Below, piece after piece: positions 1-64,000 of a stretch of 64,000 nucleotides of DNA. The notes under the pieces are model-generated. The model was given only the letters and a program-made list of their open reading frames with translations. It had not been told where the DNA came from and ran no database searches. Source of the stretch: Planctomycetaceae bacterium (GTDB lineage Bacteria > Planctomycetota > Planctomycetia > Planctomycetales > Planctomycetaceae); contig JBGTSJ010000007.1 in assembly GCA_041940305.1 (NCBI GenBank), forward strand, positions 1 through 64,000, written 5' to 3'. Position numbers and translations under genes: made by a program. Positions within the stretch are counted from its first letter, which is position 1. Each line of letters begins with the position of its first letter.

Positions 1-806
1 TTCGCCATTAGCTTGTGGATGACCGCCACGACCGCTTCCGGGATGCGGTCGTTAATGCGCCGAGGGTCCGGTGGAGCGGATGAATGGTGCCGTTGCAGCT
101 TTTCCGTCACGCTGCCGTCGGGATACGGCGCCTGTCCGGTCAGCATCTGGTACCAGGTGCAGCCCAGCGAATACAGATCGCTCCGAATATCGGCCTTCTT
201 GCTGTCGCTGGCCTGTTCGGGCGACATGAAGTCCACCGTGCCGACCGTCATCCCGTCGCGGGTAATGCTGGTCTCGGTGGTCTCATCAAGGACCCGGGCG
301 AGCCCCATATCGGCCAGCTTCACCAGTCCGTCCTGACGGATCAGCAGGTTGGACGGCTTGATGTCGCGGTGAACGATGTTTCGCTCGTAGGCGTGCTGCA
401 GGGCCGCCGCCACCTGCTTGACGATCTCGATCGTCCGGCGGACCGGCAGCGTCCCGCGCTTGCGGACCAGCTCCTCGACGTTGAGTCCCTCCACGTACTC
501 CAGCGCCAGATACAGGTGTCCGTCGATCTGCCCGGAGTCGAACACTTTGACGATATGGTCGTGTTCCAGCTTCGCGGCCGATTGTCCCTCGCTGTTAAAG
601 CGCTTGACGAGCTGCTGGTTGGACGCCCGGTCCCGGGGGAGAACCTTCAGGGCGACTGTCCGATTCAGGCTGGTATCGAGCGCCAGATAGACGGTCCCCA
701 TCCCCCCCGCGCCGAGACGCCGCTGAATGACGTACTTGCCCAGTTGCTTGGGCTGCGATTCGGCCGGTGCGGTCGTCCCGGACTGGGCTTCTGCGTTCGT
801 CGCCAT
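1..806 (-). CDS. Hanks-type serine/threonine protein kinase, N-terminal catalytic domain; the 3' end runs off the window
   Basis: Reverse-strand translation from ATG at 806..804 gives MATNAEAQS...GKYVIQRRLGAGGMGTVYLA (Gly-rich loop)...IVHRDIKPSNLL (catalytic loop)...LADMGLA...GTVDFMSPEQ...DLYSLGCTWYQMLTG. It is absent from the ORF track because there is no stop inside the window. Confidence 0.85.
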   Translation of the reverse strand, partial: MATNAEAQSGTTAPAESQPKQLGKYVIQRRLGAGGMGTVYLALDTSLNRTVALKVLPRDRASNQQLVKRFNSEGQSAAKLEHDHIVKVFDSGQIDGHLYLALEYVEGLNVEELVRKRGTLPVRRTIEIVKQVAAALQHAYERNIVHRDIKPSNLLIRQDGLVKLADMGLARVLDETTETSITRDGMTVGTVDFMSPEQASDSKKADIRSDLYSLGCTWYQMLTGQAPYPDGSVTEKLQRHHSSAPPDPRRINDRIPEAVVAVIHKLMA

Positions 807-952
807 CAGCACCTCTGGCGCCGCGCGCGACGTGACGGATCGTCAACCGCGCTCGCGGACAAGACGGGGAAAGCGTACCCCGTACTATACCCCGTTTTAG
901 GGCATCCGGTCAAAGAGAGGTTTGAAGACGCGCCGTGAGACCGTGAGGTGAT

Positions 953-1318
953 TCAGCCTTCCGGCCGTTTCGGCACGTTCGCAGCCCAGGGCATCTGCTT
1001 TGCCAGTTTCTCCTCGGCCCCGGTTTCCAGAGCCTTCAGCACCTCTTGCACCGTGCGGTGGAAGCGAATCTCGCGCTCCAGTCGCTTGATCGTCTCGGGG
1101 GTGACGTTGTTCGAACCGCGGCCCGCGCCGCCATCGACGAACCCGCCCTTCTGGTCGAACACCGCCCAATAGATCGTCCGTGGATGCCCTTTGGCGCCAT
1201 CACGGGCCTTCTCGGCCGCCCCTCCTTTCACGCGCTGGCCGTTGATCTGGAACAGGTCCGGCCGTTCGAAGATCACGGCGACGACGTTCCAGTCCTTGCG
1301 GCTGAACAATCCCATGCA
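953..1318 (-). CDS. Hypothetical small protein of about 121 aa; the internal ATG at 1318 is preferred over the 1585 ORF start
   Basis: ORF 953..1585(-). The N-terminal 89 aa are an Arg/Pro-rich low-complexity stretch typical of GC-frame read-through. The downstream part, MGLFSRKDWNVVAVIFERPDLFQINGQRV...TPETIKRLEREIRFHRTVQEVLKALETG, looks protein-like. No family was recognised. Confidence 0.35.
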   Translation of the reverse strand, partial: CMGLFSRKDWNVVAVIFERPDLFQINGQRVKGGAAEKARDGAKGHPRTIYWAVFDQKGGFVDGGAGRGSNNVTPETIKRLEREIRFHRTVQEVLKALETGAEEKLAKQMPWAANVPKRPEG

Positions 1319-1518
1319 TCGACCTAAGATTGGGTCACAGAAGGGAAGGGAGAATTGGACAGCAGGTGATAAAGGAAACAAAGACAGACTCTGCGGGGGG
1401 CGAACTCCGAGGAGAGGCCTTTTCCCATCTTTCGATGGGGGCGTCGTCCGCCTCAATGCTGATCTTCGTTGCCTTCGCGACCTTCTGTAATTCCCGTGCG
1501 CATCTGTGTTGACGGCTT

Positions 1519-3444
1519 TTACTCCCCGCGACCCTGACCGGCGCCGCGGACCTGACCCGGCTGATAATAGTCGCCCGCCATCCACCGCACCACCATGTCC
1601 ATTTCGTGTTCGGTCAACTGCGTCCCGAACGCCGGCATGGCATTGCGCTCACCGTAGAACTCCGCCGGATCTGCAACAAACGCCCGCAGCCAGTTCACGC
1701 CTCCGTAGCCGGTCAGGGGCACATTGCCTCCGTAATCGAAGGCCATCTCGGCCTCCCCCCGCACATGTAGATCATGACAGTCGGCACACGCGCTAAACAT
1801 TTCTCCCTTGGTCAACGTCTCGTCGCCGGCAAACAGCGCTCGGCCGCGCTGGACCGTCTCGTGGTCCGGGGGCAGCGCGTCGGCGCGGCCGCTCTGGGCG
1901 TAGAGGAACTCTGTCAGCGCTTGGAAATCCTCCGCGTTCGCCGGGTCCTGCAAGGCGGCTGCACTTTCCGCCGACCACTCCGCCATCATTCCGGACAGCA
2001 CCTCGGTCGCGGCCTCGCGCGCTTGCGGATTCGCGTTCTCGTCGTTGGCGATGTTCTCCAGAGGAGCGAAATGCGTCTTGAAATCCAGCAGGACCGACTG
2101 AATCCACTCGCGGCTGCCGAACGTCACCTTGTCGCGCTGAACGAGGTCGGCCAGTTCCGGACCGCGCGGCTCCATCGCAAACTCCCCCTTCATCGATGCC
2201 GGCTGGTGGCAGTCGGCGCAGTACCGGCGAAACACGCGCGGCCCCTGTGTGAGCGGATCGTTCTTGAGCAGCTCGATCGCTCCCTGCGGAGGCACGCCGC
2301 TGGGGGACTGCGCCAGCTCAATGGCCCGCTCGCCGTCGATGTGCGCTTCCGTCACGGCGGCCCGGAACGCCCGGCCTTCTTCACTGTCGGCGAACCAGTC
2401 CTCGTAGATGGCCAGTCCCGTCAGGCCCCCCGCTCCCAGCAACATTAGAGACAAAAAGACGATGTTGAACGTGTGCCCCCCCTTGATCTTCGCCGTCAGC
2501 GGCATCAGCACCAGGATGCCCATCAGCGCTCCCGGGATCACCACGGCTCCGAACGCCTCTCCCAATCCCGTCACTTCCCCCGCGTGCGAGACCCACTCGA
2601 ATTTGAGGAATCGGAACAGGAACAGGTAATACCACTCCGGCCGCGCCGCCTCGTACTGCTCGGCGGCGTTGGCGGGGGCGGTGAGTTCGGCCCCCTTCCA
2701 GACGGCGAGGAACAGGACTGCTCCTAGCACCGCCAGACAGGCGATGCCGTCGCGGAGCACCTGGTCCGGCCAGAACGTGGAGTCCGGCGCCTTGAGCGGA
2801 TGCTTCACCGTGATGGCATGCCGACGAAACACATAAATATGCAGAAACAGGAACATCACCAGCAGCGCCGGCAGCACACCGGCGTGCAGCGCGAAGAACC
2901 GTGTCAGCGTGTGATGACCATACTCCGCGCCCCCCTGCGCCAGCTTCTGCACGGCCGGACCGACGACCGGCGTCGACCCCATGATCTCGGTCGCCACCTG
3001 CGTTGCGTAGTACCCCTTCTGGTCCCAGGGAAGCAGATAGCCGGTCAGCCCCAGACCCAGCACGATCTGCATCAACACCAGTCCCAGCCAGAAGTTCACC
3101 TCGCGCGGCGCCTTGTACGCACCGTCGATGACCACCTGGATCAGGTGGAACACGAGCAGGACCACCATGGCCTGCGCGGTGAAGTGATGGATCCCGCGGA
3201 TCAGCCATCCCAGGTGCATCTCATGCGACAGGTAATACACGCTCTCCCAGGCGGTCCGCGTGCTGGGGCTGTAGGCGAACCACAGCATGAAGCCCGTCAC
3301 CACCTGCACGAAGAACGTGAACACCAGCGTGCTGCCCCAGACGTAGCGCCACCGCGCGCCACCGGGGATCGGCTCGTCCAGTGCCTCTTTCATGAGGTCC
3401 CGGTAGCCGGTGCGATCATCGAGCCAGTTCAGAAGTCGTTTCAC
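1519..3444 (-). CDS. Cytochrome b (bc-complex type, qcrB/petB-like) fused to a C-terminal di-haem cytochrome c domain
   Basis: 641 aa. The N-terminal multi-TM cytochrome b core shows WGSTLVFTFFVQVVTGFMLWFAYSP...HHFTAQAMVVLLVFHL...GYLLPWDQKGYYATQV. The C-terminal domain carries two CxxCH haem-c motifs, CADCHQPASMKG and CADCHDLHVRG. Confidence 0.9.
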   Translation of the reverse strand: MKRLLNWLDDRTGYRDLMKEALDEPIPGGARWRYVWGSTLVFTFFVQVVTGFMLWFAYSPSTRTAWESVYYLSHEMHLGWLIRGIHHFTAQAMVVLLVFHLIQVVIDGAYKAPREVNFWLGLVLMQIVLGLGLTGYLLPWDQKGYYATQVATEIMGSTPVVGPAVQKLAQGGAEYGHHTLTRFFALHAGVLPALLVMFLFLHIYVFRRHAITVKHPLKAPDSTFWPDQVLRDGIACLAVLGAVLFLAVWKGAELTAPANAAEQYEAARPEWYYLFLFRFLKFEWVSHAGEVTGLGEAFGAVVIPGALMGILVLMPLTAKIKGGHTFNIVFLSLMLLGAGGLTGLAIYEDWFADSEEGRAFRAAVTEAHIDGERAIELAQSPSGVPPQGAIELLKNDPLTQGPRVFRRYCADCHQPASMKGEFAMEPRGPELADLVQRDKVTFGSREWIQSVLLDFKTHFAPLENIANDENANPQAREAATEVLSGMMAEWSAESAAALQDPANAEDFQALTEFLYAQSGRADALPPDHETVQRGRALFAGDETLTKGEMFSACADCHDLHVRGEAEMAFDYGGNVPLTGYGGVNWLRAFVADPAEFYGERNAMPAFGTQLTEHEMDMVVRWMAGDYYQPGQVRGAGQGRGE

Positions 3445-3488
3445 CGAGGCGCTCCCATGCGCAGACTGGAATCACTGCAGAGGAATCT

Positions 3489-3650
3489 GGAACAGGAGGA
3501 AACGGAGGGAACAGAGGAGTTAAAGTTGCTCAGGCCATTCGATGGGGCTGGATCACCGGCGACTGGCGGCGCAATTCAAGAAACCAGGCAGTAGCCAATC
3601 TGGTGAACCCACGGACGGAATCTTCTCCGTTTCCTCTGTTTCCTCCTGTC
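3489..3650. repeat. Family-4 element: a 30-bp inverted pair of the triple 9-mer motif GAACAGGAGGAAACGGAGGGAACAGAGGAG flanking about 100 bp, between the Rieske and cyt b genes
   Basis: Left arm 3489-3519 (GA-rich on the + strand). Right arm 3625-3650 (CTCCGTTTCCTCTGTTTCCTCCTGTC). On the minus-strand mRNA the CU-rich copy sits about 40 nt upstream of the cyt b AUG. Confidence 0.8.
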
Positions 3651-3666
3651 AGGCCCTTTCGTCACT

Positions 3667-4263
3667 TCAAATCGGCACTCGTTCCTGTATGCCCGCCCGG
3701 TACTTCTGGTACTTGACCCAGACCATGTCGTTCTCGTCCACCCTGCACTCCAGTGAGTCCATGTCGCGCGGCGGAACGTTGTTGGTGCGCTCGCCGGTCA
3801 GGCTGAACGCGCTCTCATGGCACGGACAAACAAACTGCTGCTTTTCCCCTTCGTACTTCACGGTGCACCCCAGGTGCGGGCAGCGCGAGTTGAAGCAACT
3901 GATCTCGTCCCCGTTCTGCTGCAGGTAGACCGATCCCACTTCAGCGTCCGGAAACTTGTTCCAGAAGTCCTGAACGTCGGCGATCACCTTGAACGAACGC
4001 GGCGACCCGTCCGCCGCCAGCGCGGCTTTAGGGGCAATCCGGATGTACCCGTCCGGATCGATCGCGTCTCCCGTCATGCCGACGGCCCGCTTCTTCCGGG
4101 TGAGCGGATCGAGGAAGAACATTACGGCCGCGCCCAGCGGCACGAATCCCACGGTCGAACCGACCACAAACGCCACCGCGCGGCTGAGGAAGCCGCGCCG
4201 CGGCAGCGTGCTGATCTCCTGCGACTCCGGAGCGGGAGGGCGCGGTTTGGATGAATCCTTCAT
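3667..4263 (-). CDS. Rieske [2Fe-2S] iron-sulfur subunit of the cytochrome bc-type complex
   Basis: The Rieske boxes CPHLGC...CPCHES are present with an N-terminal TM anchor. The internal ATG at 4263 (MKDSSKPRPP...) is preceded by AAGGGAG. The gene sits immediately upstream of the cyt b/c gene on the same strand, as an operon. Confidence 0.88.
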   Translation of the reverse strand: MKDSSKPRPPAPESQEISTLPRRGFLSRAVAFVVGSTVGFVPLGAAVMFFLDPLTRKKRAVGMTGDAIDPDGYIRIAPKAALAADGSPRSFKVIADVQDFWNKFPDAEVGSVYLQQNGDEISCFNSRCPHLGCTVKYEGEKQQFVCPCHESAFSLTGERTNNVPPRDMDSLECRVDENDMVWVKYQKYRAGIQERVPI

Positions 4264-4451
4264 AGGTGGACTCCCTTGCGGGTGATGGATCGCCTGCTGT
4301 GCCGACGCGCCAGGCTGCGGTGCCCGCAATAGCGGGTGGGCCAATGACCGTCGGCTTGGATCTCTGAGGCCGCCGCAGCCGTTCCGCGGGAGCGGAAACC
4401 GCCGGGCGATGGGGTGGGACGTTTCTCAGGAGGGATTGCCGGTCGCCGCAC

Positions 4452-5447
4452 TCAAACCGTTGTGGCGTCCAGCGACGTCTGCATGGCTTTGAGGACGCTC
4501 GACTGCGCGCTCGCCAGCGGTCCGGGCAAAGTTGCTCCGGCCGCCTGCTTGTGGCCCCCTCCGCCGAACTGCTCGGCGATGCGGGCCACGTTCACCGGGC
4601 CGCGGCTGCGGAAGCTGGCCTTGATCTGACCCGTCCGCTGCTCCACCAGGATGAACGCGCATTCCACCCCGTCGACGCGCAGACAATCGTTGACGAGGTC
4701 TTCCGTGTCCGTAGGATGAGCTCCGGTCTCACCGTAATCCTTCATCAGTACGAACGTGTGTCCTAGCCGTCCGCCAAACTCAAACTGAATCCGGCTCAAC
4801 ACCAGGGAATGCAGCTTCAGCCGGGCGGCCGACGAGCGCTCGTACAACTCTCGATATAGTACGTTTGGCCGCGCACCACCGTCAATCAGCCGCGCTGCAG
4901 TCCGCAGTGTGCGGCTGTCAGTATTCGAGAACCGGAACCAGCCGGTGTCCGTTGCGATGGCGCAGAACAGGGCGTCAGCCGCGTGTCCCGTCGGCTGAAC
5001 TCCGAGGAACTCCGCCAGCTCCGTAATCAGCACACCGGTCGCCGAGGCGGAGACGTCCTTGAATTCGGTGGCTCCCAGGTCGTCGCCGCTCACGTGGTGA
5101 TCGATCACCACCTTCCGGGCGGCGGTCTGCTTGAGGACCTGATCGACATCGGGAAGCTGCTGCCAGGCGCTGGTGTCCACCACGACGTGCACGTCCACAT
5201 CCAGCGCCTCTTCGACGCTGATGCCGTCCTTCAGCTTGCGGACGCGCCCTTCCGGATCAAGAAACTCGATATGCTTCGCGGCTGCCGACGGATTGGCGAT
5301 CCGTACCGACTTGCCGAGCGATTCGAGTACCGACAGCAGTCCCAGTTCGGAGCCGATCGCATCCGCATCGGGCCGCACATGGCTGGAGATCAGGAACCGC
5401 TCTCCGGCGTCGATGATCTTGCGGAGCGGCGTCCAGTCGAGCGGCAT
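4452..5447 (-). CDS. nrnA: DHH/DHHA1 phosphoesterase, NrnA-like oligoribonuclease / pAp phosphatase
   Basis: DHH motifs are present: SHVRPDADAIGS, VVDTS and VIDHHVSGDD. The DHHA1 GGGH motif (EQFGGGGHKQAAGA) is also present. The ATG at 5447 is preferred; GTG 5471 is the alternative. Confidence 0.82.
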   Translation of the reverse strand: MPLDWTPLRKIIDAGERFLISSHVRPDADAIGSELGLLSVLESLGKSVRIANPSAAAKHIEFLDPEGRVRKLKDGISVEEALDVDVHVVVDTSAWQQLPDVDQVLKQTAARKVVIDHHVSGDDLGATEFKDVSASATGVLITELAEFLGVQPTGHAADALFCAIATDTGWFRFSNTDSRTLRTAARLIDGGARPNVLYRELYERSSAARLKLHSLVLSRIQFEFGGRLGHTFVLMKDYGETGAHPTDTEDLVNDCLRVDGVECAFILVEQRTGQIKASFRSRGPVNVARIAEQFGGGGHKQAAGATLPGPLASAQSSVLKAMQTSLDATTV

Positions 5448-5739
5448 GATTTCTCCGTTTCCGGTTTGCACGATTCTCCGGCGAGCCTCGCAGACTTCGC
5501 CGATGGATTGCGTTGCAGCATACCGGACCGGCCGGCGTCTGTCTCTGTTCGCCGGGCGGCTGTGCGGTCAACTGAGGCGTGGACCGGCCGCGCACTGCCT
5601 GCGCAGCTGCAAGTCGGTGCGACCTCGACCTCGCCAACCGCGAGTTGTCGGCAGTCGTGTCGTTCCTCCAATGAGCCTCAGCGTCCGGGGCCGGCCCCAT
5701 CGAGGATTCGCCGCGGGGGAGGATCGACCGGTTCAGCAC

Positions 5740-6687
5740 TCAGGCCGACAGTTCATCGCGCGCCCGCTCCAGCATCGTTTTCGTGCGACGGATGCCCTCG
5801 TACTCGTCGAGCTGGCCACCCTCGTACTCGATGCCGACGTAGCCGCGATACCCGGCATCCACCACGATCTTCATCATCTTGAGGTAGTCGATCTCGCGTT
5901 CTCCGGCGGTCGTGACGAGCGGACGGTCCTCGGGGAAGTCGTACGATTTCGCGCTCACGGCCTGGGCGAACGGCATGAGTTCCTCGACGCCTTTGTAGAC
6001 GTCGTACCACTCGCCGTTGCCGAGGTTGAAGTTGCCAAAGTCGGGGAGCGTGCCGCAGTGCGGGTGATCGACACGGCGCATCACGGACGCCAGCCATTCG
6101 CCGTTGGAAGAGAGGCCGCCGTGGTTCTCGACGATGACGTTGAGCTGATGGTCTTCGGCGAAGAGCGTGAGAGCGTGGAGTCCGTCGGCGGCGAGAGCGA
6201 GCTGCTCCTCGTACGTGCCACTGCTGGCCGCGTTGACGCGGATGGAGTGGCAGTTGAGGAAGGCGGCGGCTTCGACCCACTTCTTATGGTTGTCCACGGC
6301 CTCGCGACGCTTGGCCTCGTCGGGATCGCCAAGATGTCCCTCGCCGTCGCACATGATCAGCAGGCTGCGGACGCCGTGGTCCTCGCAGCGCTGCTTCATG
6401 TCCGCCAGGTACCCCTGGTCCTTCGCCTTGTCCTTGAAGAACTGGTTGACGTACTCGACCGCATCGATCCCGAATTCCTCCTTCGCCGTCTTCGCGAAGT
6501 CGAGGTGGTCCAGCTTGCCGCCGAAGATCTCCTTGTTGAGCGACCATTCCGCGAGAGAGATCATGTACAGCGGGTCTTTGTCCGCGGCGCGGGCGGAAAG
6601 ACCTGCGGCGGACAGGGATGCGGCGCCGGCGAGCGCGGCGGATGTCTGCAGGAAGTCGCGACGGTTGTATTGGGCGGGCATGGACAC
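5740..6687 (-). CDS. Sugar phosphate isomerase/epimerase (xylose-isomerase-like TIM barrel) with a Tat signal peptide
   Basis: The N-terminus RRDFLQTSAALAGAASLSAAGLSA is a twin-arginine signal. The body is a TIM-barrel AP-endonuclease-2 / xylose-isomerase-like fold (...IRVNAASSGTYEEQLALAADGLHALTLFAEDHQLNVIVENHGG...). Confidence 0.8.
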   Translation of the reverse strand: MSMPAQYNRRDFLQTSAALAGAASLSAAGLSARAADKDPLYMISLAEWSLNKEIFGGKLDHLDFAKTAKEEFGIDAVEYVNQFFKDKAKDQGYLADMKQRCEDHGVRSLLIMCDGEGHLGDPDEAKRREAVDNHKKWVEAAAFLNCHSIRVNAASSGTYEEQLALAADGLHALTLFAEDHQLNVIVENHGGLSSNGEWLASVMRRVDHPHCGTLPDFGNFNLGNGEWYDVYKGVEELMPFAQAVSAKSYDFPEDRPLVTTAGEREIDYLKMMKIVVDAGYRGYVGIEYEGGQLDEYEGIRRTKTMLERARDELSA

Positions 6688-6779
6688 GATCCTGTGGGGT
6701 GGCTCGGTGCGGTTGTGAGGATTCCAACATCATCGAGAACCAGCGGCAAGTCAATCGCATACTGCTCGGCGAAAGGGTT

Positions 6780-6929
6780 GAACAGGAGGAAACAGAGGCA
6801 ACGGAGATTCGTTGAGTGGGAAGCCGGCGGCGAATCCACCGCTGCATGAAGAGATAGTGCAAGCGACCAACCATTCGGCCTTGACGCGACAGACCCTCCT
6901 CCTCTGTTCCCTCCGTTTGCTCCTGTTCC
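6780..6929. repeat. Family-4 element: inverted pair of the same motif in the divergent isomerase/yqiJ intergenic region
   Basis: GAACAGGAGGAAACAGAGGCAACGGAG at 6780-6806 and CCTCCTCCTCTGTTCCCTCCGTTTGCTCCTGTTCC at 6895-6929. Each divergent transcript would carry the CU-rich version in its leader. Confidence 0.8.
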
Positions 6930-7105
6930 ACTTCCCCCAACCGCAAAATCGGCACGGACCTTCGAATAGTTCTCACCCGCAAACTTGCGTCCGCGGGTCG
7001 ATTTTTGTGATCCGATCGGACCGGGTTGCGTTTCCCCGGCGGACTGCCCGGAGGCGTGTTGCATATTGTCAACAGACCCAGGAGGGGGCGAAAGCGAGGC
7101 GGGCG

Positions 7106-7723
7106 ATGATGGATATTCTTCAGCAGTGGTTCTCGTGGCCGACACTGCCGTTCTCAGTGTTGTTGACGGCGGTAGTTGGCTACTGGCTGATGGTGATTGT
7201 CGGCGCGTTTGACCTCGACTTTCTGGACTTCGACCTGGACGTCGAACCCGGCCTGGACGGCCACGAATCGGTGTTTGACTGGGGCCTGGTCGGCCTCAGG
7301 TGGTTCAACCTCGGCGATGTGCCGTTGATGGTGTGGGTCAGCGCGTTCGCACTGCCGGCGTGGCTGGCATCGACCGCATTCGACAAGCGACTGGCGGACC
7401 CGACAACGCAGGAGATCATCGTCGCGGTGCTGCGGGACATCGGCATCGGCCTGGTGGCGGCGAAAGTCATCACCACGCCGCTGAAAGGCAAACTCAAACT
7501 GGTCGAGCCGAACCTCGTGGAAGACATGATCGGCCGGTCCTGCGTGATAACCAGCCTGCAGGCGACGCCTGACTTCGGACAGGCCCAATGTCAGGCCGAG
7601 GGAGCACCGTTAATGCTCAACGTCCGGGCGGTCGAGGGAGCGATCCCCAAAGGAGAACGAGCCGAAATCGTCGACTACTCCGCCGAACAGCGGGTGTACT
7701 TCGTACGCAGCCAGTCGGTTTAG
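7106..7723 (+). CDS. YqiJ-like inner-membrane protein with a C-terminal NfeD-type OB-fold (DUF1449-like)
   Basis: About 206 aa. It has N-terminal TM helices with an acidic loop (DLDFLDFDLDVEPGLDGHE) and a C-terminal beta-rich segment, GRSCVITSLQATPDFGQAQCQAEGAPLMLNVRAVEGAIPKGERAEIVD. The ATG at 7106 is preceded by GGAGGGGG. A flotillin gene follows immediately, matching the yqiJ-yqiK arrangement. Confidence 0.62.
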   Translation: MMDILQQWFSWPTLPFSVLLTAVVGYWLMVIVGAFDLDFLDFDLDVEPGLDGHESVFDWGLVGLRWFNLGDVPLMVWVSAFALPAWLASTAFDKRLADPTTQEIIVAVLRDIGIGLVAAKVITTPLKGKLKLVEPNLVEDMIGRSCVITSLQATPDFGQAQCQAEGAPLMLNVRAVEGAIPKGERAEIVDYSAEQRVYFVRSQSV

Positions 7724-7744
7724 AACCCATCACTGAAAAAGAGA

Positions 7745-7825
7745 GGCCACGGATGACGCGGATTGGACGGATTCACGCAGATCAGATCCGCGTAAATCCG
7801 TCCAATCCGCGTCATCTGCGGCCCC
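7745..7825. repeat. Family-1 palindromic element, copy A, 81 bp
   Basis: GGCCACGGATGACGCGGATTGGACGGATT-CACGCAGATCAGATCCGCGTA-AATCCGTCCAATCCGCGTCATCTGCGGCCCC, a near-perfect hairpin about 30 bp long between yqiJ-like and flotillin. Confidence 0.9.
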
Positions 7826-7879
7826 TTTGAAACGAATCAGCCAATCCCATCTCACGAGTTCTGACTCGGGCTTGAAACC

Positions 7880-9964
7880 ATGGAATACATCGTCGGCGGT
7901 ATCATCGGTCTGTTCATCCTCTTCGGCCTGCTGATCCTGATCTCGCGGTTCTACCGCAAGGTCGGCCCGGAAGAGGCGCTGATCATTACCGGCGTCGGCG
8001 GACTGCGGGTCGCCACCGGGCGCGGGACGATCGTGATTCCGATCGCTCACCGCGCGGAGCAGATGGACCTGTCGGTCAAGCGGATCGAGATCGCCCGCCG
8101 CGGCGAGTCGGGACTGATCTGCCGCGACAACATCCGGGCCGATATCGAGGTCGCGTTCTTCGTCCGCGTGAACAACACGCGCGAGGACATTCTGCAGGTG
8201 GCTCAGTCACTGGGCTGCCGTCGGGCGAGCGAGCACCAGGCACTGGTCGAACTGTTCGACGCCAAGTTCTCCGAGGCCCTGAAGACCGTCGGCAAGCACT
8301 TCGATTTCGTCGACCTCTACACTGAGCGGGACAAGTTCAAGGACGAGATTCTCAAGCACATCGGGACAGACCTCAACGGCTACATTCTCGACGACTGCGC
8401 GATCGACTACCTCGAGCAGACGCCAGTCGAGAAGCTGAGCGCGAACAACATCCTCGACGCCGAGGGTATCAAGAAGATCACCGAGTTGACGGCCCGAGAG
8501 CACGTCCGCTCGAACGAGATCACGCGCGAAAAAGAGAAGACGATCAAGAAGCAGGACGTCGAGGCGCAGGAAGCGATCCTGGAGCTGGAGAAGCAGCGCG
8601 TCGAGGCGGTCGAGAAGCAGAAGCGGGAGATCGCGGAGATCACGGCCCGCCAGCACGCCGAGGCGGCCAAGGTGCAGCAGGAAGAGCGGCTCAAGTCGGA
8701 ACGGGCCCGCATCACGACCGAGGAAGAGGTGGAGGTCGCGACGCAGAACAAGGACCGCCAGGTCATTGTTGCACAGCGAAACAAGGAACGCACCGACGCC
8801 GTCGAGCGCGAACGCGTGGAGAAGGACCGGCAGCTCGAAGTGACCGAGCGCGAGCGGATCGTCGGCCTCGCCCAGATCGACAAGGAAAAGGCGATCGAAG
8901 TCGAGAAGCGGAACATCCAGGAGGTGATCCGCGAACGGGTGACCGTCGAACGGACGGTGGTCGAAGAACAGCAGAAGATCAAGGACACCGAGGAGTTCGC
9001 CACGGCGGACCGCGAGAAGCAGGTCAAGATCACGCTCGCCGAGATGGCGGCCCAGGAGTCGTTGGTCAAAGAGATCAAGGCAGCCGAGGCGGCCAAGCAG
9101 TCGGCCGAATTCGTGGCTCAGCAGATGGTGATCGAAGCCGAGGCGGAGCGGCAGGCGGCCGAGAAGCAGACTGCGGCCAAGAAAATGCTGGCCGAGGCTG
9201 TGCAGGCCGAGACCGCCGCCACCGGACTCGCCGAAGCGCAGGTGATCCTCGCAAAGGCCGATGCCACCGAGAAGCAGGGAACGGCCGAAGCGGTCGTCAT
9301 CCAGAAGAAGCTGGTTGCCGAAGCCGAAGGTCATAAGGCGAAGGCGGACGCCGTCCAGAAGCTGGGCCTGGCGGAAGCCGACGTCATGCACCAGAAGTTC
9401 TCCGCCGAAGCCCGCGGCATCGAGGAGAAGGCCGAAGCGATGAAGCTGTTCGACGGCGTGGGCCGCGAGCACGAAGAGTTCAAGCTGCGGCTGAACAAGG
9501 ACAAGGACATCGAGATTGCCGCGATCTCCGCGCAGGAAGAGATCGCCAAGAGCCAGGCGGACATCGTCGGCAAGGCGCTGCAGACGGCCCGCATCGACAT
9601 CGTCGGCGGCGAGACGGAGTTCTTCGACAAGATTGTCGACTCGGTCAAAGCCGGCAAGGCGGTCGACCGCTGGGTCTACAACAGCGACGTGTTGAGCGAC
9701 GTGAAGAACACGTTCTTCAACGGCGAGTCGAACGGCGACTTCCGCTCGAGCCTCAGAAAGTTCACGGACCACTTCGGGATGAGCTTCGAGGACGTGAAAG
9801 ACATGACCGTCACGGCCCTGCTGGCGAAGTTCATGCTGCAGGCCGACGACGACGCGACGACCAGCGCACTCAAACGACTGCAGCGCGTGGTGCAGTCAGC
9901 GGGAGTCAGCGACAAGAAGGTGGCGTCCCTGGGAATCGGGGCGGCGGAGCAGTCGCATGCTTGA
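7880..9964 (+). CDS. Flotillin / SPFH (band-7) family protein, YqiK-like
   Basis: 694 aa. N-terminal TM anchor MEYIVGGIIGLFILFGLLILISRFYRKVGPEEALIITG. An SPFH domain and a long E/A/K/Q-rich coiled-coil flotillin repeat region follow. Confidence 0.9.
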   Translation: MEYIVGGIIGLFILFGLLILISRFYRKVGPEEALIITGVGGLRVATGRGTIVIPIAHRAEQMDLSVKRIEIARRGESGLICRDNIRADIEVAFFVRVNNTREDILQVAQSLGCRRASEHQALVELFDAKFSEALKTVGKHFDFVDLYTERDKFKDEILKHIGTDLNGYILDDCAIDYLEQTPVEKLSANNILDAEGIKKITELTAREHVRSNEITREKEKTIKKQDVEAQEAILELEKQRVEAVEKQKREIAEITARQHAEAAKVQQEERLKSERARITTEEEVEVATQNKDRQVIVAQRNKERTDAVERERVEKDRQLEVTERERIVGLAQIDKEKAIEVEKRNIQEVIRERVTVERTVVEEQQKIKDTEEFATADREKQVKITLAEMAAQESLVKEIKAAEAAKQSAEFVAQQMVIEAEAERQAAEKQTAAKKMLAEAVQAETAATGLAEAQVILAKADATEKQGTAEAVVIQKKLVAEAEGHKAKADAVQKLGLAEADVMHQKFSAEARGIEEKAEAMKLFDGVGREHEEFKLRLNKDKDIEIAAISAQEEIAKSQADIVGKALQTARIDIVGGETEFFDKIVDSVKAGKAVDRWVYNSDVLSDVKNTFFNGESNGDFRSSLRKFTDHFGMSFEDVKDMTVTALLAKFMLQADDDATTSALKRLQRVVQSAGVSDKKVASLGIGAAEQSHA

Positions 9965-9972
9965 TCGAAAGA

Positions 9973-10056
9973 GGGGCCACTGATGACGCGGATCTGGCGG
10001 ATTCTCGCGGATAGAATCTGCGTAAATCCGCGTCATCCGTACCATCTGCGGCCCCC
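9973..10056. repeat. Family-1 palindromic element, copy B (left boundary of GxxExxY cassette 1)
   Basis: GGGGCCACTGATGACGCGGATCTGGCGGATTCTCGCGGAT...AATCTGCGTAAATCCGCGTCATCCGTACCATCTGCGGCCCCC. Confidence 0.9.
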
Positions 10057-10073
10057 TTTGACGGGAGACTCCT

Positions 10074-10496
10074 ATGCCCAGCGACAAGCTCCTCCACGCC
10101 GACCTCACCGACGCGATCATCAAGTCGTTCTATCACGTCTACAACACGCTCGGCTTCGGCTTCCTCGAAAAGGTCTACGAGAACTCGATGGCAATCTCGC
10201 TGAGAAACGCCGGCCTGTTCGTCGTGCCCCAGATGCCGGTGGAGGTGTACTTCGAGAAACTGCGGGTCGGCACCTACTGCGCGGACCTGCTGGTTTCGAA
10301 CCTGGTCATCGTCGAGATCAAATCCGTCGAGAACCTGCACCCCGCACACGAGGCTCAGCTGATCAACTACCTGAAAGCCACTGATATCGAAGTCGGCCTG
10401 CTGCTCAACTTTGGCGAGAAACCTGAGTTCCGGCGCAAGGTTTTCAGCAACGAACGCAAGCAGCACCGAGTCGTCCCCAAAGGAGACCACGGATGA
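10074..10496 (+). CDS. GxxExxY family protein (PD-(D/E)XK nuclease-like fold)
   Basis: The motif G-F-L-E-K-V-Y-E-N is present. It is a paralog of ORF 56988..57449 with a shared core: ...ADL(I/L)V...V(I/V)VE(I/L)KS(V/A)E...HEAQL(I/V)NYL(K/R)ATDIEVGLLLNFG.KP...RKVF(S/T)N. The last codons (...VPKGDHG*) are encoded inside the right-hand palindromic repeat. Confidence 0.78.
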   Translation: MPSDKLLHADLTDAIIKSFYHVYNTLGFGFLEKVYENSMAISLRNAGLFVVPQMPVEVYFEKLRVGTYCADLLVSNLVIVEIKSVENLHPAHEAQLINYLKATDIEVGLLLNFGEKPEFRRKVFSNERKQHRVVPKGDHG

Positions 10497-10564
10497 CGCA
10501 GATGACGCGGGTTCTCGCTGATCCGCGAAAATCCGCCAGATCCGCGCCATCCGCGGTCCCCCCT
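10486..10564. repeat. Family-1 palindromic element, copy C (right boundary of GxxExxY cassette 1)
   Basis: ACCACGGATGACGCAGATGACGCGGGTTCTCGCTGATCCGCGAAAATCCGCCAGATCCGCGCCATCCGCGGTCCCCCC. Confidence 0.9.
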
Positions 10565-10567
10565 TGA

Positions 10568-13500
10568 ATGCCCGATCCCACTCCCCAACCCGATGCCGCT
10601 CCGCAGCTGGAAGGCGGCACTTATGAGATCATCCGCAACCGGTTGCGGGGGTACGGGGAGGAGCTGCGCGCGCGACTGTCGCGGCTGAACGCGGCGCGGA
10701 AGGATGTCTTCGGGTCGATCGACGTCAAGCTGCTGGCGACCGAGCGGATCACGACGGAGCACAACTGTGTCCCGCGGGATATGGCGGCCGTCGGGGACCG
10801 GTTTCTGTTCGGGTACAACGTGCACTTCGGGCTGAAAACCGAGCGGCACATCGCCGACGTCTTCGCTGCATATGAGTTCCGGCGTCCCGGCGGTGAGAGC
10901 GGCGAAGCTTCTGCAGAGGCCCACGGGTTGCAGCCGGTAGGCTTCGATGTGCTGGGTCTCAACGACCCGCGGTTCGAGAAGGACCTGCAGGACGTTTACC
11001 GTTACTACAAGAACGCCACGTTCGCGCAGTTCGTGCATCGCGGGCCGCACCTGTTCATGGTGTTTCAGGTCGGCCGCTCGCCGCTGGACGTCAAAACGTT
11101 TAAATGGCTGCTGCGGCCCGAAGGCCTGCAGTATCTCGACAACCGCAGCGACCACGAGGTCCGCCCGCCGCCGCAGCACGAGTTTGAATGGATCCGCTGC
11201 ACGCGCGACATGCATCGGCAGGGAGTTCACCCGCACATCTCTATCGAAGACCGCCTGTTCGTGGAGACAGTCGGCGGCGACCTGACCATCAAGATCGAGA
11301 ACAATACCGACTCGGGGCAGGGGATCTACTCCGAACCGGTCGACAACGCCGACCAGACGCTCGACGACGCCGAGACCTATTACGCGATCGTCGGCAACCT
11401 GATCCTGCTGAAGATCAAGCCGTACCAGGAGGCGCGGTTCCGCTATATCGTCTACAGCGAAAAGATCGAGCAGGCCCGCCGGCTCGACGCCATTGAGCAG
11501 GCGTGCGTGCTGCTGCCCGATGATCACGGGCTCATCTTCTCCAGCGGCTACTTCCTGCAGTCGGGGGAGTACAAGACTTTTGACAGCGCTCATACCGGGC
11601 TGCTGTTTGAGCGGCGGATTGCCAGCCCCAACGGCGAGGACACGCTCTTTGTGTTCCATCAGCCGCAGTCGGGGGATTACGTGCTGCTCGGCTACAACAT
11701 GATCGAGCAGAAGGTCGAGACGCCGGTCGTGTGCAACGGCTTCACGCTGTTTCACGCCGGCGAGATGCTGCAGTTCAAGGTGCAGCCGGAGCCCCAGAAG
11801 CACCACGCCGTGCAGGTCTGGCAGACTCCCTACGTCGGTGAAAACTACGTGCCGCCGACGAACTCCGATTCCTACCTGTACAAGATCGGCAATCGCGACA
11901 TCGTCCGCGGCATGGCCGAATGCCAGGCGATTCTCAAGCTGATCGACAAAGAGGATTCGTACTCCGGCCTGTATGTCGATCTTGTCAAACTGACGACCGA
12001 CGTCCTCGACTCCTACTTCTGGATCGGACACGCGGGGGCCGAGAACCTGGCAGAGCCGCTGGCGCAGATCCGCGACGCCGCGCGATCGGCCGTGGATGAG
12101 TTCGAGAAGGTTGTCCGCGTCCGCAAGAACACTGCCGAACAGACGCAGCAGGTCCAGCAGAAGACGCGGGCTCTGCTGTCGGAAGTGCATCGCGCCCGGT
12201 TCGACGCGATCGACGGCTTCGTGAGATCACTCGCCGGCCTGCGGGGCATCCGCGGTGAGATCATCGGCCTGAAGGAATTGCGGTACGTCGATCTCCCGAC
12301 CGTCGAGGGTCTGGAACAGGAGGTCACTCAGGAGACGGAGCGGCTGTCGCATCGCTGCGTCGAGTTCCTGCTCAGGCCGGATGCACTGCAGCCCTACGCC
12401 GACAAGGTCGCCGATGAGCAGGCGGCGATCGAAGGCCTGCAGAAAGTCAGCGAAGCGAAAAAGCAGGCGGAGCGGATCGGCGCATCGGCGACCGAGCTGG
12501 AGATGCTGATCGAGATCGTCTCGAACCTGAAGATCGACGACGCCACGCAGCGAACCGCCATCATCGACGGCATCTCGGCGGTCTTCACCAAGGTCAACAC
12601 CGCGCGGGCTGCGCTCAAGCGGAAGATGCAGGAGCTGGCTTCGGTCGAAGGGGCGGCCGAGTTCGGCTCACAGCTCAAGCTGCTCAACCAGTCGGTCGTC
12701 AACTTCCTCGACGTCTGCGACGCCCCGCAGAAGTGCGAAGAGTACCTCACCAAGCTGATGGTGCAGGTCGAGGAACTCGAGGGGAAGTTCGCCGAATTCG
12801 ACGAATTCGTGGTCCAGCTCGCCGAGAAGCGGGACGAAATCTACAACGCGTTCGAGACCCGACGGCTGCAGCTGGTCGAAGCCCGCAACAAGCGGGCCGG
12901 CGCCCTTGCGTCCGCGGCCGACCGCATCCTCAAGGGGATCAAGTCCCGCGTCGACGGGCTCGAATCGGTCAACGACATCCACGGCTACTTCGCCGGGGAC
13001 CTGATGATCGAAAAGGTCCGCGACATCGTGCGGCAGCTGGACGGCCTCGGCGACAGCGTCAAGGTGGACGACATCCAGTCGCGGCTGAAGACGATCCGCG
13101 AAGACGCCGTCCGCCAGCTCAAGGACAAGCAGGAGCTGTACGAAGATGGCGAGAACGTTATCAAGTTCGGCAAGCACCGCTTCTCAGTGAATACACAGGT
13201 GCTGGACCTCACCACCGTTCAGCGCGACGGCGACCTCTGCCTGCACCTTACCGGCACCGACTTCTACGAGCCGCTCAACAATCCCGAGATCGACGCCCTC
13301 GATGACGTCCGTGACATGGAAGTCGTCAGCGAGAACCGGGACGTGTACCGCGCCGAGTACCTGGCGTACCAAATCCTGAGCACGGCCCGCACTAACGACG
13401 AGAGCCCGTTTATCCGCGACCCGAAGGGGAGCGCGGCCCCGCGCGATCTCGATTCCCTCACGGCCGAAGTCCAGCGCTTCATGGCCCCGCGCTACAGCGA

Positions 13501-16204
13501 AGGCTACACGAAGGGGGTCCACGACCACGATGCCGCCCTTCTGTTGCAGGCATTGCTCGAGATCGACGCGACCTGCGGCCTGCTCCGCTACTCGTCGCTG
13601 GCCCGCGCCGTCGCCCGCCTGTTCTGGGAGTACTTTGCCGACAAGCGGGTCAAAACCCTGATGGGGGCGCGCCTCGCGGGCTTCGGCGCCGTCGCACAGG
13701 CCTTCCCCGGGACCACGCAGCAGGCCGAGTACATCGAAGAGCTGCAGGAAATGCTCGCCGCGTTTTTGGCGGAAGTCGATCTCTTTGGTAGCCCGTCGCG
13801 TCAGCAAGGGCCGAGTACTCCACCCGACGCCGACTCCAAATCCCCCTCGCTTGCGCGTCGGGCTAGCGTTGACGACGCCCTCGCCGGCGAAGCCGCTGAG
13901 TACCTGTTCTACGAGCTGACCACCGGCGACACGTTCGCTGTCAGCCAGGCGGCCGCCGACCTGGTCCGCGAGTTCAAGGAACACCTCCACGTCCACGGCC
14001 GGAGTGAGCGGTTCACCGAGTCGCTGCACTCGCTGCAGAAAGCCACCGCGCCGGCCTTTGAACTCATCCGGGACTGGGTACGCGCGTATGTCGACTCCCG
14101 GAGCGCGACCCACGATTACGTCGACGAAGCGTCCGTTTGTCTCCTCGCCGGTTCCATCGACGAGCGGCGCATCGTCGCCGCAGAGACCGATCGGGAGATC
14201 AACGGCCTGGCCGGCACGCATCCGGCCATCGCGGGAGGCCGTTACTCACTGAACTTCAACCGCTTCCTGCACAAGCTGGCCGCGTTCGAACGGGACGTGG
14301 TGCCGCGATTTCAGCGTTATCACCATCTCAAGACCGAGATCGTGGACGACGCCCGCAGCGAGATGAAGCTGAACGAGTTCAAGCCGCGGGTGTTGACGTC
14401 CTTCGTCCGCAACAGGCTGATCGACACCACTTATCTTCCCCTGATTGGCGACAACCTTGCCAAGCAGGTCGGCACCGCCGGCGAGCAAAAGCGGACCGAC
14501 CGGCAGGGCCTGCTGCTGCTCATCTCCCCCCCCGGCTACGGCAAGACGACGCTGATGGAGTACGTCGCCAACCGGCTGGGGATCATATTCATGAAGATCA
14601 ACGGCCCGGCCCTCGGCCACGAGGTGAAGTCGCTCGACCCGCAGGCCGCTCCCAATGCCGGCGCCCGTGAGGAGGTCGAAAAGCTCAGCCTTGCGTTCGA
14701 GATGGGGGACAACGTGATGATCTATCTGGATGACATTCAGCACTGTCATCCGGAGTTCCTGCAGAAGTTCATCTCGCTCTGCGACGCCCAGCGGAAGGTC
14801 GAAGGCGTCTACAAGGGGCACACCCGCACGTACGACTTCCGCGGCAAGAAGGTCTGCGTGGTGATGGCGGGGAACCCGTACACCGAGAGCGGCGAGAAGT
14901 TCAAGATCCCCGACATGCTCGCCAACCGGGCCGACATCTATAACCTTGGCGAGATCATCGGCGACAGCGGGGCCGCATTCGAGATGAGCTATCTCGAGAA
15001 CGCCCTCACGTCGAATCCCGTACTCGCCCGTCTCGCGTCCCGCAGCCGCGGCGACGTGCAGGCCGTCATCCAGATGGCCGAACGTGCCCGCACCCGGGCC
15101 GACGGCTCCGCCGTCAGCGCCCCCGAGAACCTGGCGGCGCTCACCGAGGGCATCGACCTCGAAGGGACGTACCCGCTCGACGAACTCGGCGAGTACGTCA
15201 ACACGATGATCAAGCTGCTTCGCGTGCGCGACGTCGTACTGACGATGAACAAGGAGTACATCAAGTCGGCCGCCACGCACGACGACTATCGCACCGAGCC
15301 GCCGTTCCTGCTGCAGGGCTCCTACCGCAACATGAACCGCATCGCCGAGAAGGTGCTGCCGGTTATGAACGTGCAGGAACTGGAGACGCTCATCGTCTCC
15401 AGCTACCAGAACGACGCGCAGACCCTTACCAGCGGCACGGAGTGGAACCTGCTCAAATTCAAGGAGCTGCTGGGCAAGCTGACCCCTCAGGAACAGGAGC
15501 GCTGCGAAGACATCCGCCGCACGTTTCGGCAAAACGTCAAGCTACGCGGCGTCGGCGCCGACGACAAGGTCGGCCTCGTCATCGCTCAGCTCTCGACGTT
15601 TGCGGACGGCCTAGACTCCATCCGCAAGGCCGTGACCACCGGTGTCGGCCAGCTTACCGACCGCAACGGCCACGACGACCACATCGCCGCCGCCGTCAAT
15701 AAGATCGAAGCGCTCAATACAGGGCTTACGTCACTCTCGGAACGGATCAACGATGGCCTGGCCCAGATCGCGCGTCTCGCCGATCGGCCCATTGAAATCG
15801 ACGTGCCGCCCATCGACGTTAAGTGGCCCGAAACGCTGCCCGCCGCACTCTCTGACCGATCAGCGGGCGGACAAAGTGCCCCCGCTGTCACACAGGCCGC
15901 ACCGGCCGAGAACAGGCCGATTGTCCGCGACGCGACCGACGCCGACGACGACCAGGGCGACGACTCCTCTCGACCCGACCGCATCACCGTCGTCAACCGC
16001 CTCCCGCGATCGGTTCTCAACGTGATGGAGCAGCAGTTCCAGCTCATGAACGGCTGGATGAAACCGGTCCTGGAGCTGACCGCCCAGCAGCGAACCGAAA
16101 TGGCCGAACTGCGGCCGATGATCGAGGAATGCCTCCGCCATTACCGCTCTCTCCTCCGCAAACTCGAAGAAGCCCACGACCGCGACGCGCCCTCCCAGGC
16201 CTAA
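10568..16204 (+). CDS. Giant 1878-aa protein with a single MoxR/dynein-related AAA+ (AAA_5-like) module; function unknown
   Basis: Walker A LLLISPPGYGKTTLMEYVANRLG at about aa 1295. Walker B plus the MoxR-like segment VMIYLDDIQHCHPEFLQKFISLCDAQRKVEGVYKGHTRTYDFRGKKVCVVMAGNPYT parallels MoxR's LLLADEINRATPKTQSALLETMQEGTVT...PFFVMATQNP. An Arg finger is in IPDMLANRADIYNLGE. An N-terminal region of about 1290 aa and a C-terminal region of about 450 aa have long coiled-coil stretches and no catalytic motif I can recognise. Confidence 0.85.
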   Translation: MPDPTPQPDAAPQLEGGTYEIIRNRLRGYGEELRARLSRLNAARKDVFGSIDVKLLATERITTEHNCVPRDMAAVGDRFLFGYNVHFGLKTERHIADVFAAYEFRRPGGESGEASAEAHGLQPVGFDVLGLNDPRFEKDLQDVYRYYKNATFAQFVHRGPHLFMVFQVGRSPLDVKTFKWLLRPEGLQYLDNRSDHEVRPPPQHEFEWIRCTRDMHRQGVHPHISIEDRLFVETVGGDLTIKIENNTDSGQGIYSEPVDNADQTLDDAETYYAIVGNLILLKIKPYQEARFRYIVYSEKIEQARRLDAIEQACVLLPDDHGLIFSSGYFLQSGEYKTFDSAHTGLLFERRIASPNGEDTLFVFHQPQSGDYVLLGYNMIEQKVETPVVCNGFTLFHAGEMLQFKVQPEPQKHHAVQVWQTPYVGENYVPPTNSDSYLYKIGNRDIVRGMAECQAILKLIDKEDSYSGLYVDLVKLTTDVLDSYFWIGHAGAENLAEPLAQIRDAARSAVDEFEKVVRVRKNTAEQTQQVQQKTRALLSEVHRARFDAIDGFVRSLAGLRGIRGEIIGLKELRYVDLPTVEGLEQEVTQETERLSHRCVEFLLRPDALQPYADKVADEQAAIEGLQKVSEAKKQAERIGASATELEMLIEIVSNLKIDDATQRTAIIDGISAVFTKVNTARAALKRKMQELASVEGAAEFGSQLKLLNQSVVNFLDVCDAPQKCEEYLTKLMVQVEELEGKFAEFDEFVVQLAEKRDEIYNAFETRRLQLVEARNKRAGALASAADRILKGIKSRVDGLESVNDIHGYFAGDLMIEKVRDIVRQLDGLGDSVKVDDIQSRLKTIREDAVRQLKDKQELYEDGENVIKFGKHRFSVNTQVLDLTTVQRDGDLCLHLTGTDFYEPLNNPEIDALDDVRDMEVVSENRDVYRAEYLAYQILSTARTNDESPFIRDPKGSAAPRDLDSLTAEVQRFMAPRYSEGYTKGVHDHDAALLLQALLEIDATCGLLRYSSLARAVARLFWEYFADKRVKTLMGARLAGFGAVAQAFPGTTQQAEYIEELQEMLAAFLAEVDLFGSPSRQQGPSTPPDADSKSPSLARRASVDDALAGEAAEYLFYELTTGDTFAVSQAAADLVREFKEHLHVHGRSERFTESLHSLQKATAPAFELIRDWVRAYVDSRSATHDYVDEASVCLLAGSIDERRIVAAETDREINGLAGTHPAIAGGRYSLNFNRFLHKLAAFERDVVPRFQRYHHLKTEIVDDARSEMKLNEFKPRVLTSFVRNRLIDTTYLPLIGDNLAKQVGTAGEQKRTDRQGLLLLISPPGYGKTTLMEYVANRLGIIFMKINGPALGHEVKSLDPQAAPNAGAREEVEKLSLAFEMGDNVMIYLDDIQHCHPEFLQKFISLCDAQRKVEGVYKGHTRTYDFRGKKVCVVMAGNPYTESGEKFKIPDMLANRADIYNLGEIIGDSGAAFEMSYLENALTSNPVLARLASRSRGDVQAVIQMAERARTRADGSAVSAPENLAALTEGIDLEGTYPLDELGEYVNTMIKLLRVRDVVLTMNKEYIKSAATHDDYRTEPPFLLQGSYRNMNRIAEKVLPVMNVQELETLIVSSYQNDAQTLTSGTEWNLLKFKELLGKLTPQEQERCEDIRRTFRQNVKLRGVGADDKVGLVIAQLSTFADGLDSIRKAVTTGVGQLTDRNGHDDHIAAAVNKIEALNTGLTSLSERINDGLAQIARLADRPIEIDVPPIDVKWPETLPAALSDRSAGGQSAPAVTQAAPAENRPIVRDATDADDDQGDDSSRPDRITVVNRLPRSVLNVMEQQFQLMNGWMKPVLELTAQQRTEMAELRPMIEECLRHYRSLLRKLEEAHDRDAPSQA

Positions 16205-16340
16205 GGGGGCCGCGGATCAGCGCGGATCGCTAAGCCAAGCTGTAAGTCCAGCCGTGTTGACAACACCTGAGCTGCAAATCGAGGAGGGACCTGGCGGCGC
16301 CCGGAATCCGCGCGAATCCGCCCATTCCGCGTCATCCGCG
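16205..16340. repeat. Family-1 palindromic element, copy D, 136 bp with a roughly 65-bp non-palindromic core
   Basis: Arms GGGGGCCGCGGATCAGCGCGGATCGC and GGAATCCGCGCGAATCCGCCCATTCCGCGTCATCCGCGGCCCCCCC. It lies between the giant ATPase stop and the GGDEF gene. Confidence 0.9.
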
Positions 16341-17168
16341 GCCCCCCTTTCCCGCCCCGTGTGGCTCCTGCTCGTCATCGAAGCCGCACTCGTCACGGCT
16401 TGCACCGCCCTCCTGGGCACACTGGCCGGTCTCCCTCTCGTTGCCGTCGCGCTCTGCGCCCCGCAGATCGTCGCCGCCGCCTGGATCGCCGGGACCCGCC
16501 CCGCACTGGTGCTGACGTTCGGCTCCGCATGCGGCTGGTATCTTCCGGCCATTTCGTACCGGGGAGTTGACCACGCGGCCGTCGATCTGCCATCAGCCGT
16601 GATCGGCACCGCGGTCCTCATCGCCTTCACGCTGCTGGTCCAGAAGTGGAAGGAGTCCATCCGCCGCGCCCATGAAGCGGCCGAAACGGACCCACTGACC
16701 GGTCTGCTCAATCGCCGCGGCTTCCTGGCGCGCGTCGAAGCCGAACGCAATCGCAGTCAGCGGAGCGGTGCACCGCTCGCCGTCGCCTTCCTCGACTGCG
16801 ACCGCTTCAAGGAGCTCAACGACACCCGCGGCCATCAGACGGGAGACCGCCTGCTGATCGCGACCAGCGAAGTGCTGCGGGCGAACGTCCGCAACTACGA
16901 CAGCGTGGCCCGGCTCGGAGGCGACGAATTCGCCGTGCTCTTGCCGGATGTCGAAGAGGCCGGCGCCTGTGCCGCCTCCGACCGTCTGCTCACGGCGCTG
17001 CACGCGGAGATGACCCGGCAAGGATGGCCCGTCACCTTCAGTATCGGCGTCGCCGTCTTCGCGAGGCCGCAGGCGACGACCGAGATGATCGCCGCGGCCG
17101 ACGCCGCGATGTACGAAATCAAACGCTCCGGCCGAGCCGCCGTCCGGGTCACCGTCATCAATAGCTGA
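16254..17168 (+). CDS. Membrane-anchored GGDEF-domain diguanylate cyclase; the real start is probably GTG near 16361
   Basis: 2-3 TM helices (WLLLVIEAALVTACTALLGTLAGLPLVAVALCA...) are followed by a GGDEF domain with DPLTGLLNRRGF, the active-site RLGGDEFAVLL and the I-site-like LLIATSEV. The first 35 codons of the ORF are a translation of palindromic repeat 16205-16340. Confidence 0.82.
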   Translation: MLTTPELQIEEGPGGARNPRESAHSASSAAPLSRPVWLLLVIEAALVTACTALLGTLAGLPLVAVALCAPQIVAAAWIAGTRPALVLTFGSACGWYLPAISYRGVDHAAVDLPSAVIGTAVLIAFTLLVQKWKESIRRAHEAAETDPLTGLLNRRGFLARVEAERNRSQRSGAPLAVAFLDCDRFKELNDTRGHQTGDRLLIATSEVLRANVRNYDSVARLGGDEFAVLLPDVEEAGACAASDRLLTALHAEMTRQGWPVTFSIGVAVFARPQATTEMIAAADAAMYEIKRSGRAAVRVTVINS

Positions 17169-17223
17169 AGAGGCGAGAGCCGTCCTTTCCGTACCGTTCG
17201 AACTGCGAATCCCGCCCACACGA

Positions 17224-17260
17224 GCCCGCCGCGCCAGCAAAGGCCGAACGTTGCCGAGCA
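17224..17260. repeat. 36-bp near-identical motif, copy 1: AGCCCGCCGCGCCAGCAAAGGCCGAACGTTGCCGAGCA
   Basis: 34/36 identical to copy 2 at 22317-22353. It lies downstream of scpB. Confidence 0.8.
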
Positions 17261-17336
17261 CCCCTCGTGGTCGGATCTCCCTTACAGAGAAAACGAGTCT
17301 CACGCCGTCGAAGCGGCTGCATCACCCCGCTGCCCT

Positions 17337-18176
17337 CTACTTGAACATCAGGTCGTCCGGCTGCGGCAGGTCTTCCAGTTCCGCAAGCCCGAACAACTCG
17401 AGGAACCGCCCGGTCGTGCGATACCGCACCGCGTCGTTGTCGGTGGACCGCTCCAGCTCGATCAGCTCCCGCCGCAGCAGTTGCCGCAGCAGCGCCCCCG
17501 CATTCGGCTTGCCGGTCGCTTCGATCGTCTCCTTGTCCACCGGCTGCTGGTACGCGACGAGCGCCAGAATCTCCAGCGCGTCCTGCGAGAGTTTCACGTC
17601 CTTCGGCCCCAGTCCGTACACGCGGTTCCGGACCGGTTCGAACTCCGGCGAAAGCTCCAGCCGATACCCGCCGGATCCCAGCCGCACCTCGTAGGGCCGC
17701 CCCTCCTGCTGGTACTGTCGGTTCAGTTCTTCAATCAGTTCATCCACCTGCTCGTGATCAAACCCGCCGCCGAGCAGATCCGCCAGACGTTTGCCCGTCA
17801 GCGGCTCTCCTCCGACGAACAGCAGCGCCTCCAGCACCTGCCGTGGAGTGACGGCCGGCGAGCCCTGCTCCGGTTCCGCCACCGCCGGCCCGGTCTCTGA
17901 CGCCACACCCGTGAAGTCCGATTCCCTTGGACCCCCGGTCGCATCGGCGGCGAAGACATCCCCCGATACTGGCTCCTCCTCGACTGCGTCGCCGATCTCC
18001 GCCGTCAGCTGCAGATCGGCGAATTCGGCGGCCTCCAGGGCGCGCAGGTACGCCGCCTCCAGATCCTCCGGCGACCAGTCGCACCCCTCATCCCGTGTAA
18101 CGCCCGTGAGCATCGCGCCGGCCTCGGCCGGCTCGATGATCGCGCGGAACGGCGTGTCGTCGCCGGAGTGGGACAT
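17337..18176 (-). CDS. scpB: Segregation and condensation protein B (ScpB)
   Basis: Tandem winged-helix ScpB signatures: RQVLEALLFVGGEPLTGKRLADLL and ILALVAYQQPVDKETIEATGKPNAGALLRQLLRRELIE. Confidence 0.82.
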   Translation of the reverse strand: MSHSGDDTPFRAIIEPAEAGAMLTGVTRDEGCDWSPEDLEAAYLRALEAAEFADLQLTAEIGDAVEEEPVSGDVFAADATGGPRESDFTGVASETGPAVAEPEQGSPAVTPRQVLEALLFVGGEPLTGKRLADLLGGGFDHEQVDELIEELNRQYQQEGRPYEVRLGSGGYRLELSPEFEPVRNRVYGLGPKDVKLSQDALEILALVAYQQPVDKETIEATGKPNAGALLRQLLRRELIELERSTDNDAVRYRTTGRFLELFGLAELEDLPQPDDLMFK

Positions 18177-18353
18177 GACGCTCTCTGCCTTGCAGCCTTA
18201 GGGGCCGAACTATAGGGACGAGGCCGGATCCGCCTCAAGACCGGTCGAACCCCGTCGGAGATTGGCCGTCCCTCCCGGACCTCATCTCGTCTTGACGCTC
18301 CTCGCCGGGCGAATTACATCGCCCAGTCCCCTCATCGCACGAAGGGTGCCAAC

Positions 18354-19271
18354 ATGCCCCGACCAAGCTTCCTGATCATCGGCGCGCCCAAGTGCGGCAC
18401 GACGGCGATGTATGAGTATCTCCGGCGTCACCCGGACGTCTTCATGCCGGAGAACAAGGAGCCGCACTACTTCGCCGATGACATCCACCAGGACACCTAC
18501 ATCCGCTGCGCCCACCGGTACGATGCGCTGTTCGCTCCGGCGCACGACGCGGCCGCGATCGGCGAAGCGTCCGTCTGGTACCTCTATTCCCGGACTGCCG
18601 CGCGGCGGATTCGAGCCGAGCTCGGCCCCGTCCGCATCATCGCCATGCTTCGAAACCCGGTCGATATGCTGCACTCGCTGCACAACCAGGGGCTCCTCGC
18701 CGGTACCGAGAATATCCGCGAATTCTCCGCCGCCCTCGCCGCCGAACACCGCCGCCGCCAGGGGGTGGACTGGCCTCACGGTCGCCCGGATTCCCGCCTC
18801 CTTTATCGCGACGTCGTCGATTTCGCGCCGCAGCTGGAGCGCTACTTCGACGAATTCGGACGGGAACACGTGCACGTAGTGCTGTACGACCGGTTCGCCC
18901 GGGATCCCGCCGCAGCCCATGCCGATTGCCTGTCGTTCTTACGGTTGCGGAGCGTTGCGGATTCGGAGTTCCCGGTCATCAACCGGAGCCGCAGCGTTCG
19001 CAGCCTGCGCCTGCAGCGACTGGTCCGCTATCCCCCCGCCTGGCTGAAGTCGTCCGCTCGCGCCGTCACGCCGACCCGACTGCGTCACGCGGCGATCCGC
19101 AGTCTGCTTCAGATTAATACGCCCCGCGCACCCCGCGTGCCGATCCCGCCTGATCTCCGCGTCCTGCTGACAGAACAGTTCGCTCCCAACGTCGAGCGGC
19201 TCGAGCGCCTGCTCGGCTGCAATCTCGCCGATTGGCGAACGACAAAGGAATCCGCGGACGCGGCAGCCTGA
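18354..19271 (+). CDS. PAPS-dependent sulfotransferase family protein
   Basis: The 5'-PSB P-loop IIGAPKCGTTAMYEYL and the 3'-PB region (...IIAMLRNPVDMLHSLH) are present. About 305 aa, typical of bacterial Sulfotransfer_3/1 proteins. Confidence 0.8.
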   Translation: MPRPSFLIIGAPKCGTTAMYEYLRRHPDVFMPENKEPHYFADDIHQDTYIRCAHRYDALFAPAHDAAAIGEASVWYLYSRTAARRIRAELGPVRIIAMLRNPVDMLHSLHNQGLLAGTENIREFSAALAAEHRRRQGVDWPHGRPDSRLLYRDVVDFAPQLERYFDEFGREHVHVVLYDRFARDPAAAHADCLSFLRLRSVADSEFPVINRSRSVRSLRLQRLVRYPPAWLKSSARAVTPTRLRHAAIRSLLQINTPRAPRVPIPPDLRVLLTEQFAPNVERLERLLGCNLADWRTTKESADAAA

Positions 19272-19326
19272 ACTCCGACCGCCTCGTCCTTCCTCTTGAC
19301 ACTTTCCGAGGGCCGCTGCTAATCCT

Positions 19327-19360
19327 CCCCAGCCGCGCTGGGGTAGCCCTTTCTACAGCT
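19327..19360 (+). terminator. Possible intrinsic terminator after the sulfotransferase gene
   Basis: GC hairpin CCCCAGC-CGC-GCTGGGG followed by TAGCCCTTTCTAC. The U-tract is weak. Confidence 0.3.
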
Positions 19361-19607
19361 GAGGAGTCCCCCCGGCCCTGGATGTTTCGGCGCCGACTCC
19401 CAAACGGGGTGCATGTCCGGAAGCAGACCGAGCGCCGGTCCCCGGACATCCGTGAGTTATCGATGGCCTCGCATCGAATGTCGGCCGTCCGCCGTCGTAC
19501 CGGCGAAATCGTGCCTCGCAACCCGTATTGACCCCCCGCAGGAAGTGGGGCATAGTTCAGCGGCACTATGCCGCGAGCTGTTCCACTCGCGTTGAGGAGT
19601 CAACGAA

Positions 19608-20435
19608 ATGCTGCAATCGATTCGAGTTGTCGGGCGTCCTGTCGTCGTGGGATTGATGTTCGCGCTCGGCGCGACCGCTCTCGTCGCCAATCGCTCCGTC
19701 GCGGACGACCCCGCTGCCCAAACCGCTGCCGCGCCCGGAGAAACGGCTGCCGAGCATCCGCTCAAGCCCGCCATCCGCCTCGCCCAGGCCAGCCTGGAGG
19801 CGCTGCAGACGGTCGAGGACTATGAAGCCGTCATCACTCGCCGCGAGCTGATCAACGGCCAGCTCAACACGGAGACGATGCGGATGAAGTTCCGCGAGGA
19901 CCCGTTTAGCGTTTACCTGCTGTTCGGCGGGGAGAACGCCGGCCGAGAGGTGCTGTTCGTCAAAGGGCGGAACCAGGACATGCTGCTTGCCCACGAAGGC
20001 TCCGGTTTCAAGTCCTTCTTCGGCACGATCTCCCTCAAGCCCGATGATCCGCAGGTGACGGCCGAGAGCCGCCACAAGATCACCGACATTGGTCTCCGCA
20101 ATATGATCACCGCCATCGCCGAGCGCTGGGAGGAAGAGTCGAAGTACGGCGAATGCGAGGTCCAGTACTACCAGAACGCCAAGCTCAATGAAAAACCGTG
20201 CCTCGTCATCGAGTGCACGCATCCGCGCCCGCGCAAGCAGTTTCAGTTCCACACCTCGCGGCTGTTCCTCGACAAGGAGACCAATTACCCGGTCCGCGTC
20301 GAAAACTGGGGCTTTCCCGCCCAGGCCGGCGGCAAGCCCTACCTCATCGAGGAATACACCTACAGCGATCTGAAGACGAACCTCGGCCTCACTGACATCG
20401 ACTTCGACCGCTCGAACCCGGCGTACAAGTTCTGA
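19608..20435 (+). CDS. Secreted hypothetical protein with an N-terminal signal peptide
   Basis: Signal peptide MLQSIRVVGRPVVVGLMFALGATALVANRSVA. A globular body of about 240 aa. No enzyme motif was recognised. Confidence 0.55.
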   Translation: MLQSIRVVGRPVVVGLMFALGATALVANRSVADDPAAQTAAAPGETAAEHPLKPAIRLAQASLEALQTVEDYEAVITRRELINGQLNTETMRMKFREDPFSVYLLFGGENAGREVLFVKGRNQDMLLAHEGSGFKSFFGTISLKPDDPQVTAESRHKITDIGLRNMITAIAERWEEESKYGECEVQYYQNAKLNEKPCLVIECTHPRPRKQFQFHTSRLFLDKETNYPVRVENWGFPAQAGGKPYLIEEYTYSDLKTNLGLTDIDFDRSNPAYKF

Positions 20436-20491
20436 TCGTCCGAGCGCGCCGAGTGACACAAAGCCTAGTCCGGCTGCGATGGACTGTTTCA

Positions 20492-20824
20492 TCACGTCTC
20501 GTCGATATCTTCGGCCCCCAGCCAGTCCTGTCCCGGACCGAGAACGCGCAGGATGAGGACGTCCCGGCCGCGAATCTCAAAGACGCCGCGGTAGACGCGA
20601 CCTCGACGCGTCTTGAACAGGAACTGACGCAGGTCACGGCCTGGAAAAAACTCCGACTCTTCCAGACGGGAATATCCGGCAGGCGCCGCTTTGATCCTTC
20701 GGAGGGCAGCCTCGTAAGCCGCGAACCAACTGATGGCGCCTGCCCGCGACCGGGCGTGCAGCCACTCGACAATGCTGCGAACGTCGCGGCGGGCGAGCGA
20801 ATGCGTGACGACGCGATGCGTCAT
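20492..20824 (-). CDS. Type II toxin-antitoxin toxin, ParE/RelE family
   Basis: 110 aa. ...FFPGRDLRQFLFKTRRGRVYRGVFEIRGRDVLILRVLGPGQDW is the ParE/RelE core. Its start overlaps the stop of the upstream small gene by 4 bp (ATGA). Confidence 0.72.
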   Translation of the reverse strand: MTHRVVTHSLARRDVRSIVEWLHARSRAGAISWFAAYEAALRRIKAAPAGYSRLEESEFFPGRDLRQFLFKTRRGRVYRGVFEIRGRDVLILRVLGPGQDWLGAEDIDET

Positions 20825-21081
20825 TGTCGCGATAACTTCTCCAGCAGCTGACGCGTTTCCTGCAGATGCGCGTCGACAGAAATGCTCACATCCCCGGCAT
20901 CAATCTCATCGAGTGCCTGCTGCACCATTGAGACGGCCTTTTCCCGGCGGGCAGCCTGATTCTGCAGTTCCCACTCAACCAGTACTTCCTCCGGAGATGG
21001 TGTGGGTTCGCCTGTGCGCAATCGTTCCCCGACGTACTGATGAAATGCAGCCAGTTCGGCGGTCTGTTCCGTCGCGGGCAT
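20821..21081 (-). CDS. Putative cognate antitoxin (ParD/addiction-module-component-like)
   Basis: 86-aa acidic helical protein encoded immediately upstream of the toxin and translationally coupled to it. Confidence 0.55.
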   Translation of the reverse strand: MPATEQTAELAAFHQYVGERLRTGEPTPSPEEVLVEWELQNQAARREKAVSMVQQALDEIDAGDVSISVDAHLQETRQLLEKLSRQ

Positions 21082-21168
21082 TGAAGGATCCTTTGTTCTG
21101 CAATCCGGCCATTATATGGGTCGGCCGCATTGCGCGGAATCCGGAACGCCCTTCCCGAAAGCCACCGC

Positions 21169-22275
21169 TCACCCCACTCGGACGGCTCCCCCGCCGTCCC
21201 GCGCCGACGCCAGGCACGCATCCAGCACCTGCTGCGTCTTCAGCGCGATCTCCGGCCAGTAGTTGTCCGGCTTCCCGCTCAGCGCCAGTTCCGAGAACGT
21301 CCGGAACAGTTGTGTCTCCTGGGCCGTCGGGTGCCCGTGGCTGTATTCGGAGACCGCGATCCGCCGCGGATGCCGCTCCATCGTGAAATCGCACACCCGC
21401 TGCGACATGTGCGAGTTCTCCACGACGAACGCTGATTCGCTCCCCTGAAACGGCAGCACGAAGTCGTCCACGTGCAGCCACCCCTTCGAACCGCTGACCG
21501 TCGCGTGCTGCTGGTGCGCCGTCAGGAATGAACAGTAGAACCCCGCCGTCACGCCGCCGTCGAAGAACAACTCGGCTGAGAACTCCGTCGGCACCGGCTC
21601 CGGGCTGTCGCCCCGGCCGTACTCGCCCAGCATCTGCCCCGTCACCTTCCGCGGCAGCTGCCCGTTCATCACCCACAGCGCGAACCGGGCCGTGTACCAG
21701 CCCAGGTCCCCCAGGCAGCCGTACGGCTCCAGTTCGCTGCTGACACGGATGTTCCCCTGCAGAAAGTCATCCGGCGCCCGAAAGCTGAAATGCGCGTGAA
21801 TTCGCCGAACCTCGCCGATGCTCTCGCCGTCATTCAGCACGTCACGGATTTTCGGCAACCGCCCGCTGTGCATGAACATCACGCCGTCCATGAACTGCAC
21901 CTTGTTCTTCCGGCAGGCGTCGATCATCTCCTGCAGGTCGTCGCCATTGAGCGCGCACGGCTTCTCACACAGCACATGCTTCCCGGCTTCCGCCGCCCGG
22001 ATCACCCACTCCTTCCGCAGCCCCGTCGGCAGCGGGATGTACACAGCGTCCACGTCTGTGCGGGCGAGAAGCTTCTCATATCCTCCCACCGCTGCCGGAA
22101 CCTCCGGAAACACCACATCCGACTGGCACTCCCGGATGAACTCCGCCGCCCGCGATTGCTCCCGGCTGGCGACCGCCGTGAGCGTCGCGTTCCCCGCGTT
22201 CCGGATCGAGCGCCAGTTCTTCCGCGCGATCCCCGCCGCCCCCAGAATTCCCCAACGGCATACCGACTGACTCAT
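21169..22275 (-). CDS. Gfo/Idh/MocA family NAD(P)-dependent oxidoreductase
   Basis: N-terminal Rossmann motif WGILGAAGIARKN. EKP motif HVLCEKPCA. The ATG at 22275 is preferred because the ORF's 44 upstream codons read through an upstream repeat motif. Confidence 0.82.
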   Translation of the reverse strand: MSQSVCRWGILGAAGIARKNWRSIRNAGNATLTAVASREQSRAAEFIRECQSDVVFPEVPAAVGGYEKLLARTDVDAVYIPLPTGLRKEWVIRAAEAGKHVLCEKPCALNGDDLQEMIDACRKNKVQFMDGVMFMHSGRLPKIRDVLNDGESIGEVRRIHAHFSFRAPDDFLQGNIRVSSELEPYGCLGDLGWYTARFALWVMNGQLPRKVTGQMLGEYGRGDSPEPVPTEFSAELFFDGGVTAGFYCSFLTAHQQHATVSGSKGWLHVDDFVLPFQGSESAFVVENSHMSQRVCDFTMERHPRRIAVSEYSHGHPTAQETQLFRTFSELALSGKPDNYWPEIALKTQQVLDACLASARDGGGAVRVG

Positions 22276-22316
22276 GTGTTCCTCGCTCAGGTGATGTAGC
22301 CGCACACTGCTAGCCC

Positions 22317-22353
22317 GACGCGCCAGCAAGGGCCGAACGTTGCCGAGCATTGA
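22317..22353. repeat. 36-bp near-identical motif, copy 2
   Basis: AGCCCGACGCGCCAGCAAGGGCCGAACGTTGCCGAGCA, 40-75 nt upstream (minus strand) of the Gfo/Idh/MocA oxidoreductase start. Confidence 0.8.
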
Positions 22354-22411
22354 TCCCTCCAGAAACCCGGCCTCTTCGAGAATCCAGGTTTCCGGAGATG
22401 TCGGCATTCAC

Positions 22412-22440
22412 TCGACCGCTCCCTGCCGGTCGCGGCTCTT
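22412..22440. repeat. Family-3 half-copy, intergenic
   Basis: CGACCGCTCCCTGCCGGTCGCGGCTC matches the reverse complement of the family-3 left arm (CGGGCCGCTCCCTTCCGGTCGCGGCTC). Confidence 0.55.
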
Positions 22441-22557
22441 CAGCGATACGCCGCCAACATAGACGCTCCGCCCCCGGTTGCAAACCACCACGACGTCTGG
22501 GAAATTCAGCGCCAACGAGCGGCGGGGTTCAACCCCGCCGCTCATACGAGAGACACC

Positions 22558-24051
22558 ATGCCGCAACACGTCCCCCCGCTCGATGAATTCCGCCAGCTGG
22601 CGACCCGGTCGCGCCTCGTCCCCATCTACCGTCGCCTCCTCAGCGACACGCTCACCCCGGTCTCGGCTTACTGCTGCATCGCCGACGCCGACAGCTCATT
22701 CCTCTTCGAAAGCGTCGTCGGGGGGGAAAAGGTCGGTCGCTACAGCTTCGTCGGGGCCGATCCGTTCCTGCACTTCGCCGCCACTCGCACCTCGCTCACC
22801 ATCACCGGCCCCGACGGGTCGCACACCCGCGAAGTCGCCGACCCTCTCGCCGAACTCGGCACGCTCCTCGCCGAGTACCCCGCCCCGCATCTTCCCGGGC
22901 TGCCACGATTCAGCGGCGGAGCCGTCGGCTACGCCGGCTACGACGTCGTCCGCTACGCCGAGCATCTTCCCGACGCACCCGAGGACGACCGACAAATCCC
23001 TGACCTGGAGTTCGCCCTCTACGACCGCATGGTCATCTTCGACAACATCAACAAGACGGTCACCATCGTCGTCCACGCCCGGGCCGACGCGCCCGACCTC
23101 GACACCGAATACGGCCGCGCCGTCGAGCGCATCGATGAACTCTGCCGGCGACTCGCATCCGTCCCCGCCGCGCTCAAGCCGCTCGAAGCCCCGCAGCGCG
23201 GCAATCCGGCTCTCGCATTTCAGTCCAACACGACGCAGCCCGAGTTCGAATCCGCCGTCGAGCGCTGCCAGGAGTACATCCGCGCCGGCGACATTTTCCA
23301 GGTCGTGATCAGCCAGCGCCTCCAGCTGGAAACCCGGGCCCGTCCGCTCGATATCTACCGTGCCCTCCGCGTGGTGAATCCCAGCCCCTTCATGTTCCTG
23401 CTCAATACCCCGGACGTCACGCTCGTCGGCAGTTCCCCCGAGATCATGGTTCGCGTCGAAGACGGCGAGACGACGATCCGCCCGCTCGCCGGCACGCGCC
23501 GCCGCGGTGCGACTGAAGCTGAAGACCGCGCCCTTGCCGAAGAGCTGCTGGGCGATCCCAAGGAACGGGCCGAGCACGTGATGCTCGTCGATCTCGCCCG
23601 CAACGACGTCGGCCGCGTCGCTCAATACGGCAGCGTCCGCCTCTCCGACGTCATGCAGGTCGAGCGCTACAGCCACGTGATGCACATCACGTCCAACGTC
23701 AACGGCCTACTCAAGCCCGGCCTCACCTCTCTCGACGCCCTCCGCGCCGGCCTTCCGGCCGGCACGGTCTCCGGCGCGCCGAAAGTCCGAGCCATGGAGA
23801 TCATCGACGAAGTCGAGAAACACCGCCGCGGCCCTTACGGCGGAGCCGTCGGCTACATCGACTTCACCGGCAACATGGATACCTGTATCGCCCTGAGGAC
23901 GCTCGTCATGCAGGACCAGACCGTCTACGTCCAGGCCGGCGCCGGCATCGTGGCCGACAGCGTGCCGGCGAGCGAGTATCAGGAGACGCTGAACAAAGCC
24001 CAGGGGTTGTTGCGGGCGATTGAGGTCGCCGAGTCGTGGAATGATGGGTGA
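22558..24051 (+). CDS. trpE: Anthranilate synthase component I
   Basis: TrpE hallmarks: [65 protein letters not shown]. Confidence 0.9.
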
Positions 24052-24115
24052 ACCGGCAGCGGACGGCGTGAGCCAGTCAGGCGGTCGGTAATCCGTGGGA
24101 ACACGCTCGACAGAC

Positions 24116-24721
24116 TTACGTCTGCCGCTCTCGGTTCGCATCCTTCACGTACCGCCGAAAGACCGTCCGCCCGGCGCCACGCAGGAGCCCGCGGCGCGCC
24201 CCATTGTGCAGCACTCCGAAAGCGAAGAGCAGTAGGGTGGCCGCTCCGACCCAGAGGCGCTGCCGCAGCACATCGTCAGCCGCCACGCGGCGAAACAAAG
24301 GGACGAACCATGCGTCCGCGATCACGGCGTTCGGGGCTTCCGAACTGGTCACGAGGGGATCATATGCGAGTTCTTCGGGGAGTGGAATCACCTCCGCCCC
24401 GGGGGTCGACGCCGCCAGTTCACTCCGCGCCAGCCGTGCGGCGAAGTCGGGATCAGTCTCGAGGGCGTCGGCGACCCGCTGCAGATGCCGGACTTCCCGC
24501 TGGCGTCCGATGAGTTCCGCCTGCCGGGTGCGATGCTCACGGTCCAGATCGGCCCAGATCACCACGCGCGCCGAGAGAGCGCACACGGCGTACATCCCGA
24601 TTGCGGCGAACAGACAGAGCCAAAACAGAAGCGACGTGATCGTCCGTCGCGGCGTCAAGGTGTCCGATTCGGCGGTCATCTCTCCGGCCTCCTGCCGGCT
24701 GGCGACGTCGGGCGATGTCAA
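24116..24721 (-). CDS. ftsB: Septum formation initiator family protein (FtsB/DivIC-like)
   Basis: One TM helix (SLLFWLCLFAAIGMYAVCAL), then a coiled coil and a DPDFAARLARSELA box that resembles the FtsB DPEYIEELAR motif. It lies downstream of eno, as in many bacteria. Confidence 0.5.
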   Translation of the reverse strand: MTSPDVASRQEAGEMTAESDTLTPRRTITSLLFWLCLFAAIGMYAVCALSARVVIWADLDREHRTRQAELIGRQREVRHLQRVADALETDPDFAARLARSELAASTPGAEVIPLPEELAYDPLVTSSEAPNAVIADAWFVPLFRRVAADDVLRQRLWVGAATLLLFAFGVLHNGARRGLLRGAGRTVFRRYVKDANRERQT

Positions 24722-24762
24722 TCGCCGCTGCCCTCTAGATTCAGCCGCAGTCGCCTGTCGGT

Positions 24763-25086
24763 TCAGCCGACGTTTCGCGGTGGATACTGCTGCTCCAGGA
24801 TCGCGTCCAGTGACTCGTACGCTTCGAGGGCATAACCTGTATCGCCGTCATAGAGTTGTGCACGATCCAGAACGTTGCCCGAAATCCTTCCAAATGCGGC
24901 ACAGATGCTATCAGCATCCAGTCCCGACTCGTACGCCCGATTCAGGAACAGGAAAATACAACCATTGATGGCATCCCGGTTGCCGGCGGATTTCTTGAGG
25001 CAATCCGCGGCTTCGATGACGAACGCATAGGCAGGGTGATTCTCATCGATGGCTGCAGTTTCGATCGGACGGGACGAATCGGACAT
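24763..25086 (-). CDS. Hypothetical protein of 107 aa
   Basis: ORF between ftsB-like and eno with normal codon usage and no recognisable motif. Confidence 0.4.
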   Translation of the reverse strand: MSDSSRPIETAAIDENHPAYAFVIEAADCLKKSAGNRDAINGCIFLFLNRAYESGLDADSICAAFGRISGNVLDRAQLYDGDTGYALEAYESLDAILEQQYPPRNVG

Positions 25087-25119
25087 GCCACTGTTCCCCC
25101 CGGGAAGCCGGGCGTTGCT

Positions 25120-26430
<1,311 letters not shown>

Positions 26431-26431
26431 T

Positions 26432-26467
26432 CAGAAACCCGGTTTCTCCGAAGAAACCGGGTTTCTG
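26432..26467. promoter_or_regulatory. Tandem 15-bp palindromes (putative TetR operator) in the divergent eno/tetR intergenic region
   Basis: CAGAAACCCGGTTTCT-CCGA-AGAAACCGGGTTTCTG. Each half is self-complementary around a CCCGG/CCGGG core, and the two halves form a perfect 16-bp inverted repeat. It lies about 185 bp upstream of the tetR start. Confidence 0.5.
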
Positions 26468-26652
26468 CAGCGTGGTTTGTGAGTTTCGCCGGCCGATTTG
26501 TAGCGGAGAACGCCCCCGCTGCCAACTGCGGGTCCGCTCTACAACCGGGAAGCAAGGAGGCACCCCTTCGAAGTTTTGGTGCAGCAACGCTGAGTTTCGG
26601 ACAGACCATTGATTTCCTGAAACCGGCTCAATTCCGCGTGAGTATTACTCAC

Positions 26653-27243
26653 ATGAAATCAGTGCGACGTTACCAGCAGTCAGCTAGAGCGGAGTCCGCT
26701 GCAGCGACCGGGGCTCGTATCGTCGAGGCGTTCCTCATGCGACTCAACGAGCAATGGTACGACGAGATCACACTGGATCAGGTCGCCATAGACGCCTCCG
26801 TAACGGTGCAGACCATCGTGCGGCGTTTTGGAGGCAAAGCCGGGCTGCTCGGCGAGGCAATTCGAGAAATGATTCGCCGCGCCGGGGAACGTCGTGCCGC
26901 TCCGCCGGGCGACCTGAATCAACTCGTCCGAAATCTGGTTGCCGACTATGAGGGGACCGGTGACACGATCATCCGATTACTTGCCGTTGAAGGACGGAAC
27001 GCGGTGCTTCACGAATTCCTCACGCATGCACGCGGCCGGCATCGTGACTGGATCGCGAAGGCGTTTGCAGATGATTTGGAACTGCTCGATGCGGCAGCGC
27101 GGCAGGCAACTCTTGACTCGCTGGTCGTCGCCACCGACGTCTACACATGGAAGCTGCTGCGCCGCGACATGGGTCGCTCCGTGGGTGCGGCTCGGGCTGC
27201 AATCAGCGGGATGATCCGCTCGACACTCGCCGCCTCGAAATAG
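26653..27243 (+). CDS. TetR/AcrR family transcriptional regulator
   Basis: N-terminal HTH ITLDQVAIDASVTVQTIVRRFGGKAGLL, about 196 aa. The annotated ORF start at 26422 reads through the operator palindrome and is rejected. Confidence 0.82.
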   Translation: MKSVRRYQQSARAESAAATGARIVEAFLMRLNEQWYDEITLDQVAIDASVTVQTIVRRFGGKAGLLGEAIREMIRRAGERRAAPPGDLNQLVRNLVADYEGTGDTIIRLLAVEGRNAVLHEFLTHARGRHRDWIAKAFADDLELLDAAARQATLDSLVVATDVYTWKLLRRDMGRSVGAARAAISGMIRSTLAASK

Positions 27244-27265
27244 TTGCTGCAGGGAACGCGCCTGA

Positions 27266-29356
<2,091 letters not shown>

Positions 29357-29407
29357 CGCGACTCTGCAACAGGCGTCCTTGCGTCGGGCATAGCGACCCT
29401 CCGTACC

Positions 29408-31222
29408 TCAGCGGCTCTGCGTCAGAACTCCTTCCGACTGAGTAGCCCGCCGTCCCCCCAACTCGGGCGATGCCGCCACGTCGTCCTGCAGTGCTTCCGC
29501 CGCGGCCCGCAGGACGTCCAGTTCGTTCACGGCGGCCCGCGCCTCTGCACATGCTCGTTCGACGTCCGGGAAGAGGCCGACCGCCAGTTGACGTTGCACC
29601 AGTTCTCCTGCGAGCGCGTGCACTTCCTGCTTGAGACCGCGGCGGAGGCGGCGGACGAAGGCCATCAGGAGGAGGGCGGACCAGAGGAGCAGGAAGAGGA
29701 TGGCGGGCCAGTAGAAGTCGGAGGTGAGCAGAGGCTGGCCGTCGAGCCAGGAGTCGACGAAGAAGTTCCGGCCGACGCGGTAGAGGATGAAGCCGAGGTA
29801 CAGGGTGAACGCGATCTCGTAGAACGCCCGCACCCACCATTTGGAGTTCCGCTCCGCGAGGCGGCCGATGAGGTCGTCGATGCGGCGGCCGGCGTCGCCG
29901 AGGAAGTCCTGCTCGACGTCCGCCGCGCGGCCGCGGAGCTGCGTCAGCGAATGGCCGCCCCCCAGCGACAGGCCGGCCGAGCGGATGTGACCCTGGATCA
30001 CTAGTTCCGTCTCACGGAGCAATGAGTCATCAAGGCAGAACGCGCCTTCCAGTTTCTCTTCGGCTGTGCGCTCGTCCCGCTTGCTCGTCAGCCAGCGGCT
30101 CCCCTGCACGGCCCCGACGAGCGCCATCTGGGCCGCACTCCGGGCGCGATACAGGCTGAACGACGTCAGCAGCGCTCCCAGCCCCTGCCACACGCGCAGC
30201 AGGGCCGAGAACGGGCTGAACCCCCACGTGTCGGCGACGGCCGCCATCAGCCGCCGCTCCCACAGATGACGGCTGCCGAGCAGCTCCCGCTGCAGCTTCG
30301 TCGCCAGCTTCTCGCGGATCGCTCCCTGCTGATGCGCGAGCGCCGTCTCCAGCGGCACCAGGTCGTCCACCCGCGCCGACAGCGTACGGTCGCAGCGCTC
30401 CAGCGATCCGCACAACAGGTCCACCACGTTCGCGCGGCGGATCCGCATGCGTTCTGAGGCCGCGAGTTGCGTGGTGAGCAGGTCCTGCAGTCGGGCCAGG
30501 TCGCCGCTCGGCCGCTGTCCGGCCTGCTGCTCCTTAAGGCCGCGGACGGAGTCGATGAAGAACACATCCGGAATCTCGTAATGCTCGCGGAGCTGTCGCC
30601 GCCAGTCTTCGCGGATGTCCTCATCGAGGTCGGCGTGCGTCTGCACGAACACCAGCCGGCAGCCGGCTGCGGCCTGCCCCAGCTCATCGGCGACACGAGC
30701 GGAGCGGTACTTCTGCTGTGTCGAGACATACACCAGCACGTCGCAGTAGGGGAGCAGTGCGTGCAGCCGGGCGAGATTGCTGCCGGCGGTCTCGGCCTCG
30801 TTCGTATCCGGATCGGGACAATCCAGAATCACCAGGTCCCGCAGCACATCCGTCTCGCGGCGGACGACGTCGAAGTCCTCCAGCGGCAGACCGAGGGCCT
30901 CCAGGTGCGTCTTGGGGTGGGCGATGAGGATCGGCTTCGTCGTCGTGGGGCGTTCGCGCCCGGTGCGCGTGCACTCCTCGCCGACGATCGCATTCACCAG
31001 CGAACTCTTCCCCGTTCCCGTCCCGCCAAACGTGGCCGCCACGATGGGCGCCTCCAGCCGCACGCGCAAAGCATCCACTCGCGACAACGTTCGCCCCACC
31101 AGCGCCTGCGCTTCCTTGAGCGGTTGCCACGCCGTCTCGCGCCGCGACCACTCGGTGGCGCGCGCCGTCAACGCATCCATCCGCGCCAGCATCTCCAACT
31201 GAATCAACTGCGGTTCGGACAT
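29408..31222 (-). CDS. Membrane-anchored dynamin-like P-loop GTPase, paralog 1
   Basis: P-loop ATFGGTGTGKSSLVNAIVG. Switch-II-like ILDCPDPD. VFVQTHADLDED is G4-like. Two C-terminal TM helices (...WPAILFLLLWSALLLMAFV). The start at ATG 31222 (MSEPQLIQLEML) lies just after a leader motif. Confidence 0.68.
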   Translation of the reverse strand: MSEPQLIQLEMLARMDALTARATEWSRRETAWQPLKEAQALVGRTLSRVDALRVRLEAPIVAATFGGTGTGKSSLVNAIVGEECTRTGRERPTTTKPILIAHPKTHLEALGLPLEDFDVVRRETDVLRDLVILDCPDPDTNEAETAGSNLARLHALLPYCDVLVYVSTQQKYRSARVADELGQAAAGCRLVFVQTHADLDEDIREDWRRQLREHYEIPDVFFIDSVRGLKEQQAGQRPSGDLARLQDLLTTQLAASERMRIRRANVVDLLCGSLERCDRTLSARVDDLVPLETALAHQQGAIREKLATKLQRELLGSRHLWERRLMAAVADTWGFSPFSALLRVWQGLGALLTSFSLYRARSAAQMALVGAVQGSRWLTSKRDERTAEEKLEGAFCLDDSLLRETELVIQGHIRSAGLSLGGGHSLTQLRGRAADVEQDFLGDAGRRIDDLIGRLAERNSKWWVRAFYEIAFTLYLGFILYRVGRNFFVDSWLDGQPLLTSDFYWPAILFLLLWSALLLMAFVRRLRRGLKQEVHALAGELVQRQLAVGLFPDVERACAEARAAVNELDVLRAAAEALQDDVAASPELGGRRATQSEGVLTQSR

Positions 31223-31236
31223 GTGACGGAGAGATT

Positions 31237-31266
31237 GAACAGGAGGAAACAGAGGGAACGGAGGAG
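31237..31266 (-). promoter_or_regulatory. Solo family-4 motif in the leader of GTPase paralog 1; CU-rich on the coding strand, 15-45 nt upstream of the AUG
   Basis: On the + strand it reads GAACAGGAGGAAACAGAGGGAACGGAGGAG. The mRNA reads CUCCUCCGUUCCCUCUGUUUCCUCCUGUUC...AUG. Confidence 0.75.
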
Positions 31267-31286
31267 CAATACGTCGGCGACTCAAT

Positions 31287-31634
31287 TCAGTTTAGCCCCG
31301 GTCCATCGGACGGGGCTTCTATTCCAGTCATGTCGGTTGCGATCGAACCTCGACGCCTAATCCCGATGAATCCCCCGATCGATCCGATCAACCCTCCGAC
31401 CAGCGCGGCCATTGAGAATGCCGTGACCGTATCGAGTGAAACTCGAAACAGACTTCGCCGCATCATGTGCAGCGCATCGATTACCGTCATCTCGGGGCGG
31501 CGAGTCAACACTCCAATCAGCGTCCCGATGAGAAAGAGCACGCAGATCCCAAGTACTGCGCCAATCACCAGATAACGCAGTGAGCGACTTCGGTCGAAAG
31601 TAGCGGGCATTTCAATGCGCTCAGACATGCACAT
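31287..31634 (-). CDS. Small integral membrane protein of 115 aa with 3 predicted TM helices
   Basis: Hydrophobic segments LVIGAVLGICVLFLIGTLIGVL and AFSMAALVGGLIGSIGGFIGI. Its stop abuts the start region of GTPase paralog 1. Confidence 0.5.
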   Translation of the reverse strand: MCMSERIEMPATFDRSRSLRYLVIGAVLGICVLFLIGTLIGVLTRRPEMTVIDALHMMRRSLFRVSLDTVTAFSMAALVGGLIGSIGGFIGIRRRGSIATDMTGIEAPSDGPGLN

Positions 31635-31775
31635 CGGACGTAGGTTGCGACATCATCCAGTTTGTCGTCCTCACATCAACAATCGCAATCCCGAATCTCT
31701 CTTCGTTCCCTTGGCGGCCTTCTGTAACCGCCTTTCTTTGTCCTCCTCTGTGCCACCGTGTCTTTGTGTCAGCCT

Positions 31776-32672
31776 TCACGCCAGCGCCACCAGCACGGCG
31801 ATCAGCAGCAGCACCGCTCCCGTCAGCCGGAACGCCAGCGTCCGCGTCGAGTGACGACCCTCCGGGCTCCGCGCCAGCCGTCCCAGCCACCACGCCAGCA
31901 GCACCGACCACAACCCGCGCAGCGCGTACACGATGTTCACTCGCGTCGCGTCCCCGAAGCGGCCCAGCGAGTACGACATGCTCACCGCCTGCGTCGCCAT
32001 CAGCAGCGACGTCACCGCCAGCGGCCACGCGGCCTCCATCTCCCGTACGCGCGACGGCCGGTCGGACCACGGCAGCAGGCCGCACGAGATCAGCCCCATG
32101 CACACGAACATCGTCGCCAGAAACGGCGCCGCCCCGTGCCTGCGGCCGTAGATCTGCAGGGCGATGTCGAACAGCGAGAGCGCGGCCGCCGCGATGATCG
32201 CCAGTCCGATCGAAACCGCGACCCGCCGCGGCGACACCTTATGTCCGGCCGGCGCCGCACCGACCTGGATGACACCGACTCCCATCGCCGCCAGCACCGA
32301 CGCAATCCACACCGGCACGCCGATTGGCGTGTCGGTCAGCCACGCGCCAAGCGCCGCGACCATGATGATCTTCACTCCCAGCACCGGTGTCGCGAGAGAG
32401 ACGTCCCCGTACTGGAACGCCAGGAACGTGCACAACTGCCCGATCACGAACAGCGATCCGACCGCCGCCGCAAGGCCCCATTCGGCCGTCGGCAGAAACT
32501 CGCCGCGCGCAGCACCGATGCTGCCCCACATCGCCGCCAGGCAGATGTTGGAGTAAGCCGCGTTGGAAAACGGACTGACCCCCCGCACGCCCGCGGCCTT
32601 GGAGGTCATGGCGGCGAACACGAAGACGATGCTGGAGAACAGCGGCAGCAGGAGGTGGGCGGAATTGGACAA
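31776..32672 (-). CDS. DMT-superfamily (EamA-like) transporter
   Basis: 298 aa, about 10 TM helices, duplicated EamA-like halves. Confidence 0.65.
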   Translation of the reverse strand: MSNSAHLLLPLFSSIVFVFAAMTSKAAGVRGVSPFSNAAYSNICLAAMWGSIGAARGEFLPTAEWGLAAAVGSLFVIGQLCTFLAFQYGDVSLATPVLGVKIIMVAALGAWLTDTPIGVPVWIASVLAAMGVGVIQVGAAPAGHKVSPRRVAVSIGLAIIAAAALSLFDIALQIYGRRHGAAPFLATMFVCMGLISCGLLPWSDRPSRVREMEAAWPLAVTSLLMATQAVSMSYSLGRFGDATRVNIVYALRGLWSVLLAWWLGRLARSPEGRHSTRTLAFRLTGAVLLLIAVLVALA

Positions 32673-32903
32673 TTCGGCAACCAGACGTCGTCTCTCCGGA
32701 ATTCAAGAATCAACAAGCGTGAACAGCGCGTCCCGTCCCCGACGTTCATCCCGCATGCTCGGGAGTCGGAGAGCGGCCGTAAAAACAGGTTCGCGCCATT
32801 CCGCCAGTTGGGGCGTCCTTCATGGACTACTCCCTGCGTCTGGGCGCCTGCGCGTCAGTGTTCCGAGGCGGCGTCGCGCTTTGCTGCTTTCGTTCTTCCC
32901 TGT

Positions 32904-34853
32904 TCAGCCCTTCGCCGACAGCAGGCCTCGCAACTCCCGAATCGCCCCGTCCACCTCGCGGTACGCCCCCGACTCAGGCAACCCAGCCGCCCGCTGAATC
33001 TCCTCTCCCAGCGTCCCCAGCAGTTCCTCATTGAGCAGCCCCCACAGCCACGCCCCGCGCCGCGCCGTAAACGCCGCGTGCAGTTGCCGCAGCTTGGCTT
33101 CGACATAACCCGACCCCGTCGCGGCTCCTTCGCTGATTACGGTCTCTCCCACCGCCGCCGTGATCGTTCCCCCCAGCACGTCGCTCGCCACGTGCATCGC
33201 CCCGGTCGCCGCAAAGTCCGGCAGCGGAATCCCGCTGATGAACAGCACCACGCTGGTCACCGGCCGGGCCGCCGCCGCCGCCATATCCAGCCGCCTCACC
33301 ATGTTGAAATGCCGCGGACTCTCCTCCCGAAAGTTCGACAACTGTCGCCGCACTACGTCTTCCAGTTCCGCATCCAGATTCACCGCGCGATGCGCCGCTT
33401 CAACTTTCGACAGCAGCGCACTCCGCGACGTCCCGCTCAACAGTCGTTCCAGCCGCTCACGCAGCACCGAGTTCCCCATCTCCGACACGAACGCCAGTCG
33501 TTCATAGATCCGCTCGACCGTCGTCAGGATCGCCGACCACTCCTGCCGGCGGTACGCCTCCCACGGCGACTCCGGCTTCCCCTGGATCACATCCCGCGCC
33601 GCCTTCACCGGCCAGATGATCCCCTGCCCGACGACGTTGTAAAACCCGTGCACCTTCGCCGACCACCCCTCCCGCTGCCCGCGCCACCAGTTGCGGACCT
33701 CGCCGATCAGCACCGCATTTGGCACCGGCGGCCACGCCGATACCCGCTCCGCCTGATGCGGCAGCAGCATCTCCGCCGCCGACCGGAACTCCCGCGAAGC
33801 CGCCGCCACCTCCGCCAGATACCCCGGCGCACCATCCGGCCGCACCACCCGCTCCAGCGCTCCGCGCAACGCCCGCAGTTTCACATCGGCAAACCGCAAC
33901 CGCGAAAGGTCCGCCATAATATTCCGCGCCGCCCCATCCGCATCCCCCCTCTCCCCGCCACGCCGCTCCCCACTCTCATTCCGCTCCACGCGGGGAGAGG
34001 GGCCGGGGGTGAGGGGCAACTCACCGTCGGCCGCGATCCTCGTTGAGTCGCCGCTAAGCGGTGTTGAGTCGCCAAACGCCCGCTCATAAAAGGGCAGTCG
34101 CAACCCCTCCGCCCCCCGACGGTCATTCGGCGCCACATACAACCATTCGGGCCTCACCCCCGTCTCGCGCATAAACGTCTCCAGCCAACGCGGCCAGAAC
34201 TCCTCATCCTCCGGCAGCAGGCACTGGTTGAACAGCACCACCACCCCCTTGTCTTCCGCCGCCGCATGCCGGAAGAACTCCTTCACCGCCGCGTCGTTGT
34301 ATTTCTGCTGCGTCAGCACCGCGATCAACAGGTCCGCGCACTGCCGGATATGATCCGCCCGCTCCCAGTTAATCCGCGCATCGCTGTCCACATCGGGGGT
34401 GTCCAGCACCAGCAGGTTCTCCGGCGTCGCATCGCTCTCCCGCCAGTAGAGGCGGTGGGCATCCGTCTCATCGAGCGCCGCCTCCGCCCGCTCCCACGGA
34501 ATCAACTCGAACCCCGGAAACACCGCCGCCAGGTCGTGTCGCTCCGCAAACCCCCGCGGCACGATGCACACCGGATGCTTCGTCCCCGAGGCCAGCGGAC
34601 TCGAAGCGCTCGCCTTCTCCCCGGCGATGTGGTTGAACACCACGCTCTTGCCGATGTTCGTCCCCCCGACGACCGCCACCACCAGGTAGGCATCATCGGT
34701 CAACTGCGGAATCAGCTTCCGCTCCAGCAGCTCAAACCACTCCCGCCCCGCCAGCCCCCGCACCCCCGCACCCCGGCTCTCCTCCTCCACCCGCAAGAGC
34801 GCATCCCGCAACCCCCGCACCGCCTCAGCAAACTCATCAAATGCGGCTGGCAT
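32904..34853 (-). CDS. Membrane-anchored dynamin-like P-loop GTPase, paralog 2
   Basis: P-loop VVGGTNIGKSVVFNHIAG. LLVLDTPDVDS. The start at ATG 34853 (MPAAFDEFAEAV) is preferred because the 28 upstream codons translate palindromic repeat E. A 72-bp family-2 palindrome is in-frame at 33945-34016. Confidence 0.68.
   Translation of the reverse strand: MPAAFDEFAEAVRGLRDALLRVEEESRGAGVRGLAGREWFELLERKLIPQLTDDAYLVVAVVGGTNIGKSVVFNHIAGEKASASSPLASGTKHPVCIVPRGFAERHDLAAVFPGFELIPWERAEAALDETDAHRLYWRESDATPENLLVLDTPDVDSDARINWERADHIRQCADLLIAVLTQQKYNDAAVKEFFRHAAAEDKGVVVLFNQCLLPEDEEFWPRWLETFMRETGVRPEWLYVAPNDRRGAEGLRLPFYERAFGDSTPLSGDSTRIAADGELPLTPGPSPRVERNESGERRGGERGDADGAARNIMADLSRLRFADVKLRALRGALERVVRPDGAPGYLAEVAAASREFRSAAEMLLPHQAERVSAWPPVPNAVLIGEVRNWWRGQREGWSAKVHGFYNVVGQGIIWPVKAARDVIQGKPESPWEAYRRQEWSAILTTVERIYERLAFVSEMGNSVLRERLERLLSGTSRSALLSKVEAAHRAVNLDAELEDVVRRQLSNFREESPRHFNMVRRLDMAAAAARPVTSVVLFISGIPLPDFAATGAMHVASDVLGGTITAAVGETVISEGAATGSGYVEAKLRQLHAAFTARRGAWLWGLLNEELLGTLGEEIQRAAGLPESGAYREVDGAIRELRGLLSAKG
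33945..34016. repeat. Family-2 palindromic element P4, in-frame inside GTPase paralog 2
   Basis: CCCCCCTCTCCCC-(38 bp)-GGGGAGAGGGGCCGGGGGTGAGGGG. The right arm is an exact reverse complement of P2's left arm. It encodes PLTPGPSPRVERNESGERRGGERGDADGAARN. Confidence 0.85.
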
Positions 34854-34863
34854 GAGGCACGAA

Positions 34864-35094
34864 GGGGGTACGCAGATGACGCAGATGCAGAGGATTGACG
34901 CAGATGCTGCGCAGGTCTTGAAGGACGGCAGAAACACTAATAGCCGCTAATCTACGCTAATTCCTGCATGAGTGTCGATTAGCGGTGATTAGCGTTCCCC
35001 TCTTCGCTTTTTTTTCCATCCCGTCGTTCGCTGTCCGCCGTCACCTCTTGAAATCCGCGTCAATCCGCCCCATCCGCGTCATCCGCGGCCCCCC
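34864..35094. repeat. Family-1 palindromic element, copy E, 231 bp, with nested internal inverted repeats
   Basis: Arms GGGGGTACGCAGATGACGCAGATGCAGAGGATTGACGCAGATGC and GAAATCCGCGTCAATCCGCCCCATCCGCGTCATCCGCGGCCCCCC. The core carries CCGCTAATC...GATTAGCGG inverted repeats. It overlaps the last 11 codons of the PVC dehydrogenase gene. Confidence 0.9.
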
Positions 35095-38000
35095 TTCCCT
35101 CCACCCCCAGCGACTCGAGGTACGCCAACAGGTCGCGGAACTCCTGCACCGTCATCCGCTCCCACAGTTTCTCCGGCATCACCGACACCCGCTGCGGCAC
35201 CCGCTCCTCGATCTCATACGTCGAGATCTCCGTCGTCCGCCCCTCGCTGTCCCCCAGCACTGTCCGCCCCTCGTTCTCATGCACGATCATCCCCGTATGC
35301 ACCACGCCGTCCGTGGTCAGCATGTTCCACGTCGTAAACTGCGGCGACACGTCCTTGCTGGGCTCCAGGATCGAATCGATCAGCTTCTCCCGCGTAAAGC
35401 TCCGCCCCACATAAGATAAATCCGGCCCCACCCGCCCCCCGCGCCCTTCAACGGTGTGGCACTTGTAACAACCGGGCCCGTTGGGGTGATAGAACACGCG
35501 GCGACCGGAGGCGACTGGATCAATGCCGGTACTCGAGCGAAGCTCCTCGTAATCGGAGGTTACCGGCAACAGCTCGGCCTTCCAGACTTCGATACGCTGA
35601 GGACGTTTGCTCCATGCCTCCTCATACATGTTGAAGCGAGCGTCATCCGCTGGCGCTGCGAGATAAAGCTGCTCCAGCCACTCCTGCAGGCTCCATGGAT
35701 TGCCGGAGTAGGCGTTCAACGAGCCTGCCACTTCGTCGCGAATTCGCTCATCAGATCGCGAGAGCGGCCGGAGTGAGCGAATCGCCGCCATTGCGAAATC
35801 GAAGTCCGAGCGCAGGAACTCCGTCAGCGCGGCCGTGGCTGGCTGATTGCCGCCGCCTTGAGCCGCGATCTTGGATAAGCCGAGCATGGCTTCTTCCACC
35901 AGAGCTGAGTATCGCGAGCGGGCCAGGCTCAGTTCAGCAAACTCGGCTTCGCTCAGTTCATCAATGGCTGCGTCGCTGAGACCGGATTCGTCGAACGGAT
36001 CCGGCTGCTTCGCTACCTCAATCAATAGCCCCTCCACTTCTTTGAGCGGCGACTCGCACAGCGACCGTACCGTCTCCAGCCGCAGATCAAAGTCGTCGCT
36101 CGCCAGCAACGCTTTCCACACGTCGATCGTGAGTTGCGGATCATCCGCCTCCACCAGCCGCAGCGCCTGCACCTTCACCGCATCCGGCGTCTCGGCATTC
36201 GTCAGCAGCGGCACAACATATTTCCCGATCGGCGCCTGCTCAAACTCCCGCGGACTCCGCCCATCCAGCATGTCCAGCGCCGCGATCGTCGCCAGAAACA
36301 ACTCCGTCGTCATCGGCTCGCTGGTGAGCACCCCCTCCACCTGCGGCCGCAATTCGGAAAGCCCCTCTTCCGCCGCCCACTGGACCGCGATGCGTCGGAC
36401 CTCGGGATCAGTATTAGCAATTGCGATCCGCAGAAACTCGTCGTCCTCTGCAAACGCGCGCCGCACCGCCAGCACCAAGACACATCGTGATGCAGACGAG
36501 ATCTCTCCAAGTCGCCGCCTCACAATTTCATCGCCGAACGTACGAGGTTCTCGATTCGCAATCGCCATTCGAAAGTAGATCCTGAGTTCCTCCTTATCCC
36601 GGGCGAGCGAGTCCACGAGGGCCGATGCCAGATTCTGAGGAATCTGCTCACGCTGTAGCTGATGAATCCTGAGAGTGCGCGCCTGCTCAAGTGGATGGCC
36701 GCCGTTGGAAAAGAACGCGGCGACGCTTCGCGATTCCCATGATTCGTACTTATCTGGCAACGTAGCGTTCCTCGGCCAGAGGAGCATGTAGTTCCAGTCG
36801 CGGTAATCCCGCACAGGACATTGAGGCACGCGACCGATGACTCTCATCATAGCGGTGCGCACTTCGTCCAGGGGCCAATGGATCACATTGGACTCTGTGC
36901 CGGTAAACCCGTAGTCAAATTCCTCAATTGGAACTTGAACGGCCTGCCAGGCAGCTTCGACTCGAGCGCGTGCGCTTAACGAACCATCATTCAGGATGTC
37001 GCTCAGCTTCTCTCGACCGTCGGCAGTTCCTCGCAATTGTTTCGCCGCGAGGCGTCGCATCGTCAACTGCCGTGAATTGAGCATTTTCGCAAGTGTTCCA
37101 ACTTCCAGTTCCGCGGATCCTCCGTCGCCACCGGAATCTTCCTCAGGCCGGGTCGGCGGCGGCTTCCCGCTAAACGGCGGATCGACGGCGCTGATCCGCC
37201 ACACCCGCCCATGCCCGTGCAGGTTGTAGTCCCGCTTCACCCAGTCGGTGCAATACAGGCTGCCGTCCGGAGCAAGCGCCAGTCCCACCGGTCGGAAATC
37301 CTCACCCCCCACGACCAGCGGCTCCGCAATCGACTCGAACGACGCACCCCGCGGCTGCAGCCGGAACCGGTCGATCCGGTGATCCCCCCAACTCGTCACC
37401 AGCAGGTTGCCCAGATACTCCTCCGGAAACGCATCGTGCTCATACGCCACAATCCCGCTCGGAGCTTCCCCCGTCCCTGCCACCATCGGCAGCGTCCCCG
37501 GGATCTCCCCGTTCCAGGCGGTAAACGGATGCTGCCCCTTGCGGCCGTTGCGGAACTTGTACCCGTAGTCCCCCCCTTCGATGACATGCAGCAACCGGCA
37601 CGGCGGCCTGCTGTCCGGATCGTTATCAACCGTGAACAACCGCCCGAACGCATCCACGCACGAAGCATGCGGATTCCAGAACCCGGTCGCCCAGTGGGAG
37701 AGCTGCGTCCCATCCGGCCGCATGCGGTAGATGTTGCCCCCCTCGCCACCGCCGGTGAGGGCCAATGAGCCGCGACCGGAAGGGAGCGGCCCGTCGGTCG
37801 CACCGGCGTCGTCGTCAATTTCTAGGCCGCTTCCCGCCGGGCGCGGCTCTTTGAGCGACTCTCGACCAACAAGCGTGTAGTCCTCGCCCAGATTCTCCCC
37901 GAACCCGAAGTACATCCACCCCAGCGCATCAAACGCAAACCCCGCCAGCCCGTTATGCGGATAGTTCCCCTTCGTCTCCAGCCGCGCCAGCACCGTCTGC

Positions 38001-38548
38001 CGATCGCACACATCATCCCCGTCCAGGTCCTCCAGCAGCAGAATCTCCCGCCGCGTCGCCAGAAACACCTGCAGCGGGTGCTGAGAGCCGCGACCGGCAG
38101 GGAGCGGTTCGGCGGTGGGATCATCGTCCATCTCCGGGCCGCTTCCCGCCGCGCGCGGCTCCTTCCCATCTCCATCGACCATCGTCTCTCGACCATCGAC
38201 CCTCACCGCGTCCATCCACACTGGCCGCACCGCCACGCTCATCGCATGCGTGAACCCGTCCGTGAATACCCGCACGTCATCCGCTCGCCCGTCCCCGTCG
38301 GTGTCCGCCATCACCAGCAGCCGGTCGCTCGGATGCCCGTCATATCCCTCCGGCCGGAAGTGCGTATTGCTCTCAATGGCCCACACGCGCCCCCGCGCAT
38401 CCACATCCATCCCCGTCGGCGTCCGAATCTGAGGCTGCTCCGCAAACAGCTCGATCCGAATCCGCGCATCCACCGATCGCGGCCCTTCCTCTGCCGAGCT
38501 GACCGAGCACGCACACAACACCAGTCCGACGACGCAAAGTCTGAGCAT
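35060..38548 (-). CDS. PVC-type membrane-bound dehydrogenase domain plus HEAT repeats plus C-terminal CxxCH haem-binding domain protein (TIGR02604/TIGR02603-like)
   Basis: Signal peptide MLRLCVVGLVLCACSVSSA. An N-terminal beta-propeller dehydrogenase-like region, HEAT-like repeats and a C-terminal CYKCH haem-c motif. The last 10 aa (GAADDADGAD*) are encoded inside palindromic repeat E. Confidence 0.85.
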   Translation of the reverse strand: MLRLCVVGLVLCACSVSSAEEGPRSVDARIRIELFAEQPQIRTPTGMDVDARGRVWAIESNTHFRPEGYDGHPSDRLLVMADTDGDGRADDVRVFTDGFTHAMSVAVRPVWMDAVRVDGRETMVDGDGKEPRAAGSGPEMDDDPTAEPLPAGRGSQHPLQVFLATRREILLLEDLDGDDVCDRQTVLARLETKGNYPHNGLAGFAFDALGWMYFGFGENLGEDYTLVGRESLKEPRPAGSGLEIDDDAGATDGPLPSGRGSLALTGGGEGGNIYRMRPDGTQLSHWATGFWNPHASCVDAFGRLFTVDNDPDSRPPCRLLHVIEGGDYGYKFRNGRKGQHPFTAWNGEIPGTLPMVAGTGEAPSGIVAYEHDAFPEEYLGNLLVTSWGDHRIDRFRLQPRGASFESIAEPLVVGGEDFRPVGLALAPDGSLYCTDWVKRDYNLHGHGRVWRISAVDPPFSGKPPPTRPEEDSGGDGGSAELEVGTLAKMLNSRQLTMRRLAAKQLRGTADGREKLSDILNDGSLSARARVEAAWQAVQVPIEEFDYGFTGTESNVIHWPLDEVRTAMMRVIGRVPQCPVRDYRDWNYMLLWPRNATLPDKYESWESRSVAAFFSNGGHPLEQARTLRIHQLQREQIPQNLASALVDSLARDKEELRIYFRMAIANREPRTFGDEIVRRRLGEISSASRCVLVLAVRRAFAEDDEFLRIAIANTDPEVRRIAVQWAAEEGLSELRPQVEGVLTSEPMTTELFLATIAALDMLDGRSPREFEQAPIGKYVVPLLTNAETPDAVKVQALRLVEADDPQLTIDVWKALLASDDFDLRLETVRSLCESPLKEVEGLLIEVAKQPDPFDESGLSDAAIDELSEAEFAELSLARSRYSALVEEAMLGLSKIAAQGGGNQPATAALTEFLRSDFDFAMAAIRSLRPLSRSDERIRDEVAGSLNAYSGNPWSLQEWLEQLYLAAPADDARFNMYEEAWSKRPQRIEVWKAELLPVTSDYEELRSSTGIDPVASGRRVFYHPNGPGCYKCHTVEGRGGRVGPDLSYVGRSFTREKLIDSILEPSKDVSPQFTTWNMLTTDGVVHTGMIVHENEGRTVLGDSEGRTTEISTYEIEERVPQRVSVMPEKLWERMTVQEFRDLLAYLESLGVEGRGAADDADGAD
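37767..37849. repeat. Family-3 palindromic element, copy 1, in-frame inside the PVC dehydrogenase gene
   Basis: GAGCCGCGACCGGAAGGGAGCGGCCCG-(31 bp)-GGCCGCTTCCCGCCGGGCGCGGCTC. It encodes [28 protein letters not shown] on the minus strand. Confidence 0.85.
38084..38162. repeat. Family-3 palindromic element, copy 2, in-frame inside the PVC dehydrogenase gene
   Basis: GAGCCGCGACCGGCAGGGAGCGGTTCGGCGG-(22 bp)-CCGGGCCGCTTCCCGCCGCGCGCGGCTCC. It encodes [30 protein letters not shown] and lies 317 bp from copy 1 in the same orientation. Confidence 0.85.
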
Positions 38549-38644
38549 CCGTCCCCTCCCAACACGTTTAGCCGCGACTCGAAGAGCGCGCCCCCCTCTA
38601 AGGTACCTCCAACACGTTAAACAAGGTCCCCACAATCCCCTCCC

Positions 38645-38715
38645 CCTGACCTCCGAGCCCCTGACCTCCGAGCCCCTGACCTCTGACCTCTGACCTCTGT
38701 CCTCTGTCCACCGAC
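38645..38715. repeat. Degenerate TGACCTC (GAGGTCA) heptamer / 15-mer tandem repeats in the 5' region of the PVC dehydrogenase gene
   Basis: (CCTGACCTCCGAGCC)x2, then TGACCTC x3, then TGTCCTC and TGTCCAC. This is the reverse complement of the (AGAGGTC)n tract at 54764 and it reads GAGGTCA toward the downstream gene at both loci. Confidence 0.85.
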
Positions 38716-38729
38716 CCCTGACTCCGTCC

Positions 38730-39611
38730 TCACTCCCCTGCCACCCGCTTCACAAACTCAAACAACGCTTCCGACGGCGCATCCCCATCCGTCCCCAGGT
38801 TGTCGTTCAGCTTCACATGATCCGTGTCCCGCGCCCCGTACGGCGTCGAGTCGATCCCCGCCTCGCTCAGCACATTGTGCAGCCGCCGCGCCTGCGCCGA
38901 GACGTCCGGATGATTGCTCACGTACAGAATCAGAAACGGCGGAATCCCCTTCTCGGGCGCGATGTGCGTCACCGTCGAGAAGTCCACGTGCTTCTCCGGG
39001 TCGTTGCCGAACTTCTGACGATGCCCGAATGTCGGCAGCGGGAATCCATGAGCGCGGCAGCGGACTTCCGCCACTTCGATGATCGCCGGGATGTCGTACG
39101 TGTCCCCGTCCACCGGCACGCACCCCTTCAGCACCGACGGCGACACCCCTTCCGCCTCGATGTATCGGTGATCGCAGCACAGCAGCGCCGCCAGCTGCGC
39201 CCCCGCCGAGTGCCCCATCACGAGGATCCGCTCCGGGTCCCCGCCGTACTCGGCGATATGCGCATGCACCCACCCCAGCGCCTTGGCCACGTCCTGCACC
39301 AGCGTCTCCATGTCCACGTCCGGCAGCAGGCGGTAGTTCGTCGACACGAACACCAGCCCCCGCTCCACGAACGCCCGCGGCTTCGCTTCCACCTCCGACT
39401 TGTCCCCCACCTGCCAGCCCCCGCCATGAATCCAGAACACCACGGGCGCCCCGCGCGCATCATCCGGCGCATAAATATCCAACACCTGCCGCTCTCCCGC
39501 CGGCTCCGCATACGGCACGTCCTGCACCACCACGTCTCCCCGCACCGCAGGTACGAGAATGCACAACGCTCCCACCACCAGCGCACACAACGCGAACTGA
39601 TTCCGCATCAC
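38730..39611 (-). CDS. Secreted alpha/beta-hydrolase-fold esterase/lipase (Abhydrolase_3-like)
   Basis: Signal peptide [23 protein letters not shown]. Oxyanion HGGGW ([14 protein letters not shown]). Nucleophile elbow GHSAG ([10 protein letters not shown]). Confidence 0.85.
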
Positions 39612-39702
39612 CCGGCTCCCCTGTTTGAGAACGACCCTTCACGACAACAAGTCCGATCATCCACGCTTACGAGTGCGAATCCATCCGCCGAGCCGTGGCG
39701 CT

Positions 39703-40911
39703 TTACCGGACCTGGACGCGGGCCGTCTCCCGGGGGAGCGTCAGCCGAAAGCACGTCCCCGGACCGCCGCTCGACTCCACCTCGATCCGCCCCCGGTGCC
39801 CCTCCACGATCCGCTTGGCGATCGACAGCCCCAGTCCCGTTCCTCCTTTGCCGTCGCGGGCAGCGCCGCTCACGAACGGCCGGAACAGGTTCCGCTGCGT
39901 CTCCGGATCGATCCCCGGCCCCCGATCGCTCACCCGTACGATCACGTATTCCGGGTCCGAAGACAGGTTCAGCCGCACCCGCTCTCCTGCCGGAGAGAAC
40001 TTAACCGCATTGTCAATCAGGTTGTTGAACACCTGCTCCAGCTTCCCCGCGTCCCCGTTGATCTCGGCATCCGCGGAGGAGTTCGCATCCAGGTCCAGCT
40101 CCACCCCCGACTTCCGCGCAATCGGCCGGAACCTCTTCACCAGCCCGTCCAGAAACGGCACGATCGGAATCAGCGTCAGCTCCAGCTGCAACCGCCCCGC
40201 CTCGATCGACGACACGTCCAGCACATTGTTGACCAGCCGGTTCATCGACTCCGCCGTCTGGTGCATCGTCCGCAGCATGTCCCGCTCTTCCTCGTTCAGC
40301 CGCGCGTCCGCCGCCAGAATCAGATATTCGCTATACATCTGCAGGATGGCGATCGGATTGCGCAGGTCATGCGCAACCACCCCCAGCGCCCGGTTCTTCT
40401 CCTCGTTCATCCGGTTGAGCTGCGCCGCCTGCTTGTGAAGCTGGCGCTGCGTGTTGACCAGCTCGTTGTTGAGCCGGCTCATCTCGTCGTACACCCCCGC
40501 ATCGCTCAGCCGCCGCGACCGCGTGACGAGAATCTGCTTCACCGCGTCCCGGACCAGGTTCGCCTGCTCGTTGTTGATGCCTGCCAGCTCTTCCAGGTAC
40601 GCCAGCACCGAATGCCGCGACTGGATCCCGCAGATCAGATAACCGTCTCCCGTCCATCCTCCGACGAAATGCAGCGTCTGCGGCAGTTCTCCCAGGCACG
40701 CGTCCAGTTCCCAGTCGAACGCCGCCCCGGTGAACCGCACCGCATCCAGAAACGCCTGCCCCTTCGCGCGGCTCGATTCGTCCAGTAGCAACTTGAAGGA
40801 ACGCCCCACGAAGTGATCGGCGATCTGCAGGTCGTCCCGCACAAACCGCTCGACCACACCGTCCCCGCGGCAGATCACGCCGAATCCCACAGAGCCTGAG
40901 CCCGTGCTCAT
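39703..40911 (-). CDS. PAS-domain sensor histidine kinase
   Basis: H-box VVAHDLRNPI, an N-box and the G-boxes of an HATPase_c domain, with an N-terminal PAS-like domain. ATG 40911 overlaps the stop of the upstream B12-binding gene (ATGA). The long GC-rich N-terminal extension of the ORF is rejected. Confidence 0.82.
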   Translation of the reverse strand: MSTGSGSVGFGVICRGDGVVERFVRDDLQIADHFVGRSFKLLLDESSRAKGQAFLDAVRFTGAAFDWELDACLGELPQTLHFVGGWTGDGYLICGIQSRHSVLAYLEELAGINNEQANLVRDAVKQILVTRSRRLSDAGVYDEMSRLNNELVNTQRQLHKQAAQLNRMNEEKNRALGVVAHDLRNPIAILQMYSEYLILAADARLNEEERDMLRTMHQTAESMNRLVNNVLDVSSIEAGRLQLELTLIPIVPFLDGLVKRFRPIARKSGVELDLDANSSADAEINGDAGKLEQVFNNLIDNAVKFSPAGERVRLNLSSDPEYVIVRVSDRGPGIDPETQRNLFRPFVSGAARDGKGGTGLGLSIAKRIVEGHRGRIEVESSGGPGTCFRLTLPRETARVQVR

Positions 40912-41969
40912 GGCCGCGCCCCTCCGGTCATCAGTTGCCGACCTGTTAAGACCGCCTGCTCCGCATCGGCCGCCCAGCCGTCGGCTCCCACCCGCTCCCA
41001 CAGCTTGCCGTCCAGTAGAAACGGCCTTCCGCCCACCAGCACGCGCACCGCGGCTGCCGCGCGCACCGCCACGATCGTCTCCCGCAGCTTCGGCAGGTGG
41101 TACGTCATCGTCGCCGACAGCGCCAGCAGATCGGCCCCACGTTCCTGCACCTGCTGCACGATCCCCTGCACCGGCGTGCTCGCCCCCAGGAAATAACTGT
41201 CCCATCCGTCCAGTTCAAAGAAGTCCGCAATCATCCGCGACCCGATCTCGTGCAAATCCCCCCCGATGCACGCGCACACCATCACCCAGCCGTTCCGCTC
41301 TCCCCTCAGCAGATGCGGATACAGCTGCGACATCACCAGCTGCGTCACCGCCGTGCAGTAATGCTCCTGCGCGACGGAGATCTCGTTCACCTGCCACAAC
41401 CGCCCGATCTCATACTGCACCGGCTGGAAAACATGCAGGTAAACGTCCCGCACCGGCGTCCCCCCGGCGACGGCGTCCAGGATCAGCTTCAGCGCCCCCG
41501 CCCGATCCGCTCGCAAGAGCGCCGCGAGATAATCACGCGCCAGCGCACGCGTCCCGTCCGACAGCAGTGACCTCTTCTCCACCACGGCGTGACTCAACTG
41601 GGCGAGTCCGGCCTCAATCGCGTTCGAGAACACCGCCGCCTGCTCCGACGGCAGCCGCTCATCCAGCGTCTGGCGCAGGCACTCCAGGTTGACGATCAGG
41701 TCCTCCGTCCCCACGTTCCGCTCTTCGAGCACCACCCGTGCCCAGTTCACATAGTCCGCAAACAGCACCGCGCTCTCGGCTTCCACTGCCTCGGCGAGGT
41801 ACCGCAGGTGATACTCCGCGTCCTCCAGGCACCGCGCCCGCCCCGCTGCGCCGTATCGCTGCAGCACGTCCGGAGCGCGCACCGCATGCCGCTCCACGAT
41901 CGCAGACGCCAGCTCAGCCGTCCGCCCGCGCAGCTGCTCAACGGCAGCGGCTGCATGAGAATCCATCAC
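40908..41969 (-). CDS. Cobalamin (B12)-binding domain protein with an N-terminal helical (B12-binding_2-like) domain; CarH/AerR-like sensor module without a DNA-binding domain
   Basis: C-terminal B12-binding Rossmann motif VMVCACIGGDLHEIGSRMIADFFELDGWDSYFLGASTP contains the DxHxxG signature. About 190 aa of helical N-terminal domain. Confidence 0.78.
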   Translation of the reverse strand: MMDSHAAAAVEQLRGRTAELASAIVERHAVRAPDVLQRYGAAGRARCLEDAEYHLRYLAEAVEAESAVLFADYVNWARVVLEERNVGTEDLIVNLECLRQTLDERLPSEQAAVFSNAIEAGLAQLSHAVVEKRSLLSDGTRALARDYLAALLRADRAGALKLILDAVAGGTPVRDVYLHVFQPVQYEIGRLWQVNEISVAQEHYCTAVTQLVMSQLYPHLLRGERNGWVMVCACIGGDLHEIGSRMIADFFELDGWDSYFLGASTPVQGIVQQVQERGADLLALSATMTYHLPKLRETIVAVRAAAAVRVLVGGRPFLLDGKLWERVGADGWAADAEQAVLTGRQLMTGGARP

Positions 41970-42265
41970 GACGCCACATGTTCAAACTGCAGAACGCGGT
42001 TCTTTCCCGGCACCAGCTTCAGCCCCCGCGGTATCCCCGCGTGCGCCTCCTGGTATTGATGCCCCCGATGCCACGACTGGAAGTGCTGTTCCGTTTCCCA
42101 GAATGTCATCAGCCAGAACGCCGCCGGCTCATCCCGCGGACAGAGCACCTCCATCCGCACGAACCCCGGCGCGGAGTCCACCAGATGCGGCCGGCGCCGA
42201 AACGCCTCCCTCACCTCCCCCTCCATTCCGTTTGCCACGGTGAACTGACTGATCGCAACGAACAT
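41966..42265 (-). CDS. ABM (antibiotic-biosynthesis-monooxygenase / haem-degrading IsdG-like) domain protein
   Basis: 99 aa, MFVAISQFTVANGMEGEVREAFRRRPHLVDSAPGFVRMEVLCP...FWLMTFWETEQHFQSWHRGHQYQEAH. Its stop overlaps the start of the B12-binding gene. Confidence 0.62.
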   Translation of the reverse strand: MFVAISQFTVANGMEGEVREAFRRRPHLVDSAPGFVRMEVLCPRDEPAAFWLMTFWETEQHFQSWHRGHQYQEAHAGIPRGLKLVPGKNRVLQFEHVAS

Positions 42266-42765
42266 CCAAATCCCACAACAGTGAGCGTGCCACTCCGATT
42301 TGCCAGTAAAACAGAGTATCAAAGCCCGCGACCCCTTCCAACAAGGCTGATTCGTCGTCCCAGGGCAACCAACTTCGGCCAGCGTTGCCCTGCTTATTCC
42401 GGATCAGTCTCGGTTGACAAATCACCGTCCGCCGCCCCTGAGATCGGGCAAGCAGGCCACCGGCCTGGACGCCCGGATTCAGTCATCCTGGGGCGTATTC
42501 GATACGGGAGCAGTTGCTCAGCGCCCCGACGGGGAAAGCCGTCGCACGGGACACGTAACCCGGCGTTGCTGCGCTTGCCGATTGATTTCGGGCTGAGGCG
42601 CCGTCGCGACCATTCCGATCGCCAATGTCGACCGCTCCCGGAATGCGGTGATGGTCAGCGCGATGTCGAGACCGGCCTCAGGCGCTCGGCGACGGGTCGA
42701 CAGTGGCCTGCCACCGCGATGGGCTCCACCGTGCCAGGGAAGTCGTGTCAGCGTACGATTGTGGC

Positions 42766-43674
42766 ATGTCCGAGTCCCATCGCAGTCCCGTCCGGCACTT
42801 CGACGAACTGGACCGCATTCCACTTCTCCTCGACGGTCCCACCGGCACCGAACTCTCTCGCCGCGGCTACGACGTCAACGTCCCGGGCTGGTCCGCTTCC
42901 GCGCTCGTTCACGCAGCGGAACTCCTCCGCTCCATCCACGCCGACTACGTCGCCGCCGGGGCGGCACTGATCACCGCGAACACCTTCCGCACCCACGCCC
43001 GCAACGTGGAACAGGCTGCACTCGGGCAGTCGGCAGCCGAACTGACCAACCACGCCGTCCGGCTGGCCCGCGAGGCCGCCGGCGGCCGCGCCCTCATCGC
43101 CGGTTCCCAGGCCCCGTTGGAGGATTGCTACTCCCCGCACCTCGTGCCGCCCGACTCAGAGCTGCGCGGCGAACACCGTTCTCACGCCCATAATCTCGCT
43201 GCGGCTGGAGCGGACCTGATCCTCATCGAAACCATGAGCACCATCCGCGAAGCCGTCGCCGCCTCCGAGGCCGCGCGGGAAACCGGGCTCCCGTTCTTCG
43301 TCAGCTTCGTCTGCCGCGCCGACCCCGCCGGACGCCTCCTCTCCGGCGAATCCCTCGCCGACGCCGCGCGGGCCATCCTCCCCCACGGCCCTACCGCCCT
43401 CCTCATCAACTGCCTCCCCGCTCCCGCCGCTGCTCAGCTCCTCCCCCAACTCCGCGCCGCGGCTCCCGATCTCCCGCTCGGCGTCTATGCCAACACCGCC
43501 CAACTCCAACCCGACGGCCGCTGGACCGACACCCCCGCCACCGATCCAGCCATCTACGCCCGCCACGCTGCCGACTGGCTCGCCGCCGGCGCCAAAATCA
43601 TCGGAGGCTGCTGCGGCGCCACTCCCGCCCACATCGCGGCGCTCGCTGACCAACCTCGTCAGCTGCGGACCTAA
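42766..43674 (+). CDS. mmuM: Homocysteine S-methyltransferase (Pfam S-methyl_trans)
   Basis: ...LLLDGPTGTELSRRGY..., a C-terminal GGCCG Zn/Hcy-binding motif (KIIGGCCGATPAHIAAL) and about 303 aa. Start at ATG 42766 (MSESHRSP). Confidence 0.78.
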   Translation: MSESHRSPVRHFDELDRIPLLLDGPTGTELSRRGYDVNVPGWSASALVHAAELLRSIHADYVAAGAALITANTFRTHARNVEQAALGQSAAELTNHAVRLAREAAGGRALIAGSQAPLEDCYSPHLVPPDSELRGEHRSHAHNLAAAGADLILIETMSTIREAVAASEAARETGLPFFVSFVCRADPAGRLLSGESLADAARAILPHGPTALLINCLPAPAAAQLLPQLRAAAPDLPLGVYANTAQLQPDGRWTDTPATDPAIYARHAADWLAAGAKIIGGCCGATPAHIAALADQPRQLRT

Positions 43675-43897
43675 GAGATAGCATCGGTGCCTCTCCAAGG
43701 TGAGCTGTGATGCCTTGTCCCGAAGAACCAGACGAACGGAGATCGAAGCGACAGCCGGAACTGGGTTGGTACCACGTCATTAATCTGCTGCTCTGCGTGC
43801 TCGCGCGACGCGATCATCGCCGGTTCTGCGTCGCCAAGGCTGATACAGCCGTGCCCCCTCGTCTCTTCTCGCGTCTTTGAGCCTCAGCGACCTGGCG

Positions 43898-43922
43898 TCG
43901 CTCTTCCCCTCTCCCCTCTGCA
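43898..43922. repeat. Solo C-rich half-site resembling a family-2 arm
   Basis: TCTTCCCCTCTCCCCTCTGCACCC, with no G-rich partner nearby. Confidence 0.4.
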
Positions 43923-44217
43923 CCCAATTCGCGCACACCACCGCGCAACTCCCCCTAATCAGGTAGACCGCCAGATCGGCCACCGGAGCCGCGCGATGCC
44001 TGATCTCCCACTGACCAGTTTCTCACAAACTGGCGGCAACTTTGCGAAAACTTATCACCAACCTGGCCACCCCCCCCACACCCCGCGCAAGTTGAAAAGT
44101 GGAAAGTTGCCCAACCCCCAGGCACTTCGCCACGCAACCGGACGCCCCGAATTCCCCCAACTTTTGATTTCGTTGTACGAACTTCCAATACGGGATAGAC
44201 TTCATGCGTAATCTCCG

Positions 44218-45924
44218 ATGAAAATGGGCAACAACCGGGCGCGGAGACCGTCCGCGCCGGCTTCCACTTGCCTGCAAGACGGGACGGCTGTCATGAGCGA
44301 GTTCCCCCAGTCGCAGCGGCTGCTTCAGCGGGTCATCTGGCGGATGTACGCCGTGCGGCTTGCCCGGCGCGTGTTCGTGTGGTTCGTCGTGGCGGCCACG
44401 CTGTATGCGATCGCGCTGCTCACCGCCCGGCTGACCGGGTTGATCACGGACGTTTTCGCGCCCGAGACGCTGTGGTTCATCCCCGCGGCCGCGGTGGTGC
44501 TGGGACTGCTCTCGACCCGCCGCCCGAGCCTGGAAGACGCGGCCCGCCGTACTGATACCGGCCAGGGAACGAAGGACCTGTTCCTCACGCTGACGATGCT
44601 TGACCGGTGCGCGGGCGAGTACAAGCCGCTGGTGGGCCGCGATGCCGAGCAGCGTGCCAAGGCACTGCACGCCGAGCAGGTTGTTCCGTTCGACTGGCAG
44701 AAGCCGTCGCTGCTGGGAGGGGTCGTTGCGCCGGCGACCATCGGCCTGCTGGCGCTGGGGATCTTCTTCCTGCCGTCGCTCGATCCGTTCGCGGTCCAGG
44801 CGCAGGCGAAAGAGGAAGCGACGCGCGCCGAGCGGCTGGCCGAGTCCCGCAAGGAGACGGAGGTCCGCCGCGCCCAGCTGACGCAGCGCAAGGAAACCGA
44901 CGACGAGAACTCGGAAGAGGTCGCGCAGGCGCTGGAGCGGCTGCAGGCGGACTTCCGCAAGATGCGCAAGGACCAGAAGATCCCCAACGCCGAGCGGCTG
45001 GCCGTGAATCAGAAGGACCTTGGCGAGAAGTGGCGGAAGCTCAACGCCGAGCAGCTCAAGCAGCTGATGAACTCGGAGAACCTCGACCAGCGGTTTGGCG
45101 GCGAGGACGCCGAGCAGTTCCGCGAATGGCAGAAGGAGCTGCAGCAGGGTTCGGCGGACGCGCTGGAGCAGGCGATGGAGGAACTGAAGGAAGACCTGCA
45201 GCAGCTGGCGAAGACGGATGATCCGGTCGAGCGCAGCGAGATGAAGCGGAAGATCGAGAAGCAGCTGCGCGAGATGTCGGAGTTCGCGGCGAACGAGGCC
45301 GGTTCGCCGCAGCTGGCGGCCGCGCTGCAGCGGGCGATGGACCAGATGGAGGCCATGCAGAACAGCGAATCCGAAGCGCTGGAGGCGGAAGCGCTGGCGG
45401 CGATCCAGGAGTCGATGGAGCTGGCGCAGATGGAGGCGCAGGAACTGGCTCAGGCCGCGCGCGACCTCCAGTCGCTGGAGGAGGCCCTCAATCTGATCAG
45501 CATGGCCAAGCAGCTGAACGCTGAGGAGATGCTGGACGGGGAGAGCGCCGAGGCCGCACAGTCACTGGCCGATTACGCCGAGATGTATGCGCAGATGATG
45601 GCCGACATGCAGGGGATGGGCGAACTCGGCGGCGAAGGATTCGGCGAGGGGGGCGAGGCGCCGGAGGATGAAACGGTCGAGACCGAGTTCGTCGACGAGA
45701 CTTCGAAGTCGGCGATTCAGAAGGGGAAGATCCTGCTGTCGATGAAGACGAAGGGGCTCAGCGACACGGGAGAGGCGGTGAAGGAGTACCGGGACGCCAT
45801 TGAAGACGTGAAGCAGGGAGCGGCCGAGGCCATCGAGCAGGAGGAAATTCCTCCCGGGTACATCGAGGCGATCCAGAAGTACTTCGACAAGATCGAGACC
45901 GTTGATGCCGCCGAGCCGCAGTAG
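44218..45924 (+). CDS. Membrane-anchored coiled-coil protein of unknown function
   Basis: Two N-terminal TM helices (VFVWFVVAATLYAIALLTARL and WFIPAAAVVLGLLST). A long E/Q/A/K-rich coiled coil follows, then an acidic C-terminus. Confidence 0.6.
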   Translation: MKMGNNRARRPSAPASTCLQDGTAVMSEFPQSQRLLQRVIWRMYAVRLARRVFVWFVVAATLYAIALLTARLTGLITDVFAPETLWFIPAAAVVLGLLSTRRPSLEDAARRTDTGQGTKDLFLTLTMLDRCAGEYKPLVGRDAEQRAKALHAEQVVPFDWQKPSLLGGVVAPATIGLLALGIFFLPSLDPFAVQAQAKEEATRAERLAESRKETEVRRAQLTQRKETDDENSEEVAQALERLQADFRKMRKDQKIPNAERLAVNQKDLGEKWRKLNAEQLKQLMNSENLDQRFGGEDAEQFREWQKELQQGSADALEQAMEELKEDLQQLAKTDDPVERSEMKRKIEKQLREMSEFAANEAGSPQLAAALQRAMDQMEAMQNSESEALEAEALAAIQESMELAQMEAQELAQAARDLQSLEEALNLISMAKQLNAEEMLDGESAEAAQSLADYAEMYAQMMADMQGMGELGGEGFGEGGEAPEDETVETEFVDETSKSAIQKGKILLSMKTKGLSDTGEAVKEYRDAIEDVKQGAAEAIEQEEIPPGYIEAIQKYFDKIETVDAAEPQ

Positions 45925-45965
45925 GGGCCGCGGATGACGCGGATCGGGGGGATTGACGCAGATCT
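45925..45965. repeat. Family-1 half-copy F (left arm only)
   Basis: GGGGCCGCGGATGACGCGGATCGGGGGGATTGACGCAGATC, located directly after the stop of the coiled-coil gene. No recognisable right arm is present. Confidence 0.8.
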
Positions 45966-46014
45966 GGACAGGGCGGCACGCGGGGACGCGGGTGACCGGC
46001 AGATCGTGGGGATC

Positions 46015-47049
46015 ATGAGGGCTCCGATTTCGCCCGGCCGGATATGGCCGTGCTGCATCCTGCTGGCCGCAGTTCTCGCCGTGGGCTGTCCCGGGTCGGG
46101 GCCGGAGGGGGACCCTCTGGTCGTGTACTGCTCGCACGACTCGATCTACTCGGAAGAGGTGCTGCGGCGGTTTGAGGAGGAGACCGGGGTGCCGGTGTCG
46201 GTGAAGTTCGACACCGAAGCGACCAAGTCGCTGGGGCTGGTCAATCTCCTCATCGCGGAGAAGCAGAACCCGCGGTGCGATGTGTTCTGGAACAACCAGT
46301 CGCAGAGCACCGTGCAGCTGGAAGATGAGGGAGTGCTGCTCCCCTATACCGGTTCCGGTTACGAGCGGATCCCGGGTTCGTTCAAGGATTCGGAAGGACA
46401 CTGGGCGGGGTTCGGAGCGCGGCTGCGGGTGTTTATCGTCAACACCGACAACATGGAGCCGAGCGAGGAGGCGATCGCCGAGCGGCTGGCAGCCGACGAT
46501 CTGTCCCGAGTCGCGATGGCGAAGCCGCTGTACGGCACCACGCTGACCCAGTATGCGGTGCACTGGCATCAATGGGGGCCCGAGAGGGTGCAGGAGTGGC
46601 ATCGGGACTTGCGGGCGCGCGGCCTGCGGGAGGCGAGCGGCAACGGGCAGGTCAAGGACTTGGTCGCGGCGGGCGTGTGCGACTTCGGCTGGACCGACAC
46701 TGACGACTTCTACGTCGCGGAGGACGCCGGGATGCCGGTGGCCATGGTGCCGGTCCGCGTCGACGGCGGCGCGACGATCTCCATTCCGAACACGGTCGCG
46801 CTGATCCACGGATCGAGCATCGTCGAGCAGGCGCAGCAGCTGGCGGATTATCTGCTGTCTGCGGAGAACGAGCTGGCGCTGTCGCGCTCGAAGGCGCGGC
46901 AGATCCCGCTGGGGCCGGTGGACGAGTCGCAGCTGCCGGACGACGTGCGGCAGCTTAAGGAATGGGCGGCGGACGGGTATGATCTGAACCAGCTCGCGGC
47001 GGCGCACCGCGAGTGTCTCGACTGGCTGAAGACGGAGTACCTGGAGTGA
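46015..47049 (+). CDS. ABC transporter periplasmic substrate-binding lipoprotein, Fe3+/FbpA-AfuA-type family
   Basis: Lipobox CCILLAAVLAVGCPGS. SBP core LVVYCSHDSIYSEEVLRRFEEETGVPVSVKFD...GLVNLLIAE...DVFWNN. Confidence 0.78.
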   Translation: MRAPISPGRIWPCCILLAAVLAVGCPGSGPEGDPLVVYCSHDSIYSEEVLRRFEEETGVPVSVKFDTEATKSLGLVNLLIAEKQNPRCDVFWNNQSQSTVQLEDEGVLLPYTGSGYERIPGSFKDSEGHWAGFGARLRVFIVNTDNMEPSEEAIAERLAADDLSRVAMAKPLYGTTLTQYAVHWHQWGPERVQEWHRDLRARGLREASGNGQVKDLVAAGVCDFGWTDTDDFYVAEDAGMPVAMVPVRVDGGATISIPNTVALIHGSSIVEQAQQLADYLLSAENELALSRSKARQIPLGPVDESQLPDDVRQLKEWAADGYDLNQLAAAHRECLDWLKTEYLE

Positions 47050-48650
47050 GCCTGACGGCGGCCTGCGGTTGGACGCTCTGCCGCGCCGTGCTGGTCGCTC
47101 TCCTCGTCCTGCCCGCGGCCTGGGGACTGCGCAGCCGGCTGGACGGCATGCGTCCCGGACAGCGCACGCTCCTCTGGACGCTGCTGCTGACGGCGTTCTT
47201 CACTCCGGCCCTGCTGACCGGCTACGCCTACTCCAAGTGGTCGCTGGCGCTGATCCGCTATCCGCTGTGGAACGAAGCGCTGTACGCCGCCCTGCTCACG
47301 TTCCGGCTGATCCCTGTGGGCGGCATCATTCTGCAGTTCTGCCCCCCGCCGCCGCTTTCGCCGGAGGGACTGCACTGCGCGCGGCTGGCGGCGGAGCGAA
47401 GCGGCGGTCCGGTCCGGCTGCGGTTTCTGCTGCCGTTCGCGATGCGGGGCGAGATGCGGAATGCGCTGCCGGTGTTCTGCGTGGTGTGGCTGCTGGCGTT
47501 CCAGGAGTTCGAGACGGCGTCGCTGATGGGGACGGCATCGTGGACGGTCTGGCTATTCGATGCACAGGCCGGCGGGATCATCCTCGGAGAGTCGCTGGAC
47601 CGAGCACTGTTGCCGATGGCGTGCCAGCTGCTGGTGATTGGATTGTTCGCCGTGTTTGCACTGCAAAGCCGCCGGCTGCCGTCGGCGCGGCGGCGGGAAC
47701 CGGGGAGAGTGTCGCCGCTGCGGGACGCCGCGGCCTGGGGGGTCGCGGTCGCGGCGGCGGCCGTGGCGACCTTCATTCCCCTGATGCTCCTCGGGCGGGA
47801 TGCCGTACAGGGGATCTCCGGGATGTTGCGAAGCCGGGAGATGGTCCGTGAGATCGGGATTGCCGGGGCGTTTGGACTGGTCTCGGGACTGGCGGCGGCG
47901 GCACTGGCGTACGGAGTGCGGCGGGGAATGGATCGAGTGCGGGGGGCGCGAGCGACGGTTGGCGATGATGGCCTTCAGGTTGATCGCGGAGCGAAGACTG
48001 AAATGGCCCCTCAACCCCGGCCCCTCTCCCCGCATGAGGCGGCGTGGGGTGGCACGCTTGGCAGCGGGGAGAGGGGGGAAGCGAACGGAACGCGTTCTCT
48101 GCGGAACGCCGGGCCGGGATGGATCATGGCGTGTGTGGGGCTGGCGGCGATGCTGCCGGGTCTGCTGGGATCGCTGGTGGTGAGCCTGGTGGTGTTGCGG
48201 GCGTTCCAGTGGCCGGTGCTCAACACGTTGTACGACACGCCGCTCCCGGCCGTGGTGGCGCTGGTGTGGTACCTGCTGCCGCGTGCGGTGCTGCTGCAGC
48301 TACTGTTCGGCGCGCTCAGCCGGCAGTCGAATGCGCATGCGGCGGCGCTGCTGGCGCACTCGGCTTCGGTTCATCAGCGACGGGCCGGGGGGGAACTCGT
48401 CTGGCGATTGCGGTGGCGATACCAGTTCCTCGCGGCGGGGATCCTGTGCGTGTGGGGTTATCTGGAACTGACGCCGGTGGCGATCCTCGCGCCGCCCGGC
48501 ATGACGTCTGCGCCCGTGCGGCTGTACAACCTGATGCACTATGGCCGCAGTTACGTGGTGGCGGCGATGACGCTCGTCGCGATGGCGGTGCCGCCGGCGG
48601 TGCTGGTGGCGGCGGGAGGGGTCAGGCGGGTGTGGGCGGCAGTGCGGTGA
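47046..48650 (+). CDS. ABC transporter permease with two fused transmembrane domains, FbpB-like
   Basis: The GTG start overlaps the SBP stop (GTGA). About 12 TM segments in two halves. A 72-bp family-2 palindrome is in-frame in the inter-domain loop at 48007-48078. Confidence 0.78.
   Translation: MSLTAACGWTLCRAVLVALLVLPAAWGLRSRLDGMRPGQRTLLWTLLLTAFFTPALLTGYAYSKWSLALIRYPLWNEALYAALLTFRLIPVGGIILQFCPPPPLSPEGLHCARLAAERSGGPVRLRFLLPFAMRGEMRNALPVFCVVWLLAFQEFETASLMGTASWTVWLFDAQAGGIILGESLDRALLPMACQLLVIGLFAVFALQSRRLPSARRREPGRVSPLRDAAAWGVAVAAAAVATFIPLMLLGRDAVQGISGMLRSREMVREIGIAGAFGLVSGLAAAALAYGVRRGMDRVRGARATVGDDGLQVDRGAKTEMAPQPRPLSPHEAAWGGTLGSGERGEANGTRSLRNAGPGWIMACVGLAAMLPGLLGSLVVSLVVLRAFQWPVLNTLYDTPLPAVVALVWYLLPRAVLLQLLFGALSRQSNAHAAALLAHSASVHQRRAGGELVWRLRWRYQFLAAGILCVWGYLELTPVAILAPPGMTSAPVRLYNLMHYGRSYVVAAMTLVAMAVPPAVLVAAGGVRRVWAAVR
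48007..48078. repeat. Family-2 palindromic element P1, in-frame inside the ABC permease inter-domain loop
   Basis: CCCCTCAACCCCGGCCCCTCTCCCC-(35 bp)-GGGGAGAGGGGGG. It encodes MAPQPRPLSPHEAAWGGTLGSGERGEANGT. Confidence 0.85.
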
Positions 48651-48814
48651 CGGCGGCCAGAGCGCTTTGCAGAACTGTGCTTCGTGTACCGCAGACGGTC
48701 CAGGTCCACGTTTGCACGTGCCAGTCCATTTGCCGGGGTTTCGGTGCCGAGCTTACCAACCAACGTATTTTGGTACAGCGGGGCGCGTGATGGCTGCTCG
48801 CCCGTGTAGGCGGG

Positions 48815-49192
48815 GTGTCGGCTTCGTCTTTCACGGGTTATATCGCCGGGCAGACGACGCCCTCCCAGCAGGCGGCCACCGGGGGATGCACGGCAATGAT
48901 GCGACTGCGGCTATCACTCTGGATCGCGCTCACGTTCATTCTGACGCCCACGATGTGCTTTATCGCGTGGTTAGTCGGGTATGGTCCCGGTGGTCTCCGC
49001 GAGTTTCGCAGCGGATACATGCTACCCGACCTGGTCTGGACGATGATCATCCTTGGTGTGATTAACTTCGTCAGCGTGTTCGCATCGGACACGCCCAAAG
49101 GCCAATTCATTGCAGTCTTTGCCGTGGGCGTGCCGTTCCTGCTCGCATTGCTTTACTGGTTCGGCATTGCAGCAGCCATCGCACACGTGTAG
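48815..49192 (+). CDS. Small hypothetical membrane protein
   Basis: 3 hydrophobic helices (LWIALTFILTPTMCFIAWLVG, WTMIILGVINFVSVF, AVFAVGVPFLLALLYWFGIAAAIA). The start is uncertain. Confidence 0.4.
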   Translation: MSASSFTGYIAGQTTPSQQAATGGCTAMMRLRLSLWIALTFILTPTMCFIAWLVGYGPGGLREFRSGYMLPDLVWTMIILGVINFVSVFASDTPKGQFIAVFAVGVPFLLALLYWFGIAAAIAHV

Positions 49193-49385
49193 TGCAGAAC
49201 ACAAAACGCAGGGCAGGCTGATGGGCCACCCGGCGTGCGTGGGTTATGGTGGTGGGCTGCGGGCTACTTGGGGAGCCTGTACCGGCCATCATCGTCCCGC
49301 ACGATGTGTCCAATGAACCGAGCTGATGTGCGCTGCGCCGCGTCGTTACCCGGCATGAATGCCGGGCCGACTACAGAAGGTGTCA

Positions 49386-49401
49386 CATGGAGATCTCCAT
49401 G
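49386..49401. promoter_or_regulatory. Perfect 16-bp palindrome CATGGAGATCTCCATG in a relatively AT-rich stretch upstream of the ABC ATPase gene
   Basis: Seen directly. It lies in the 560-bp gap between the small membrane ORF and the ABC ATPase. It is a candidate dimeric regulator site. Confidence 0.35.
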
Positions 49402-49539
49402 CATCGCCCGTATTGTCCATGCATAACGCCACAGACTGAACTGCGAACCGCTCCAGGAGGGGGGGAAAGCGATCCAACGGACGTGGGGGATGAGGCGTAG
49501 TGGTGGGAACGGGATTGGGGGCGCGGGCGGTGCGTTGTG

Positions 49540-49620
49540 CCCTCACCCCCGGCCCCTCTCCTGCGATGGTGCGGTACTGTCATTGACACTGTTCGCGCGG
49601 GAGAGGGGGGTACTTCATGC
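49540..49620. repeat. Family-2 palindromic element P2, intergenic
   Basis: CCCTCACCCCCGGCCCCTCTCC-(46 bp containing TTGACA)-GGGAGAGGGGGG, located upstream of the ABC ATPase gene. Confidence 0.85.
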
Positions 49621-49752
49621 GGCGGAATGGAGACTGGCGGGGGGTGGCGATACAATTCAGACACATTGTGTGAAATGCAGGATCGCCGGACGATTCCGTC
49701 CGCGTGCGGTCCGGCAGCGGCTGGGAGCGAACAGCGGAGTCGGGTCGCCTGA

Positions 49753-51666
49753 TTGCGGTCCGGCCGACGGGACCCTATGACGACCGCGCTCTGGCAACTG
49801 ACGGAGGTTACTCTCCGGGGACGGGACCGTCCCCGACTGGACGGGATCTCTGTCGAGATTCCGCGCGGCGTCTGCGCCGTGATGGGACACTCCGGCGCCG
49901 GCAAGACGTCGCTGCTCAATCTGCTGGTAGGGTTTGAGCGGGCGGATGCCGGGAGAATCGTCCGCGTGAACGGGAACGGCGGGGGGACGGAGAGAGGGGG
50001 AGATGGAGAGAACGATTCGAAGTCTCCCCCTCTCTCCATCGCCCCGTCTCTCTCGCCTCCCTCACTCGCCGTCTACTGGGTGCCGGCTGATGACGGGCTG
50101 TGGCCGCATCTGACTGTGCGACGGCATCTCGCGGCGGTGACCGAAGATGAAATTCGGATTGCGAACCTGCTGCGCGATTTCGATCTGGGTGAACTCGCCG
50201 CTGCGCGGCCGGCGACGCTGTCCGAAGGAGAGCGGTCGCGGCTCTCGGTCGCGCGGGCGCTGGCGACGGGAGCACGCGTGCTGGTGATGGACGAGCCGCT
50301 GGTGCACGTGGATCCGATGAGGATGGGCAAGTACTGGGACGCGGTACGGCAGCACTGCGGGAAGAGCGGCACCTCGCTGGTGTTTGCGTCGCATCATCCA
50401 GAAACGGTGCTGCGCGAGGCGGAGCGAGTGATCTGTCTCGATCGTGGACGTATCGCCTGGCAGGGGGCCGTCCGCGAACTGTATGAGCAGCCGCCCACGC
50501 CGGAACTGGCGATGTTCCTCGGTCCGGTCAACTGGCTGGAGGCGGGGGAGGCCGCGGAGTGGCTGCAGCAGGCACGCCCGGGCCCGCTGGCGTTACGGCC
50601 GGAGCGGCTGCGGATCGAAGCGGTCGGGGAGAGCCCGATCGTCGTCGAGGAGACGCGGTTCAGCGGGGCGTATGCCGAGGTGGATCTCAGGAACGAGCGG
50701 ACGGGCAGTCGGCGACGGATGGTGCATCGTCCGGTCGCCGGAGCCTTGCGACGCGGGATGCGTGTGGCACTCGGCGCGACGCTGGGGCTGTTGCTGGCCG
50801 TCAGCGCGGGCTGCACCGTGCAGAGCGCCGAAGCGAAGCTGCCGGTGAAGCCGGTGCGGGTCGAGTCGCTGCCGGTGGAGGACGGGTTCCTGCCGGCGCC
50901 GCGGTCGATGGACATCGGACCGGACGGGCAGCTGTACGTGCTGGACGACGCCGGCCGCGTCATCATCTATGCGGCGGACGGATCGCTCGTGCGGACATGG
51001 TGGATGCCGGAGTACTCGGTCGGCCGCCCGGAGGGGATCGAAGTCCTGCAGGACGGGCGGCTGGCGATCGCCGATACCCATTACCACCGCGTGCTCATCT
51101 GCGACCAGGAGGGGACAGTACTGCAGATGTGGGGTGAAGAGGGGGAGGAGCCGGGGCAGTTCATCTTCCCGTGCGACGTGGCACAGGACCCTGAGGGGAA
51201 CCTGTACGTCTCCGAGTACGGCGGAAACGACCGCGTGCAAAAGTTCACGATCGAGGGGGAGTTCCTGCTGGAGTTCGGCGAACCCGGGACCGGGCCGGGG
51301 CAGTTCCAGCGGGCCAGCGGACTCGACTGGCATGACGGCACGGTCTACGTCGCGGACGCGATCAATAACCGCGTGCAGGCGTTCTCGGCTGAGGGGAAGC
51401 GGCAGCCGTGGGGCGGGGAGCAGCCGCCGGAACTCGATTATCCGTATGATCTGCGGATCCTTCCCAATGAGAGGATGCTGGTCGTCGAATACAAGTCGGG
51501 ACGGGTGACACTGCTGACGCTGGATGGCACAGTGCTGGGCCGCTACGGCAGTACGGGCCGCGGCGAGGGAGAATTCTGGACGCCGTGGGGGCTGGCCGCG
51601 ACCGAGGAGGGACGGCTGGTTGTCGCGGATACGGGGAATCGCAGGATCGTGGAGCTCGCCCTGTGA
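49753..51666 (+). CDS. ABC transporter ATP-binding protein (FbpC-like, with a TOBE-like C-domain) read in-frame into an NHL-repeat beta-propeller lipoprotein-like domain
   Basis: Walker A GHSGAGKTSLLNLL. Signature LSEGERSRLSVARAL. Walker B VLVMDEP. At about aa 336 an internal lipoprotein signal MRVALGATLGLLLAVSAGC is followed by NHL/YD-like repeats (YVSEYGGNDRVQKF, VYVADAINNRVQAF, LVVADTGNRRIVEL). There is no stop between the two parts. Confidence 0.75.
   Translation: MRSGRRDPMTTALWQLTEVTLRGRDRPRLDGISVEIPRGVCAVMGHSGAGKTSLLNLLVGFERADAGRIVRVNGNGGGTERGGDGENDSKSPPLSIAPSLSPPSLAVYWVPADDGLWPHLTVRRHLAAVTEDEIRIANLLRDFDLGELAAARPATLSEGERSRLSVARALATGARVLVMDEPLVHVDPMRMGKYWDAVRQHCGKSGTSLVFASHHPETVLREAERVICLDRGRIAWQGAVRELYEQPPTPELAMFLGPVNWLEAGEAAEWLQQARPGPLALRPERLRIEAVGESPIVVEETRFSGAYAEVDLRNERTGSRRRMVHRPVAGALRRGMRVALGATLGLLLAVSAGCTVQSAEAKLPVKPVRVESLPVEDGFLPAPRSMDIGPDGQLYVLDDAGRVIIYAADGSLVRTWWMPEYSVGRPEGIEVLQDGRLAIADTHYHRVLICDQEGTVLQMWGEEGEEPGQFIFPCDVAQDPEGNLYVSEYGGNDRVQKFTIEGEFLLEFGEPGTGPGQFQRASGLDWHDGTVYVADAINNRVQAFSAEGKRQPWGGEQPPELDYPYDLRILPNERMLVVEYKSGRVTLLTLDGTVLGRYGSTGRGEGEFWTPWGLAATEEGRLVVADTGNRRIVELAL
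49988..50068. repeat. Family-2-related palindrome P3, in-frame inside the ABC ATPase domain
   Basis: GGAGAGAGGGGGAGA-(18 bp)-TCTCCCCCTCTCTCC, a perfect 15-bp stem, plus a CT-rich tail. It encodes an atypical insertion GGGTERGGDGENDSKSPPLSIAPSLSPPS between the Walker A strand and the Q-loop. Confidence 0.75.
50758..51666 (+). CDS. Alternative model: NHL-repeat lipoprotein translated separately from the internal ATG 50758
   Basis: The lipobox LLLAVSAGC lies directly after this ATG. Five or six NHL-type repeats follow. Confidence 0.45.
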   Translation: MRVALGATLGLLLAVSAGCTVQSAEAKLPVKPVRVESLPVEDGFLPAPRSMDIGPDGQLYVLDDAGRVIIYAADGSLVRTWWMPEYSVGRPEGIEVLQDGRLAIADTHYHRVLICDQEGTVLQMWGEEGEEPGQFIFPCDVAQDPEGNLYVSEYGGNDRVQKFTIEGEFLLEFGEPGTGPGQFQRASGLDWHDGTVYVADAINNRVQAFSAEGKRQPWGGEQPPELDYPYDLRILPNERMLVVEYKSGRVTLLTLDGTVLGRYGSTGRGEGEFWTPWGLAATEEGRLVVADTGNRRIVELAL

Positions 51667-54600
51667 AGATCAAACGCACGCTCAAGAGCTTCGTTCCCTC
51701 ACCGCGCATGAAGCTGCGCTGGACCGATGCACTGCCGCTGGCGATCTTTCTGGCGGTCTACGCGGTGGTGATCCTGCTGGTGGACGCGTCGAAACTGCTG
51801 CCGGAGGGATTCACCGCCCGGCTGCCGGCGGGCGTCGTGAACGCGTTGCGGACATGTGAAGTCGTGTTGTTCACGCGGCCGGTGGCGTTCTGGCTGATGG
51901 CTGTGACGGTGTGGATGTGGTGGATGTCGCTGAACGGCTACAGCGGCCTCAACCGGTCGCGGGCGCTCACCGCGCTGCTGGTACGGCTCACGCTGGTGGG
52001 GGTGTTCGTCGCGCTCATCGCCGAGCCCCGGGCCGTGCGGACCAACGACGAGCTGTCGGTCGTGTATGCCCTCGATATCTCGGACTCGGTGGGGGACGCC
52101 ACCAACAAGGCGGCGGACTTTATTGCGAACTCGGTTTCGCAAAAGCCTCCGGAGGACGAGGCGGGCCTGATCACCTTCGGCAGCAACGCGGCGGTCGAAC
52201 TGCCGCCGCAGCAGAGCTTCCCGCTGGAGGGGGGACGGCTGGTCCTCAACTCGCGGATCAACCGGGACGCCACGAACATCGAGCAGGCGCTGTCGCTGGC
52301 GTCGGCAATGATCCCCGAAGAACTGCGGGGCAGGATCGTGCTGATCAGCGACGGCAGCGAAACCGCCGGAAACCTGCGGCAGGTGCTCGATGAACTCCGC
52401 TCGCGCGAGATCACGGTCGACGTCCTGCCGATCAGCTACAGCTACGACGAAGAGGTGTGGGTCGAGCGGCTGGAGCTGCCCCAGTTCGTGAAGATCGGCG
52501 AGGCGTACGAGGCGTCGGTCGTCGTCTCGGCCCTGCAGGAAGGGAGCGGGCAGCTGATTCTCGAGGAAAACGGCCAGGAGATCGCGGAACTCGAGATCGA
52601 CTTCCAGTCGGGCAAGAACCGGTACGACATTCCGCTGTCGATCCGCGCTCCCGGCTACTACGAGTACAAGGCCATCATCAAGCCGGCCGACGCGCAGGAT
52701 CATCTCGCGGAGAACAACGAAGCGGTCAGCTACATCTATGTCGAGGGGGAGGGGAAAGCGCTGCTGGTGACGGATCCGCTGGGCGAGCAGCGGGACTGGC
52801 AGTCGCTGCAGCAGGCAATCGTGGAAGGGGAGCGGGCCGTCGAGGTGATGGACGCCTACGACTTCCCCCGCGATCCGCTGTCGCTGATGCCCTATGACTG
52901 CGTGATCTTCGTCAATGCGCCGCATGATGCGTTCGACAGCGTGCAGCTGCAGGCGCTGCACGACGCCGTCTACAACCAGGGGCTCGGCTTTCTGATGGTG
53001 GGGGGCGAGAACAGCTTCGGTCCCGGCGGCTATCACCGCACGGTGGTCGAGGACGTGCTGCCGGTGTCGATGGACATCACCAAGAAGAAAATTCTGCCGA
53101 AGGGAGCGCTGGCCATCATCCTGCACACCTGCGAGTTCCCGGAGGGGAACACATGGGGGAAGCGGATCACCAAGCAGGCGATCAAGGTGCTGGGGGAGCA
53201 GGACGAGGTGGGCGTGCTGGCGTACGGGGCGGGGGGCGAAGACTGGCTGTTCGAGCTGACGCCGGCCGGCGAGTACGAGAAGCTGGTGCCGGCCATCAAC
53301 AACGCCGTGATCGGCGACATGCCGGCCTTCGGCCCCACCATGACCAACGGGCTGGATGCGCTGGTGAAAAGCGACGCGGCGACGCGGCACATGATCATCA
53401 TCTCCGACGGCGATCCCCAGCCTCCCGACCCGCCGCTGGTACAGCGGTTCATCCAGGAGCAGGTGAGCGTTTCGATGGTGGCGATCTTTCCGCACGGAGG
53501 AGCCGAAGTCTCCAAGATGCGGGCGATCGCCAGCGTGACCGGCGGGCGGTACTACTTCCCGGCCGATCCGAACGAGTTGCCCAGCATCTTCATCAAGGAG
53601 GCGAAGACCCTCAAACGGAGCATGATCCAGAACGAGGAGATCTTCCCGCAGTCGGGGTTCCCGTCGCAGGTGCTCGACGGCATCGACGCGGTCCCCTCGC
53701 TGCAGGGGTACGTGCTGACGTCGCTAAAGGAGACGGGGCCGGTCGAGGACATTCTCTACACCATCCCGAAGGACGCGACCGAGGGTGAGACCGACCCCGT
53801 GCTGGCCGTGTGGCGCTACGGACTGGGAGTCACCGGCGCATTCACCAGCGATCTCTCACCGAACTGGGGAGCGAACTGGGTCGGCTGGGAGGAGTACCAG
53901 GCGTTCGTCAAGCAGCTGCTGATCCGCGTCTCGCGCGTGCGGAAGGAGGGGCATCTCAAGCTGTGGAGCTATACCTCCGGCAGCGAGGGGATCGTGATGA
54001 TCGAGGATTTCCATCCCGAGGAGATGTTCCTCGACGTGGTGGCGCAGGTGGGAGGACCGGGCGAACAGACGGAGACGGTGACGCTCAAACAGGTAGGCCC
54101 GCGGCGCTATCAGGCGTCTTTCCCGCTGTGGGGGAAAGGGCGCTACCAGGTGATGGTGCTCGGCAAGAAGGGGGAACGCGAGGACCGCGCGAACGGCGGG
54201 TTCATCGTGTCGTACTCGCCGGAGTACATCAACTTCCGGTCGAACTGGTCGGTGCTCGAGCAGATCATGCAGGAGACCGGGGGCACCCGGCTCGAGCCGA
54301 CGGCGACGTCGGAGGAGATCTACAACCGCCGGGTCCCCAAGCAGAGTTCGCAGCCGATCTTCGACTGGTTCCTCGTCGCCCTCGCCTGTCTGCTGCCGCT
54401 GGACGTGGCCGTGCGGCGCGTGCAACTCGACTGGCACACGTTCAAGAGCATGCTGGGCTTCGACCGGCGCGGCGAATCGACGCAGACGATGGGTGCCCTG
54501 CTGGCCCGCAAGAAGGACGTGAGTTCCCAGTTGCAGCGGCGGGAAGAGCGGCCGCTGCAAACACTCGCGGCCAGCACGGCGTACCTCAGAGAACAGCAGG

Positions 54601-54752
54601 CCCGGCGCACCGCGGCCATCAAGCCCAAGTCGGGCGACGCGGCCGATGGCGGGCAGCGCTCCCCGACGTCCACCACACCGGGGAATACGACCACCAGCCG
54701 GCTGCTGGATATGAAGCGACGACGCCAGCAGGAGGGGGAGAAGGAGGAGTGA
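51663..54752 (+). CDS. Large membrane protein: BatA-like N-terminal double-TM, vWA domain, class-I-glutamine-amidotransferase-like domain, second vWA domain
   Basis: GTG 51663 overlaps the upstream stop (GTGA); ATG 51708 is the alternative. vWA MIDAS-like motif VVYALDISDSVGD. GATase1-like region ALLVTDPLG...DCVIFVNAPHDAF...GLGFLMVGGENSFG. Second vWA DEVGVLAYGAG...MIIISDGDPQ. Confidence 0.72.
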   Translation: MKIKRTLKSFVPSPRMKLRWTDALPLAIFLAVYAVVILLVDASKLLPEGFTARLPAGVVNALRTCEVVLFTRPVAFWLMAVTVWMWWMSLNGYSGLNRSRALTALLVRLTLVGVFVALIAEPRAVRTNDELSVVYALDISDSVGDATNKAADFIANSVSQKPPEDEAGLITFGSNAAVELPPQQSFPLEGGRLVLNSRINRDATNIEQALSLASAMIPEELRGRIVLISDGSETAGNLRQVLDELRSREITVDVLPISYSYDEEVWVERLELPQFVKIGEAYEASVVVSALQEGSGQLILEENGQEIAELEIDFQSGKNRYDIPLSIRAPGYYEYKAIIKPADAQDHLAENNEAVSYIYVEGEGKALLVTDPLGEQRDWQSLQQAIVEGERAVEVMDAYDFPRDPLSLMPYDCVIFVNAPHDAFDSVQLQALHDAVYNQGLGFLMVGGENSFGPGGYHRTVVEDVLPVSMDITKKKILPKGALAIILHTCEFPEGNTWGKRITKQAIKVLGEQDEVGVLAYGAGGEDWLFELTPAGEYEKLVPAINNAVIGDMPAFGPTMTNGLDALVKSDAATRHMIIISDGDPQPPDPPLVQRFIQEQVSVSMVAIFPHGGAEVSKMRAIASVTGGRYYFPADPNELPSIFIKEAKTLKRSMIQNEEIFPQSGFPSQVLDGIDAVPSLQGYVLTSLKETGPVEDILYTIPKDATEGETDPVLAVWRYGLGVTGAFTSDLSPNWGANWVGWEEYQAFVKQLLIRVSRVRKEGHLKLWSYTSGSEGIVMIEDFHPEEMFLDVVAQVGGPGEQTETVTLKQVGPRRYQASFPLWGKGRYQVMVLGKKGEREDRANGGFIVSYSPEYINFRSNWSVLEQIMQETGGTRLEPTATSEEIYNRRVPKQSSQPIFDWFLVALACLLPLDVAVRRVQLDWHTFKSMLGFDRRGESTQTMGALLARKKDVSSQLQRREERPLQTLAASTAYLREQQARRTAAIKPKSGDAADGGQRSPTSTTPGNTTTSRLLDMKRRRQQEGEKEE

Positions 54753-54763
54753 GGTCGGAGGGC

Positions 54764-54898
54764 AGAGGTCAGAGGTCAGAGGTCAGAGGTCAGAGGTCAG
54801 AGGTCAGAGGTCAGAGGTCAGAGGTCAGAGGTCAGAGAGCAGAGAGCAGAGAGCAGAGAGCAGAGAGCAGAGAGCAGAGAGCAGAGAGCAGAGAGCAG
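54764..54898. repeat. Heptanucleotide microsatellite: (AGAGGTC)x~10 followed by (AGAGAGC)x~9
   Basis: A perfect tandem tract of 135 bp lies between the stop of the vWA membrane-protein gene (54752) and moxR (54992). Confidence 0.95.
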
Positions 54899-54991
54899 AA
54901 CGCCGCTAACGCGGCGTGAATGCCGGGCCTAATACAGGAACGCAATTCGCAACACGCGTACCACCGATAACCGATTAGCCAATTACCCACC

Positions 54992-56005
54992 ATGCCCAAT
55001 AACTCCGCTGATCTTGACGCGCTCCAGCATGAAGCTGAGGACTTTCGTAAGACTTTTGCCGCCTGCCGGGCGGAGGTTGGCAAGTTGATTGTCGGCCAGG
55101 AGCGGGTTGTCGAATGCTCGCTGACGGCCATCTTTGCCGGCGGCAACGTGCTGCTGGAAGGTGTGCCGGGGCTCGGCAAGACGGAGCTGGTGAAGGCGAT
55201 GGGGCAGGTGCTGGACCTGGACTTCCGGCGGATCCAGTTCACGCCCGACCTCATGCCGGCCGACATCATCGGCACGAACATCATGCAGACGGATGAGCAT
55301 GGCCGGTATCAGTTCGAGTTCCGGCAGGGGCCGATCTTCACCCAGCTGCTGCTGGCGGACGAGATCAACCGGGCGACGCCGAAGACACAGTCGGCGCTGC
55401 TGGAGACCATGCAGGAGGGAACGGTCACCACGGCCGGCCAGCACTTCAAGCTCAAGCAGCCGTTCTTCGTGATGGCGACGCAGAACCCGATCGAGCAGGA
55501 AGGGACGTACCCGCTTCCGGAGGCACAGCTGGACCGGTTCCTGTTCAAGGTGGATGTCCCGTTCGTTTCGCGGCAGGAGATGAACGAGATCGTCAGCCGG
55601 ACGATCCTGCGGAAGTCGGTGCAGCTGGAGAAGCTGCTCGACTCCGAGCGGATCCTGCATCTGCGCAGCGTCCTGCAGAAAGTGGTCGTGGCGGACCCGA
55701 TCCGCGATTTCGCCTGTCGTCTCGTGCTGGCGACGCATCCCAACACCGATTTCTCGACCGAATCGGTGAAGCGGTTCATCCGCTGGGGAGCCAGTCCGCG
55801 GGCGGCGCAGTCGCTGATCAAGGCGGCGCGGGTGCGGGCGCTCAGCCAGGGACGGGCCCACGTCGCGTTCGACGACATCCGTCACTTCGCCGACGAAGTC
55901 CTGCGGCACCGCACGCTGCTCAACTATGACGGCCAGGCGGAGAACGTGGTGGTGGGGGATCTCATCCGGGAATGCGTGACGGCACTGCCGGAACAGGCGG
56001 CGTAA
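54992..56005 (+). CDS. moxR: MoxR-family AAA+ ATPase
   Basis: GQERVVECSLTAIFAGGNVLLEGVPGLGKTELVKAMG...LLLADEINRATPKTQSALLETMQEGTVT...PFFVMATQNPIEQEGTYPLPEAQLDRF. Confidence 0.92.
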   Translation: MPNNSADLDALQHEAEDFRKTFAACRAEVGKLIVGQERVVECSLTAIFAGGNVLLEGVPGLGKTELVKAMGQVLDLDFRRIQFTPDLMPADIIGTNIMQTDEHGRYQFEFRQGPIFTQLLLADEINRATPKTQSALLETMQEGTVTTAGQHFKLKQPFFVMATQNPIEQEGTYPLPEAQLDRFLFKVDVPFVSRQEMNEIVSRTILRKSVQLEKLLDSERILHLRSVLQKVVVADPIRDFACRLVLATHPNTDFSTESVKRFIRWGASPRAAQSLIKAARVRALSQGRAHVAFDDIRHFADEVLRHRTLLNYDGQAENVVVGDLIRECVTALPEQAA

Positions 56006-56062
56006 TCAATTCGCCAACTACCGCACGATTTCAAGACTCGATCTCACCGGCACGCGACATTC

Positions 56063-56956
56063 ATGTCGACGACTCAATTCACATCGCTGTTGCCGAACGA
56101 CGTACTGGCCCGTGTCGAGCGGATGCGGCTGAATCCGGTGCGGCGGCAGACGAACCGGATGCGGGGGGAGCATCTGTCGTCGAAGGGGGGGACCAGCATC
56201 GAGTTCGCGGACTACCGCGATTACGTCCCCGGCGACGACATCCGGTATGTGGACTGGAACATCTTCTCGCGTCTCAATCACCCCTATCTCAAGCTGTTCG
56301 CGCATGAGGAGGAGATGCACGTGGTGCTGATCCTCGATGCCTCCGCGTCGATGCAGTACGAGGGGAAGTTCGAATTGGCGCGGCAGGTGGCGGCGGCGCT
56401 GGGGGTGATGGGGCTGATGAACGTGGAGCGGGTGAGCGTGTACTCGTGCGCCTCGCTCAATAAGGAACCGGTGATCCTGCCGCCGGTCACCGGCCGCGCG
56501 AGCCTGCAGCGGTTCCTCAAGTTCCTGGAGAAGCTGGACGGGGGCGGCGAGTTTCCGGTGGAGAAGGCGATCGAGGAGATCCTCAAGCGGCATCGCGGGA
56601 AGGGAGTGGCCGTGGTGCTGTCGGACTTCCTGACGTTCGGCGACATGACGCGGCCGTTCAACATGCTCTTTAACGGCGGCCTGGAGATTTACGGGCTGCA
56701 GATCATGGGGCCGACCGAACTCGATCCCGAATTGACGGGAGACCTGCGATTCATCGATTCCGAAACGCAGCAGACGCTGGATGTCTCGTCGGTGGGCGAA
56801 CTGATCGGCATCTATCACGAGCACCGGATCGCGCTGGAGACGCACCTCTCGGCCGAGTGCCGCAAGCGGAGCGGGCGGTTCGTGTCGGTGTCGTCGAGCG
56901 AGCCGATCAAGACCGTGCTGTTTGACACACTGCTGCGACGCGGGTGGGTGCGGTAG
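56063..56956 (+). CDS. DUF58 (vWA-like) protein, MoxR partner
   Basis: IEFADYRDYVPGDDIRYVDWNIFSRLNHPYLKLF...VVLILDASASMQY. The canonical moxR-DUF58 pairing. Confidence 0.85.
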   Translation: MSTTQFTSLLPNDVLARVERMRLNPVRRQTNRMRGEHLSSKGGTSIEFADYRDYVPGDDIRYVDWNIFSRLNHPYLKLFAHEEEMHVVLILDASASMQYEGKFELARQVAAALGVMGLMNVERVSVYSCASLNKEPVILPPVTGRASLQRFLKFLEKLDGGGEFPVEKAIEEILKRHRGKGVAVVLSDFLTFGDMTRPFNMLFNGGLEIYGLQIMGPTELDPELTGDLRFIDSETQQTLDVSSVGELIGIYHEHRIALETHLSAECRKRSGRFVSVSSSEPIKTVLFDTLLRRGWVR

Positions 56957-57489
56957 GGGATAACGGGACGCAGTTGAACGCAGATGAATGGGGATTTCCG
57001 CAGATCAGGAAAGGAAGAGTGGGGCAATGGTGGGCGAGACCGATGATCTGCACTCGGAAGTGACCGGTGAAGTTATTGGCGCGTTCTACCATGTCTACAA
57101 TGCACTCGGTGAATCGGTATATCAGAATGCACTTATGTTGACGTTGCGCAAGCGAGGGTGTCTGGTGGAGGTGCGACAGGCTGTCGATGCGCGGTTTGAA
57201 GGCGTCATTGTTGGAGAATACTTCGCAGACCTGATCGTGAACGGGGTGGTGATCGTCGAGCTGAAGTCAGCGGAGACGTTGTGCGACGCTCATGAGGCGC
57301 AACTCGTGAACTATTTGCGTGCCACCGATATTGAGGTCGGGCTGCTACTGAACTTTGGACCCAAACCGCAGGTCAAACGCAAAGTTTTCACGAACGCACG
57401 AAAGCGCCGTGATTTGGCACCCTCGCCATCAGACTTGCTGCCCTCCTGATCTGCGACAATCCAGTTGATCTGCGTCCATCTGCGTTCCC
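56957..57489 (+). mobile_element. Second repeat-bounded GxxExxY cassette, inserted between the DUF58 and batA-like genes of the MoxR operon
   Basis: Left arm GGGACGCAGTTGAACGCAGATGAATGGGGATTTCCGCAGATC at 56957-57007. Right arm GATCTGCGACAATCCAGTTGATCTGCGTCCATCTGCGTTCCC at 57448-57489. These are imperfect inverted repeats and a divergent version of family-1 arms. Confidence 0.5.
56988..57449 (+). CDS. GxxExxY family protein (PD-(D/E)XK-like), paralog of 10074..10496
   Basis: It shares a core with the other paralog: ADLIVNGVVIVELKSAETLCDAHEAQLVNYLRATDIEVGLLLNFGPKPQVKRKVFTNARK. The probable start is the internal MVGETDD... at 57027. Confidence 0.75.
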   Translation: MGISADQERKSGAMVGETDDLHSEVTGEVIGAFYHVYNALGESVYQNALMLTLRKRGCLVEVRQAVDARFEGVIVGEYFADLIVNGVVIVELKSAETLCDAHEAQLVNYLRATDIEVGLLLNFGPKPQVKRKVFTNARKRRDLAPSPSDLLPS

Positions 57490-57509
57490 TCTTCCGATCG
57501 ACGATCATC

Positions 57510-59426
57510 ATGTCCTGGTTGCCTGGGTTTTCGGCGTTGTGGGGGGCGTGGCTGTTTTTGCTGCTGATCCCGCTGCTGATTTTTTACTTTCTGAAGCTGA
57601 AGCGGCCGCGGCTGGAGATTGCTTCGCTGGCGCTGTGGCGGCAGGTGATCAGCGATCAGCGGGTGAATTCGCCGTTCCAGAAGTTCAAGAGGAACCTGCT
57701 GCTGCTGCTGCAGATCATCATCCTCACGCTCATCGCGCTGGCGGCGATGCAGCCGTTCATCCGGGGGGAAGCGGCGCGGTCGGAGTATCTGCCGATCCTG
57801 ATCGACACTTCCGCGAGCATGGCGGCGATCGACGAGGAGACCGGCCAATCGCGGCTGGACCTCGCCAAGGAAGAAGTCCGCGAGATTATCGAGGGGATGC
57901 TTCCCGGCCAGCAGATCACGCTGATCGCGGTGGGCTCCACGGTCCGGCGTCCGACGGAGTTCACGGACAACAAGCCGCTGCTGCTGTCGGCCCTCGACGG
58001 CATCGAGGCGTCGGACGTGCCGAGCCGGTTCGAGGACGGGCTGCAGGTGGCACAGGCGCTCACGCGGACGTTCGCGATCGACAAGGTGCGGCTGTATTCG
58101 GACGGGAACCTGCCGACGCGTCCGACCCCCACCGGTCAGCACGTGGCGGCGGTGGACTTCGACCTTTCGTACCAGCTCGAGTTCTTCCAGCTGCCGCCGG
58201 CGGGGCGGAATATGGGGATCACGGCGCTCAATGCCCGGCGGCGGTCGGTGGATGAATGGCAGATCTTCGTGCGGGTCGAGGCGGCGGAGGCGGCGTCCGT
58301 GACGGGGCAGGTCGAGCTGCTGCTGAACGGGCAGCCGCTGGGTGCACCGGAACCGGTCGTGCTCGACCCATCGGAGTCACAGCGGCTGGAGTTCGCCGTG
58401 AGTGCGCGGGAGGCGGCCTTCCTGGAAGCGCGGCTGAAGGTGGACGGCCACGATTCGCTCGAGTCGGACAACGTCGCGTTTCTGGAGCTGCCGGTCGGTC
58501 GCGAACTACTGGTGTACTGCGCGACGAGCCTGGCGACGTACCGGCATTCGCTGTCGGGGCTGGAAGGGCTGATCATGGAACCGAGCCCGCAGGGGGAGGA
58601 AAGCCTGTCTTCGTACGATCTGGTCATTACGGACACGCTGGACGATCTGTCGAAGGACTCGACGACCTACTTCTTCGTGGGGGTCATTCCGGCTGATTTA
58701 AGAGAATTGATCACCGTGCAGACCGATCTGGCCGAAGTGGTGGACTGGAAGCGCGACGCACCGTTGCTGCAGCACGTGCAGCTCAAGGAAGTGCAGATCT
58801 CCGATCTGCCGAAGCGGCAACCGGACGTGGAAGACGGAGACTTTGAGGAACTCGGTTACGAACTGCTGGCGTTCGGCAACGAGGGGCCGTTGATTGTCCG
58901 AAAACGGGACGGCCGCAAGCTGCTGTATTACTTCCTGTTCCACACGGACCGGTCCACCCTGCCCTATCGCGTCGGCTTTCCGATCCTGGTCCAGAACGTG
59001 GTGAACGAGGCGCTGCAGCAGGCATCGCTGTCGGAACTGAGCGCGATGACGACCGGGATCCTGCCCCCGCTGCGTGTCGAGGGAAACTCCACTTACCGCG
59101 TGACGACGCCCAGCGGCGAGTCGATCGAGGCCACGACGGGGGAGAACGGCCTGCTGGAGGGGATCCCGGCGGGCAAAGTCGGCGAATACGAAGTGCGGCA
59201 GGGAGGGAATGTGGTCCGGCGATTCGGCGTCGGGCTCCTCAATTCGACCGAGTCGTCGCTGGTGGGGGTGGACGAAATTCAGTTCCGCGAGATCAAGGTG
59301 GCCGCCGAGGAGGAACGGCTCAAAACCGACAAGCCGCTGTGGACGACGCTGGCCATCGTGGCGTTCAGCGTGTTGATGATCGAGTGGTGGTATTTTCAGA
59401 AGAAACCCGCCGGGATGCCGAACTGA
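57510..59426 (+). CDS. BatA-like protein: N-terminal double-TM anchor plus a vWA domain
   Basis: MSWLPGFSALWGAWLFLLLIPLLIFYFLKLKRP...LLLLLQIIILTLIALAAMQPF (two TM helices). vWA motif LPILIDTSASMAA. A C-terminal TM helix. An upstream TTG at 57465 is the alternative start. Confidence 0.78.
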   Translation: MSWLPGFSALWGAWLFLLLIPLLIFYFLKLKRPRLEIASLALWRQVISDQRVNSPFQKFKRNLLLLLQIIILTLIALAAMQPFIRGEAARSEYLPILIDTSASMAAIDEETGQSRLDLAKEEVREIIEGMLPGQQITLIAVGSTVRRPTEFTDNKPLLLSALDGIEASDVPSRFEDGLQVAQALTRTFAIDKVRLYSDGNLPTRPTPTGQHVAAVDFDLSYQLEFFQLPPAGRNMGITALNARRRSVDEWQIFVRVEAAEAASVTGQVELLLNGQPLGAPEPVVLDPSESQRLEFAVSAREAAFLEARLKVDGHDSLESDNVAFLELPVGRELLVYCATSLATYRHSLSGLEGLIMEPSPQGEESLSSYDLVITDTLDDLSKDSTTYFFVGVIPADLRELITVQTDLAEVVDWKRDAPLLQHVQLKEVQISDLPKRQPDVEDGDFEELGYELLAFGNEGPLIVRKRDGRKLLYYFLFHTDRSTLPYRVGFPILVQNVVNEALQQASLSELSAMTTGILPPLRVEGNSTYRVTTPSGESIEATTGENGLLEGIPAGKVGEYEVRQGGNVVRRFGVGLLNSTESSLVGVDEIQFREIKVAAEEERLKTDKPLWTTLAIVAFSVLMIEWWYFQKKPAGMPN

Positions 59427-59446
59427 GGCGTAGGTCAGGGAAACAA

Positions 59447-59586
59447 GGCCGCGGATGACGCGGATCCGGCTGGTCTTCGCGGAGAACAAGAACGTCATGG
59501 ACCAGCGGTAATCGGCCGGCCACAAATCTCACCCCTGTCTGGATTCTGATCCGCGGAAATCCGCCTGATCCGCGTCATCCGCGGCC
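59447..59586. repeat. Family-1 palindromic element, copy H, 140 bp
   Basis: GGCCGCGGATGACGCGGATCCGGCTGGTCTTCGCGGAGAAC...GATTCTGATCCGCGGAAATCCGCCTGATCCGCGTCATCCGCGGCC. It lies between the batA-like stop and the next gene. Confidence 0.9.
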
Positions 59587-59618
59587 TCCTTTCACGTCGT
59601 TCGCAATCACCCCTTCCT

Positions 59619-61757
59619 ATGCCTGCCGCAGCCGACATTCCGATCCGGTCATTGAGACTGGCAGTCGTCGTCCTCGCCTGTGCTGCGTCGGCGAGATCGC
59701 TCCCTGCTCAGACCAGGTTCCCTCTCAAGATCGAGATCGAACAGTCCTCGCATGTCAGCCGCACGTGCGGTCCGGTCCGGCTGGATCTGAAGTTCACCTG
59801 GGGCGGTGCGGGCATTCTCGACGGGCAATTGCTGTTCGAACTGCGCGACCCGATGGGAGAACAGCTGGGGGTGTTCCGGATCGACGATCTGTACCTGACG
59901 CCGGGTGAACAGCGGCAGGAGGTGATGCTGCCGGGGTTCCGCATCCACGGACAGAATCAGGCGCTCGCGCTACTGCCGGTGATTCTTGACGACGAAGGAG
60001 ACCGGCTGGCCACCCTGCCGCTCCTCGATCTGCGAATTCCGGGGGCCGAACAGCGCAGCCTGGTGGTGGCGGTGTTTCGTCCCGAGTTCGCGCTCGGCCG
60101 CCGCGCCGAAAGCGATCTGATCGACGCGATGAAGCTGGAGAATCTCGCTCCCGACTATGAGACGGGACGCCCCTGGGCGCCGGTCATCACGCGGTCCGTG
60201 TCACTTCCGGCCGAAGACGCGCCGCAGGAGCCGCTGCGCTACTGCACCTACGACGTCGTGCTGCTCCCGGGGGACGGACTCGCGACGCTGAGCGAGCACC
60301 AGTTGGGGGCGCTGCTGTCCTGGATCGACGCGGGCGGCGCCCTGTTCGTCCTTGTGGACGATGCGTCCCTCAAGGGTCATCACGCCGACTTCCTGAATCA
60401 GGTCGCCGGAGCCGACGAAGACGCCCCGCAGTTCCTGCTCGACACCGAGCGCCGCTTGATCTATGGAGCGGCCGAGGTCCCCTCCGTTCCGCTCACGTAT
60501 CGCCGGGGGCTGGGGCGGGCCGTCGTGATCGGCTGGAATCCGGATCTGACTGACTTTGATGCCGCCCATTGGCCGCTGACGACCGCCTTCCTCTGGAAAC
60601 TGCGGCACGACCACGTGAACTCTGTCGCCGCGACCGGATTGTGGGATCGCCAGGTGACGTTGGACAACGTGCGGCGGCTGTTTCAGCAGGGAGGTTACAA
60701 TAACTACGGAGATATCGAGGAAGCCGCCCGGATGCAGGCCAGCGACCTGACCCCGGTCCCGATCACCGGCGGCACCGGCCTCCTGACGCATCTGATGCCT
60801 CAAGGGATGAAGGTCGTCCCCATCTGGATGATCGGCTCGATCCTGATCGCGTATGTGCTGCTCATCGGCCCGGCCGACTATCTGATCCTCGGCAGGCTCG
60901 GCTTGCGGCGCTGGACGTGGGTGACATTCCCGTTCATCACATTTGGCTTTACGGCGTTCAGCGTGCTGATCTCCAATCGCTACATGCAGACGGTCGATCA
61001 CCGCAGCGGCGTGATCGTGCGGGACGTGGTCGACGCGGGGCGGATTGCCCGTGAGAGCCGGTTCGATTTGCTGTTCCCCAGCACGTCCCGGCACATCGAC
61101 ACCGACGTCGGCCGCGGCCTGTTCATGCCGCTCAGGCACCAGGACTTCGGGCAGGTGCAGTACTGGATGTACGGCCCGTATGGTTACAACATGTGGCAGG
61201 AGCAGCGGAGCGGCCCGGCCTCATTCTCCGGCCGCATGCCGAACCGCTGCATCGTCGGACAGGCGGTGCCGCAGTGGACGCCGCAGCTGAACCGGCTGTT
61301 TACAATCCCGCTGATGGCCGCCGCCGCCGAACCGGCCGGCAGCTTCGACTGGAACGACGTGCCCGCATTCGGCACACCGGGGGCCGAGGCGGCGATCGTG
61401 CAGCGCGTACAGCAGACGTTCGGCTCCGGGGCGTCGGTCTATCTGTATCACGAACGCGAGGCCAAAGCGCTGCGGGGCGACCAGCTCCTGTTTCGGGATG
61501 CTCAGTCCGGATGGAACCAGATCTACGTCAACGGTCAGTACATCCAGCATCAGTCCGATTTCCTCCGCGAACTGTGCGTCCGCGACCAGACGGGCTTCTT
61601 CGGGATCGTCTCGCAGTACGCGCCGACCGGAGGAGACCGCCTCGAAGACATGGCCATGCTTGATTTGTCCGACCCGCGGCAGTGGCTGCTGGTCGTCGCC
61701 GTCCCCGAAGATGACTCACTCGTAATCTACCGCCGGCTCTATGTCCTCAATGATTGA
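59619..61757 (+). CDS. Hypothetical exported/membrane protein of 712 aa
   Basis: Signal peptide MPAAADIPIRSLRLAVVVLACAASARSLPAQ. An internal pair of TM helices near aa 390-450. No catalytic motif was recognised. Confidence 0.55.
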   Translation: MPAAADIPIRSLRLAVVVLACAASARSLPAQTRFPLKIEIEQSSHVSRTCGPVRLDLKFTWGGAGILDGQLLFELRDPMGEQLGVFRIDDLYLTPGEQRQEVMLPGFRIHGQNQALALLPVILDDEGDRLATLPLLDLRIPGAEQRSLVVAVFRPEFALGRRAESDLIDAMKLENLAPDYETGRPWAPVITRSVSLPAEDAPQEPLRYCTYDVVLLPGDGLATLSEHQLGALLSWIDAGGALFVLVDDASLKGHHADFLNQVAGADEDAPQFLLDTERRLIYGAAEVPSVPLTYRRGLGRAVVIGWNPDLTDFDAAHWPLTTAFLWKLRHDHVNSVAATGLWDRQVTLDNVRRLFQQGGYNNYGDIEEAARMQASDLTPVPITGGTGLLTHLMPQGMKVVPIWMIGSILIAYVLLIGPADYLILGRLGLRRWTWVTFPFITFGFTAFSVLISNRYMQTVDHRSGVIVRDVVDAGRIARESRFDLLFPSTSRHIDTDVGRGLFMPLRHQDFGQVQYWMYGPYGYNMWQEQRSGPASFSGRMPNRCIVGQAVPQWTPQLNRLFTIPLMAAAAEPAGSFDWNDVPAFGTPGAEAAIVQRVQQTFGSGASVYLYHEREAKALRGDQLLFRDAQSGWNQIYVNGQYIQHQSDFLRELCVRDQTGFFGIVSQYAPTGGDRLEDMAMLDLSDPRQWLLVVAVPEDDSLVIYRRLYVLND

Positions 61758-62733
61758 CGCATCCACCGCACCGCCGCCGACATCGACCACCGCTCCGCCG
61801 CGGGATGTGGTCGCCGTACAGGACCTGTGGGTCCGCTACGGCAAACTGGACGCGGTCAAGGGGATCTCGTTCAACATTCCCCGCGGCGAGGTGTTCGGCT
61901 TTATCGGTCCCAACGGAGCGGGCAAGTCGTCGACGATCCGCGTGCTCGCCACGCTGCAGACGAAATTCGAGGGGACGGCGTCGGTCAATGGGGTCCGCGT
62001 CGATGAGGACCCCGATCGCGTCCGCGAGATGATGGGCTACATGCCGGACTTCTTCGGCGTCTACGAAGACCTCACCGCCCGCGAGTACCTGCACTTCTTC
62101 GCCGCGGCGTACCACATCCCGCGGAAGCAGCGGAACGCCGTGGTGGACGACGTGCTGCAACTGACCGACCTGACCCACAAGATCGACTCCCCGGTCGATT
62201 CGCTGTCGCGCGGCATGAAGCAGCGGCTGGCGCTGGCCCGCGTGCTGCTGCACGATCCCGATCTGCTGCTGCTCGACGAGCCGGCGTCCGGTCTCGATCC
62301 CCGCGCCCGCATCGAAGTCCGTGAACTGCTCAAGGCGCTGCGCGAGATGGGGAAAACGATCCTGATTTCCAGCCACATCCTGCATGAACTGGCCCAGCTC
62401 TGCACGCGGATCGGCATTATCGAAGCGGGACAGATCGTGGCCGAAGGATCACTGGACGACATCTTCCGGCAGCTGTCGCTCCGCCGGGTGATCCACGTCC
62501 AGTTGGCCGGCTCATTCAACGGGCTCGTCGAGGACCTGCGGCGCATCCCCGGAGTGGACTCGATTGACCAGCAGACCGACCGGCTCGCGATCCGGCTGCG
62601 GGAGGATGAACTGCCTATCGAAGACCTGCACGCCGAAATGGTGCGACTGGGGGCCCGGATCCGCATGTTCCAGCCCGAAGCCATGGACATGGAGACGGCG
62701 TTTATGAAGCTGACCGAGGGAGTGACGGCATGA
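61741..62733 (+). CDS. ABC transporter ATP-binding protein (ABC-2 type)
   Basis: Walker A GFIGPNGAGKSSTI. Q-loop, signature LSRGMKQRLALARVL, Walker B LLLLDEPASGLD, H-loop SSHIL. Confidence 0.9.
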   Translation: MSSMIDASTAPPPTSTTAPPRDVVAVQDLWVRYGKLDAVKGISFNIPRGEVFGFIGPNGAGKSSTIRVLATLQTKFEGTASVNGVRVDEDPDRVREMMGYMPDFFGVYEDLTAREYLHFFAAAYHIPRKQRNAVVDDVLQLTDLTHKIDSPVDSLSRGMKQRLALARVLLHDPDLLLLDEPASGLDPRARIEVRELLKALREMGKTILISSHILHELAQLCTRIGIIEAGQIVAEGSLDDIFRQLSLRRVIHVQLAGSFNGLVEDLRRIPGVDSIDQQTDRLAIRLREDELPIEDLHAEMVRLGARIRMFQPEAMDMETAFMKLTEGVTA

Positions 62734-62963
62734 AAGAGAACATGCGTGAAGTGGCTCAACACAGAGTCACTGAGGGAGCACGGAGGCCGCACGGAGATTG
62801 AAGTGCAGACTGATTCATTGAAGTGCGAACGTCTTGCTGAGCACGAGATCCGGGACACGAAGCGTACTGCAGGTTTTCCGGCAGTCTCAACTGAATGTGG
62901 CTGCGCCTTGCGGATCGTCTCTGTGCGGCCGCTGAGCCAACTCTGTGACTCCGTGTTAAACCC

Positions 62964-64000
62964 ATGAACCGTTTTCGCGTCAAATCCTGGAACTTGCCGC
63001 TGCTCGTCAAGGAACTGGCGGAGCAGTCCTCGCGCAAGCGGACCTACGTGATCCGCACGCTGTATGCGGTGCTGCTGTTCGCGTTCGCCACGCTCATCTT
63101 CTGGGGGAGCGTCTACCGGGAGATCAACAGCCCTTTCGATGTGCTGGGGCGCGGGCGCGAGATGTTCATGGCTGTTCTGTCGCTGCAGTTCGGCGGCGTG
63201 TACCTGTTCATGCCGGCCATCACCTGCGGCGTGATCACGTCGGAGAAGGAGCGGAACACGATTGGTCTGCTGCTGCTGACCAAGCTGGGCCCGACCACGA
63301 TCCTGCTGGAGAAACTGCTGGGCAGGCTGGTGCCGATGGGGACGTTCCTGCTGCTCTCTCTGCCGCTGCTGGGGTTCTCGTACGCGCTGGGGGGCATCAC
63401 TCAAAGCGAGCTGTGGATCGGCATCTGGGCGCTGGGCATCACCGTGCTGCAGGTGGGGACGCTGGCGCTCCTCTGTTCGGCGTTCTTCCGCACCACCGTG
63501 CAGGCCTTCATTGCCACGTACATCTTCGGATTCCTGATGTACTTTGGCCCGATGATGCTGGGAGAGATGTCGTACACGGTCTCGCAGATCTACGAAGTCT
63601 GGGCCGGGATGTACAACGGGATCGCCAACGCCTTCGCCCGGCTGGCCTTCGACGGGCGGCTTTCCCTGTTTTTCGTTTCGACGGGGTCGTCCACTTTTGA
63701 ACCGCTCGACCTGCGGCAATACGATTTTCCGGGCCTGTTCTTCACGCCTGTGATGCTGGTGGATCGCTGGAACATGGCGGCCTGGCAGGTGATTCCCCGC
63801 AGTCTACCGACGCTGGTCTCCGTCGCCGTGTTCTTTGGTCTGGCGCGGGTGTTCGTGGTTCGCCGGGCGTTTGTCCCGTCGCGGAACCTGCTGCTCAAGG
63901 TGTTCCACCGGCTGGACGGTCTGTTCCAGCGGCTGAACCAGAACCGCGTCACCAAGGGCATCATCCTGATCAACGAGTCGGCCACGCTCCCCGCGGGCGA
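62964..64000 (+). CDS. ABC-2 family transporter permease; the 3' end runs off the window
   Basis: From ATG 62964 it reads MNRFRVKSWNLPLLVKELAEQSSRKRTYVIRTLYAVLLFAFATLIF..., with multiple TM helices. There is no stop in the window, so it is absent from the ORF track. Confidence 0.7.
   Translation, partial: MNRFRVKSWNLPLLVKELAEQSSRKRTYVIRTLYAVLLFAFATLIFWGSVYREINSPFDVLGRGREMFMAVLSLQFGGVYLFMPAITCGVITSEKERNTIGLLLLTKLGPTTILLEKLLGRLVPMGTFLLLSLPLLGFSYALGGITQSELWIGIWALGITVLQVGTLALLCSAFFRTTVQAFIATYIFGFLMYFGPMMLGEMSYTVSQIYEVWAGMYNGIANAFARLAFDGRLSLFFVSTGSSTFEPLDLRQYDFPGLFFTPVMLVDRWNMAAWQVIPRSLPTLVSVAVFFGLARVFVVRRAFVPSRNLLLKVFHRLDGLFQRLNQNRVTKGIILINESATLPAG

Follow-up and report, generated by a model that had tools for sequence, protein, structure and literature searches.

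Why should a small gene with a nuclease-like fold lie, twice within 64 kb of planctomycete DNA, between inverted copies of a repeat that also occurs on its own? The stretch of DNA that was analysed, 64,000 nucleotides in full, is referred to here as the window. It carries two genes of the GxxExxY family, which the original prediction described as travelling in cassettes bounded by the arms of that repeat:

10074-10496, plus strand: GxxExxY/PDDEXK_3 gene 1, for a 140-aa protein that has the conserved residues D71, E81 and K83
57027-57449, plus strand: GxxExxY/PDDEXK_3 gene 2, with a probable start at 57027 rather than 56988

Both ORFs are members of the GxxExxY family by their TIGR04256 scores (128.8 bits for gene 1 and 105.9 bits for gene 2; cut-off 35), and both match PF13366, PDDEXK_3, at 133.7 and 112.1 bits, respectively (cut-off 22; E 5e-39 and 2.5e-32). 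The two paralogs are approximately 52% identical. Gene 2 is missing four residues in the region of the GxxExxY motif (LGESVY) and has kept the D and ExK residues. A start at 56988 had been assigned to gene 2 at first; an alignment of homologues and the start of the site-2 homologue in locus L086 make the ATG at 57027 the most likely one, so that the ORF probably starts outside the left arm. D71, E81 and K83 are invariant in the alignment of GxxExxY homologues, and structure prediction returned a confident model with a PD-(D/E)XK fold, in which the D...(D/E)xK residues characteristic of the superfamily are placed on a restriction-endonuclease-like alpha/beta core. The gene has a dN/dS of ~0.07, indicating purifying selection. 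Judged by the invariant residues, the confident model and the low dN/dS, the protein is functional, and it is predicted to have nuclease activity.

Searches of Pfam and NCBIfam with both ORFs returned PDDEXK_3/GxxExxY only, and no HUH/Y1 (IS200-like) transposase. PADLOC defence models gave nothing beyond a marginal similarity to Cas4 (E about 0.008), PHROGs phage models gave no match, and a sequence search of the PDB with the family profile gave zero matches. The family is a large one, with 26,964 clusters at 50% identity, and its function was given as unknown by Steczkiewicz et al. 2012 (PMC3424549). In the literature after that publication we found no paper on PF13366/TIGR04256, and a literature search likewise yielded no paper connecting the GxxExxY family with repeats.

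The flanks of the two genes are made up of the following elements:

9973-10056, no strand assigned: complete palindrome upstream of gene 1 (arm HMM E 2e-8 and 3e-7)
10484-10562, no strand assigned: complete palindrome downstream of gene 1 (arm HMM E 1e-6 and 6e-7)
56958-57010, plus strand: left arm of cassette 2, GGGACGCAGTTGAACGCAGATG...GCAGATCAGGA (arm HMM E 5.5e-4)
57444-57497, minus strand: right arm of cassette 2 (arm HMM E 4e-6)

Cassette 2 has the simple form of left arm, gene and right arm, and cassette 1 is a gene between two complete palindromes. The upstream palindrome of cassette 1 is composed of a left arm (9974-10019) and a right arm (10010-10053). It lies directly 3' of the stop codon of a 694-aa gene and directly 5' of gene 1, and its predicted RNA hairpin has an energy of -51 kcal/mol (z -7.6). 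The left half of the downstream palindrome covers the last codons of gene 1 and its TGA stop (10494-10496), and the palindrome ends 6 nt upstream of the start of a DUF3686/AAA gene. Across cassette 1, positions 9968-10012 and 10521-10565 form an inverted repeat of 45 nt that is 84% complementary; because each flank is a complete palindrome, the flanks are direct as well as inverted repeats. The left arm of cassette 2 begins a few bases 3' of the DUF58 stop codon. Its right arm contains three ATCTGC units and the terminus GCGTTCCC, the TGA stop of gene 2 (57447-57449) falls at the first unit on the inner edge of this arm, and BatA starts at 57511, just past it. Together the two arms make up an inverted repeat of 45-46 nt, and they pair with one another in the minimum-energy RNA fold of 56950-57505. 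The claim that the stop codons lie within the right arm is borne out for both genes, the stop of gene 1 being inside the downstream repeat. Flanking by inverted arms, which had been proposed for both paralogs, also holds for both, with the correction that the flanks of cassette 1 are whole palindromes and not single arms.

An arm is ~40 nt long and consists of three or four N-C-N-G-A-T units at a spacing of 9-10 nt (9 nt in 44 cases and 10 nt in 19), capped by a conserved terminus that reads AGAAC in most phyla and GGGCC/GGRAC in the window. Over 54 loci, the terminal inverted repeats have a median arm length of 40 nt and an identity of 87%. Partner arms mismatch at frequencies of 0.17, 0.02, 0.32, 0.02, 0.02 and 0.02 at hexamer positions 1 to 6, and of 0.16 in the spacers. 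The units of the two window cassettes differ as GCGGAT and GCAGAT (CGGAT versus CAGAT); this was rejected as a difference in specificity, and it carries no weight because hexamer position 3 differs within single cassettes in 32%. The arm consensus is common to different phyla, and at orthologous loci 83% identity is kept in the arms while 43% of synonymous sites differ. Constraint on the arms acts at specific bases. An arm HMM derived from loci of other phyla matches the arms of the window with E-values from 3e-3 to 1e-9, and it found zero matches in block-shuffled loci. Two resemblances of the units that had been seen by eye were dropped, one to CsrA sites, as the CAGAT, CTGAT and ATGAT variants have no GGA, and the other to DnaA boxes, whose CACA core is absent.

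The association of gene and arms extends far beyond the window. An arm signal is present at 65 of 71 GxxExxY loci of other phyla, with no detectable signal at the remaining 6, and flank repeats exceed 100 shuffles for 55/71 GxxExxY genes versus 5/64 control ORFs from the same loci. Arm-bearing loci were found in Planctomycetota, Bacteroidota, Ignavibacteriota, Chloroflexota, Acidobacteriota, Nitrospirota and others, with at least one archaeal bin also carrying cassettes. Within 260 nt of the gene there are 3.95 arms per kb, against 0.18 per kb in the rest of the loci. This 22-fold enrichment was measured on the 80 loci that had also served to build the arm HMM, whose seeds were drawn from whole loci. 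Measured from inner edge to inner edge, left and right arms are separated by one of three distances: close to 0 nt (34 pairs), around 45 nt (15 pairs) or 353-532 nt (33 pairs). Every one of the 33 pairs in the last class encloses a GxxExxY gene, and only two other cargos were seen. The forms that lack a gene come in discrete size classes. The simple arrangement of left arm, gene and right arm is the commonest architecture (25/75 loci). At most loci the start codon follows the end of an arm at a distance of a few to some tens of nt, and the stop codon lies within or adjoins the right arm. The idea that this orphan family of nuclease fold belongs with one specific repeat is supported by the 65 of 71 loci, the 22-fold enrichment and the 33 of 33 gene-sized pairs, which also bear on the suggestion to examine whether arms always bound GxxExxY loci. 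Gene and arms form one unit across phyla, and the palindromic repeat family linked to GxxExxY is widespread and apparently undescribed in the literature.

Six gene-less copies are present in the 64 kb. As had been predicted, arms occur without the gene, at five loci of the window besides the palindromes on either side of cassette 1:

7743-7826, no strand assigned: gene-less palindrome with abutting arms (arm HMM E 4e-9 and 1e-9)
16205-16350, no strand assigned: gene-less arm pair, ~75 nt apart (left arm weak; right arm E 3e-3)
34865-35097, no strand assigned: gene-less arm pair separated by 142 nt, which contain a T-run and a nested inverted array of the GCTAAT/ATTAGC type
45923-45969, plus strand: lone left arm directly after a stop codon (arm HMM E 1e-5)
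59446-59590, no strand assigned: gene-less arm pair, about 58-70 nt apart (arm HMM E 2e-4 and 4e-8)

The hairpin at 7743-7826 has energies of -66 and -77 kcal/mol on the two strands. The pair at 16205-16350 lies directly 3' of the stop codon of the DUF3686 gene, no partner arm was detected for the lone left arm, and the pair at 59446-59590 is situated downstream of BatA, where relatives have no arms at the same position. As a group, the gene-less palindromes have folding energies between -45 and -77 kcal/mol (z -5.7 to -14), and some of their cores hold a terminator-like hairpin of their own. Gene-less arms are far more numerous than filled cassettes, in the window as well as in viral contigs. 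A search of viral contigs by arms returned 29 loci, all of them gene-less and many with lone arms; these contigs have many arm pairs and no GxxExxY gene in the fragment. The set is uninformative on cargo but shows gene-less arms to be common. Since the arms in viral contigs are all gene-less, arms could in principle depend on another enzyme. Other inverted arrays of short units, of the AGTGGC, AATGACG and GCTAAT types, occur in the same genomes without GxxExxY.

The DUF58 and batA-like genes are normally adjacent, as originally stated, and no cassette separates them in Planctomicrobium sp. SH664 (48-nt gap) or Thalassoglobus polymorphus (158-nt gap). The junction is filled in the window and in relatives L086/L137, L089 and L095, it is empty in L135 and L136, and in L092/L138 it holds a gene-less AATGACG/CGTCATT inverted array. 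The empty-site alleles that had been looked to as a check exist in relatives, alongside occupied and gene-less-array versions. A metagenome scan with DUF58 returned 17 loci in all, few of which reach the junction. The cassettes found here in the window, L086, L089 and L095 differ from each other at a pS of 0.67-0.87, compared with 0.73 for unrelated paralogs and 0.48-0.58 for DUF58 among the same lineages, and the nearest relatives of the L089 and L095 cassette proteins lie elsewhere in the GxxExxY family. Because the cassettes are as divergent as random paralogs, DUF58 is less so and outgroups have no cassette, these sequence comparisons indicate that the occupants of this one site turn over.

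Cassette 1 has diverged together with its neighbours (91% versus 92%, and 77% versus 80%); it is inherited vertically and is under purifying selection. Recent transposition was sought and was not seen, an identical protein (P0038) being found on 16 contigs and always in a single context. Near-identical gene-bearing copies at different sites were likewise absent, by the single context of P0038 and the divergence of the window paralogs. No target-site duplication was evident at the inspected junctions, which lack closely matched filled and empty alleles. The proposal that the cassettes travel is supported over evolutionary time, where the occupants of the DUF58-BatA site are non-orthologous, but not for recent movement, of which there was no sign. 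Recombination between arms was seen directly, in a 250-nt indel that distinguishes the window from L004. The indel consists of a small ORF and a right arm and is bounded by direct right arms. The 67-aa ORF between arms in L004 matched no Pfam family.

We favour, with a probability of roughly 55%, the reading that the cassette is a selfish or semi-domesticated module whose nuclease recognises hexamer arrays. We infer that the protein binds or cuts the arms and that this activity drives the spread of the module. The cassette itself is a unit of ~0.5 kb, widespread in bacteria, in which a gene for a PD-(D/E)XK-fold protein of 125-140 aa occupies the dyad of a palindrome. The encoded nuclease would recognise the hexamer arrays of its own arms and cut at or near arm-bearing sites, and recombinational repair between such sites would then copy or exchange the gene. 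Gene-less palindromes, much like REPINs or MITEs, would be its non-autonomous derivatives, or its targets, or would play both parts. A more tentative extension, to which we give somewhat less than even odds, is that GxxExxY proteins are the enzymes of unrecognised minimal mobile elements, in which a ~130-aa nuclease alone homes or transposes between hexamer-array palindromes and maintains them.

Other explanations of the same structures were weighed. At the RNA level, the cassette would be transcribed together with its operon, and the paired arms could make a stem of ~40 bp whose loop holds the ORF, comparable to the intervening sequences of 23S rRNA. Such a stem could act as a terminator, as a stabiliser or as a site for RNase III, thereby controlling GxxExxY expression or insulating the host operon, and the gene-less palindromes would then resemble REP-type mRNA stabilisers or terminators. 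Cassettes are oriented like the upstream gene at 65/73 loci and like the downstream gene at 57/68, which fits such a role, as do the pairing of both arms in the fold of cassette 2, the stability of the gene-less palindromes and the terminator-like hairpins in some of their cores. However, the palindrome hairpins are equally stable on both strands, and arm mismatches show no G-U strand bias (60 versus 75) and include many transversions (163/298), so that this test gave no support to a strand-specific RNA stem. Pairing alone does not account for a near-invariant C..GAT beside 32% mismatch at position 3, and the replacement of cassettes at one site is left unexplained. Rfam 15 contained no match to the arms other than sub-threshold, hairpin-like miRNA matches of 24-30 bits (gathering scores 71-95), and overall we consider an RNA-level role unlikely. 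A separate MITE- or REP-like family, mobilised by a different enzyme and with GxxExxY as a passenger or preferred insertion neighbour, is a similarly doubtful account of the arms. The excess of gene-less arms over filled cassettes would agree with this, as would the AGTGGC, AATGACG and GCTAAT arrays that exist in the same genomes without such a gene. Yet GxxExxY is the sole protein family carried as cargo in the gene-sized arm pairs, the geometry of arm to start codon and of stop codon to right arm is fixed, and the conservation of both protein and arms across phyla is hard to reconcile with a passive passenger. Nor does any transposase, recombinase or integrase recur among the called neighbouring genes listed near arms.

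A mechanism like that of integrons, in which a trans-acting site-specific recombinase would move circles of a gene plus an attC-like palindrome, would predict the palindrome-gene-palindrome structure of cassette 1 as the product of circle integration at a palindrome, and the window/L004 indel does amount to cargo plus one arm. The commonest architecture, left arm, gene and right arm, is not produced by circle integration, however. The cassettes are dispersed singletons that form no tandem arrays, with two together at only 1/80 loci, no integrase is listed among the called neighbouring genes, and the arms are hexamer arrays rather than attC-type sites; we regard this mechanism as highly improbable. 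The original prediction had named as its own refutation that the flanks might simply be conserved UTRs of a duplicated gene. Flank motifs are indeed common to both window paralogs, but the flanks are mutually inverted and also occur without the gene, the arm model has no matches in shuffled sequence, and control ORFs rarely have such flank repeats in comparison with GxxExxY genes. The arms are also conserved across phyla though synonymous sites are saturated even between paralogs of one genome. They are thus not simply UTRs of a duplicated gene, and we attach almost no credence to either UTRs or chance similarity.

The favoured reading, a module built around a nuclease that would recognise its own arms, has several partial counterparts among known systems. 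Like the REPIN-RAYT system, it involves a small nuclease-type gene flanked on both sides by a repeat in inverted orientation, and this repeat is also scattered over the genome as palindromic doublets that lack the gene and have defined spacers. In both systems the gene copy is stable, vertically inherited and under purifying selection, and the repeats of one genome resemble each other. The differences are that GxxExxY has a PD-(D/E)XK fold whereas RAYT has the HUH/Y1 transposase fold, that the arms consist of 3-4 CNGAT hexamers whereas a REP is a single hairpin of 20-25 nt with a GTAG or CGTC tag, and that the 64 kb contain at least two GxxExxY paralogs, RAYTs being typically single-copy. Homing endonuclease genes, of which I-Ssp6803I is a PD-(D/E)XK example, are also small nuclease genes in the middle of a symmetric sequence that exists uninterrupted as well. 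They share with the cassettes the presence of different variants at the same site in related lineages, occupied and unoccupied versions of one site in relatives (here DUF58-BatA), and no evident target-site duplication. Unlike them, the GxxExxY cassette comprises no intron or intein, its putative target is a dispersed non-coding palindrome and not a conserved host gene, and its arms offer only ~40 nt of homology for repair of what is here a putative cleavage.

Among transposons, the ends of Tn7 act with the PD-(D/E)XK protein TnsA, which can take part in end cleavage, and the ends of Ac/Ds contain several subterminal AAACGG hexamers. These elements and MITEs resemble the cassettes in having inverted ends composed of several short direct repeats, and in giving rise to gene-less derivatives that keep the ends only. 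They differ in that the GxxExxY cassette has no DDE transposase or partner gene, no target-site duplication was seen, and near-identical multi-copy gene cassettes are absent. The intervening sequences of 23S rRNA carry S23p/four-helix-bundle ORFs, for example in Coxiella (PMC4990558). They too are selfish, about 0.4-0.7 kb in size and transcribed within the host transcript, with a terminal inverted-repeat stem whose loop encloses a small ORF of unknown function. Intervening sequences sit in rRNA helices, are excised by RNase III and encode an ORF of another family, whereas GxxExxY cassettes are located in ordinary intergenic spacers and their arms are arrays of imperfectly pairing units.

With these arms, the orphan family PF13366/TIGR04256 gains a candidate substrate, an array of a defined DNA motif. 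Should the nuclease indeed act on it, the family would represent a new enzyme class for the propagation or homing of bacterial repeats, and would account for many of the palindromes found between genes in Planctomycetota, Bacteroidota, Chloroflexota and other phyla. Should the more tentative extension also be true, the family would provide a second, mechanistically independent counterpart to the RAYT/REPIN partnership in many phyla, and would have produced and still be maintaining a family of intergenic palindromes that ranks among the most widespread in bacteria.

Three practical points concern the cassettes and their hosts. Cassettes insert inside operons, here MoxR-DUF58-BatA. Some GxxExxY members have variable C-terminal tails that derive from translated arm sequence. 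Finally, the cassettes probably break short-read assemblies, because many GxxExxY contigs are ~1 kb in length.

Both GxxExxY ORFs of the window (gene 1, 10074-10496; gene 2, 56988/57027-57449) match TIGR04256 (128.8 and 105.9 bits; cut-off 35) and PF13366 PDDEXK_3 (E 5e-39 and 2.5e-32). The host is a planctomycete MAG, and an identical 15-kb stretch is present in GCA_041941145.1. The original prediction that both genes are bounded by inverted arms of the family-1 repeat holds for the two cassettes, but the flanks of cassette 1 are each a complete palindrome and are therefore direct and inverted repeats alike.

Family-1 features of the window (coordinates, strand where assigned, description)
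7743-7826: gene-less palindrome, arms abutting
9973-10056 and 10484-10562: palindromes bounding cassette 1, both complete
16205-16350, 34865-35097 and 59446-59590: gene-less arm pairs, arms 58-142 nt apart
45923-45969, + strand: lone gene-less left arm, beginning directly 3' of the upstream gene's stop codon
56958-57010, + strand: cassette 2 left arm, inverted-repeat match to the right arm
57444-57497, - strand: cassette 2 right arm, partner of the left arm in a 45-46 nt inverted repeat

Cassette 2 has the simple architecture of left arm, gene and right arm. Both stop codons had been placed inside the right arm; that of gene 2 (TGA, 57447-57449) is at the inner edge of its right arm, and that of gene 1 (10494-10496) falls in the palindrome downstream, within its left half. 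The start of gene 2, formerly put at 56988, is moved by alignment with homologues to a probable 57027, outside the arm. The same arms do occur without the gene, at five places in the window, and every such copy is intergenic. No partner was detected in the window for the lone left arm, which is trailed by degenerate GCGGGG/GCGGGT units. Nested within the pair at 34865-35097 is another inverted array (GCTAAT x2 ... ATTAGC x2, 34940-35010), followed by a T-run.

The GxxExxY family is large, with more than 7,900 proteins at E<=1e-5 among the candidates examined in a word-indexed search and 26,964 clusters at 50% identity in an exhaustive one. A scan with one genome per species yielded a sample of 80 loci whose proteins are 54-66% identical to gene 1, from Planctomycetota, Bacteroidota, Ignavibacteriota, Chloroflexota, Acidobacteriota, Nitrospirota, Desulfuromonadales, Chlorobia, a Heliomicrobium bin and a Methanoperedenaceae archaeon. 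By eye, most carry a forward unit array upstream of the gene (for example AATAGAAC-ACGGAT-GAC-ACGGAT-TGG-ACGGAT) and a reverse array downstream. The median inverted-repeat score of a gene's own two flanks was 37, against 21 in direct orientation and 20 for flanks mixed from different loci, and an inverted or direct flank repeat exceeded 100 shuffles at 55 of 71 GxxExxY loci versus 5 of 64 control ORFs from the same loci. Whether arms always bound GxxExxY loci had been put as a check; some arm signal was found at 65 of 71. Arm density was 3.95 per kb within 260 nt of the gene and 0.18 per kb in the rest of the loci. In pairs of a left and a right arm, the inner distance has three modes (~0 nt, n=34; ~45 nt, n=15; 353-532 nt, n=33), and all 33 pairs of the longest class enclose GxxExxY. 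Only two other cargos were found between arms, one of 142 nt in the window and one of 234 nt, carrying a 67-aa ORF, in L004, a locus from another genome. Left arm-gene-right arm was the commonest architecture (25/75 loci), and whole palindromes flanking the gene on one side or both, as in cassette 1, were also frequent. The association of gene and arms is strongly supported.

A left arm in the window reads GGGGCC-R-CGGATGAC-GCGGAT-n3-GCGGAT-n4-GCGGAT, a terminal motif followed by 3-4 hexamers with a 9-10 nt period, and the right arm is its reverse complement. Across 54 cassettes, arms were 40 nt long at the median and 87% identical to the partner arm, with unit starts spaced by 9 nt (n=44) or 10 nt (n=19). 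An HMM built from the cross-phylum loci (consensus AATAGAACGCGGATGACGCGGATTTAGCGGATTTACACGGAT) matched the window arms at E 3e-3 to 1e-9 and gave zero matches on block-shuffled loci. Mismatch rates between partner arms were 0.17, 0.02, 0.32, 0.02, 0.02 and 0.02 at hexamer positions 1-6 and 0.16 in spacers, so that C..GAT is nearly invariant while the third base is free among CGGAT, CAGAT and CTGAT. We considered GCGGAT and GCAGAT as a specificity difference between the two window cassettes and rejected this, because the third base varies within single cassettes.

That the arms act at the RNA level is a live rival. The hairpins are stable on either strand (-45 to -77 kcal/mol; z -5.7 to -14), and in the RNA fold predicted for cassette 2 the left arm pairs with the right arm. 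Arm mismatches showed no G-U strand bias (60 vs 75), more than half of them were transversions, and an Rfam search returned no matching family. Conserved bases at the helical period, together with tolerated mispairing, suggest that the arms would be sequence-specific recognition targets rather than mere pairing elements.

In a 16-sequence cross-phylum alignment of the protein, D71, E81, K83 and the GxxExxY motif were invariant. The AlphaFold model is predicted with confidence (pLDDT 89, pTM 0.83), and no solved structure for any family member was detectable by sequence. PADLOC gave marginal Cas4 similarity only, and PHROGs gave no match. Strong purifying selection acts on gene 1, which differs from its 91% ortholog (dN 0.043, dS 0.64) to a similar degree as the neighbouring gene does (dN 0.047, dS 0.51). 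In gene 2, four residues beside the motif are missing and the predicted catalytic residues are kept. Members of ~260 aa with two tandem GxxExxY domains (P0241-P0245, P0255 and others) may be fused dimers, which, if so, would bear on the protein's possible mode of binding inverted arms.

At site 1, between a 694-aa gene and the next gene, gene 1 has orthologs in L004 (91%) and in L005, a further locus (77%), which diverge in step with the upstream neighbour (92% and 80%). This cassette is old and vertically inherited. Its arms are 83% identical while synonymous sites differ at 43%, so constraint or homogenisation acts on them. A 250-nt indel separates the window from L004; it comprises a small ORF and one right arm, is bounded by direct right arms, and is a directly visible recombination between arms. 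The 67-aa ORF (MVLGKRVPLTPAETAERL..., L004:1605-1808) lies between a decayed palindrome and the extra right arm, has no Pfam match, is missing from the equivalent place in the window, and was the sole protein-sized cargo other than GxxExxY found between arms.

Site 2, the DUF58/BatA junction that houses cassette 2, shows turnover. In Planctomicrobium sp. SH664 and Thalassoglobus polymorphus no arms lie between the two genes, which adjoin each other (gaps 48 and 158 nt); this bears out their presumed normal adjacency and gives cassette-free versions of the site in outgroups. In closer relatives (77-88% identity of DUF58 with that of the window), a cassette is present in L086/L137, L089/L090 and L095/L096, as in the window, and L092/L093/L094/L138 carry, with no gene, an inverted array built from AATGACG/CGTCATT units (L092:3493-3743, L138:922-1010). 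The cassette proteins are 54-73% identical, with synonymous differences of 0.67-0.87, on a par with the window's two unrelated paralogs (0.73); the values are 0.48-0.58 for DUF58 and 0.52-0.58 for BatA (three pairs excluding the window). The L089 and L095 proteins have their best matches elsewhere in the family, and arm sequences and junction positions differ between lineages. On these comparisons the occupants are not orthologous, so the site has been filled repeatedly or its cassette replaced, as would be expected if arm-bearing sites draw in new cassettes. The MoxR-DUF58-BatA operon gathers small insertions at several junctions; between MoxR and DUF58 lie, in some relatives, a DUF4058 gene (PF13267, E 4e-69; L089:2188-2991, L090, L092:500-1273), which is not in the window, and, in Thalassoglobus, an esterase.

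Evidence against recent movement was also found. An identical GxxExxY protein on 16 contigs always had the same neighbours, only 1 of 80 loci held two cassettes, and the junctions inspected showed no obvious target-site duplication. Most cassettes share the orientation of the adjoining genes (upstream 65/73, downstream 57/68).

A selfish or semi-domesticated module fits these data best. We infer that the protein binds the arms, with the nuclease recognising their unit arrays, and drives the spread. Recombination between arm-bearing sites, possibly nuclease-induced, would copy or exchange the gene, with the gene-less palindromes as non-autonomous derivatives, as targets or in both roles. The palindrome-gene-right arm form, seen at 6/75 loci, offers a simple filled-to-empty route through recombination of two direct right arms. 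That an unrelated enzyme moves the arms is likewise a live rival; arms do occur without the gene, and they are concentrated beside it across phyla. Nearest in logic to the cassette are RAYT/REPIN systems and homing endonuclease genes, but it is a member of neither, since its enzyme is PD-(D/E)XK rather than HUH, its arms consist of hexamer arrays in place of REP hairpins, and it has no intron or intein. A small nuclease gene with dispersed palindromes is a known kind of partnership; the GxxExxY-arm link has apparently not been described before. Full-text searches on GxxExxY/PDDEXK_3/TIGR04256/PF13366 turned up no description of a link to repeats, curators' free-text model descriptions, which may hold a brief remark, being outside the search. 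A 2012 survey of the PD-(D/E)XK superfamily gave the function of PDDEXK_3 as unknown (PMC3424549).

Many GxxExxY-bearing contigs are only ~1 kb, suggesting that short-read assemblies break at the flanking arms. We speculate, from the legend to Fig. 6 of PMC10910872, that small selfish ORFs with periodic repeats on their flanks might be scored as array-associated. Short-unit inverted arrays may form a wider class of intergenic element, since related planctomycetes bear gene-less arrays of other units; AGTGGC-type arrays follow BatA at L095:6650-6860 and L096:4055-4230. Long tandem heptamer arrays also occur in the window, where one separates the large VWA gene from MoxR (GAGGTCA x12 then GAGAGCA x9, 54751-54899), with the reverse-complement type (CTGACCT x10.7) at 38643-38726, and these look similar to cyanobacterial STRR repeats.

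Follow-up and report, generated by a model that had tools for sequence, protein, structure and literature searches.

A probable pair of dynamin-like GTPases from Planctomycetaceae with a family-wide DxPDxD motif in place of the switch-II DxxG

The window analyzed here, a 64,000-nucleotide stretch of DNA from a Planctomycetaceae bacterium, contains four closely spaced reading frames that all lie on the minus strand. As the preliminary description had noted, two of these are long co-oriented frames coding for putative GTPases (GTPase-B and GTPase-A, hereafter B and A) that flank a DMT-family transporter gene and a small ORF. These four frames, and a repeat located ahead of B, are as follows:

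32904..34853, minus strand: B, 649 aa, predicted to be BDLP/mitofusin-like, without a clear TM segment
31776..32672, minus strand: EamA/DMT-family transporter, 298 aa, TTG start, a lineage-specific neighbour
31287..31634, minus strand: small ORF, 115 aa, two hydrophobic segments, non-conserved
29408..31222, minus strand: A, 604 aa, predicted to be BDLP-like with a TM hairpin, start at ATG 31222
34855..35100, minus strand: nested long inverted repeat, located in the interval from the upstream DUF7133/cytochrome-c gene to the start of B

The start of B is ATG 34853, in a reading frame that is open as far back as GTG 34937. Regarding A, every homologue begins at the equivalent of ATG 31222 (MSEPQL...), which leaves a gap of 64 nt, and no overlap, between the small ORF and A. 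The translational coupling of these two frames that had been proposed earlier relied on a TTG at 31285 and is not upheld by the homologues, and the product of the small ORF, previously read as a 3-TM mini-protein, has one hydrophobic segment fewer than claimed. No homologue of this ORF was found in any locus compared, and it is missing also from the closest relative (L088). It has a GC3 of 0.61 (0.83-0.90 for A, B and the transporter gene) and a codon score near 0, and is doubtful as a gene. The transporter gene has an EamA Pfam match of 38.8 bits (cutoff 28.2) in two matched stretches, and its product has a multi-TM profile with roughly 9-10 hydrophobic segments. An orthologue with 92.6% amino acid identity adjoins A only in the closest relatives (L088-L090), preceding A in L088, and the gene was not found in the remaining 80 loci compared. 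The inverted repeat has arms of 45 nt and a predicted RNA fold of -133 kcal/mol (z -9.0); the outer arm is a member of a repeat family scattered through the window, with other copies at ~7745-7825, 10521, 16305, 45924 and 59447-59586.

Structural searches with the AF2 models of both proteins gave BDLP (2j68/2j69) as the best Foldseek match, followed by IniA, Cj-DLP1/2, MFN1/2, Fzo1, SynDLP and EHD. Specifically, A matches 2j68 with an E value of 5.6e-12 ahead of IniA, Cj-DLP and the mitofusins, and the alignments to BDLP, mitofusin and IniA cover 650-780 columns. The models are of moderate global confidence (pTM 0.62 and 0.75; pLDDT 79.6 for A) and, as they differ in conformation from the DLP structures, have low TM-scores to these (0.2-0.37). 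In the layout predicted for A and B, a helix hairpin at the N terminus precedes the G domain, which is followed by a long neck and trunk of helices, a tip and return helices. Thus, the bacterial dynamin-like identity given in the preliminary description is borne out by the predicted fold. The HMM classification that it had suggested as a check gave a divided outcome, with Pfam Dynamin_N below its cutoff of 27 for both proteins (23.2 bits for A and 15.4 bits for B) and MMR_HSR1 above its cutoff of 21.9 for both (22.2 and 30.3 bits, respectively). NCBIfam equivalog-level models, with cutoffs of 116-950, scored 12-23 bits. Sequence matches to solved structures are limited to the P-loop/G2 level, with Der and Era, and a profile search for TEES effector domains (KH, second G domain, MnmE N-terminal, FeoB membrane) found none of these in A or B. 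When compared with each other, the G domains of A and B exhibit 30% identity over 175 aa by BLASTP (E 2e-12), and hhalign aligns their G3 and TQQKY motifs with a probability of 97.3% (E 2.6e-11). The earlier claim of paralogy therefore holds for the G domain but not beyond it, where no homology is detectable at the sequence level.

Outside of the G domains, three regions stand out:

29654..29839, minus strand: hydrophobic hairpin of A at the helical-trunk tip, residues 462-523
33117..33257, minus strand: trunk-tip region of B, residues 533-579, Gly/Ala-rich with conserved glycines and low pLDDT
33939..34067, minus strand: lineage-specific disordered insertion of B, residues 263-305, pLDDT <50

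The hairpin of A is composed of residues 462-484 and 505-523 (hydropathy 1.22 and 2.32), which lie in modelled helices at 462-493 and 501-548, and is followed by some 80 residues. B has no segment with a Kyte-Doolittle mean above 1.6, and its hydropathy maximum is about 1.5, with a weakly hydrophobic tip. Membrane anchoring, which had been ascribed to both proteins, is thus retained for A but not for B, where the tip is a candidate membrane- or partner-contact region. The insertion in B holds a GC-rich repeat-like element, in frame, whose core recurs in the window at 48006-48033 and 49540-49561 as well as at an intergenic site in L087, which carries the closest relative of B.

The nucleotide-binding motifs of the two G domains, at the places where P-loops and DxPD had been read before, are the following:

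31004..31027, minus strand: G1 P-loop of A, GGTGTGKS, with Thr at the third position and without the first K+-binding Asn
30806..30823, minus strand: switch II/G3 of A, DCPDPD replacing DxxG
30707..30721, minus strand: TQQKY motif of A, after beta-4 (K171 in 169/177, Y172 in 174/177)
30629..30640, minus strand: G4 of A, THAD, TKxD-like, with a partly conserved Asp
34644..34667, minus strand: G1 P-loop of B, GGTNIGKS
34386..34403, minus strand: switch II/G3 of B, DTPDVD replacing DxxG
34299..34313, minus strand: TQQKY motif of B, after beta-4, common to A (T181-D187 invariant, 119/119)
34218..34229, minus strand: G4 position of B, NQCL, with invariant N and Q; the guanine-specifying Asp is absent

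The Asp at the position of the G3 glycine is present in 173 of 177 A-family sequences and in all 119 B-family sequences. The surrounding residues are similarly constrained, with D134 in 175/177, P136 in 176/177, D137 in 173/177 and D139 in 172/177 for A, and D151, P153, D154 and D156 each in 119/119 for B. In the AF2 model of A this motif closes strand beta-3 (130-134) immediately ahead of the switch-II helix, and in that of B it lies at the end of beta-3 (147-151) ahead of a helix at 160-172. The same substitution is found in Hydrogenedentota, where A-type proteins have DTPDSD in 119/119 and the B-type partner has DTPDVD. The frequency of DxPDxD is far beyond chance. In these alignments hhDxPDxD and the TQQKY loop are both invariant or almost so and are shared by A and B. 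DxPDxD is ancient and, occurring throughout the family across at least two phyla, is its norm rather than an oddity of this locus. Since the dynamin-superfamily G3 consensus is DxxG (the 'classical DFM consensus', PMC4159319), the deviation is a family-level trait. That DxPD could simply be the family norm, which the preliminary description had named as counting against its reading, is literally what was found, yet the family is uncharacterised and departs as a whole from the DxxG consensus (PMC4159319). Our literature search found no experimental work on the A/B family and no paper describing a DxPDxD motif.

In both families there is little or no variation at the P-loop Lys/Ser, the switch-I Thr or the Walker-B Asp, with GGTGTGKS paired with RPTT in A and GGTNIGKS paired with SGTKHP in B, the P-loop/G2 region of which aligns with EngA. 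N66 (119/119) and N74 (Lys+5, invariant) give B the pair of Asn residues that, as defined in PMC3466195, marks K+-activated GTPases of the Era/EngA/MnmE/FeoB type. At these positions A has a Gly in place of the first Asn and retains the second (N77), and its P-loop position-3 Thr is analogous to Ser41, a cation ligand of dynamin (PMC5084822). Such near-invariance of catalytic motifs suggests that nucleotide chemistry is under selection. G4 in the dynamin superfamily is N/TKxD with a guanine-specifying Asp (PMC5084822). Conservation of this motif in A is 166/177 for T195, 151/177 for H196 and 129/177 (73%) for D198; the Hydrogenedentota A-type proteins have TKAx with a variable fourth residue (TKAD in 18/119), and the distant B homologue of the Hydrogenedentota type keeps a canonical NKAD. 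With the G3 glycine absent, and the G4 Asp weak in A and missing in B, guanine specificity and hydrolysis are uncertain.

This uncertainty allows for two other readings of the chemistry. The first, which is best regarded as a variant of the preferred explanation and not as an exclusive alternative, is that A and B are dynamin-like NTPases acting on a substrate other than GTP, for example ATP as for EHD proteins, with the G3 and G4 changes reflecting a shift in substrate or metal. The loss of the guanine-specifying Asp in B (NQxx), its partial conservation in A and the EHD ATPases among the Foldseek matches all favor this possibility, but the NKAD and TKAD that persist in distant B- and A-type proteins suggest a guanine-binding ancestry and the G1 and G2 of B resemble those of EngA/Era GTPases, leaving it rather unlikely. 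The second is that A and B are pseudo-GTPase scaffolds, in which the Gly-to-Asp change in G3 and a degenerate G4 have abolished the GTP-driven switch or hydrolysis, leaving structural membrane-shaping or tethering factors with at most constitutive nucleotide binding. This would fit with the lack of the G3 glycine in essentially all members and with the erosion of G4 described above, and the superfamily offers a documented precedent in a DRP-like pseudoenzyme (bioRxiv 10.1101/2023.10.03.560745). However, the P-loop GxxxxGKS, switch-I Thr, Walker-B Asp, DxPDxD and TQQKY are invariant or nearly so at sites where pseudoenzymes usually drift, neither of the K+-site Asn residues is lost from B, and its distant homologue keeps NKAD, so we regard loss of activity as unlikely.

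Gene order was compared across 80 related loci, 68 of which are informative for linkage of B and A. In 35 of these 68 genomes A is immediately preceded by B, and in the other 33 the two are unlinked. B also immediately precedes A in L005, with a 100-nt gap, and in the distant pair of L091, with a 4-nt overlap. A and B nevertheless co-occur in the same complete genomes even where unlinked, and the match counts of the two families are alike (1813 and 1778). The ancestral order, and the commonest, has B immediately ahead of A, in many cases with the two genes overlapping or almost touching. Tandem DLP pairs are described as the norm in bacteria, though not an obligatory one, and have been proposed to act as heterotypic complexes (PMC6104087, PMC4159319). 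With the two genes standing apart in about half of the genomes, heteromerisation of A and B may not be obligate.

The same comparison bears on a dedicated four-gene module, a reading implied by the preliminary description, in which the GTPases would act on the DMT transporter and the mini-protein as regulators or assembly factors. The close spacing and common orientation of the four ORFs, together with the EamA orthologue preceding A in L088, point in this direction. However, neither the DMT gene nor the small ORF occurs between or beside the B/A pair in any of the 80 related genomes, L087 has neither DMT nor A downstream of B, and arrangement also varies among the closest relatives. The small ORF is moreover compositionally atypical and missing from L088, and no other flanking gene is common to more than 12 of the 80 loci. 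This context largely rules out such a module, which we consider very improbable; the DMT gene and the small ORF are, from the gene orders compared, apparently local insertions between B and A in this window without functional partnership. More improbable still is that A and B are Era/EngA-type '50S ribosome-binding' GTPases that function in ribosome assembly and not at membranes, for although MMR_HSR1 is the sole Pfam model above cutoff, Der and Era are the best PDB sequence matches and some members carry that name in databases, the similarity is restricted to a P-loop and G2 stretch of ~40 residues, the structural matches of the full-length models are to BDLP, mitofusin and IniA, and there is a TM hairpin in A and no KH or other RNA-binding domain was found.

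We conclude that B and A probably constitute a heterotypic bacterial dynamin-like pair of the BDLP/mitofusin class, belonging to an uncharacterised clade that spans Planctomycetaceae with a more distant form in Hydrogenedentota. As modelled, A would be anchored by the hydrophobic hairpin at its tip and B would have the conserved Gly/Ala-rich tip alone, with A recruiting B to the cytoplasmic membrane. By analogy with Cj-DLP1/2, DynA and IniA/C, nucleotide-dependent dimerisation of the G domains, either homo- or heterotypic, could then power membrane tethering, fusion, fission or repair. Both proteins may be active NTPases that work by a cation-assisted mechanism. The backbone NH of the Asp at the Gly position would still reach the gamma-phosphate, and its side chain may, jointly with that of the second Asp and the lysine of TQQKY, replace a canonical switch-II or trans-stabilising contact.

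Among known systems, Nostoc punctiforme BDLP1 (2j68/2j69), the best structural match for A and B, shares their build, from the helix hairpin at the N terminus and the G domain to the helical neck and trunk, and has a tip that inserts into the membrane; its gene stands in tandem with that of a second DLP (PMC4159319). However, sequence identity is 10-14%, and BDLP carries the classical DxxG instead of the DxPDxD plus TQQKY of this clade. Campylobacter jejuni Cj-DLP1 and Cj-DLP2 (5owv), also matched by A (E 1.3e-9, TM 0.36), are divergent DLPs encoded as operon neighbours that form a heterotypic membrane-tethering complex (PMC6104087); for A and B such a complex is putative, their genes are unlinked in about half of genomes, and their G3 and G4 are non-canonical. 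Mycobacterial IniA/IniC are likewise a tandem DLP pair, with IniA among the top structural matches of A and B, and IniA is reported to mediate membrane fission (PMC6715688). They differ in having canonical motifs and in belonging to the stress-inducible iniBAC operon, equivalents of whose partners were not found at the A/B loci. Mitofusin/Fzo1, a fusogen of the eukaryotic outer mitochondrial membrane, has canonical G motifs, and its sequence relation to A and B is limited to the G-domain fold. The TEES GTPases (EngA/Der, Era, MnmE, FeoB) resemble B in the G1 GxxNxGKS, the Asn at Lys+5 and the G2 (SGTKHP versus GTTRDP), but their G3 and G4 read DxxG and NKxD, they have no long helical scaffold of the DLP kind, and their targets are ribosomes, tRNA or iron transport. 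Finally, in regards to a non-glycine G3 as the rule for a whole family, the RGK small GTPases (Rad/Rem/Gem/Kir) have DxWEx at this position and still bind nucleotide; these are eukaryotic Ras-superfamily proteins that are not dynamin-like and are unrelated to A and B.

The two GTPase genes, GTPase-A (A) and GTPase-B (B), belong to a set of four minus-strand open reading frames in the window, in agreement with the co-orientation reported in the preliminary description. The set and its flanking genes are as follows.

35060-38635, minus strand: DUF7133/cytochrome-c protein gene, 1191 aa, upstream of GTPase-B
32904-34853, minus strand: GTPase-B, 649 aa, starting at ATG 34853 (MPAAF...); the mechanical ORF reaches GTG 34937
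31776-32672, minus strand: EamA/DMT transporter gene, 298 aa; Pfam EamA 38.8 bits, cutoff 28.2
31287-31634, minus strand: small ORF, 115 aa, with two hydrophobic segments
29408-31222, minus strand: GTPase-A, 604 aa, starting at ATG 31222 (MSEPQL...); the mechanical ORF reaches TTG 31285
Downstream of GTPase-A, convergent: esterase gene, 696 aa

The starts of A and B were set by homologues, all of which begin at equivalents of ATG 31222 and ATG 34853. Both the composition of the window (~63% GC) and all homologues indicate that its source belongs to the Planctomycetaceae.

The G-domain motifs quoted earlier are present in both proteins, with GGTNIGKS and DTPDVD in B and GGTGTGKS and DCPDPD in A. 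In both AlphaFold models the D-x-P-D lies at the C-terminal end of strand beta-3, just before the switch-II helix, which is the DxxG position of a Ras-like fold. The G4 position at the end of beta-5 reads THAD in A and NQCL in B. Paralogy of the two proteins is confirmed for the G domain by BLASTP (30% identity over 175 residues, E 2e-12) and by hhalign of the two family alignments (probability 97.3%, E 2.6e-11), which places G1, G3 and the TQQKY motif that follows beta-4 in register; beyond the G domain, sequence similarity between A and B is not detectable. The C-terminal transmembrane helices that had been ascribed to both proteins hold for A, which has a hydrophobic hairpin at 462-484/505-523 followed by ~80 residues, but not for B, where no segment rises above the hydropathy threshold. 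The B tip (533-579) is conserved, Gly/Ala-rich and modelled with low confidence.

Profile classification said little about the proposed dynamin-like identity. Pfam MMR_HSR1 scores just over its cutoff of 21.9 (A 22.2, B 30.3 bits), whereas Dynamin_N stays under its cutoff of 27 (A 23.2, B 15.4 bits). The predicted structures (AF2 pLDDT 79.6 for A and 81.3 for B) share a layout of N-terminal helix hairpin, G domain, long helical neck and trunk, tip region and return helices. For both models the top Foldseek match is Nostoc BDLP (E 5.6e-12 for A, 7.9e-8 for B), followed by IniA, Cj-DLP1/2, mitofusins, Fzo1, SynDLP and EHD, with alignments of 650-780 columns. Thus, from this layout and the Foldseek ranking, the models place A and B among the bacterial dynamin-like proteins (DLPs) of the BDLP/mitofusin class. 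An anti-phage defence system was also considered and rejected, the PADLOC matches being sub-threshold P-loop ones (mad8 E 0.0012, LeoA E 0.02).

We found ~1,800 relatives per paralogue (90% identity clusters), essentially all from Planctomycetaceae or Planctomycetota, and a DNA-pattern scan located A relatives in 505 species-level genomes. Conservation of the altered switch II and of TQQKY across the two families is given below.

Conservation of switch-II and TQQKY residues, counted in hmmalign columns
Walker-B Asp: A family 175/177; B family 119/119
G3 Pro: A family 176/177; B family 119/119
Asp at the Gly position: A family 173/177; B family 119/119
Second Asp: A family 172/177; B family 119/119
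TQQKY Lys / Tyr: A family 169 / 174 of 177; B family TQQKYND invariant (n=119)

A regular-expression scan had returned A-family members seemingly lacking DxPD (e.g. 'DLPLGE'), but these were spurious matches, as the hmmalign column is Asp in 173/177. A profile search of 1.84 billion representatives gave 190 matches below 1e-30 and 1,276 below 1e-10, and among the best 150 representatives, which were the ones examined, the most distant matches make up a pair family of their own, from Candidatus Hydrogenedentota. The A-type of this family has DTPDSD in 119/119 sequences. One distant B-type/A-type DLP pair, with genes overlapping by 4 nt, lies at 5978-9453 of L091 (a Logan SRR28093593 contig); relatives of its A-type protein, P0385, carry the source names Candidatus Hydrogenedentes/Hydrogenedentota, and its B-type protein has GGTNTGKS, DTPDVD and a canonical NKAD G4. 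As DxPDxD occurs in the A and B types of both phyla, the sequences place the Gly-to-Asp change before the A/B duplication and before the split of the two phyla, and the coexistence of NKAD with DTPDVD in the L091 B-type indicates that the G3 change came before G4 decay. The preliminary description had allowed that DxPD might simply be the family norm, and literally it is, in A, in B and in the Hydrogenedentota A-type. This norm is still not an ordinary one because the dynamin family is described with classical DxxG (PMC4159319). Literature searches on planctomycete dynamin, non-canonical dynamin G3 and 'DTPD' found no description of the DxPDxD motif or of the A/B family. A Planctomycetaceae-type B-then-A pair, its A sharing 53% identity with the window protein, was also observed in two metagenome bins, L060 (named 'Candidatus Kuenenia stuttgartiensis') and L078 (named 'Rhodopirellula sp.'); this would reflect either wrong names or contamination of the bins, or a reach of the family into other planctomycete orders.

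The conservation pattern argues for A and B being active enzymes. The P-loop Lys/Ser, switch-I Thr and Walker-B Asp are invariant or nearly so in the family alignments, and B has both Asn residues (N66, N74) that define the K+-activated TEES GTPases, namely GxxNxGKS and Asn at Lys+5 (PMC3466195). The third P-loop position, where Ser41 of dynamin holds the catalytic cation (PMC5084822), is Thr in both proteins. Counting against activity is the guanine-specifying G4 Asp, which is absent in B, found in 129/177 A sequences and variable in the Hydrogenedentota A-type, which makes specificity for guanine uncertain. A substrate other than GTP, which would be compatible with active dynamin-like enzymes, is unlikely but deserves to be kept in mind. 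The same erosion of G4 would be expected of pseudo-GTPase scaffolds, but the retained P-loop, switch-I and Walker-B residues and the K+-type Asn pair of B speak against this reading, to which we give a still lower probability. If A and B are active enzymes, the backbone NH at the Asp position could still touch the gamma-phosphate, and the acidic pair together with the TQQKY lysine would stand in for canonical switch-II or trans contacts. The TQQKY loop after beta-4 presumably corresponds in position to the region of dynamin's trans-stabilising loop.

When gene neighbourhoods were compared, the proposed four-gene unit did not survive: against 80 related loci, a DMT gene or small ORF sits between B and A only in the window. 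In 35 of these loci B directly precedes A in the same orientation, often with frames that abut or overlap; 33 loci have no B for at least 2.5 kb ahead of A, and 12 were too short to judge. No conserved third partner gene was found near the pair, as no other flanking gene occurs in more than 12 of the 80 loci. In L005 the A-type gene, whose product (P0004) is 72% identical to A, comes 100 nt after B. In the closest relative, L088, A is 87% identical and stands behind an EamA orthologue (92.6% aa identity), with a 229-nt spacer and no small ORF. L087 has the closest relative of B (88% identical), again placed behind the DUF7133 gene, but the next gene is a convergent one of the phosphoglucomutase family (PGM_PMM_I). 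Megabases separate A and B in Planctomyces sp. SH-PL14 and in Caulifigura coniformis. Comparison with the 80 loci, L005, L087, L088 and complete genomes thus leads us to reject a four-gene module; the apparent operon in the window is a local accident, and a functional DMT module is very improbable. The recurrent B-then-A order does fit the literature, in which bacterial DLPs are usually tandem-encoded with proposed heterotypic complexes (PMC6104087, PMC4159319).

The small ORF fared no better than the cluster. Its supposed translational coupling to A is rejected because homologue N-termini place the A start at ATG 31222, so that a 64-nt spacer separates the two, and hydropathy gives two hydrophobic segments rather than the three transmembrane helices described. 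Its GC3 is 0.61, lower than in A, B and the DMT gene (0.83-0.90), and its codon-usage score is near zero. By these measures it would have been acquired recently or else be no gene at all, and it needs further evidence before being annotated as one. The whole interval from the DMT gene to A (31223-31775), which contains the ORF, shares this low GC3 and has no counterpart in L088, suggesting that foreign or non-coding DNA was inserted there recently. In Planctomyces sp. SH-PL14 (L001) the gene just upstream of GTPase-A is a 109-aa ORF (9546-9875) that matches no Pfam family; it has no detectable similarity to the 115-aa ORF (phmmer E>1e-3), and their likeness in size and position appears to be coincidence.

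Several repeats mark the region. A nested inverted repeat (34855-35100) lies between the DUF7133 gene stop (35060) and the B start (34853), with outer arms of 45 nt (34861-34905 and 35053-35097), one of which overlaps the upstream gene's stop codon, and a second palindrome inside. It folds as RNA at -133 kcal/mol (z -9.0), is ~86% conserved in L087, and could be a terminator, an insulator or a REP/MITE-like element; an Rfam scan of the window found no family at gathering score, this repeat included. Its ~40-nt arm (ATCCGCGTCAATCCGCCCCATCCGCGTCATCCGCG...) has more copies at ~7745-7825, 10521-10562, 16305-16349, 45924-45959 and 59447-59586 (86-94% identity), indicating a dispersed repeat family in the genome. 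An ~86-nt palindromic element occurs twice in frame in the 1191-aa gene (37767-37852 and 38085-38164), translating as 'KEPR(P/A)AGSG..DDD...PLP(S/A)GRGS', with a further match to its end at 22416-22438; the two copies resemble palindromic repeat insertions that a protein has tolerated. A further in-frame insertion of this sort is apparent in B, where residues 263-305 (33939-34067) form a lineage-specific disordered surface loop ('GELPLTPGPSPRVERNESGERRGGERG') whose GC-rich core recurs at 48006-48033, at 49540-49561 and intergenically in L087. The longer loop is confined to the closest relatives (660-693 aa).

That A and B are Era-like, ribosome-associated GTPases is hardly credible, as PDB sequence searches with the family profiles and the B G domain aligned ~40 residues of P-loop/switch I (G2) in Der and Era and found no alignment through G3. 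The NCBIfam equivalogs CrfC, HydF, Era, Der and DynA were each rejected, all scores being far under cutoffs. The database names '50S ribosome-binding GTPase' and 'EcfA2' carried by members are unsupported and misleading. By fold and gene organisation A and B are a bona fide DLP pair, with a clade-wide failure of DxxG, a partly canonical G4 and an extra TQQKY.

The most likely account of their action builds on the modelled fold, the B/A pairing and the motif conservation established here, and its remaining steps we infer. The hairpin would hold A in the cytoplasmic membrane, and B, as a peripheral protein, would join A. Nucleotide-dependent, probably cation-assisted dimerisation of the G domains would then shift the helical scaffold, a change that, by analogy, would tether, fuse, sever or repair membrane.

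To our knowledge few bacterial DLPs have been characterised, and all of them keep the classical DxxG switch II. The A/B family spans two phyla with Asp fixed at the Gly position and the rest of the catalytic apparatus kept, and thus offers a natural experiment on gamma-phosphate sensing and the hydrolysis trigger in dynamin-type G domains. The Planctomycetaceae are FtsZ-less, the membrane organisation and FtsZ-independent division of Planctomycetes are poorly understood, and A and B are candidate membrane-remodelling factors in these bacteria. A bolder proposal, which we consider a long shot, is that the DxPDxD/TQQKY clade forms a branch of the dynamin superfamily with a mechanism of its own, the Gly-based gamma-phosphate sensor having given way to an acidic switch II that may work together with the TQQKY lysine or a further cation, and that the near-universal B/A pair is not an accessory stress protein but a core fission/fusion machine of FtsZ-less Planctomycetaceae, serving budding, division or upkeep of the invaginated cytoplasmic membrane. 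For GTPase specialists the family is a modest surprise that poses a clean biochemical question, while an unusual biological role is so far without support. Finally, in regards to the membrane action proposed for A and B, models are provided by Cj-DLP1/2, DynA, IniA and the mitofusins.

Follow-up and report, generated by a model that had tools for sequence, protein, structure and literature searches.

A G/C-rich palindromic repeat resembling the BoxC/PIT/TMECO motif, in frame in two genes of a Planctomycetaceae bacterium

Described families of short palindromic repeats

Among the short dispersed palindromes of bacteria, the BoxC/PIT/TMECO motif is described as intergenic and, under the name TMECO, as proteobacterial. 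It was reportedly the subject of work by Bachellier and by Hoyne and Maher (2000, 2002) in E. coli and other Proteobacteria; its first description dates back about 30 years and, to our knowledge, neither a function nor a route of spreading has been found for it. Palindromes that enter genes in Rickettsia, the Rickettsia palindromic elements (RPEs), are said to have been treated by Ogata (2000, 2002) and by Claverie and Ogata (2003), and the small dispersed repeats of cyanobacteria reportedly by Elhai et al. (2008), together with the Nezha MITEs.

In E. coli MG1655, all 23 copies of the BoxC/PIT/TMECO motif are intergenic. The second loop distinguishes type A (TTA) from type B (CCG), and for E. 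coli copies triplex formation has been seen with single strands in vitro only, not in vivo (Holder et al. 2015, PMC4666352). Also, PIT/TMECO elements in E. coli showed neither promoter nor terminator activity and no tie to the function of genes (PMC4666352, citing Hoyne and Maher 2002). REPs lying in frame have been described outside Rickettsia as well, among them some of the PVC superphylum (Di Nocera et al. 2013, PMC3733652).

The window analyzed here, the whole stretch of 64,000 nucleotides from a Planctomycetaceae bacterium, contains a short G/C-rich palindromic repeat lying in frame in disordered loops of two proteins, an uncommon yet already known behavior of bacterial repeats.

Copies of the repeat and their relation to BoxC/PIT/TMECO

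Three copies of the repeat (A, B and C, Table 1) have in common a left arm of 28 nt (GCCCCTCAMCCCCGG followed by CCCCTCTCCCCGC) and a right arm of 16 nt (GCGGGGAGAGGGGGG), separated by a variable loop of about 30 nt in a unit of about 72 nt. The exact 22-mer CCCTCAMCCCCGGCCCCTCTCC occurs three times in the window (33994-34015, minus; 48008-48029, plus; 49540-49561, plus), with 0 matches in 100 dinucleotide shuffles of it. Comparison by blastn-short revealed left arms identical at 27/28 nt (A and B) and 22/22 nt (A and C) and right arms identical at 16/16 nt (A and B). Outside the arms the copies show no similarity, in line with the high arm identity and differing loops pointed out in a preliminary description of this DNA. 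The intergenic copy that the same description placed near 49540 is copy C, and its solo arm near 43898 corresponds to an existing 11-mer, CCCCTCTCCCC, which stands without a partner arm and without the CCCTCACCC tail, and which may be either a remnant or a chance match, the two being indistinguishable.

Folding with Watson-Crick and GU pairs predicts for each copy a ~13-bp stem (CCCCTCTCCCCGC/GCGGGGAGAGGGG) closed by a loop of some 30 nt. The two stems are inverted repeats, the ends of the unit are asymmetric because of a 15-nt tail, and the flanks (TTGC/TGGC on the left, GGAT/GGAA/GGTA on the right) show no visible target duplication.

Table 1. Coordinates of the repeat copies, their host genes and neighboring features in the window
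Feature	Position	Strand	Description
GTPase gene, host of copy A	32904..34853	minus	MMR_HSR1 G domain and helical C-terminal domain
Copy A	33943..34017	minus	Tail GCCCCTCACCCCCGG, stem CCCCTCTCCCCGC, 30-nt loop, GGCGGGGAGAGGGGGG; GTPase linker, in frame
Solo 11-mer	43906..43916	plus	CCCCTCTCCCC; intergenic
Permease gene, host of copy B	47046..48650	plus	Two-domain Fe3+-type ABC permease; homologues annotated as Fe3+ ABC permeases
Copy B	48006..48079	plus	GCCCCTCAACCCCGG and CCCCTCTCCCCGC, loop, GCGGGGAGAGGGGGG; ABC permease, in frame
Copy C	49539..49610	plus	GCCCTCACCCCCGG and CCCCTCTCCTGCG, loop, CGCGGGAGAGGGGGG; intergenic
ABC ATPase gene, host of the separate hairpin	49777..51666	plus	Fused to NHL repeats; identical to P0237
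Separate long hairpin	49970..50072	plus	G/A-rich and C/T-rich arms, core GGAGAGAGGGGGAGA / TCTCCCCCTCTCTCC; in frame in the ATPase

Judged by their sequence, the arms are the published type B BoxC/PIT/TMECO intrastrand-triplex motif and hence do not represent a new family. The arm matches published type B TMECO sequences such as CCCTCGCCCCTCCGGGGAGAGGGCCGGGGTGAGGGG (PMC4666352, Table 1). On the G-rich strand the blocks are ordered CCCCTCTCCCC, loop, GGGGAGAGGGG, CCG, GGGGTGAGGGG, so that number and order of the three blocks agree with, and their sequence nearly equals, those of the type B motif (CCCTCTCCC ... GGGAGAGGG-CCG-GGGTGAGGG). The C-rich stem motif CCCTCNCCC (9 nt, one mismatch allowed) is represented by CCCCTCTCCCC in copies A and B and, with one mismatch, by CCCCTCTCCT in copy C; the G-stem (GGGNGAGGG, a second loop of 3 nt, GGGNGAGGG) is present as GGGGAGAGGGG-CCG-GGGGTGAGGGG in copies A and C, and the equivalent region of copy B, GGGGTTGAGGGG, has one additional T. 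Read in antiparallel register, the blocks would give G*G:C, A*A:T and T*A:T triads only; the two complementary blocks could pair as a hairpin and the third, following the purine-motif code, could fold back onto it.

The likeness extends to the dispersed, highly conserved occurrence without an associated transposase and to the sites of the motif, at which local indel changes between relatives are concentrated. The differences concern the blocks, each one base longer in the window, the first loop, which is variable and measures about 30-37 nt (36-37 nt between the 9-nt blocks) versus 3-6 nt, and the host, here a Planctomycetaceae bacterium. Also, the intergenic location typical of TMECO is not kept, with two of the three window copies intragenic versus 0/23 in MG1655. 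The published TMECO pattern, with its first loop of 3-6 nt, has 0 matches in the window, and copy A matches when this loop is relaxed to 10-40 nt. The long-loop architecture is also found in other Planctomycetaceae contigs, and on visual inspection three copies of a single MAG have similar loops, suggesting that the whole unit is the repeat.

In-frame copies and the loops that carry them

Copy A lies in an open ORF of 677 codons (codons ~307-331, peptide PLTPGPSPRVERNESGERRGGERG) and copy B in one of 545 codons (codons ~332-356, peptide APQPRPLSPHEAAWGGTLGSGERGE), where it occupies the loop joining the two permease halves. The GTPase start (Met of MPAAFDEF) was assigned from homologues, and the stop-free ORF runs on to 34937. 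In the structural models the only internal low-confidence stretches are the GTPase linker (aa 290-334, pLDDT <50) and permease residues 313-365, each of which holds the respective insert. The open reading frames and loop locations anticipated in the preliminary description are thus borne out; its claim that the element is read in different frames holds for the left arm, which uses two frames in copies A and B, and fails for the right arm, which uses the same frame in both. The identity of the arms at an intergenic site, together with the different reading frames, indicates that the repeat is a DNA-level entity and not a protein motif. Five of the six arm frames are stop-free and yield flexible Pro/Gly/Ser/Glu/Arg peptides; among the matches listed, all five are in use and the TGA frame never is.

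That these segments are instead ordinary low-complexity linkers, produced by protein-level selection or slippage, or else assembly artefacts, with only incidental DNA symmetry, is scarcely credible. Both host loops do vary in length across their families and accept unrelated low-complexity inserts in other lineages, but the 27/28 and 22/22 nt identities connect unrelated genes and an intergenic site in different frames, the same sequence recurs 100% identical in three independent assemblies (an NCBI MAG and two SRA-derived contigs), and orthologous copy A is present in contigs of other samples. The nucleotide identity across loci and the separate assemblies effectively dispose of this explanation, assembly error, which the preliminary description had considered, included.

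Patterns of occurrence in orthologues are lineage-specific. An orthologue of copy A is seen in L004 and L005 only, the closest relatives of the GTPase (88% and 83% amino acid identity), and in the next-closest relatives other palindromic modules take its place. Relatives carry modules P2 and P3 in frame in the same GTPase linker, and an ABC ATPase orthologue contains the P2 peptide, ARPDKGVASV, as well; in the window, P2 and P3 have chance-level matches only. L007 has the CCCCTCAACCC tail without the hairpin, a state not expected if whole units were simply inserted.

The permease is 100% identical to P0121 of the NCBI MAG GCA_041941145.1, and the copy B segment is absent in 13 of 14 permease orthologues; at the DNA level, both copies B and C are absent from L248 and L249, which are ~75-80% identical to the window. 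Relative to orthologues the permease insertion measures ~52-54 aa and its boundaries are imprecise because this is about twice the element length. About 90 nt of it are left unexplained by the element. No exact empty site was recovered by MAFFT against L248 and L249, since the permease loop is itself unconserved and misaligned, and the 100%-identical contigs L001-L003 contained no polymorphism with which to set the boundaries. Of the lineage-specific indels with precise boundaries proposed earlier, the lineage specificity is therefore supported and the precision is not.

Copy C precedes the start of the ABC ATPase gene by ~170 nt, in a spacer of 1175 nt in the window versus 287 nt in L248. The permease and ATPase genes of an ABC transporter operon lie on either side of it. 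Copy C was rejected as an intrinsic terminator, there being no T-run after it and no terminator-like site found.

The preliminary description had counted three unrelated host genes, the third being the ATPase, with a variant of the element between the Walker A strand and the Q-loop. A segment is indeed found there, in the variable loop leading from the post-Walker-A strand to the YWxPxDxGLWPHL (Q-loop) region, and it is a long hairpin of its own (-63 kcal/mol, z = -4.3). As a diverged family copy it was rejected, having no match to copies A-C by blastn-short at word size 9, with G/A-rich and C/T-rich arms as the only shared trait; the same element is therefore present in two genes, GTPase and permease, and not in three. 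The length of this ATPase loop varies in all orthologues. Relatives that are 69% identical carry a similar insert, still a hairpin with 3 compensatory pairs, and in another lineage (P0273) TM-like GA/CT palindromes occupy the same loop. Rfam returned no family at gathering thresholds for the whole window or in E-value mode for 47500-50500, and its matches to the ATPase hairpin were dismissed as sub-threshold microRNA-hairpin look-alikes.

Distribution elsewhere and comparison with in-frame repeat systems

The triplex motif was found at no fewer than 120 genome loci (at least 120) from many phyla, and the 22-mer at at least 120 metagenome loci. Among the matches listed, and with copies counted only if over 150 nt separate them from the contig end, 45 metagenomic 22-mers were outside a long ORF, 37 in a long ORF whose composition was not coding-like and 23 in coding-like ORFs. 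The coding-like share of evaluable copies is thus about one fifth, a figure that is rough because the coding call is composition-based and refers to the matches listed. Most copies elsewhere being outside coding sequence, the motif is not specialized for coding DNA. For a subset, Pfam domains of one protein flank or enclose the copy, as in PriA, HsdM, a DUF7133 protein, a helicase, an Eco57I-type methylase, a kinase-TPR protein, a PSCyt/PSD1 protein and the linkers of CheA and of a GT4-GT1 protein; in PurL, the copy is downstream of the last Pfam-matched domain. Long stop-free spans around copies in L015 (two PrpD domain sets), L109 (hisC-hisB), L066 and L096 are probably read-through of two adjacent genes or of 5' leaders and were excluded as in-frame insertions.

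Lineage-specific in-frame insertion of a DNA repeat into loops predicted to be disordered makes its behavior resemble that of RPEs, as the preliminary description had recognized. Copies A and B have in common with RPEs that they are palindromes which keep the frame of unrelated and apparently functional genes and add short peptides at loop positions, expected surface loops in the case of RPEs. RPEs differ in being ~100-150 bp long, A/T-rich and restricted to Rickettsia, and the window motif is mostly intergenic elsewhere. That the repeat is an RPE-like selfish element which colonizes protein-coding genes specifically, with in-frame insertion as its life style, is very doubtful. Such an element would account for two of three window copies being in frame, in unrelated genes and in loops modeled as disordered, as well as for the in-frame P2 and P3 modules of the GTPase linker and the P2 peptide of the ATPase orthologue. 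However, the 22-mers elsewhere are mostly outside coding-like ORFs (45 + 37 versus 23 among the matches listed), the motif is always intergenic in E. coli (PMC4666352), survivorship alone predicts in-frame copies in needed genes when five of six frames are stop-free, and, on base composition, sequence kinship of G/C-only arms to the A/T-rich Rickettsia elements is implausible.

The earlier view that such insertions had gone unreported is contradicted by the known in-frame REPs outside Rickettsia, PVC members included (PMC3733652), and only a narrower claim is left. The GTAG/CGTC REPs of that study, which covers Opitutus terrae of the PVC superphylum, are likewise short hairpins. Most of them are intergenic and a smaller share keeps the frame of known proteins; their hosts are often replication/repair proteins, in which inserts of ~20-30 aa are thought to occupy linkers or loops. 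Unlike the window repeat, whose copies have neither a GTAG nor a CGTC tag next to the stem, these REPs carry such a tag beside the stem and those of the GTAG type are RAYT-linked. RAYT-like genes found in relatives adjoin other repeats. No Y1 transposase is encoded in the window, and the Y1_Tnp of L248, L249 and L213 was discarded as a mobilizer, being flanked by different, REP-like hairpins (CCCGGCGTTTACGCCGGG, AGCCCCGTTCACGGGGCT), with GTAG in the L213 hairpin flank. The cyanobacterial small repeats and MITEs are also very short mobile palindromes, which can nest in one another and lie occasionally inside coding sequences. They differ in sequence and in possessing terminal inverted repeats or target duplications, which the copies here do not visibly show.

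Arm conservation and the origin of the copies

Between orthologous copies A, 0-1 of 44 arm nucleotides changed, versus 9-13% divergence in the remainder of the gene, and 10-13% of the loop changed; conservation of the arms significantly exceeds that of the host gene, and the loop drifts. Arms steadier than their gene suggest either constraint at the DNA or RNA level or homogenization between copies. The former would agree with a cis-acting RNA or DNA signal selected at each site, for instance in mRNA stability, translation pausing, operon polarity or as a protein binding site, an explanation that we regard as unlikely. Apart from the arm conservation, it would fit the identical 9-11-mers kept in many phyla, the place of copy C between permease and ATPase genes, a classical spot for REP mRNA stabilizers, and the retention of the ATPase hairpin with its compensatory pairs in 69%-identical relatives. 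It is opposed by the lack of an Rfam family and of a terminator-like tail, by the absence of promoter or terminator activity of PIT/TMECO in E. coli (PMC4666352) and by the gain and loss of copies between close relatives. Also, intragenic copies are oriented almost equally (13 same, 12 antisense, among the matches listed), which argues against an RNA-strand-specific role, and gene conversion between copies could also yield the arm conservation.

The reading that we favor, with a probability of roughly 0.7, is that copies A-C are members of a REP-like family, short dispersed palindromes that are non-coding and built on the BoxC/PIT/TMECO blocks, in-frame copies of which are tolerated in disordered loops. 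New-site copies might arise through a DNA-level process, for which a trans-acting enzyme is one possibility and template switching with gene conversion, where the DNA is prone to form structures, another, and would land chiefly in intergenic DNA. A copy that enters a disordered loop or linker without shifting the frame leaves the protein unbroken and can persist, five of six frames being stop-free, and such loops keep gaining and losing palindromic modules. A bolder and quite improbable version is that the blocks GGGAGAGGG/GGGTGAGGG/CCCTCTCCC are recognized or generated by a conserved cellular activity that seeds the motif anywhere, genes included, and that the motif is a general, hitherto unrecognized source of new disordered loops and linkers in bacterial proteins; if so, PriA, UvrD, helicases and similar replication/repair genes might be preferred hosts. 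Candidates for this activity would be a structure-specific nuclease, a repair/replication-restart pathway or a templated copying mechanism.

What is added to the known motif is a long-loop form in Planctomycetaceae, the occurrence of the conserved blocks across many phyla and a sizeable minority of copies that are translated within real proteins and make use of all five stop-free frames. The locus offers a concrete case of structure-prone repeats creating and remodeling disordered protein loops, and orthologous intragenic copies provide natural "reporter" sites for the rates at which arms and loops evolve. In annotation, the strings PLTPGPSP, PSPPAPLP, GEGPGVR and GRGAGGEG in predicted proteins mark a DNA repeat and not a protein domain.

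Anatomy and coding context of copies A, B and C

The window contains three copies of a G/C-rich palindromic repeat, copy A in a GTPase gene, copy B in the gene of a two-domain Fe3+-type ABC permease and copy C between genes (see table). The window sequence is 100% identical in a contig of the NCBI MAG GCA_041941145.1 and in two SRA-derived contigs, and its proteins have homologues with a Planctomycetaceae annotation. The 22-mer CCCTCAMCCCCGGCCCCTCTCC has exactly 3 matches in the window and none in 100 dinucleotide-preserving shuffles. According to blastn-short, the two arms are the sole regions alike between copies, with 27/28 (A versus B) and 22/22 (A versus C) identities in the left arm (28 nt) and 16/16 (A versus B) in the right arm (16 nt), in agreement with the preliminary description, which had reported near-identical arms and differing loops. 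Each copy consists of a tail, GCCCCTCA(C/A)CCCCGG, a stem, CCCCTCTCCCCGC, a loop of ~30 nt that is not the same from copy to copy, and a second stem, GCGGGGAGAGGGG, followed by GG. Folding predicted the expected hairpin in all three, with no more than a modest energy advantage over shuffled sequences, as the composition is already extreme. Copies A to C represent a repeat dispersed at the DNA level.

Copy A lies inside a 677-codon ORF that encodes an MMR_HSR1 G domain, and copy B inside a 545-codon ORF whose homologues, of ~480 aa, carry Fe3+ ABC permease annotations. A further hairpin lies in an ABC-ATPase/NHL fusion protein. All three ORFs (3/3) are open across the element, as previously claimed. 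The element had also been described as read in different frames; this holds for the left arm, translated as PLTPGPSPR in copy A and APQPRPLSPH in copy B, but not for the right arm, which encodes G(G/S)GERG in both. Copy C does fall between genes; the ATPase start is ~170 nt downstream of it, and a terminator-type check found no T-run after the copy.

Coordinates of the repeats and associated features (window positions unless a contig of a relative, another genome or a metagenome, L###, is given)
Feature	Location	Strand	Sequence or remark
Copy A	33943-34017	minus	
22-mer in copy A	33994-34015	minus	CCCTCAMCCCCGGCCCCTCTCC
Copy B	48006-48079	plus	
22-mer in copy B	48008-48029	plus	CCCTCAMCCCCGGCCCCTCTCC
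Copy C	49539-49610	plus	
22-mer in copy C	49540-49561	plus	CCCTCAMCCCCGGCCCCTCTCC
ATPase hairpin	49970-50072	plus	
Nested palindrome P2			GGGTGGCACGCCCTGA...TCAGGGCGTGCCACCC, peptide RVARPDKGVAS...
Third palindrome P3			GGCCGGACTTGGAAGTCCGGCC, peptide PDLEVRP
GTPase linkers with P2/P3 modules	L004:5500-5700; L005:3600-3900; L007:1200-1400		
Direct repeat by copy A	34039-34075		GTTGAGTCGCC
Imperfect inverted repeat	34933-34996		AACACTAATAGCCGCTAATCTACGCTAAT / ATGAGTGTCGATTAGCGGTGATTAGCGTT
Permease-ATPase spacer	48650-49785		
98-codon ORF in spacer	48896-49192		
Second REP-like hairpin in spacer	49346-49376		
ATPase orthologue beside P0150	L250:3058-4551		called as two genes
Y1_Tnp gene	L248:15040-15670; L249:6484-7117		
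Site equivalent to Y1_Tnp	54752-54992		
REP-like remnant	54910-54927	minus	CCCGGCATTCACGCCGCG
Arms up to 44 nt, palindromic family	7742-7826; 59440-59593; 9979-10040; 16205-16346		GATGACGCGGAT / ATCCGCGTCATC
Purine-rich family	3489-3649; 6777-6931		GGAGGAAACGGAGGGAACAGAGG
~90-nt repeat	22308-22401		
Sites similar to ~90-nt repeat	L004:8553-8626; L004:11076-11169		
Pfam-placed, CheA linker	L040		
Pfam-placed, Ser/Thr kinase-TPR protein	L126		
Pfam-placed, PSCyt/PSD1 protein	L056		Schlesneria
Pfam-placed, DUF7133	L130		
Pfam-placed, helicase	L157		MrfA/Hrq1-like
Pfam-placed, Eco57I-type methylase	L165:950-1020		two copies
Pfam-placed, PriA	L183:12100-12260		three in tandem, 63-nt period
Pfam-placed, GT4-GT1 linker	L190		
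Pfam-placed, HsdM	L208		
Pfam-placed, PurL	L176		downstream of last matched domain

Gain and loss of copies among relatives

The repeat has been gained and lost between relatives. In the orthologue alignment, copy A sits in a linker that is variable across the GTPase family. L004 (88% aa) and L005 (83% aa), the closest relatives, each have an orthologous copy; L007 (82% aa) has the tail CCCCTCAACCC only, followed by the different nested palindrome P2, the right half of which accompanies copy A in L005. P3 is found in all three relatives and is absent from the window. All these combinations are in frame, indicating that palindromic modules continue to be gained and lost in this linker. Within the orthologous copies, 0-1 of 44 arm nucleotides are changed versus 9-13% divergence in the rest of the gene (P = 0.002-0.08), and 10-13% of the loop is changed. 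Such arm conservation may reflect structural or functional constraint, or else homogenisation between copies. The P2 peptide ARPDKGVASV recurs in an ABC ATPase orthologue (P0258). Next to copy A, an 11-nt direct repeat occurs twice and encodes a duplicated GDST in AFGDSTPLSGDST; the closest relatives lack it in such form. Upstream of the GTPase gene lies a 29-nt imperfect inverted repeat, A/T-rich for the genome.

In the permease, the segment of ~52-54 aa that holds copy B is absent from 13/14 aligned orthologues, and at the DNA level 215 nt of the window correspond to 53 nt in L248 and L249 (both ~75-80% identical to it). The insertion, about twice the length of the element, lies in an unconserved loop, so its exact boundaries are not definable; of the precisely bounded, lineage-specific indel anticipated earlier, the lineage specificity stands and the precision does not. 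The corresponding loop of a distant orthologue (P0150, 43% identity) also has a copy of this kind, in degenerate form (CCCCCTCACCCC...GTGGGGAAGAGGG), suggesting that the loop is used recurrently. The permease-ATPase spacer measures 1175 nt in the window versus 287 nt in L248, and copy C is therefore lineage-specific too. The extra spacer DNA is by eye less G+C-rich and includes an ORF whose hydrophobic product has no Pfam hit recorded in the contig look-up; the spacer also has a second REP-like hairpin, close to copy C. The ATPase orthologue adjoining P0150 shows a one-base frame change near LPLFW/PPNDGLWPHL, away from any palindrome, which could be a genuine frameshift or stem from sequencing error.

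Structure models agree with the surface-loop locations proposed earlier, the intragenic copies falling in loops predicted to be disordered. In the GTPase (mean pLDDT 71), the G domain is joined to the helical domain through residues 290-334, a linker modelled as unstructured and with low confidence; four low-confidence stretches occur beyond the N terminus, this one among them. In the permease (mean pLDDT 81), residues 313-365, corresponding to the insertion, are the only internal stretch below 50.

The ATPase hairpin had been taken for a variant copy. It is a strong in-frame hairpin (-63 kcal/mol, z = -4.3 on folding) in the post-Walker-A loop, which extends from the strand after Walker A to the YWxPxDxGLWPHL region and varies in length in all orthologues, but blastn-short found no similarity to copies A to C. 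Orthologous hairpins, in which 3 of 37 pairs are compensatory, are kept in L248 and L249 (69% aa identity), and the equivalent loop of P0273, from another lineage, holds a 345-nt composite palindrome including GGGGAAGAGGGGCCGAGGGGAAGAGGGG. The hairpin can thus be grouped with A to C in a broad class of G/A-rich plus C/T-rich palindromes, and is not demonstrably of their family.

Relation to a known triplex motif and distribution

A full-text search with GGGAGAGGG led to the motif CCCTCNCCC-N3-6-GGGNGAGGG-N3-GGGNGAGGG, named BoxC, then PIT, then TMECO (Holder et al. 2015, PMC4666352). It has 23 copies, all intergenic, in E. coli MG1655 and 3610 in 262 proteobacterial genomes; as a single strand it folds into a purine-motif triplex in vitro, none having been detected in vivo, it lacks promoter or terminator activity and an associated transposase, its sites are spots of raised local variability between strains, and in type B the second loop is CCG, e.g. 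CCCTCGCCCCTCCGGGGAGAGGGCCGGGGTGAGGGG (PMC4666352). The G-rich strand of the window copies, GGGGAGAGGGG-CCG-GGGGTGAGGGG, has the same blocks, each one base longer, which in antiparallel register give, from sequence, G*G:C, A*A:T and T*A:T triads only. The first loop differs, being ~30 nt versus 3-6 nt in the published definition. The published pattern has 0 matches in the window; allowing 10-40 nt for the first loop gives a match to copy A, with B and C having one mismatch each. The long-loop architecture also occurs in Planctomycetaceae contigs L004, L021, L038, L055 and L098. In one MAG, the loops of three copies resemble one another by visual comparison alone, which suggests that the repeat is the whole ~72-nt unit.

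Scanning one genome per species with CCCTCACCC-N2-6-CCCTCTCCC-N10-40-GGGAGAGGG gave at least 120 loci, some long "loops" in Enterobacter being back-to-back motif pairs. By record titles, the matches listed span Alpha-, Beta-, Gamma- and Deltaproteobacteria, Acidobacteriota, Planctomycetota, Verrucomicrobiota, Chloroflexota, Nitrospirota, Myxococcota, Omnitrophota, Elusimicrobia, Caldithrix, Spirochaetia and Rokubacteria. Metagenome copies of the 22-mer were sorted by stop-free span and a codon-position G+C test: among the matches listed, 45 lie outside a long ORF, 37 in a long ORF without coding-like composition and 23 in coding-like ORFs, and 34 are too near a contig end to judge. The test called copy B of the window non-coding and is therefore conservative; long spans resembling read-through across adjacent genes or 5' leaders were left out of the in-frame count. 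Pfam placed several copies inside a domain or flanked on both sides by domains of one protein. Among the intragenic matches listed, both orientations are about equally frequent and all five stop-free frames are in use (LTPGPSP 8, GEGPGVR 6, GRGAGGEG 6, PSPPAPLP 4, PHPRPLS 1), the sixth, which contains TGA, never. 

In-frame palindromic repeats are classic for the Rickettsia palindromic elements. Di Nocera et al. 2013 (PMC3733652) described in-frame GTAG/CGTC REPs in several phyla, many of them in replication and repair genes; the PVC-superphylum bacterium Opitutus terrae had the top GTAG count. The hosts PriA, Eco57I-type methylase, UvrD-like protein (an in-frame copy in metagenome contig L242), helicase and HsdM echo this observation, in numbers insufficient for a statistical test. 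The triplex motif has been known for a long time, and the in-frame REPs, PVC members included, narrow the preliminary description's statement that no report was known for this lineage. The searched literature contained neither the long-loop Planctomycetaceae form, nor the exact motif blocks far beyond Proteobacteria, nor the sizeable in-frame intragenic minority of this motif.

Possible origin of the copies and other repeats in the window

The arms of the repeat are stop-free in five frames. Copies could be seeded by some DNA-level process, with intragenic ones persisting only where they happen to land in frame in tolerant loops. No Y1 transposase was found in the window. In L248 and L249 the VWA and MoxR genes are separated by a RAYT-like Y1_Tnp gene, which is flanked by other, inverted REP hairpins, CCCGGCGTTTACGCCGGG and AGCCCCGTTCACGGGGCT; in the window the equivalent site lacks a transposase and has just a REP-like remnant. 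The Y1_Tnp of L213 has hairpins on both sides, with GTAG in the flank (REP-like), and the triplex motif ~70 nt beyond.

Other repeats are also present in the window. The palindromic family on GATGACGCGGAT / ATCCGCGTCATC is probably the "family 1" of the earlier account, and a third family consists of a purine-rich unit in inverted repeats ~100 nt apart. A stretch of ~90 nt, 77-86% identical to two sites in L004, suggests by this similarity yet another dispersed repeat.
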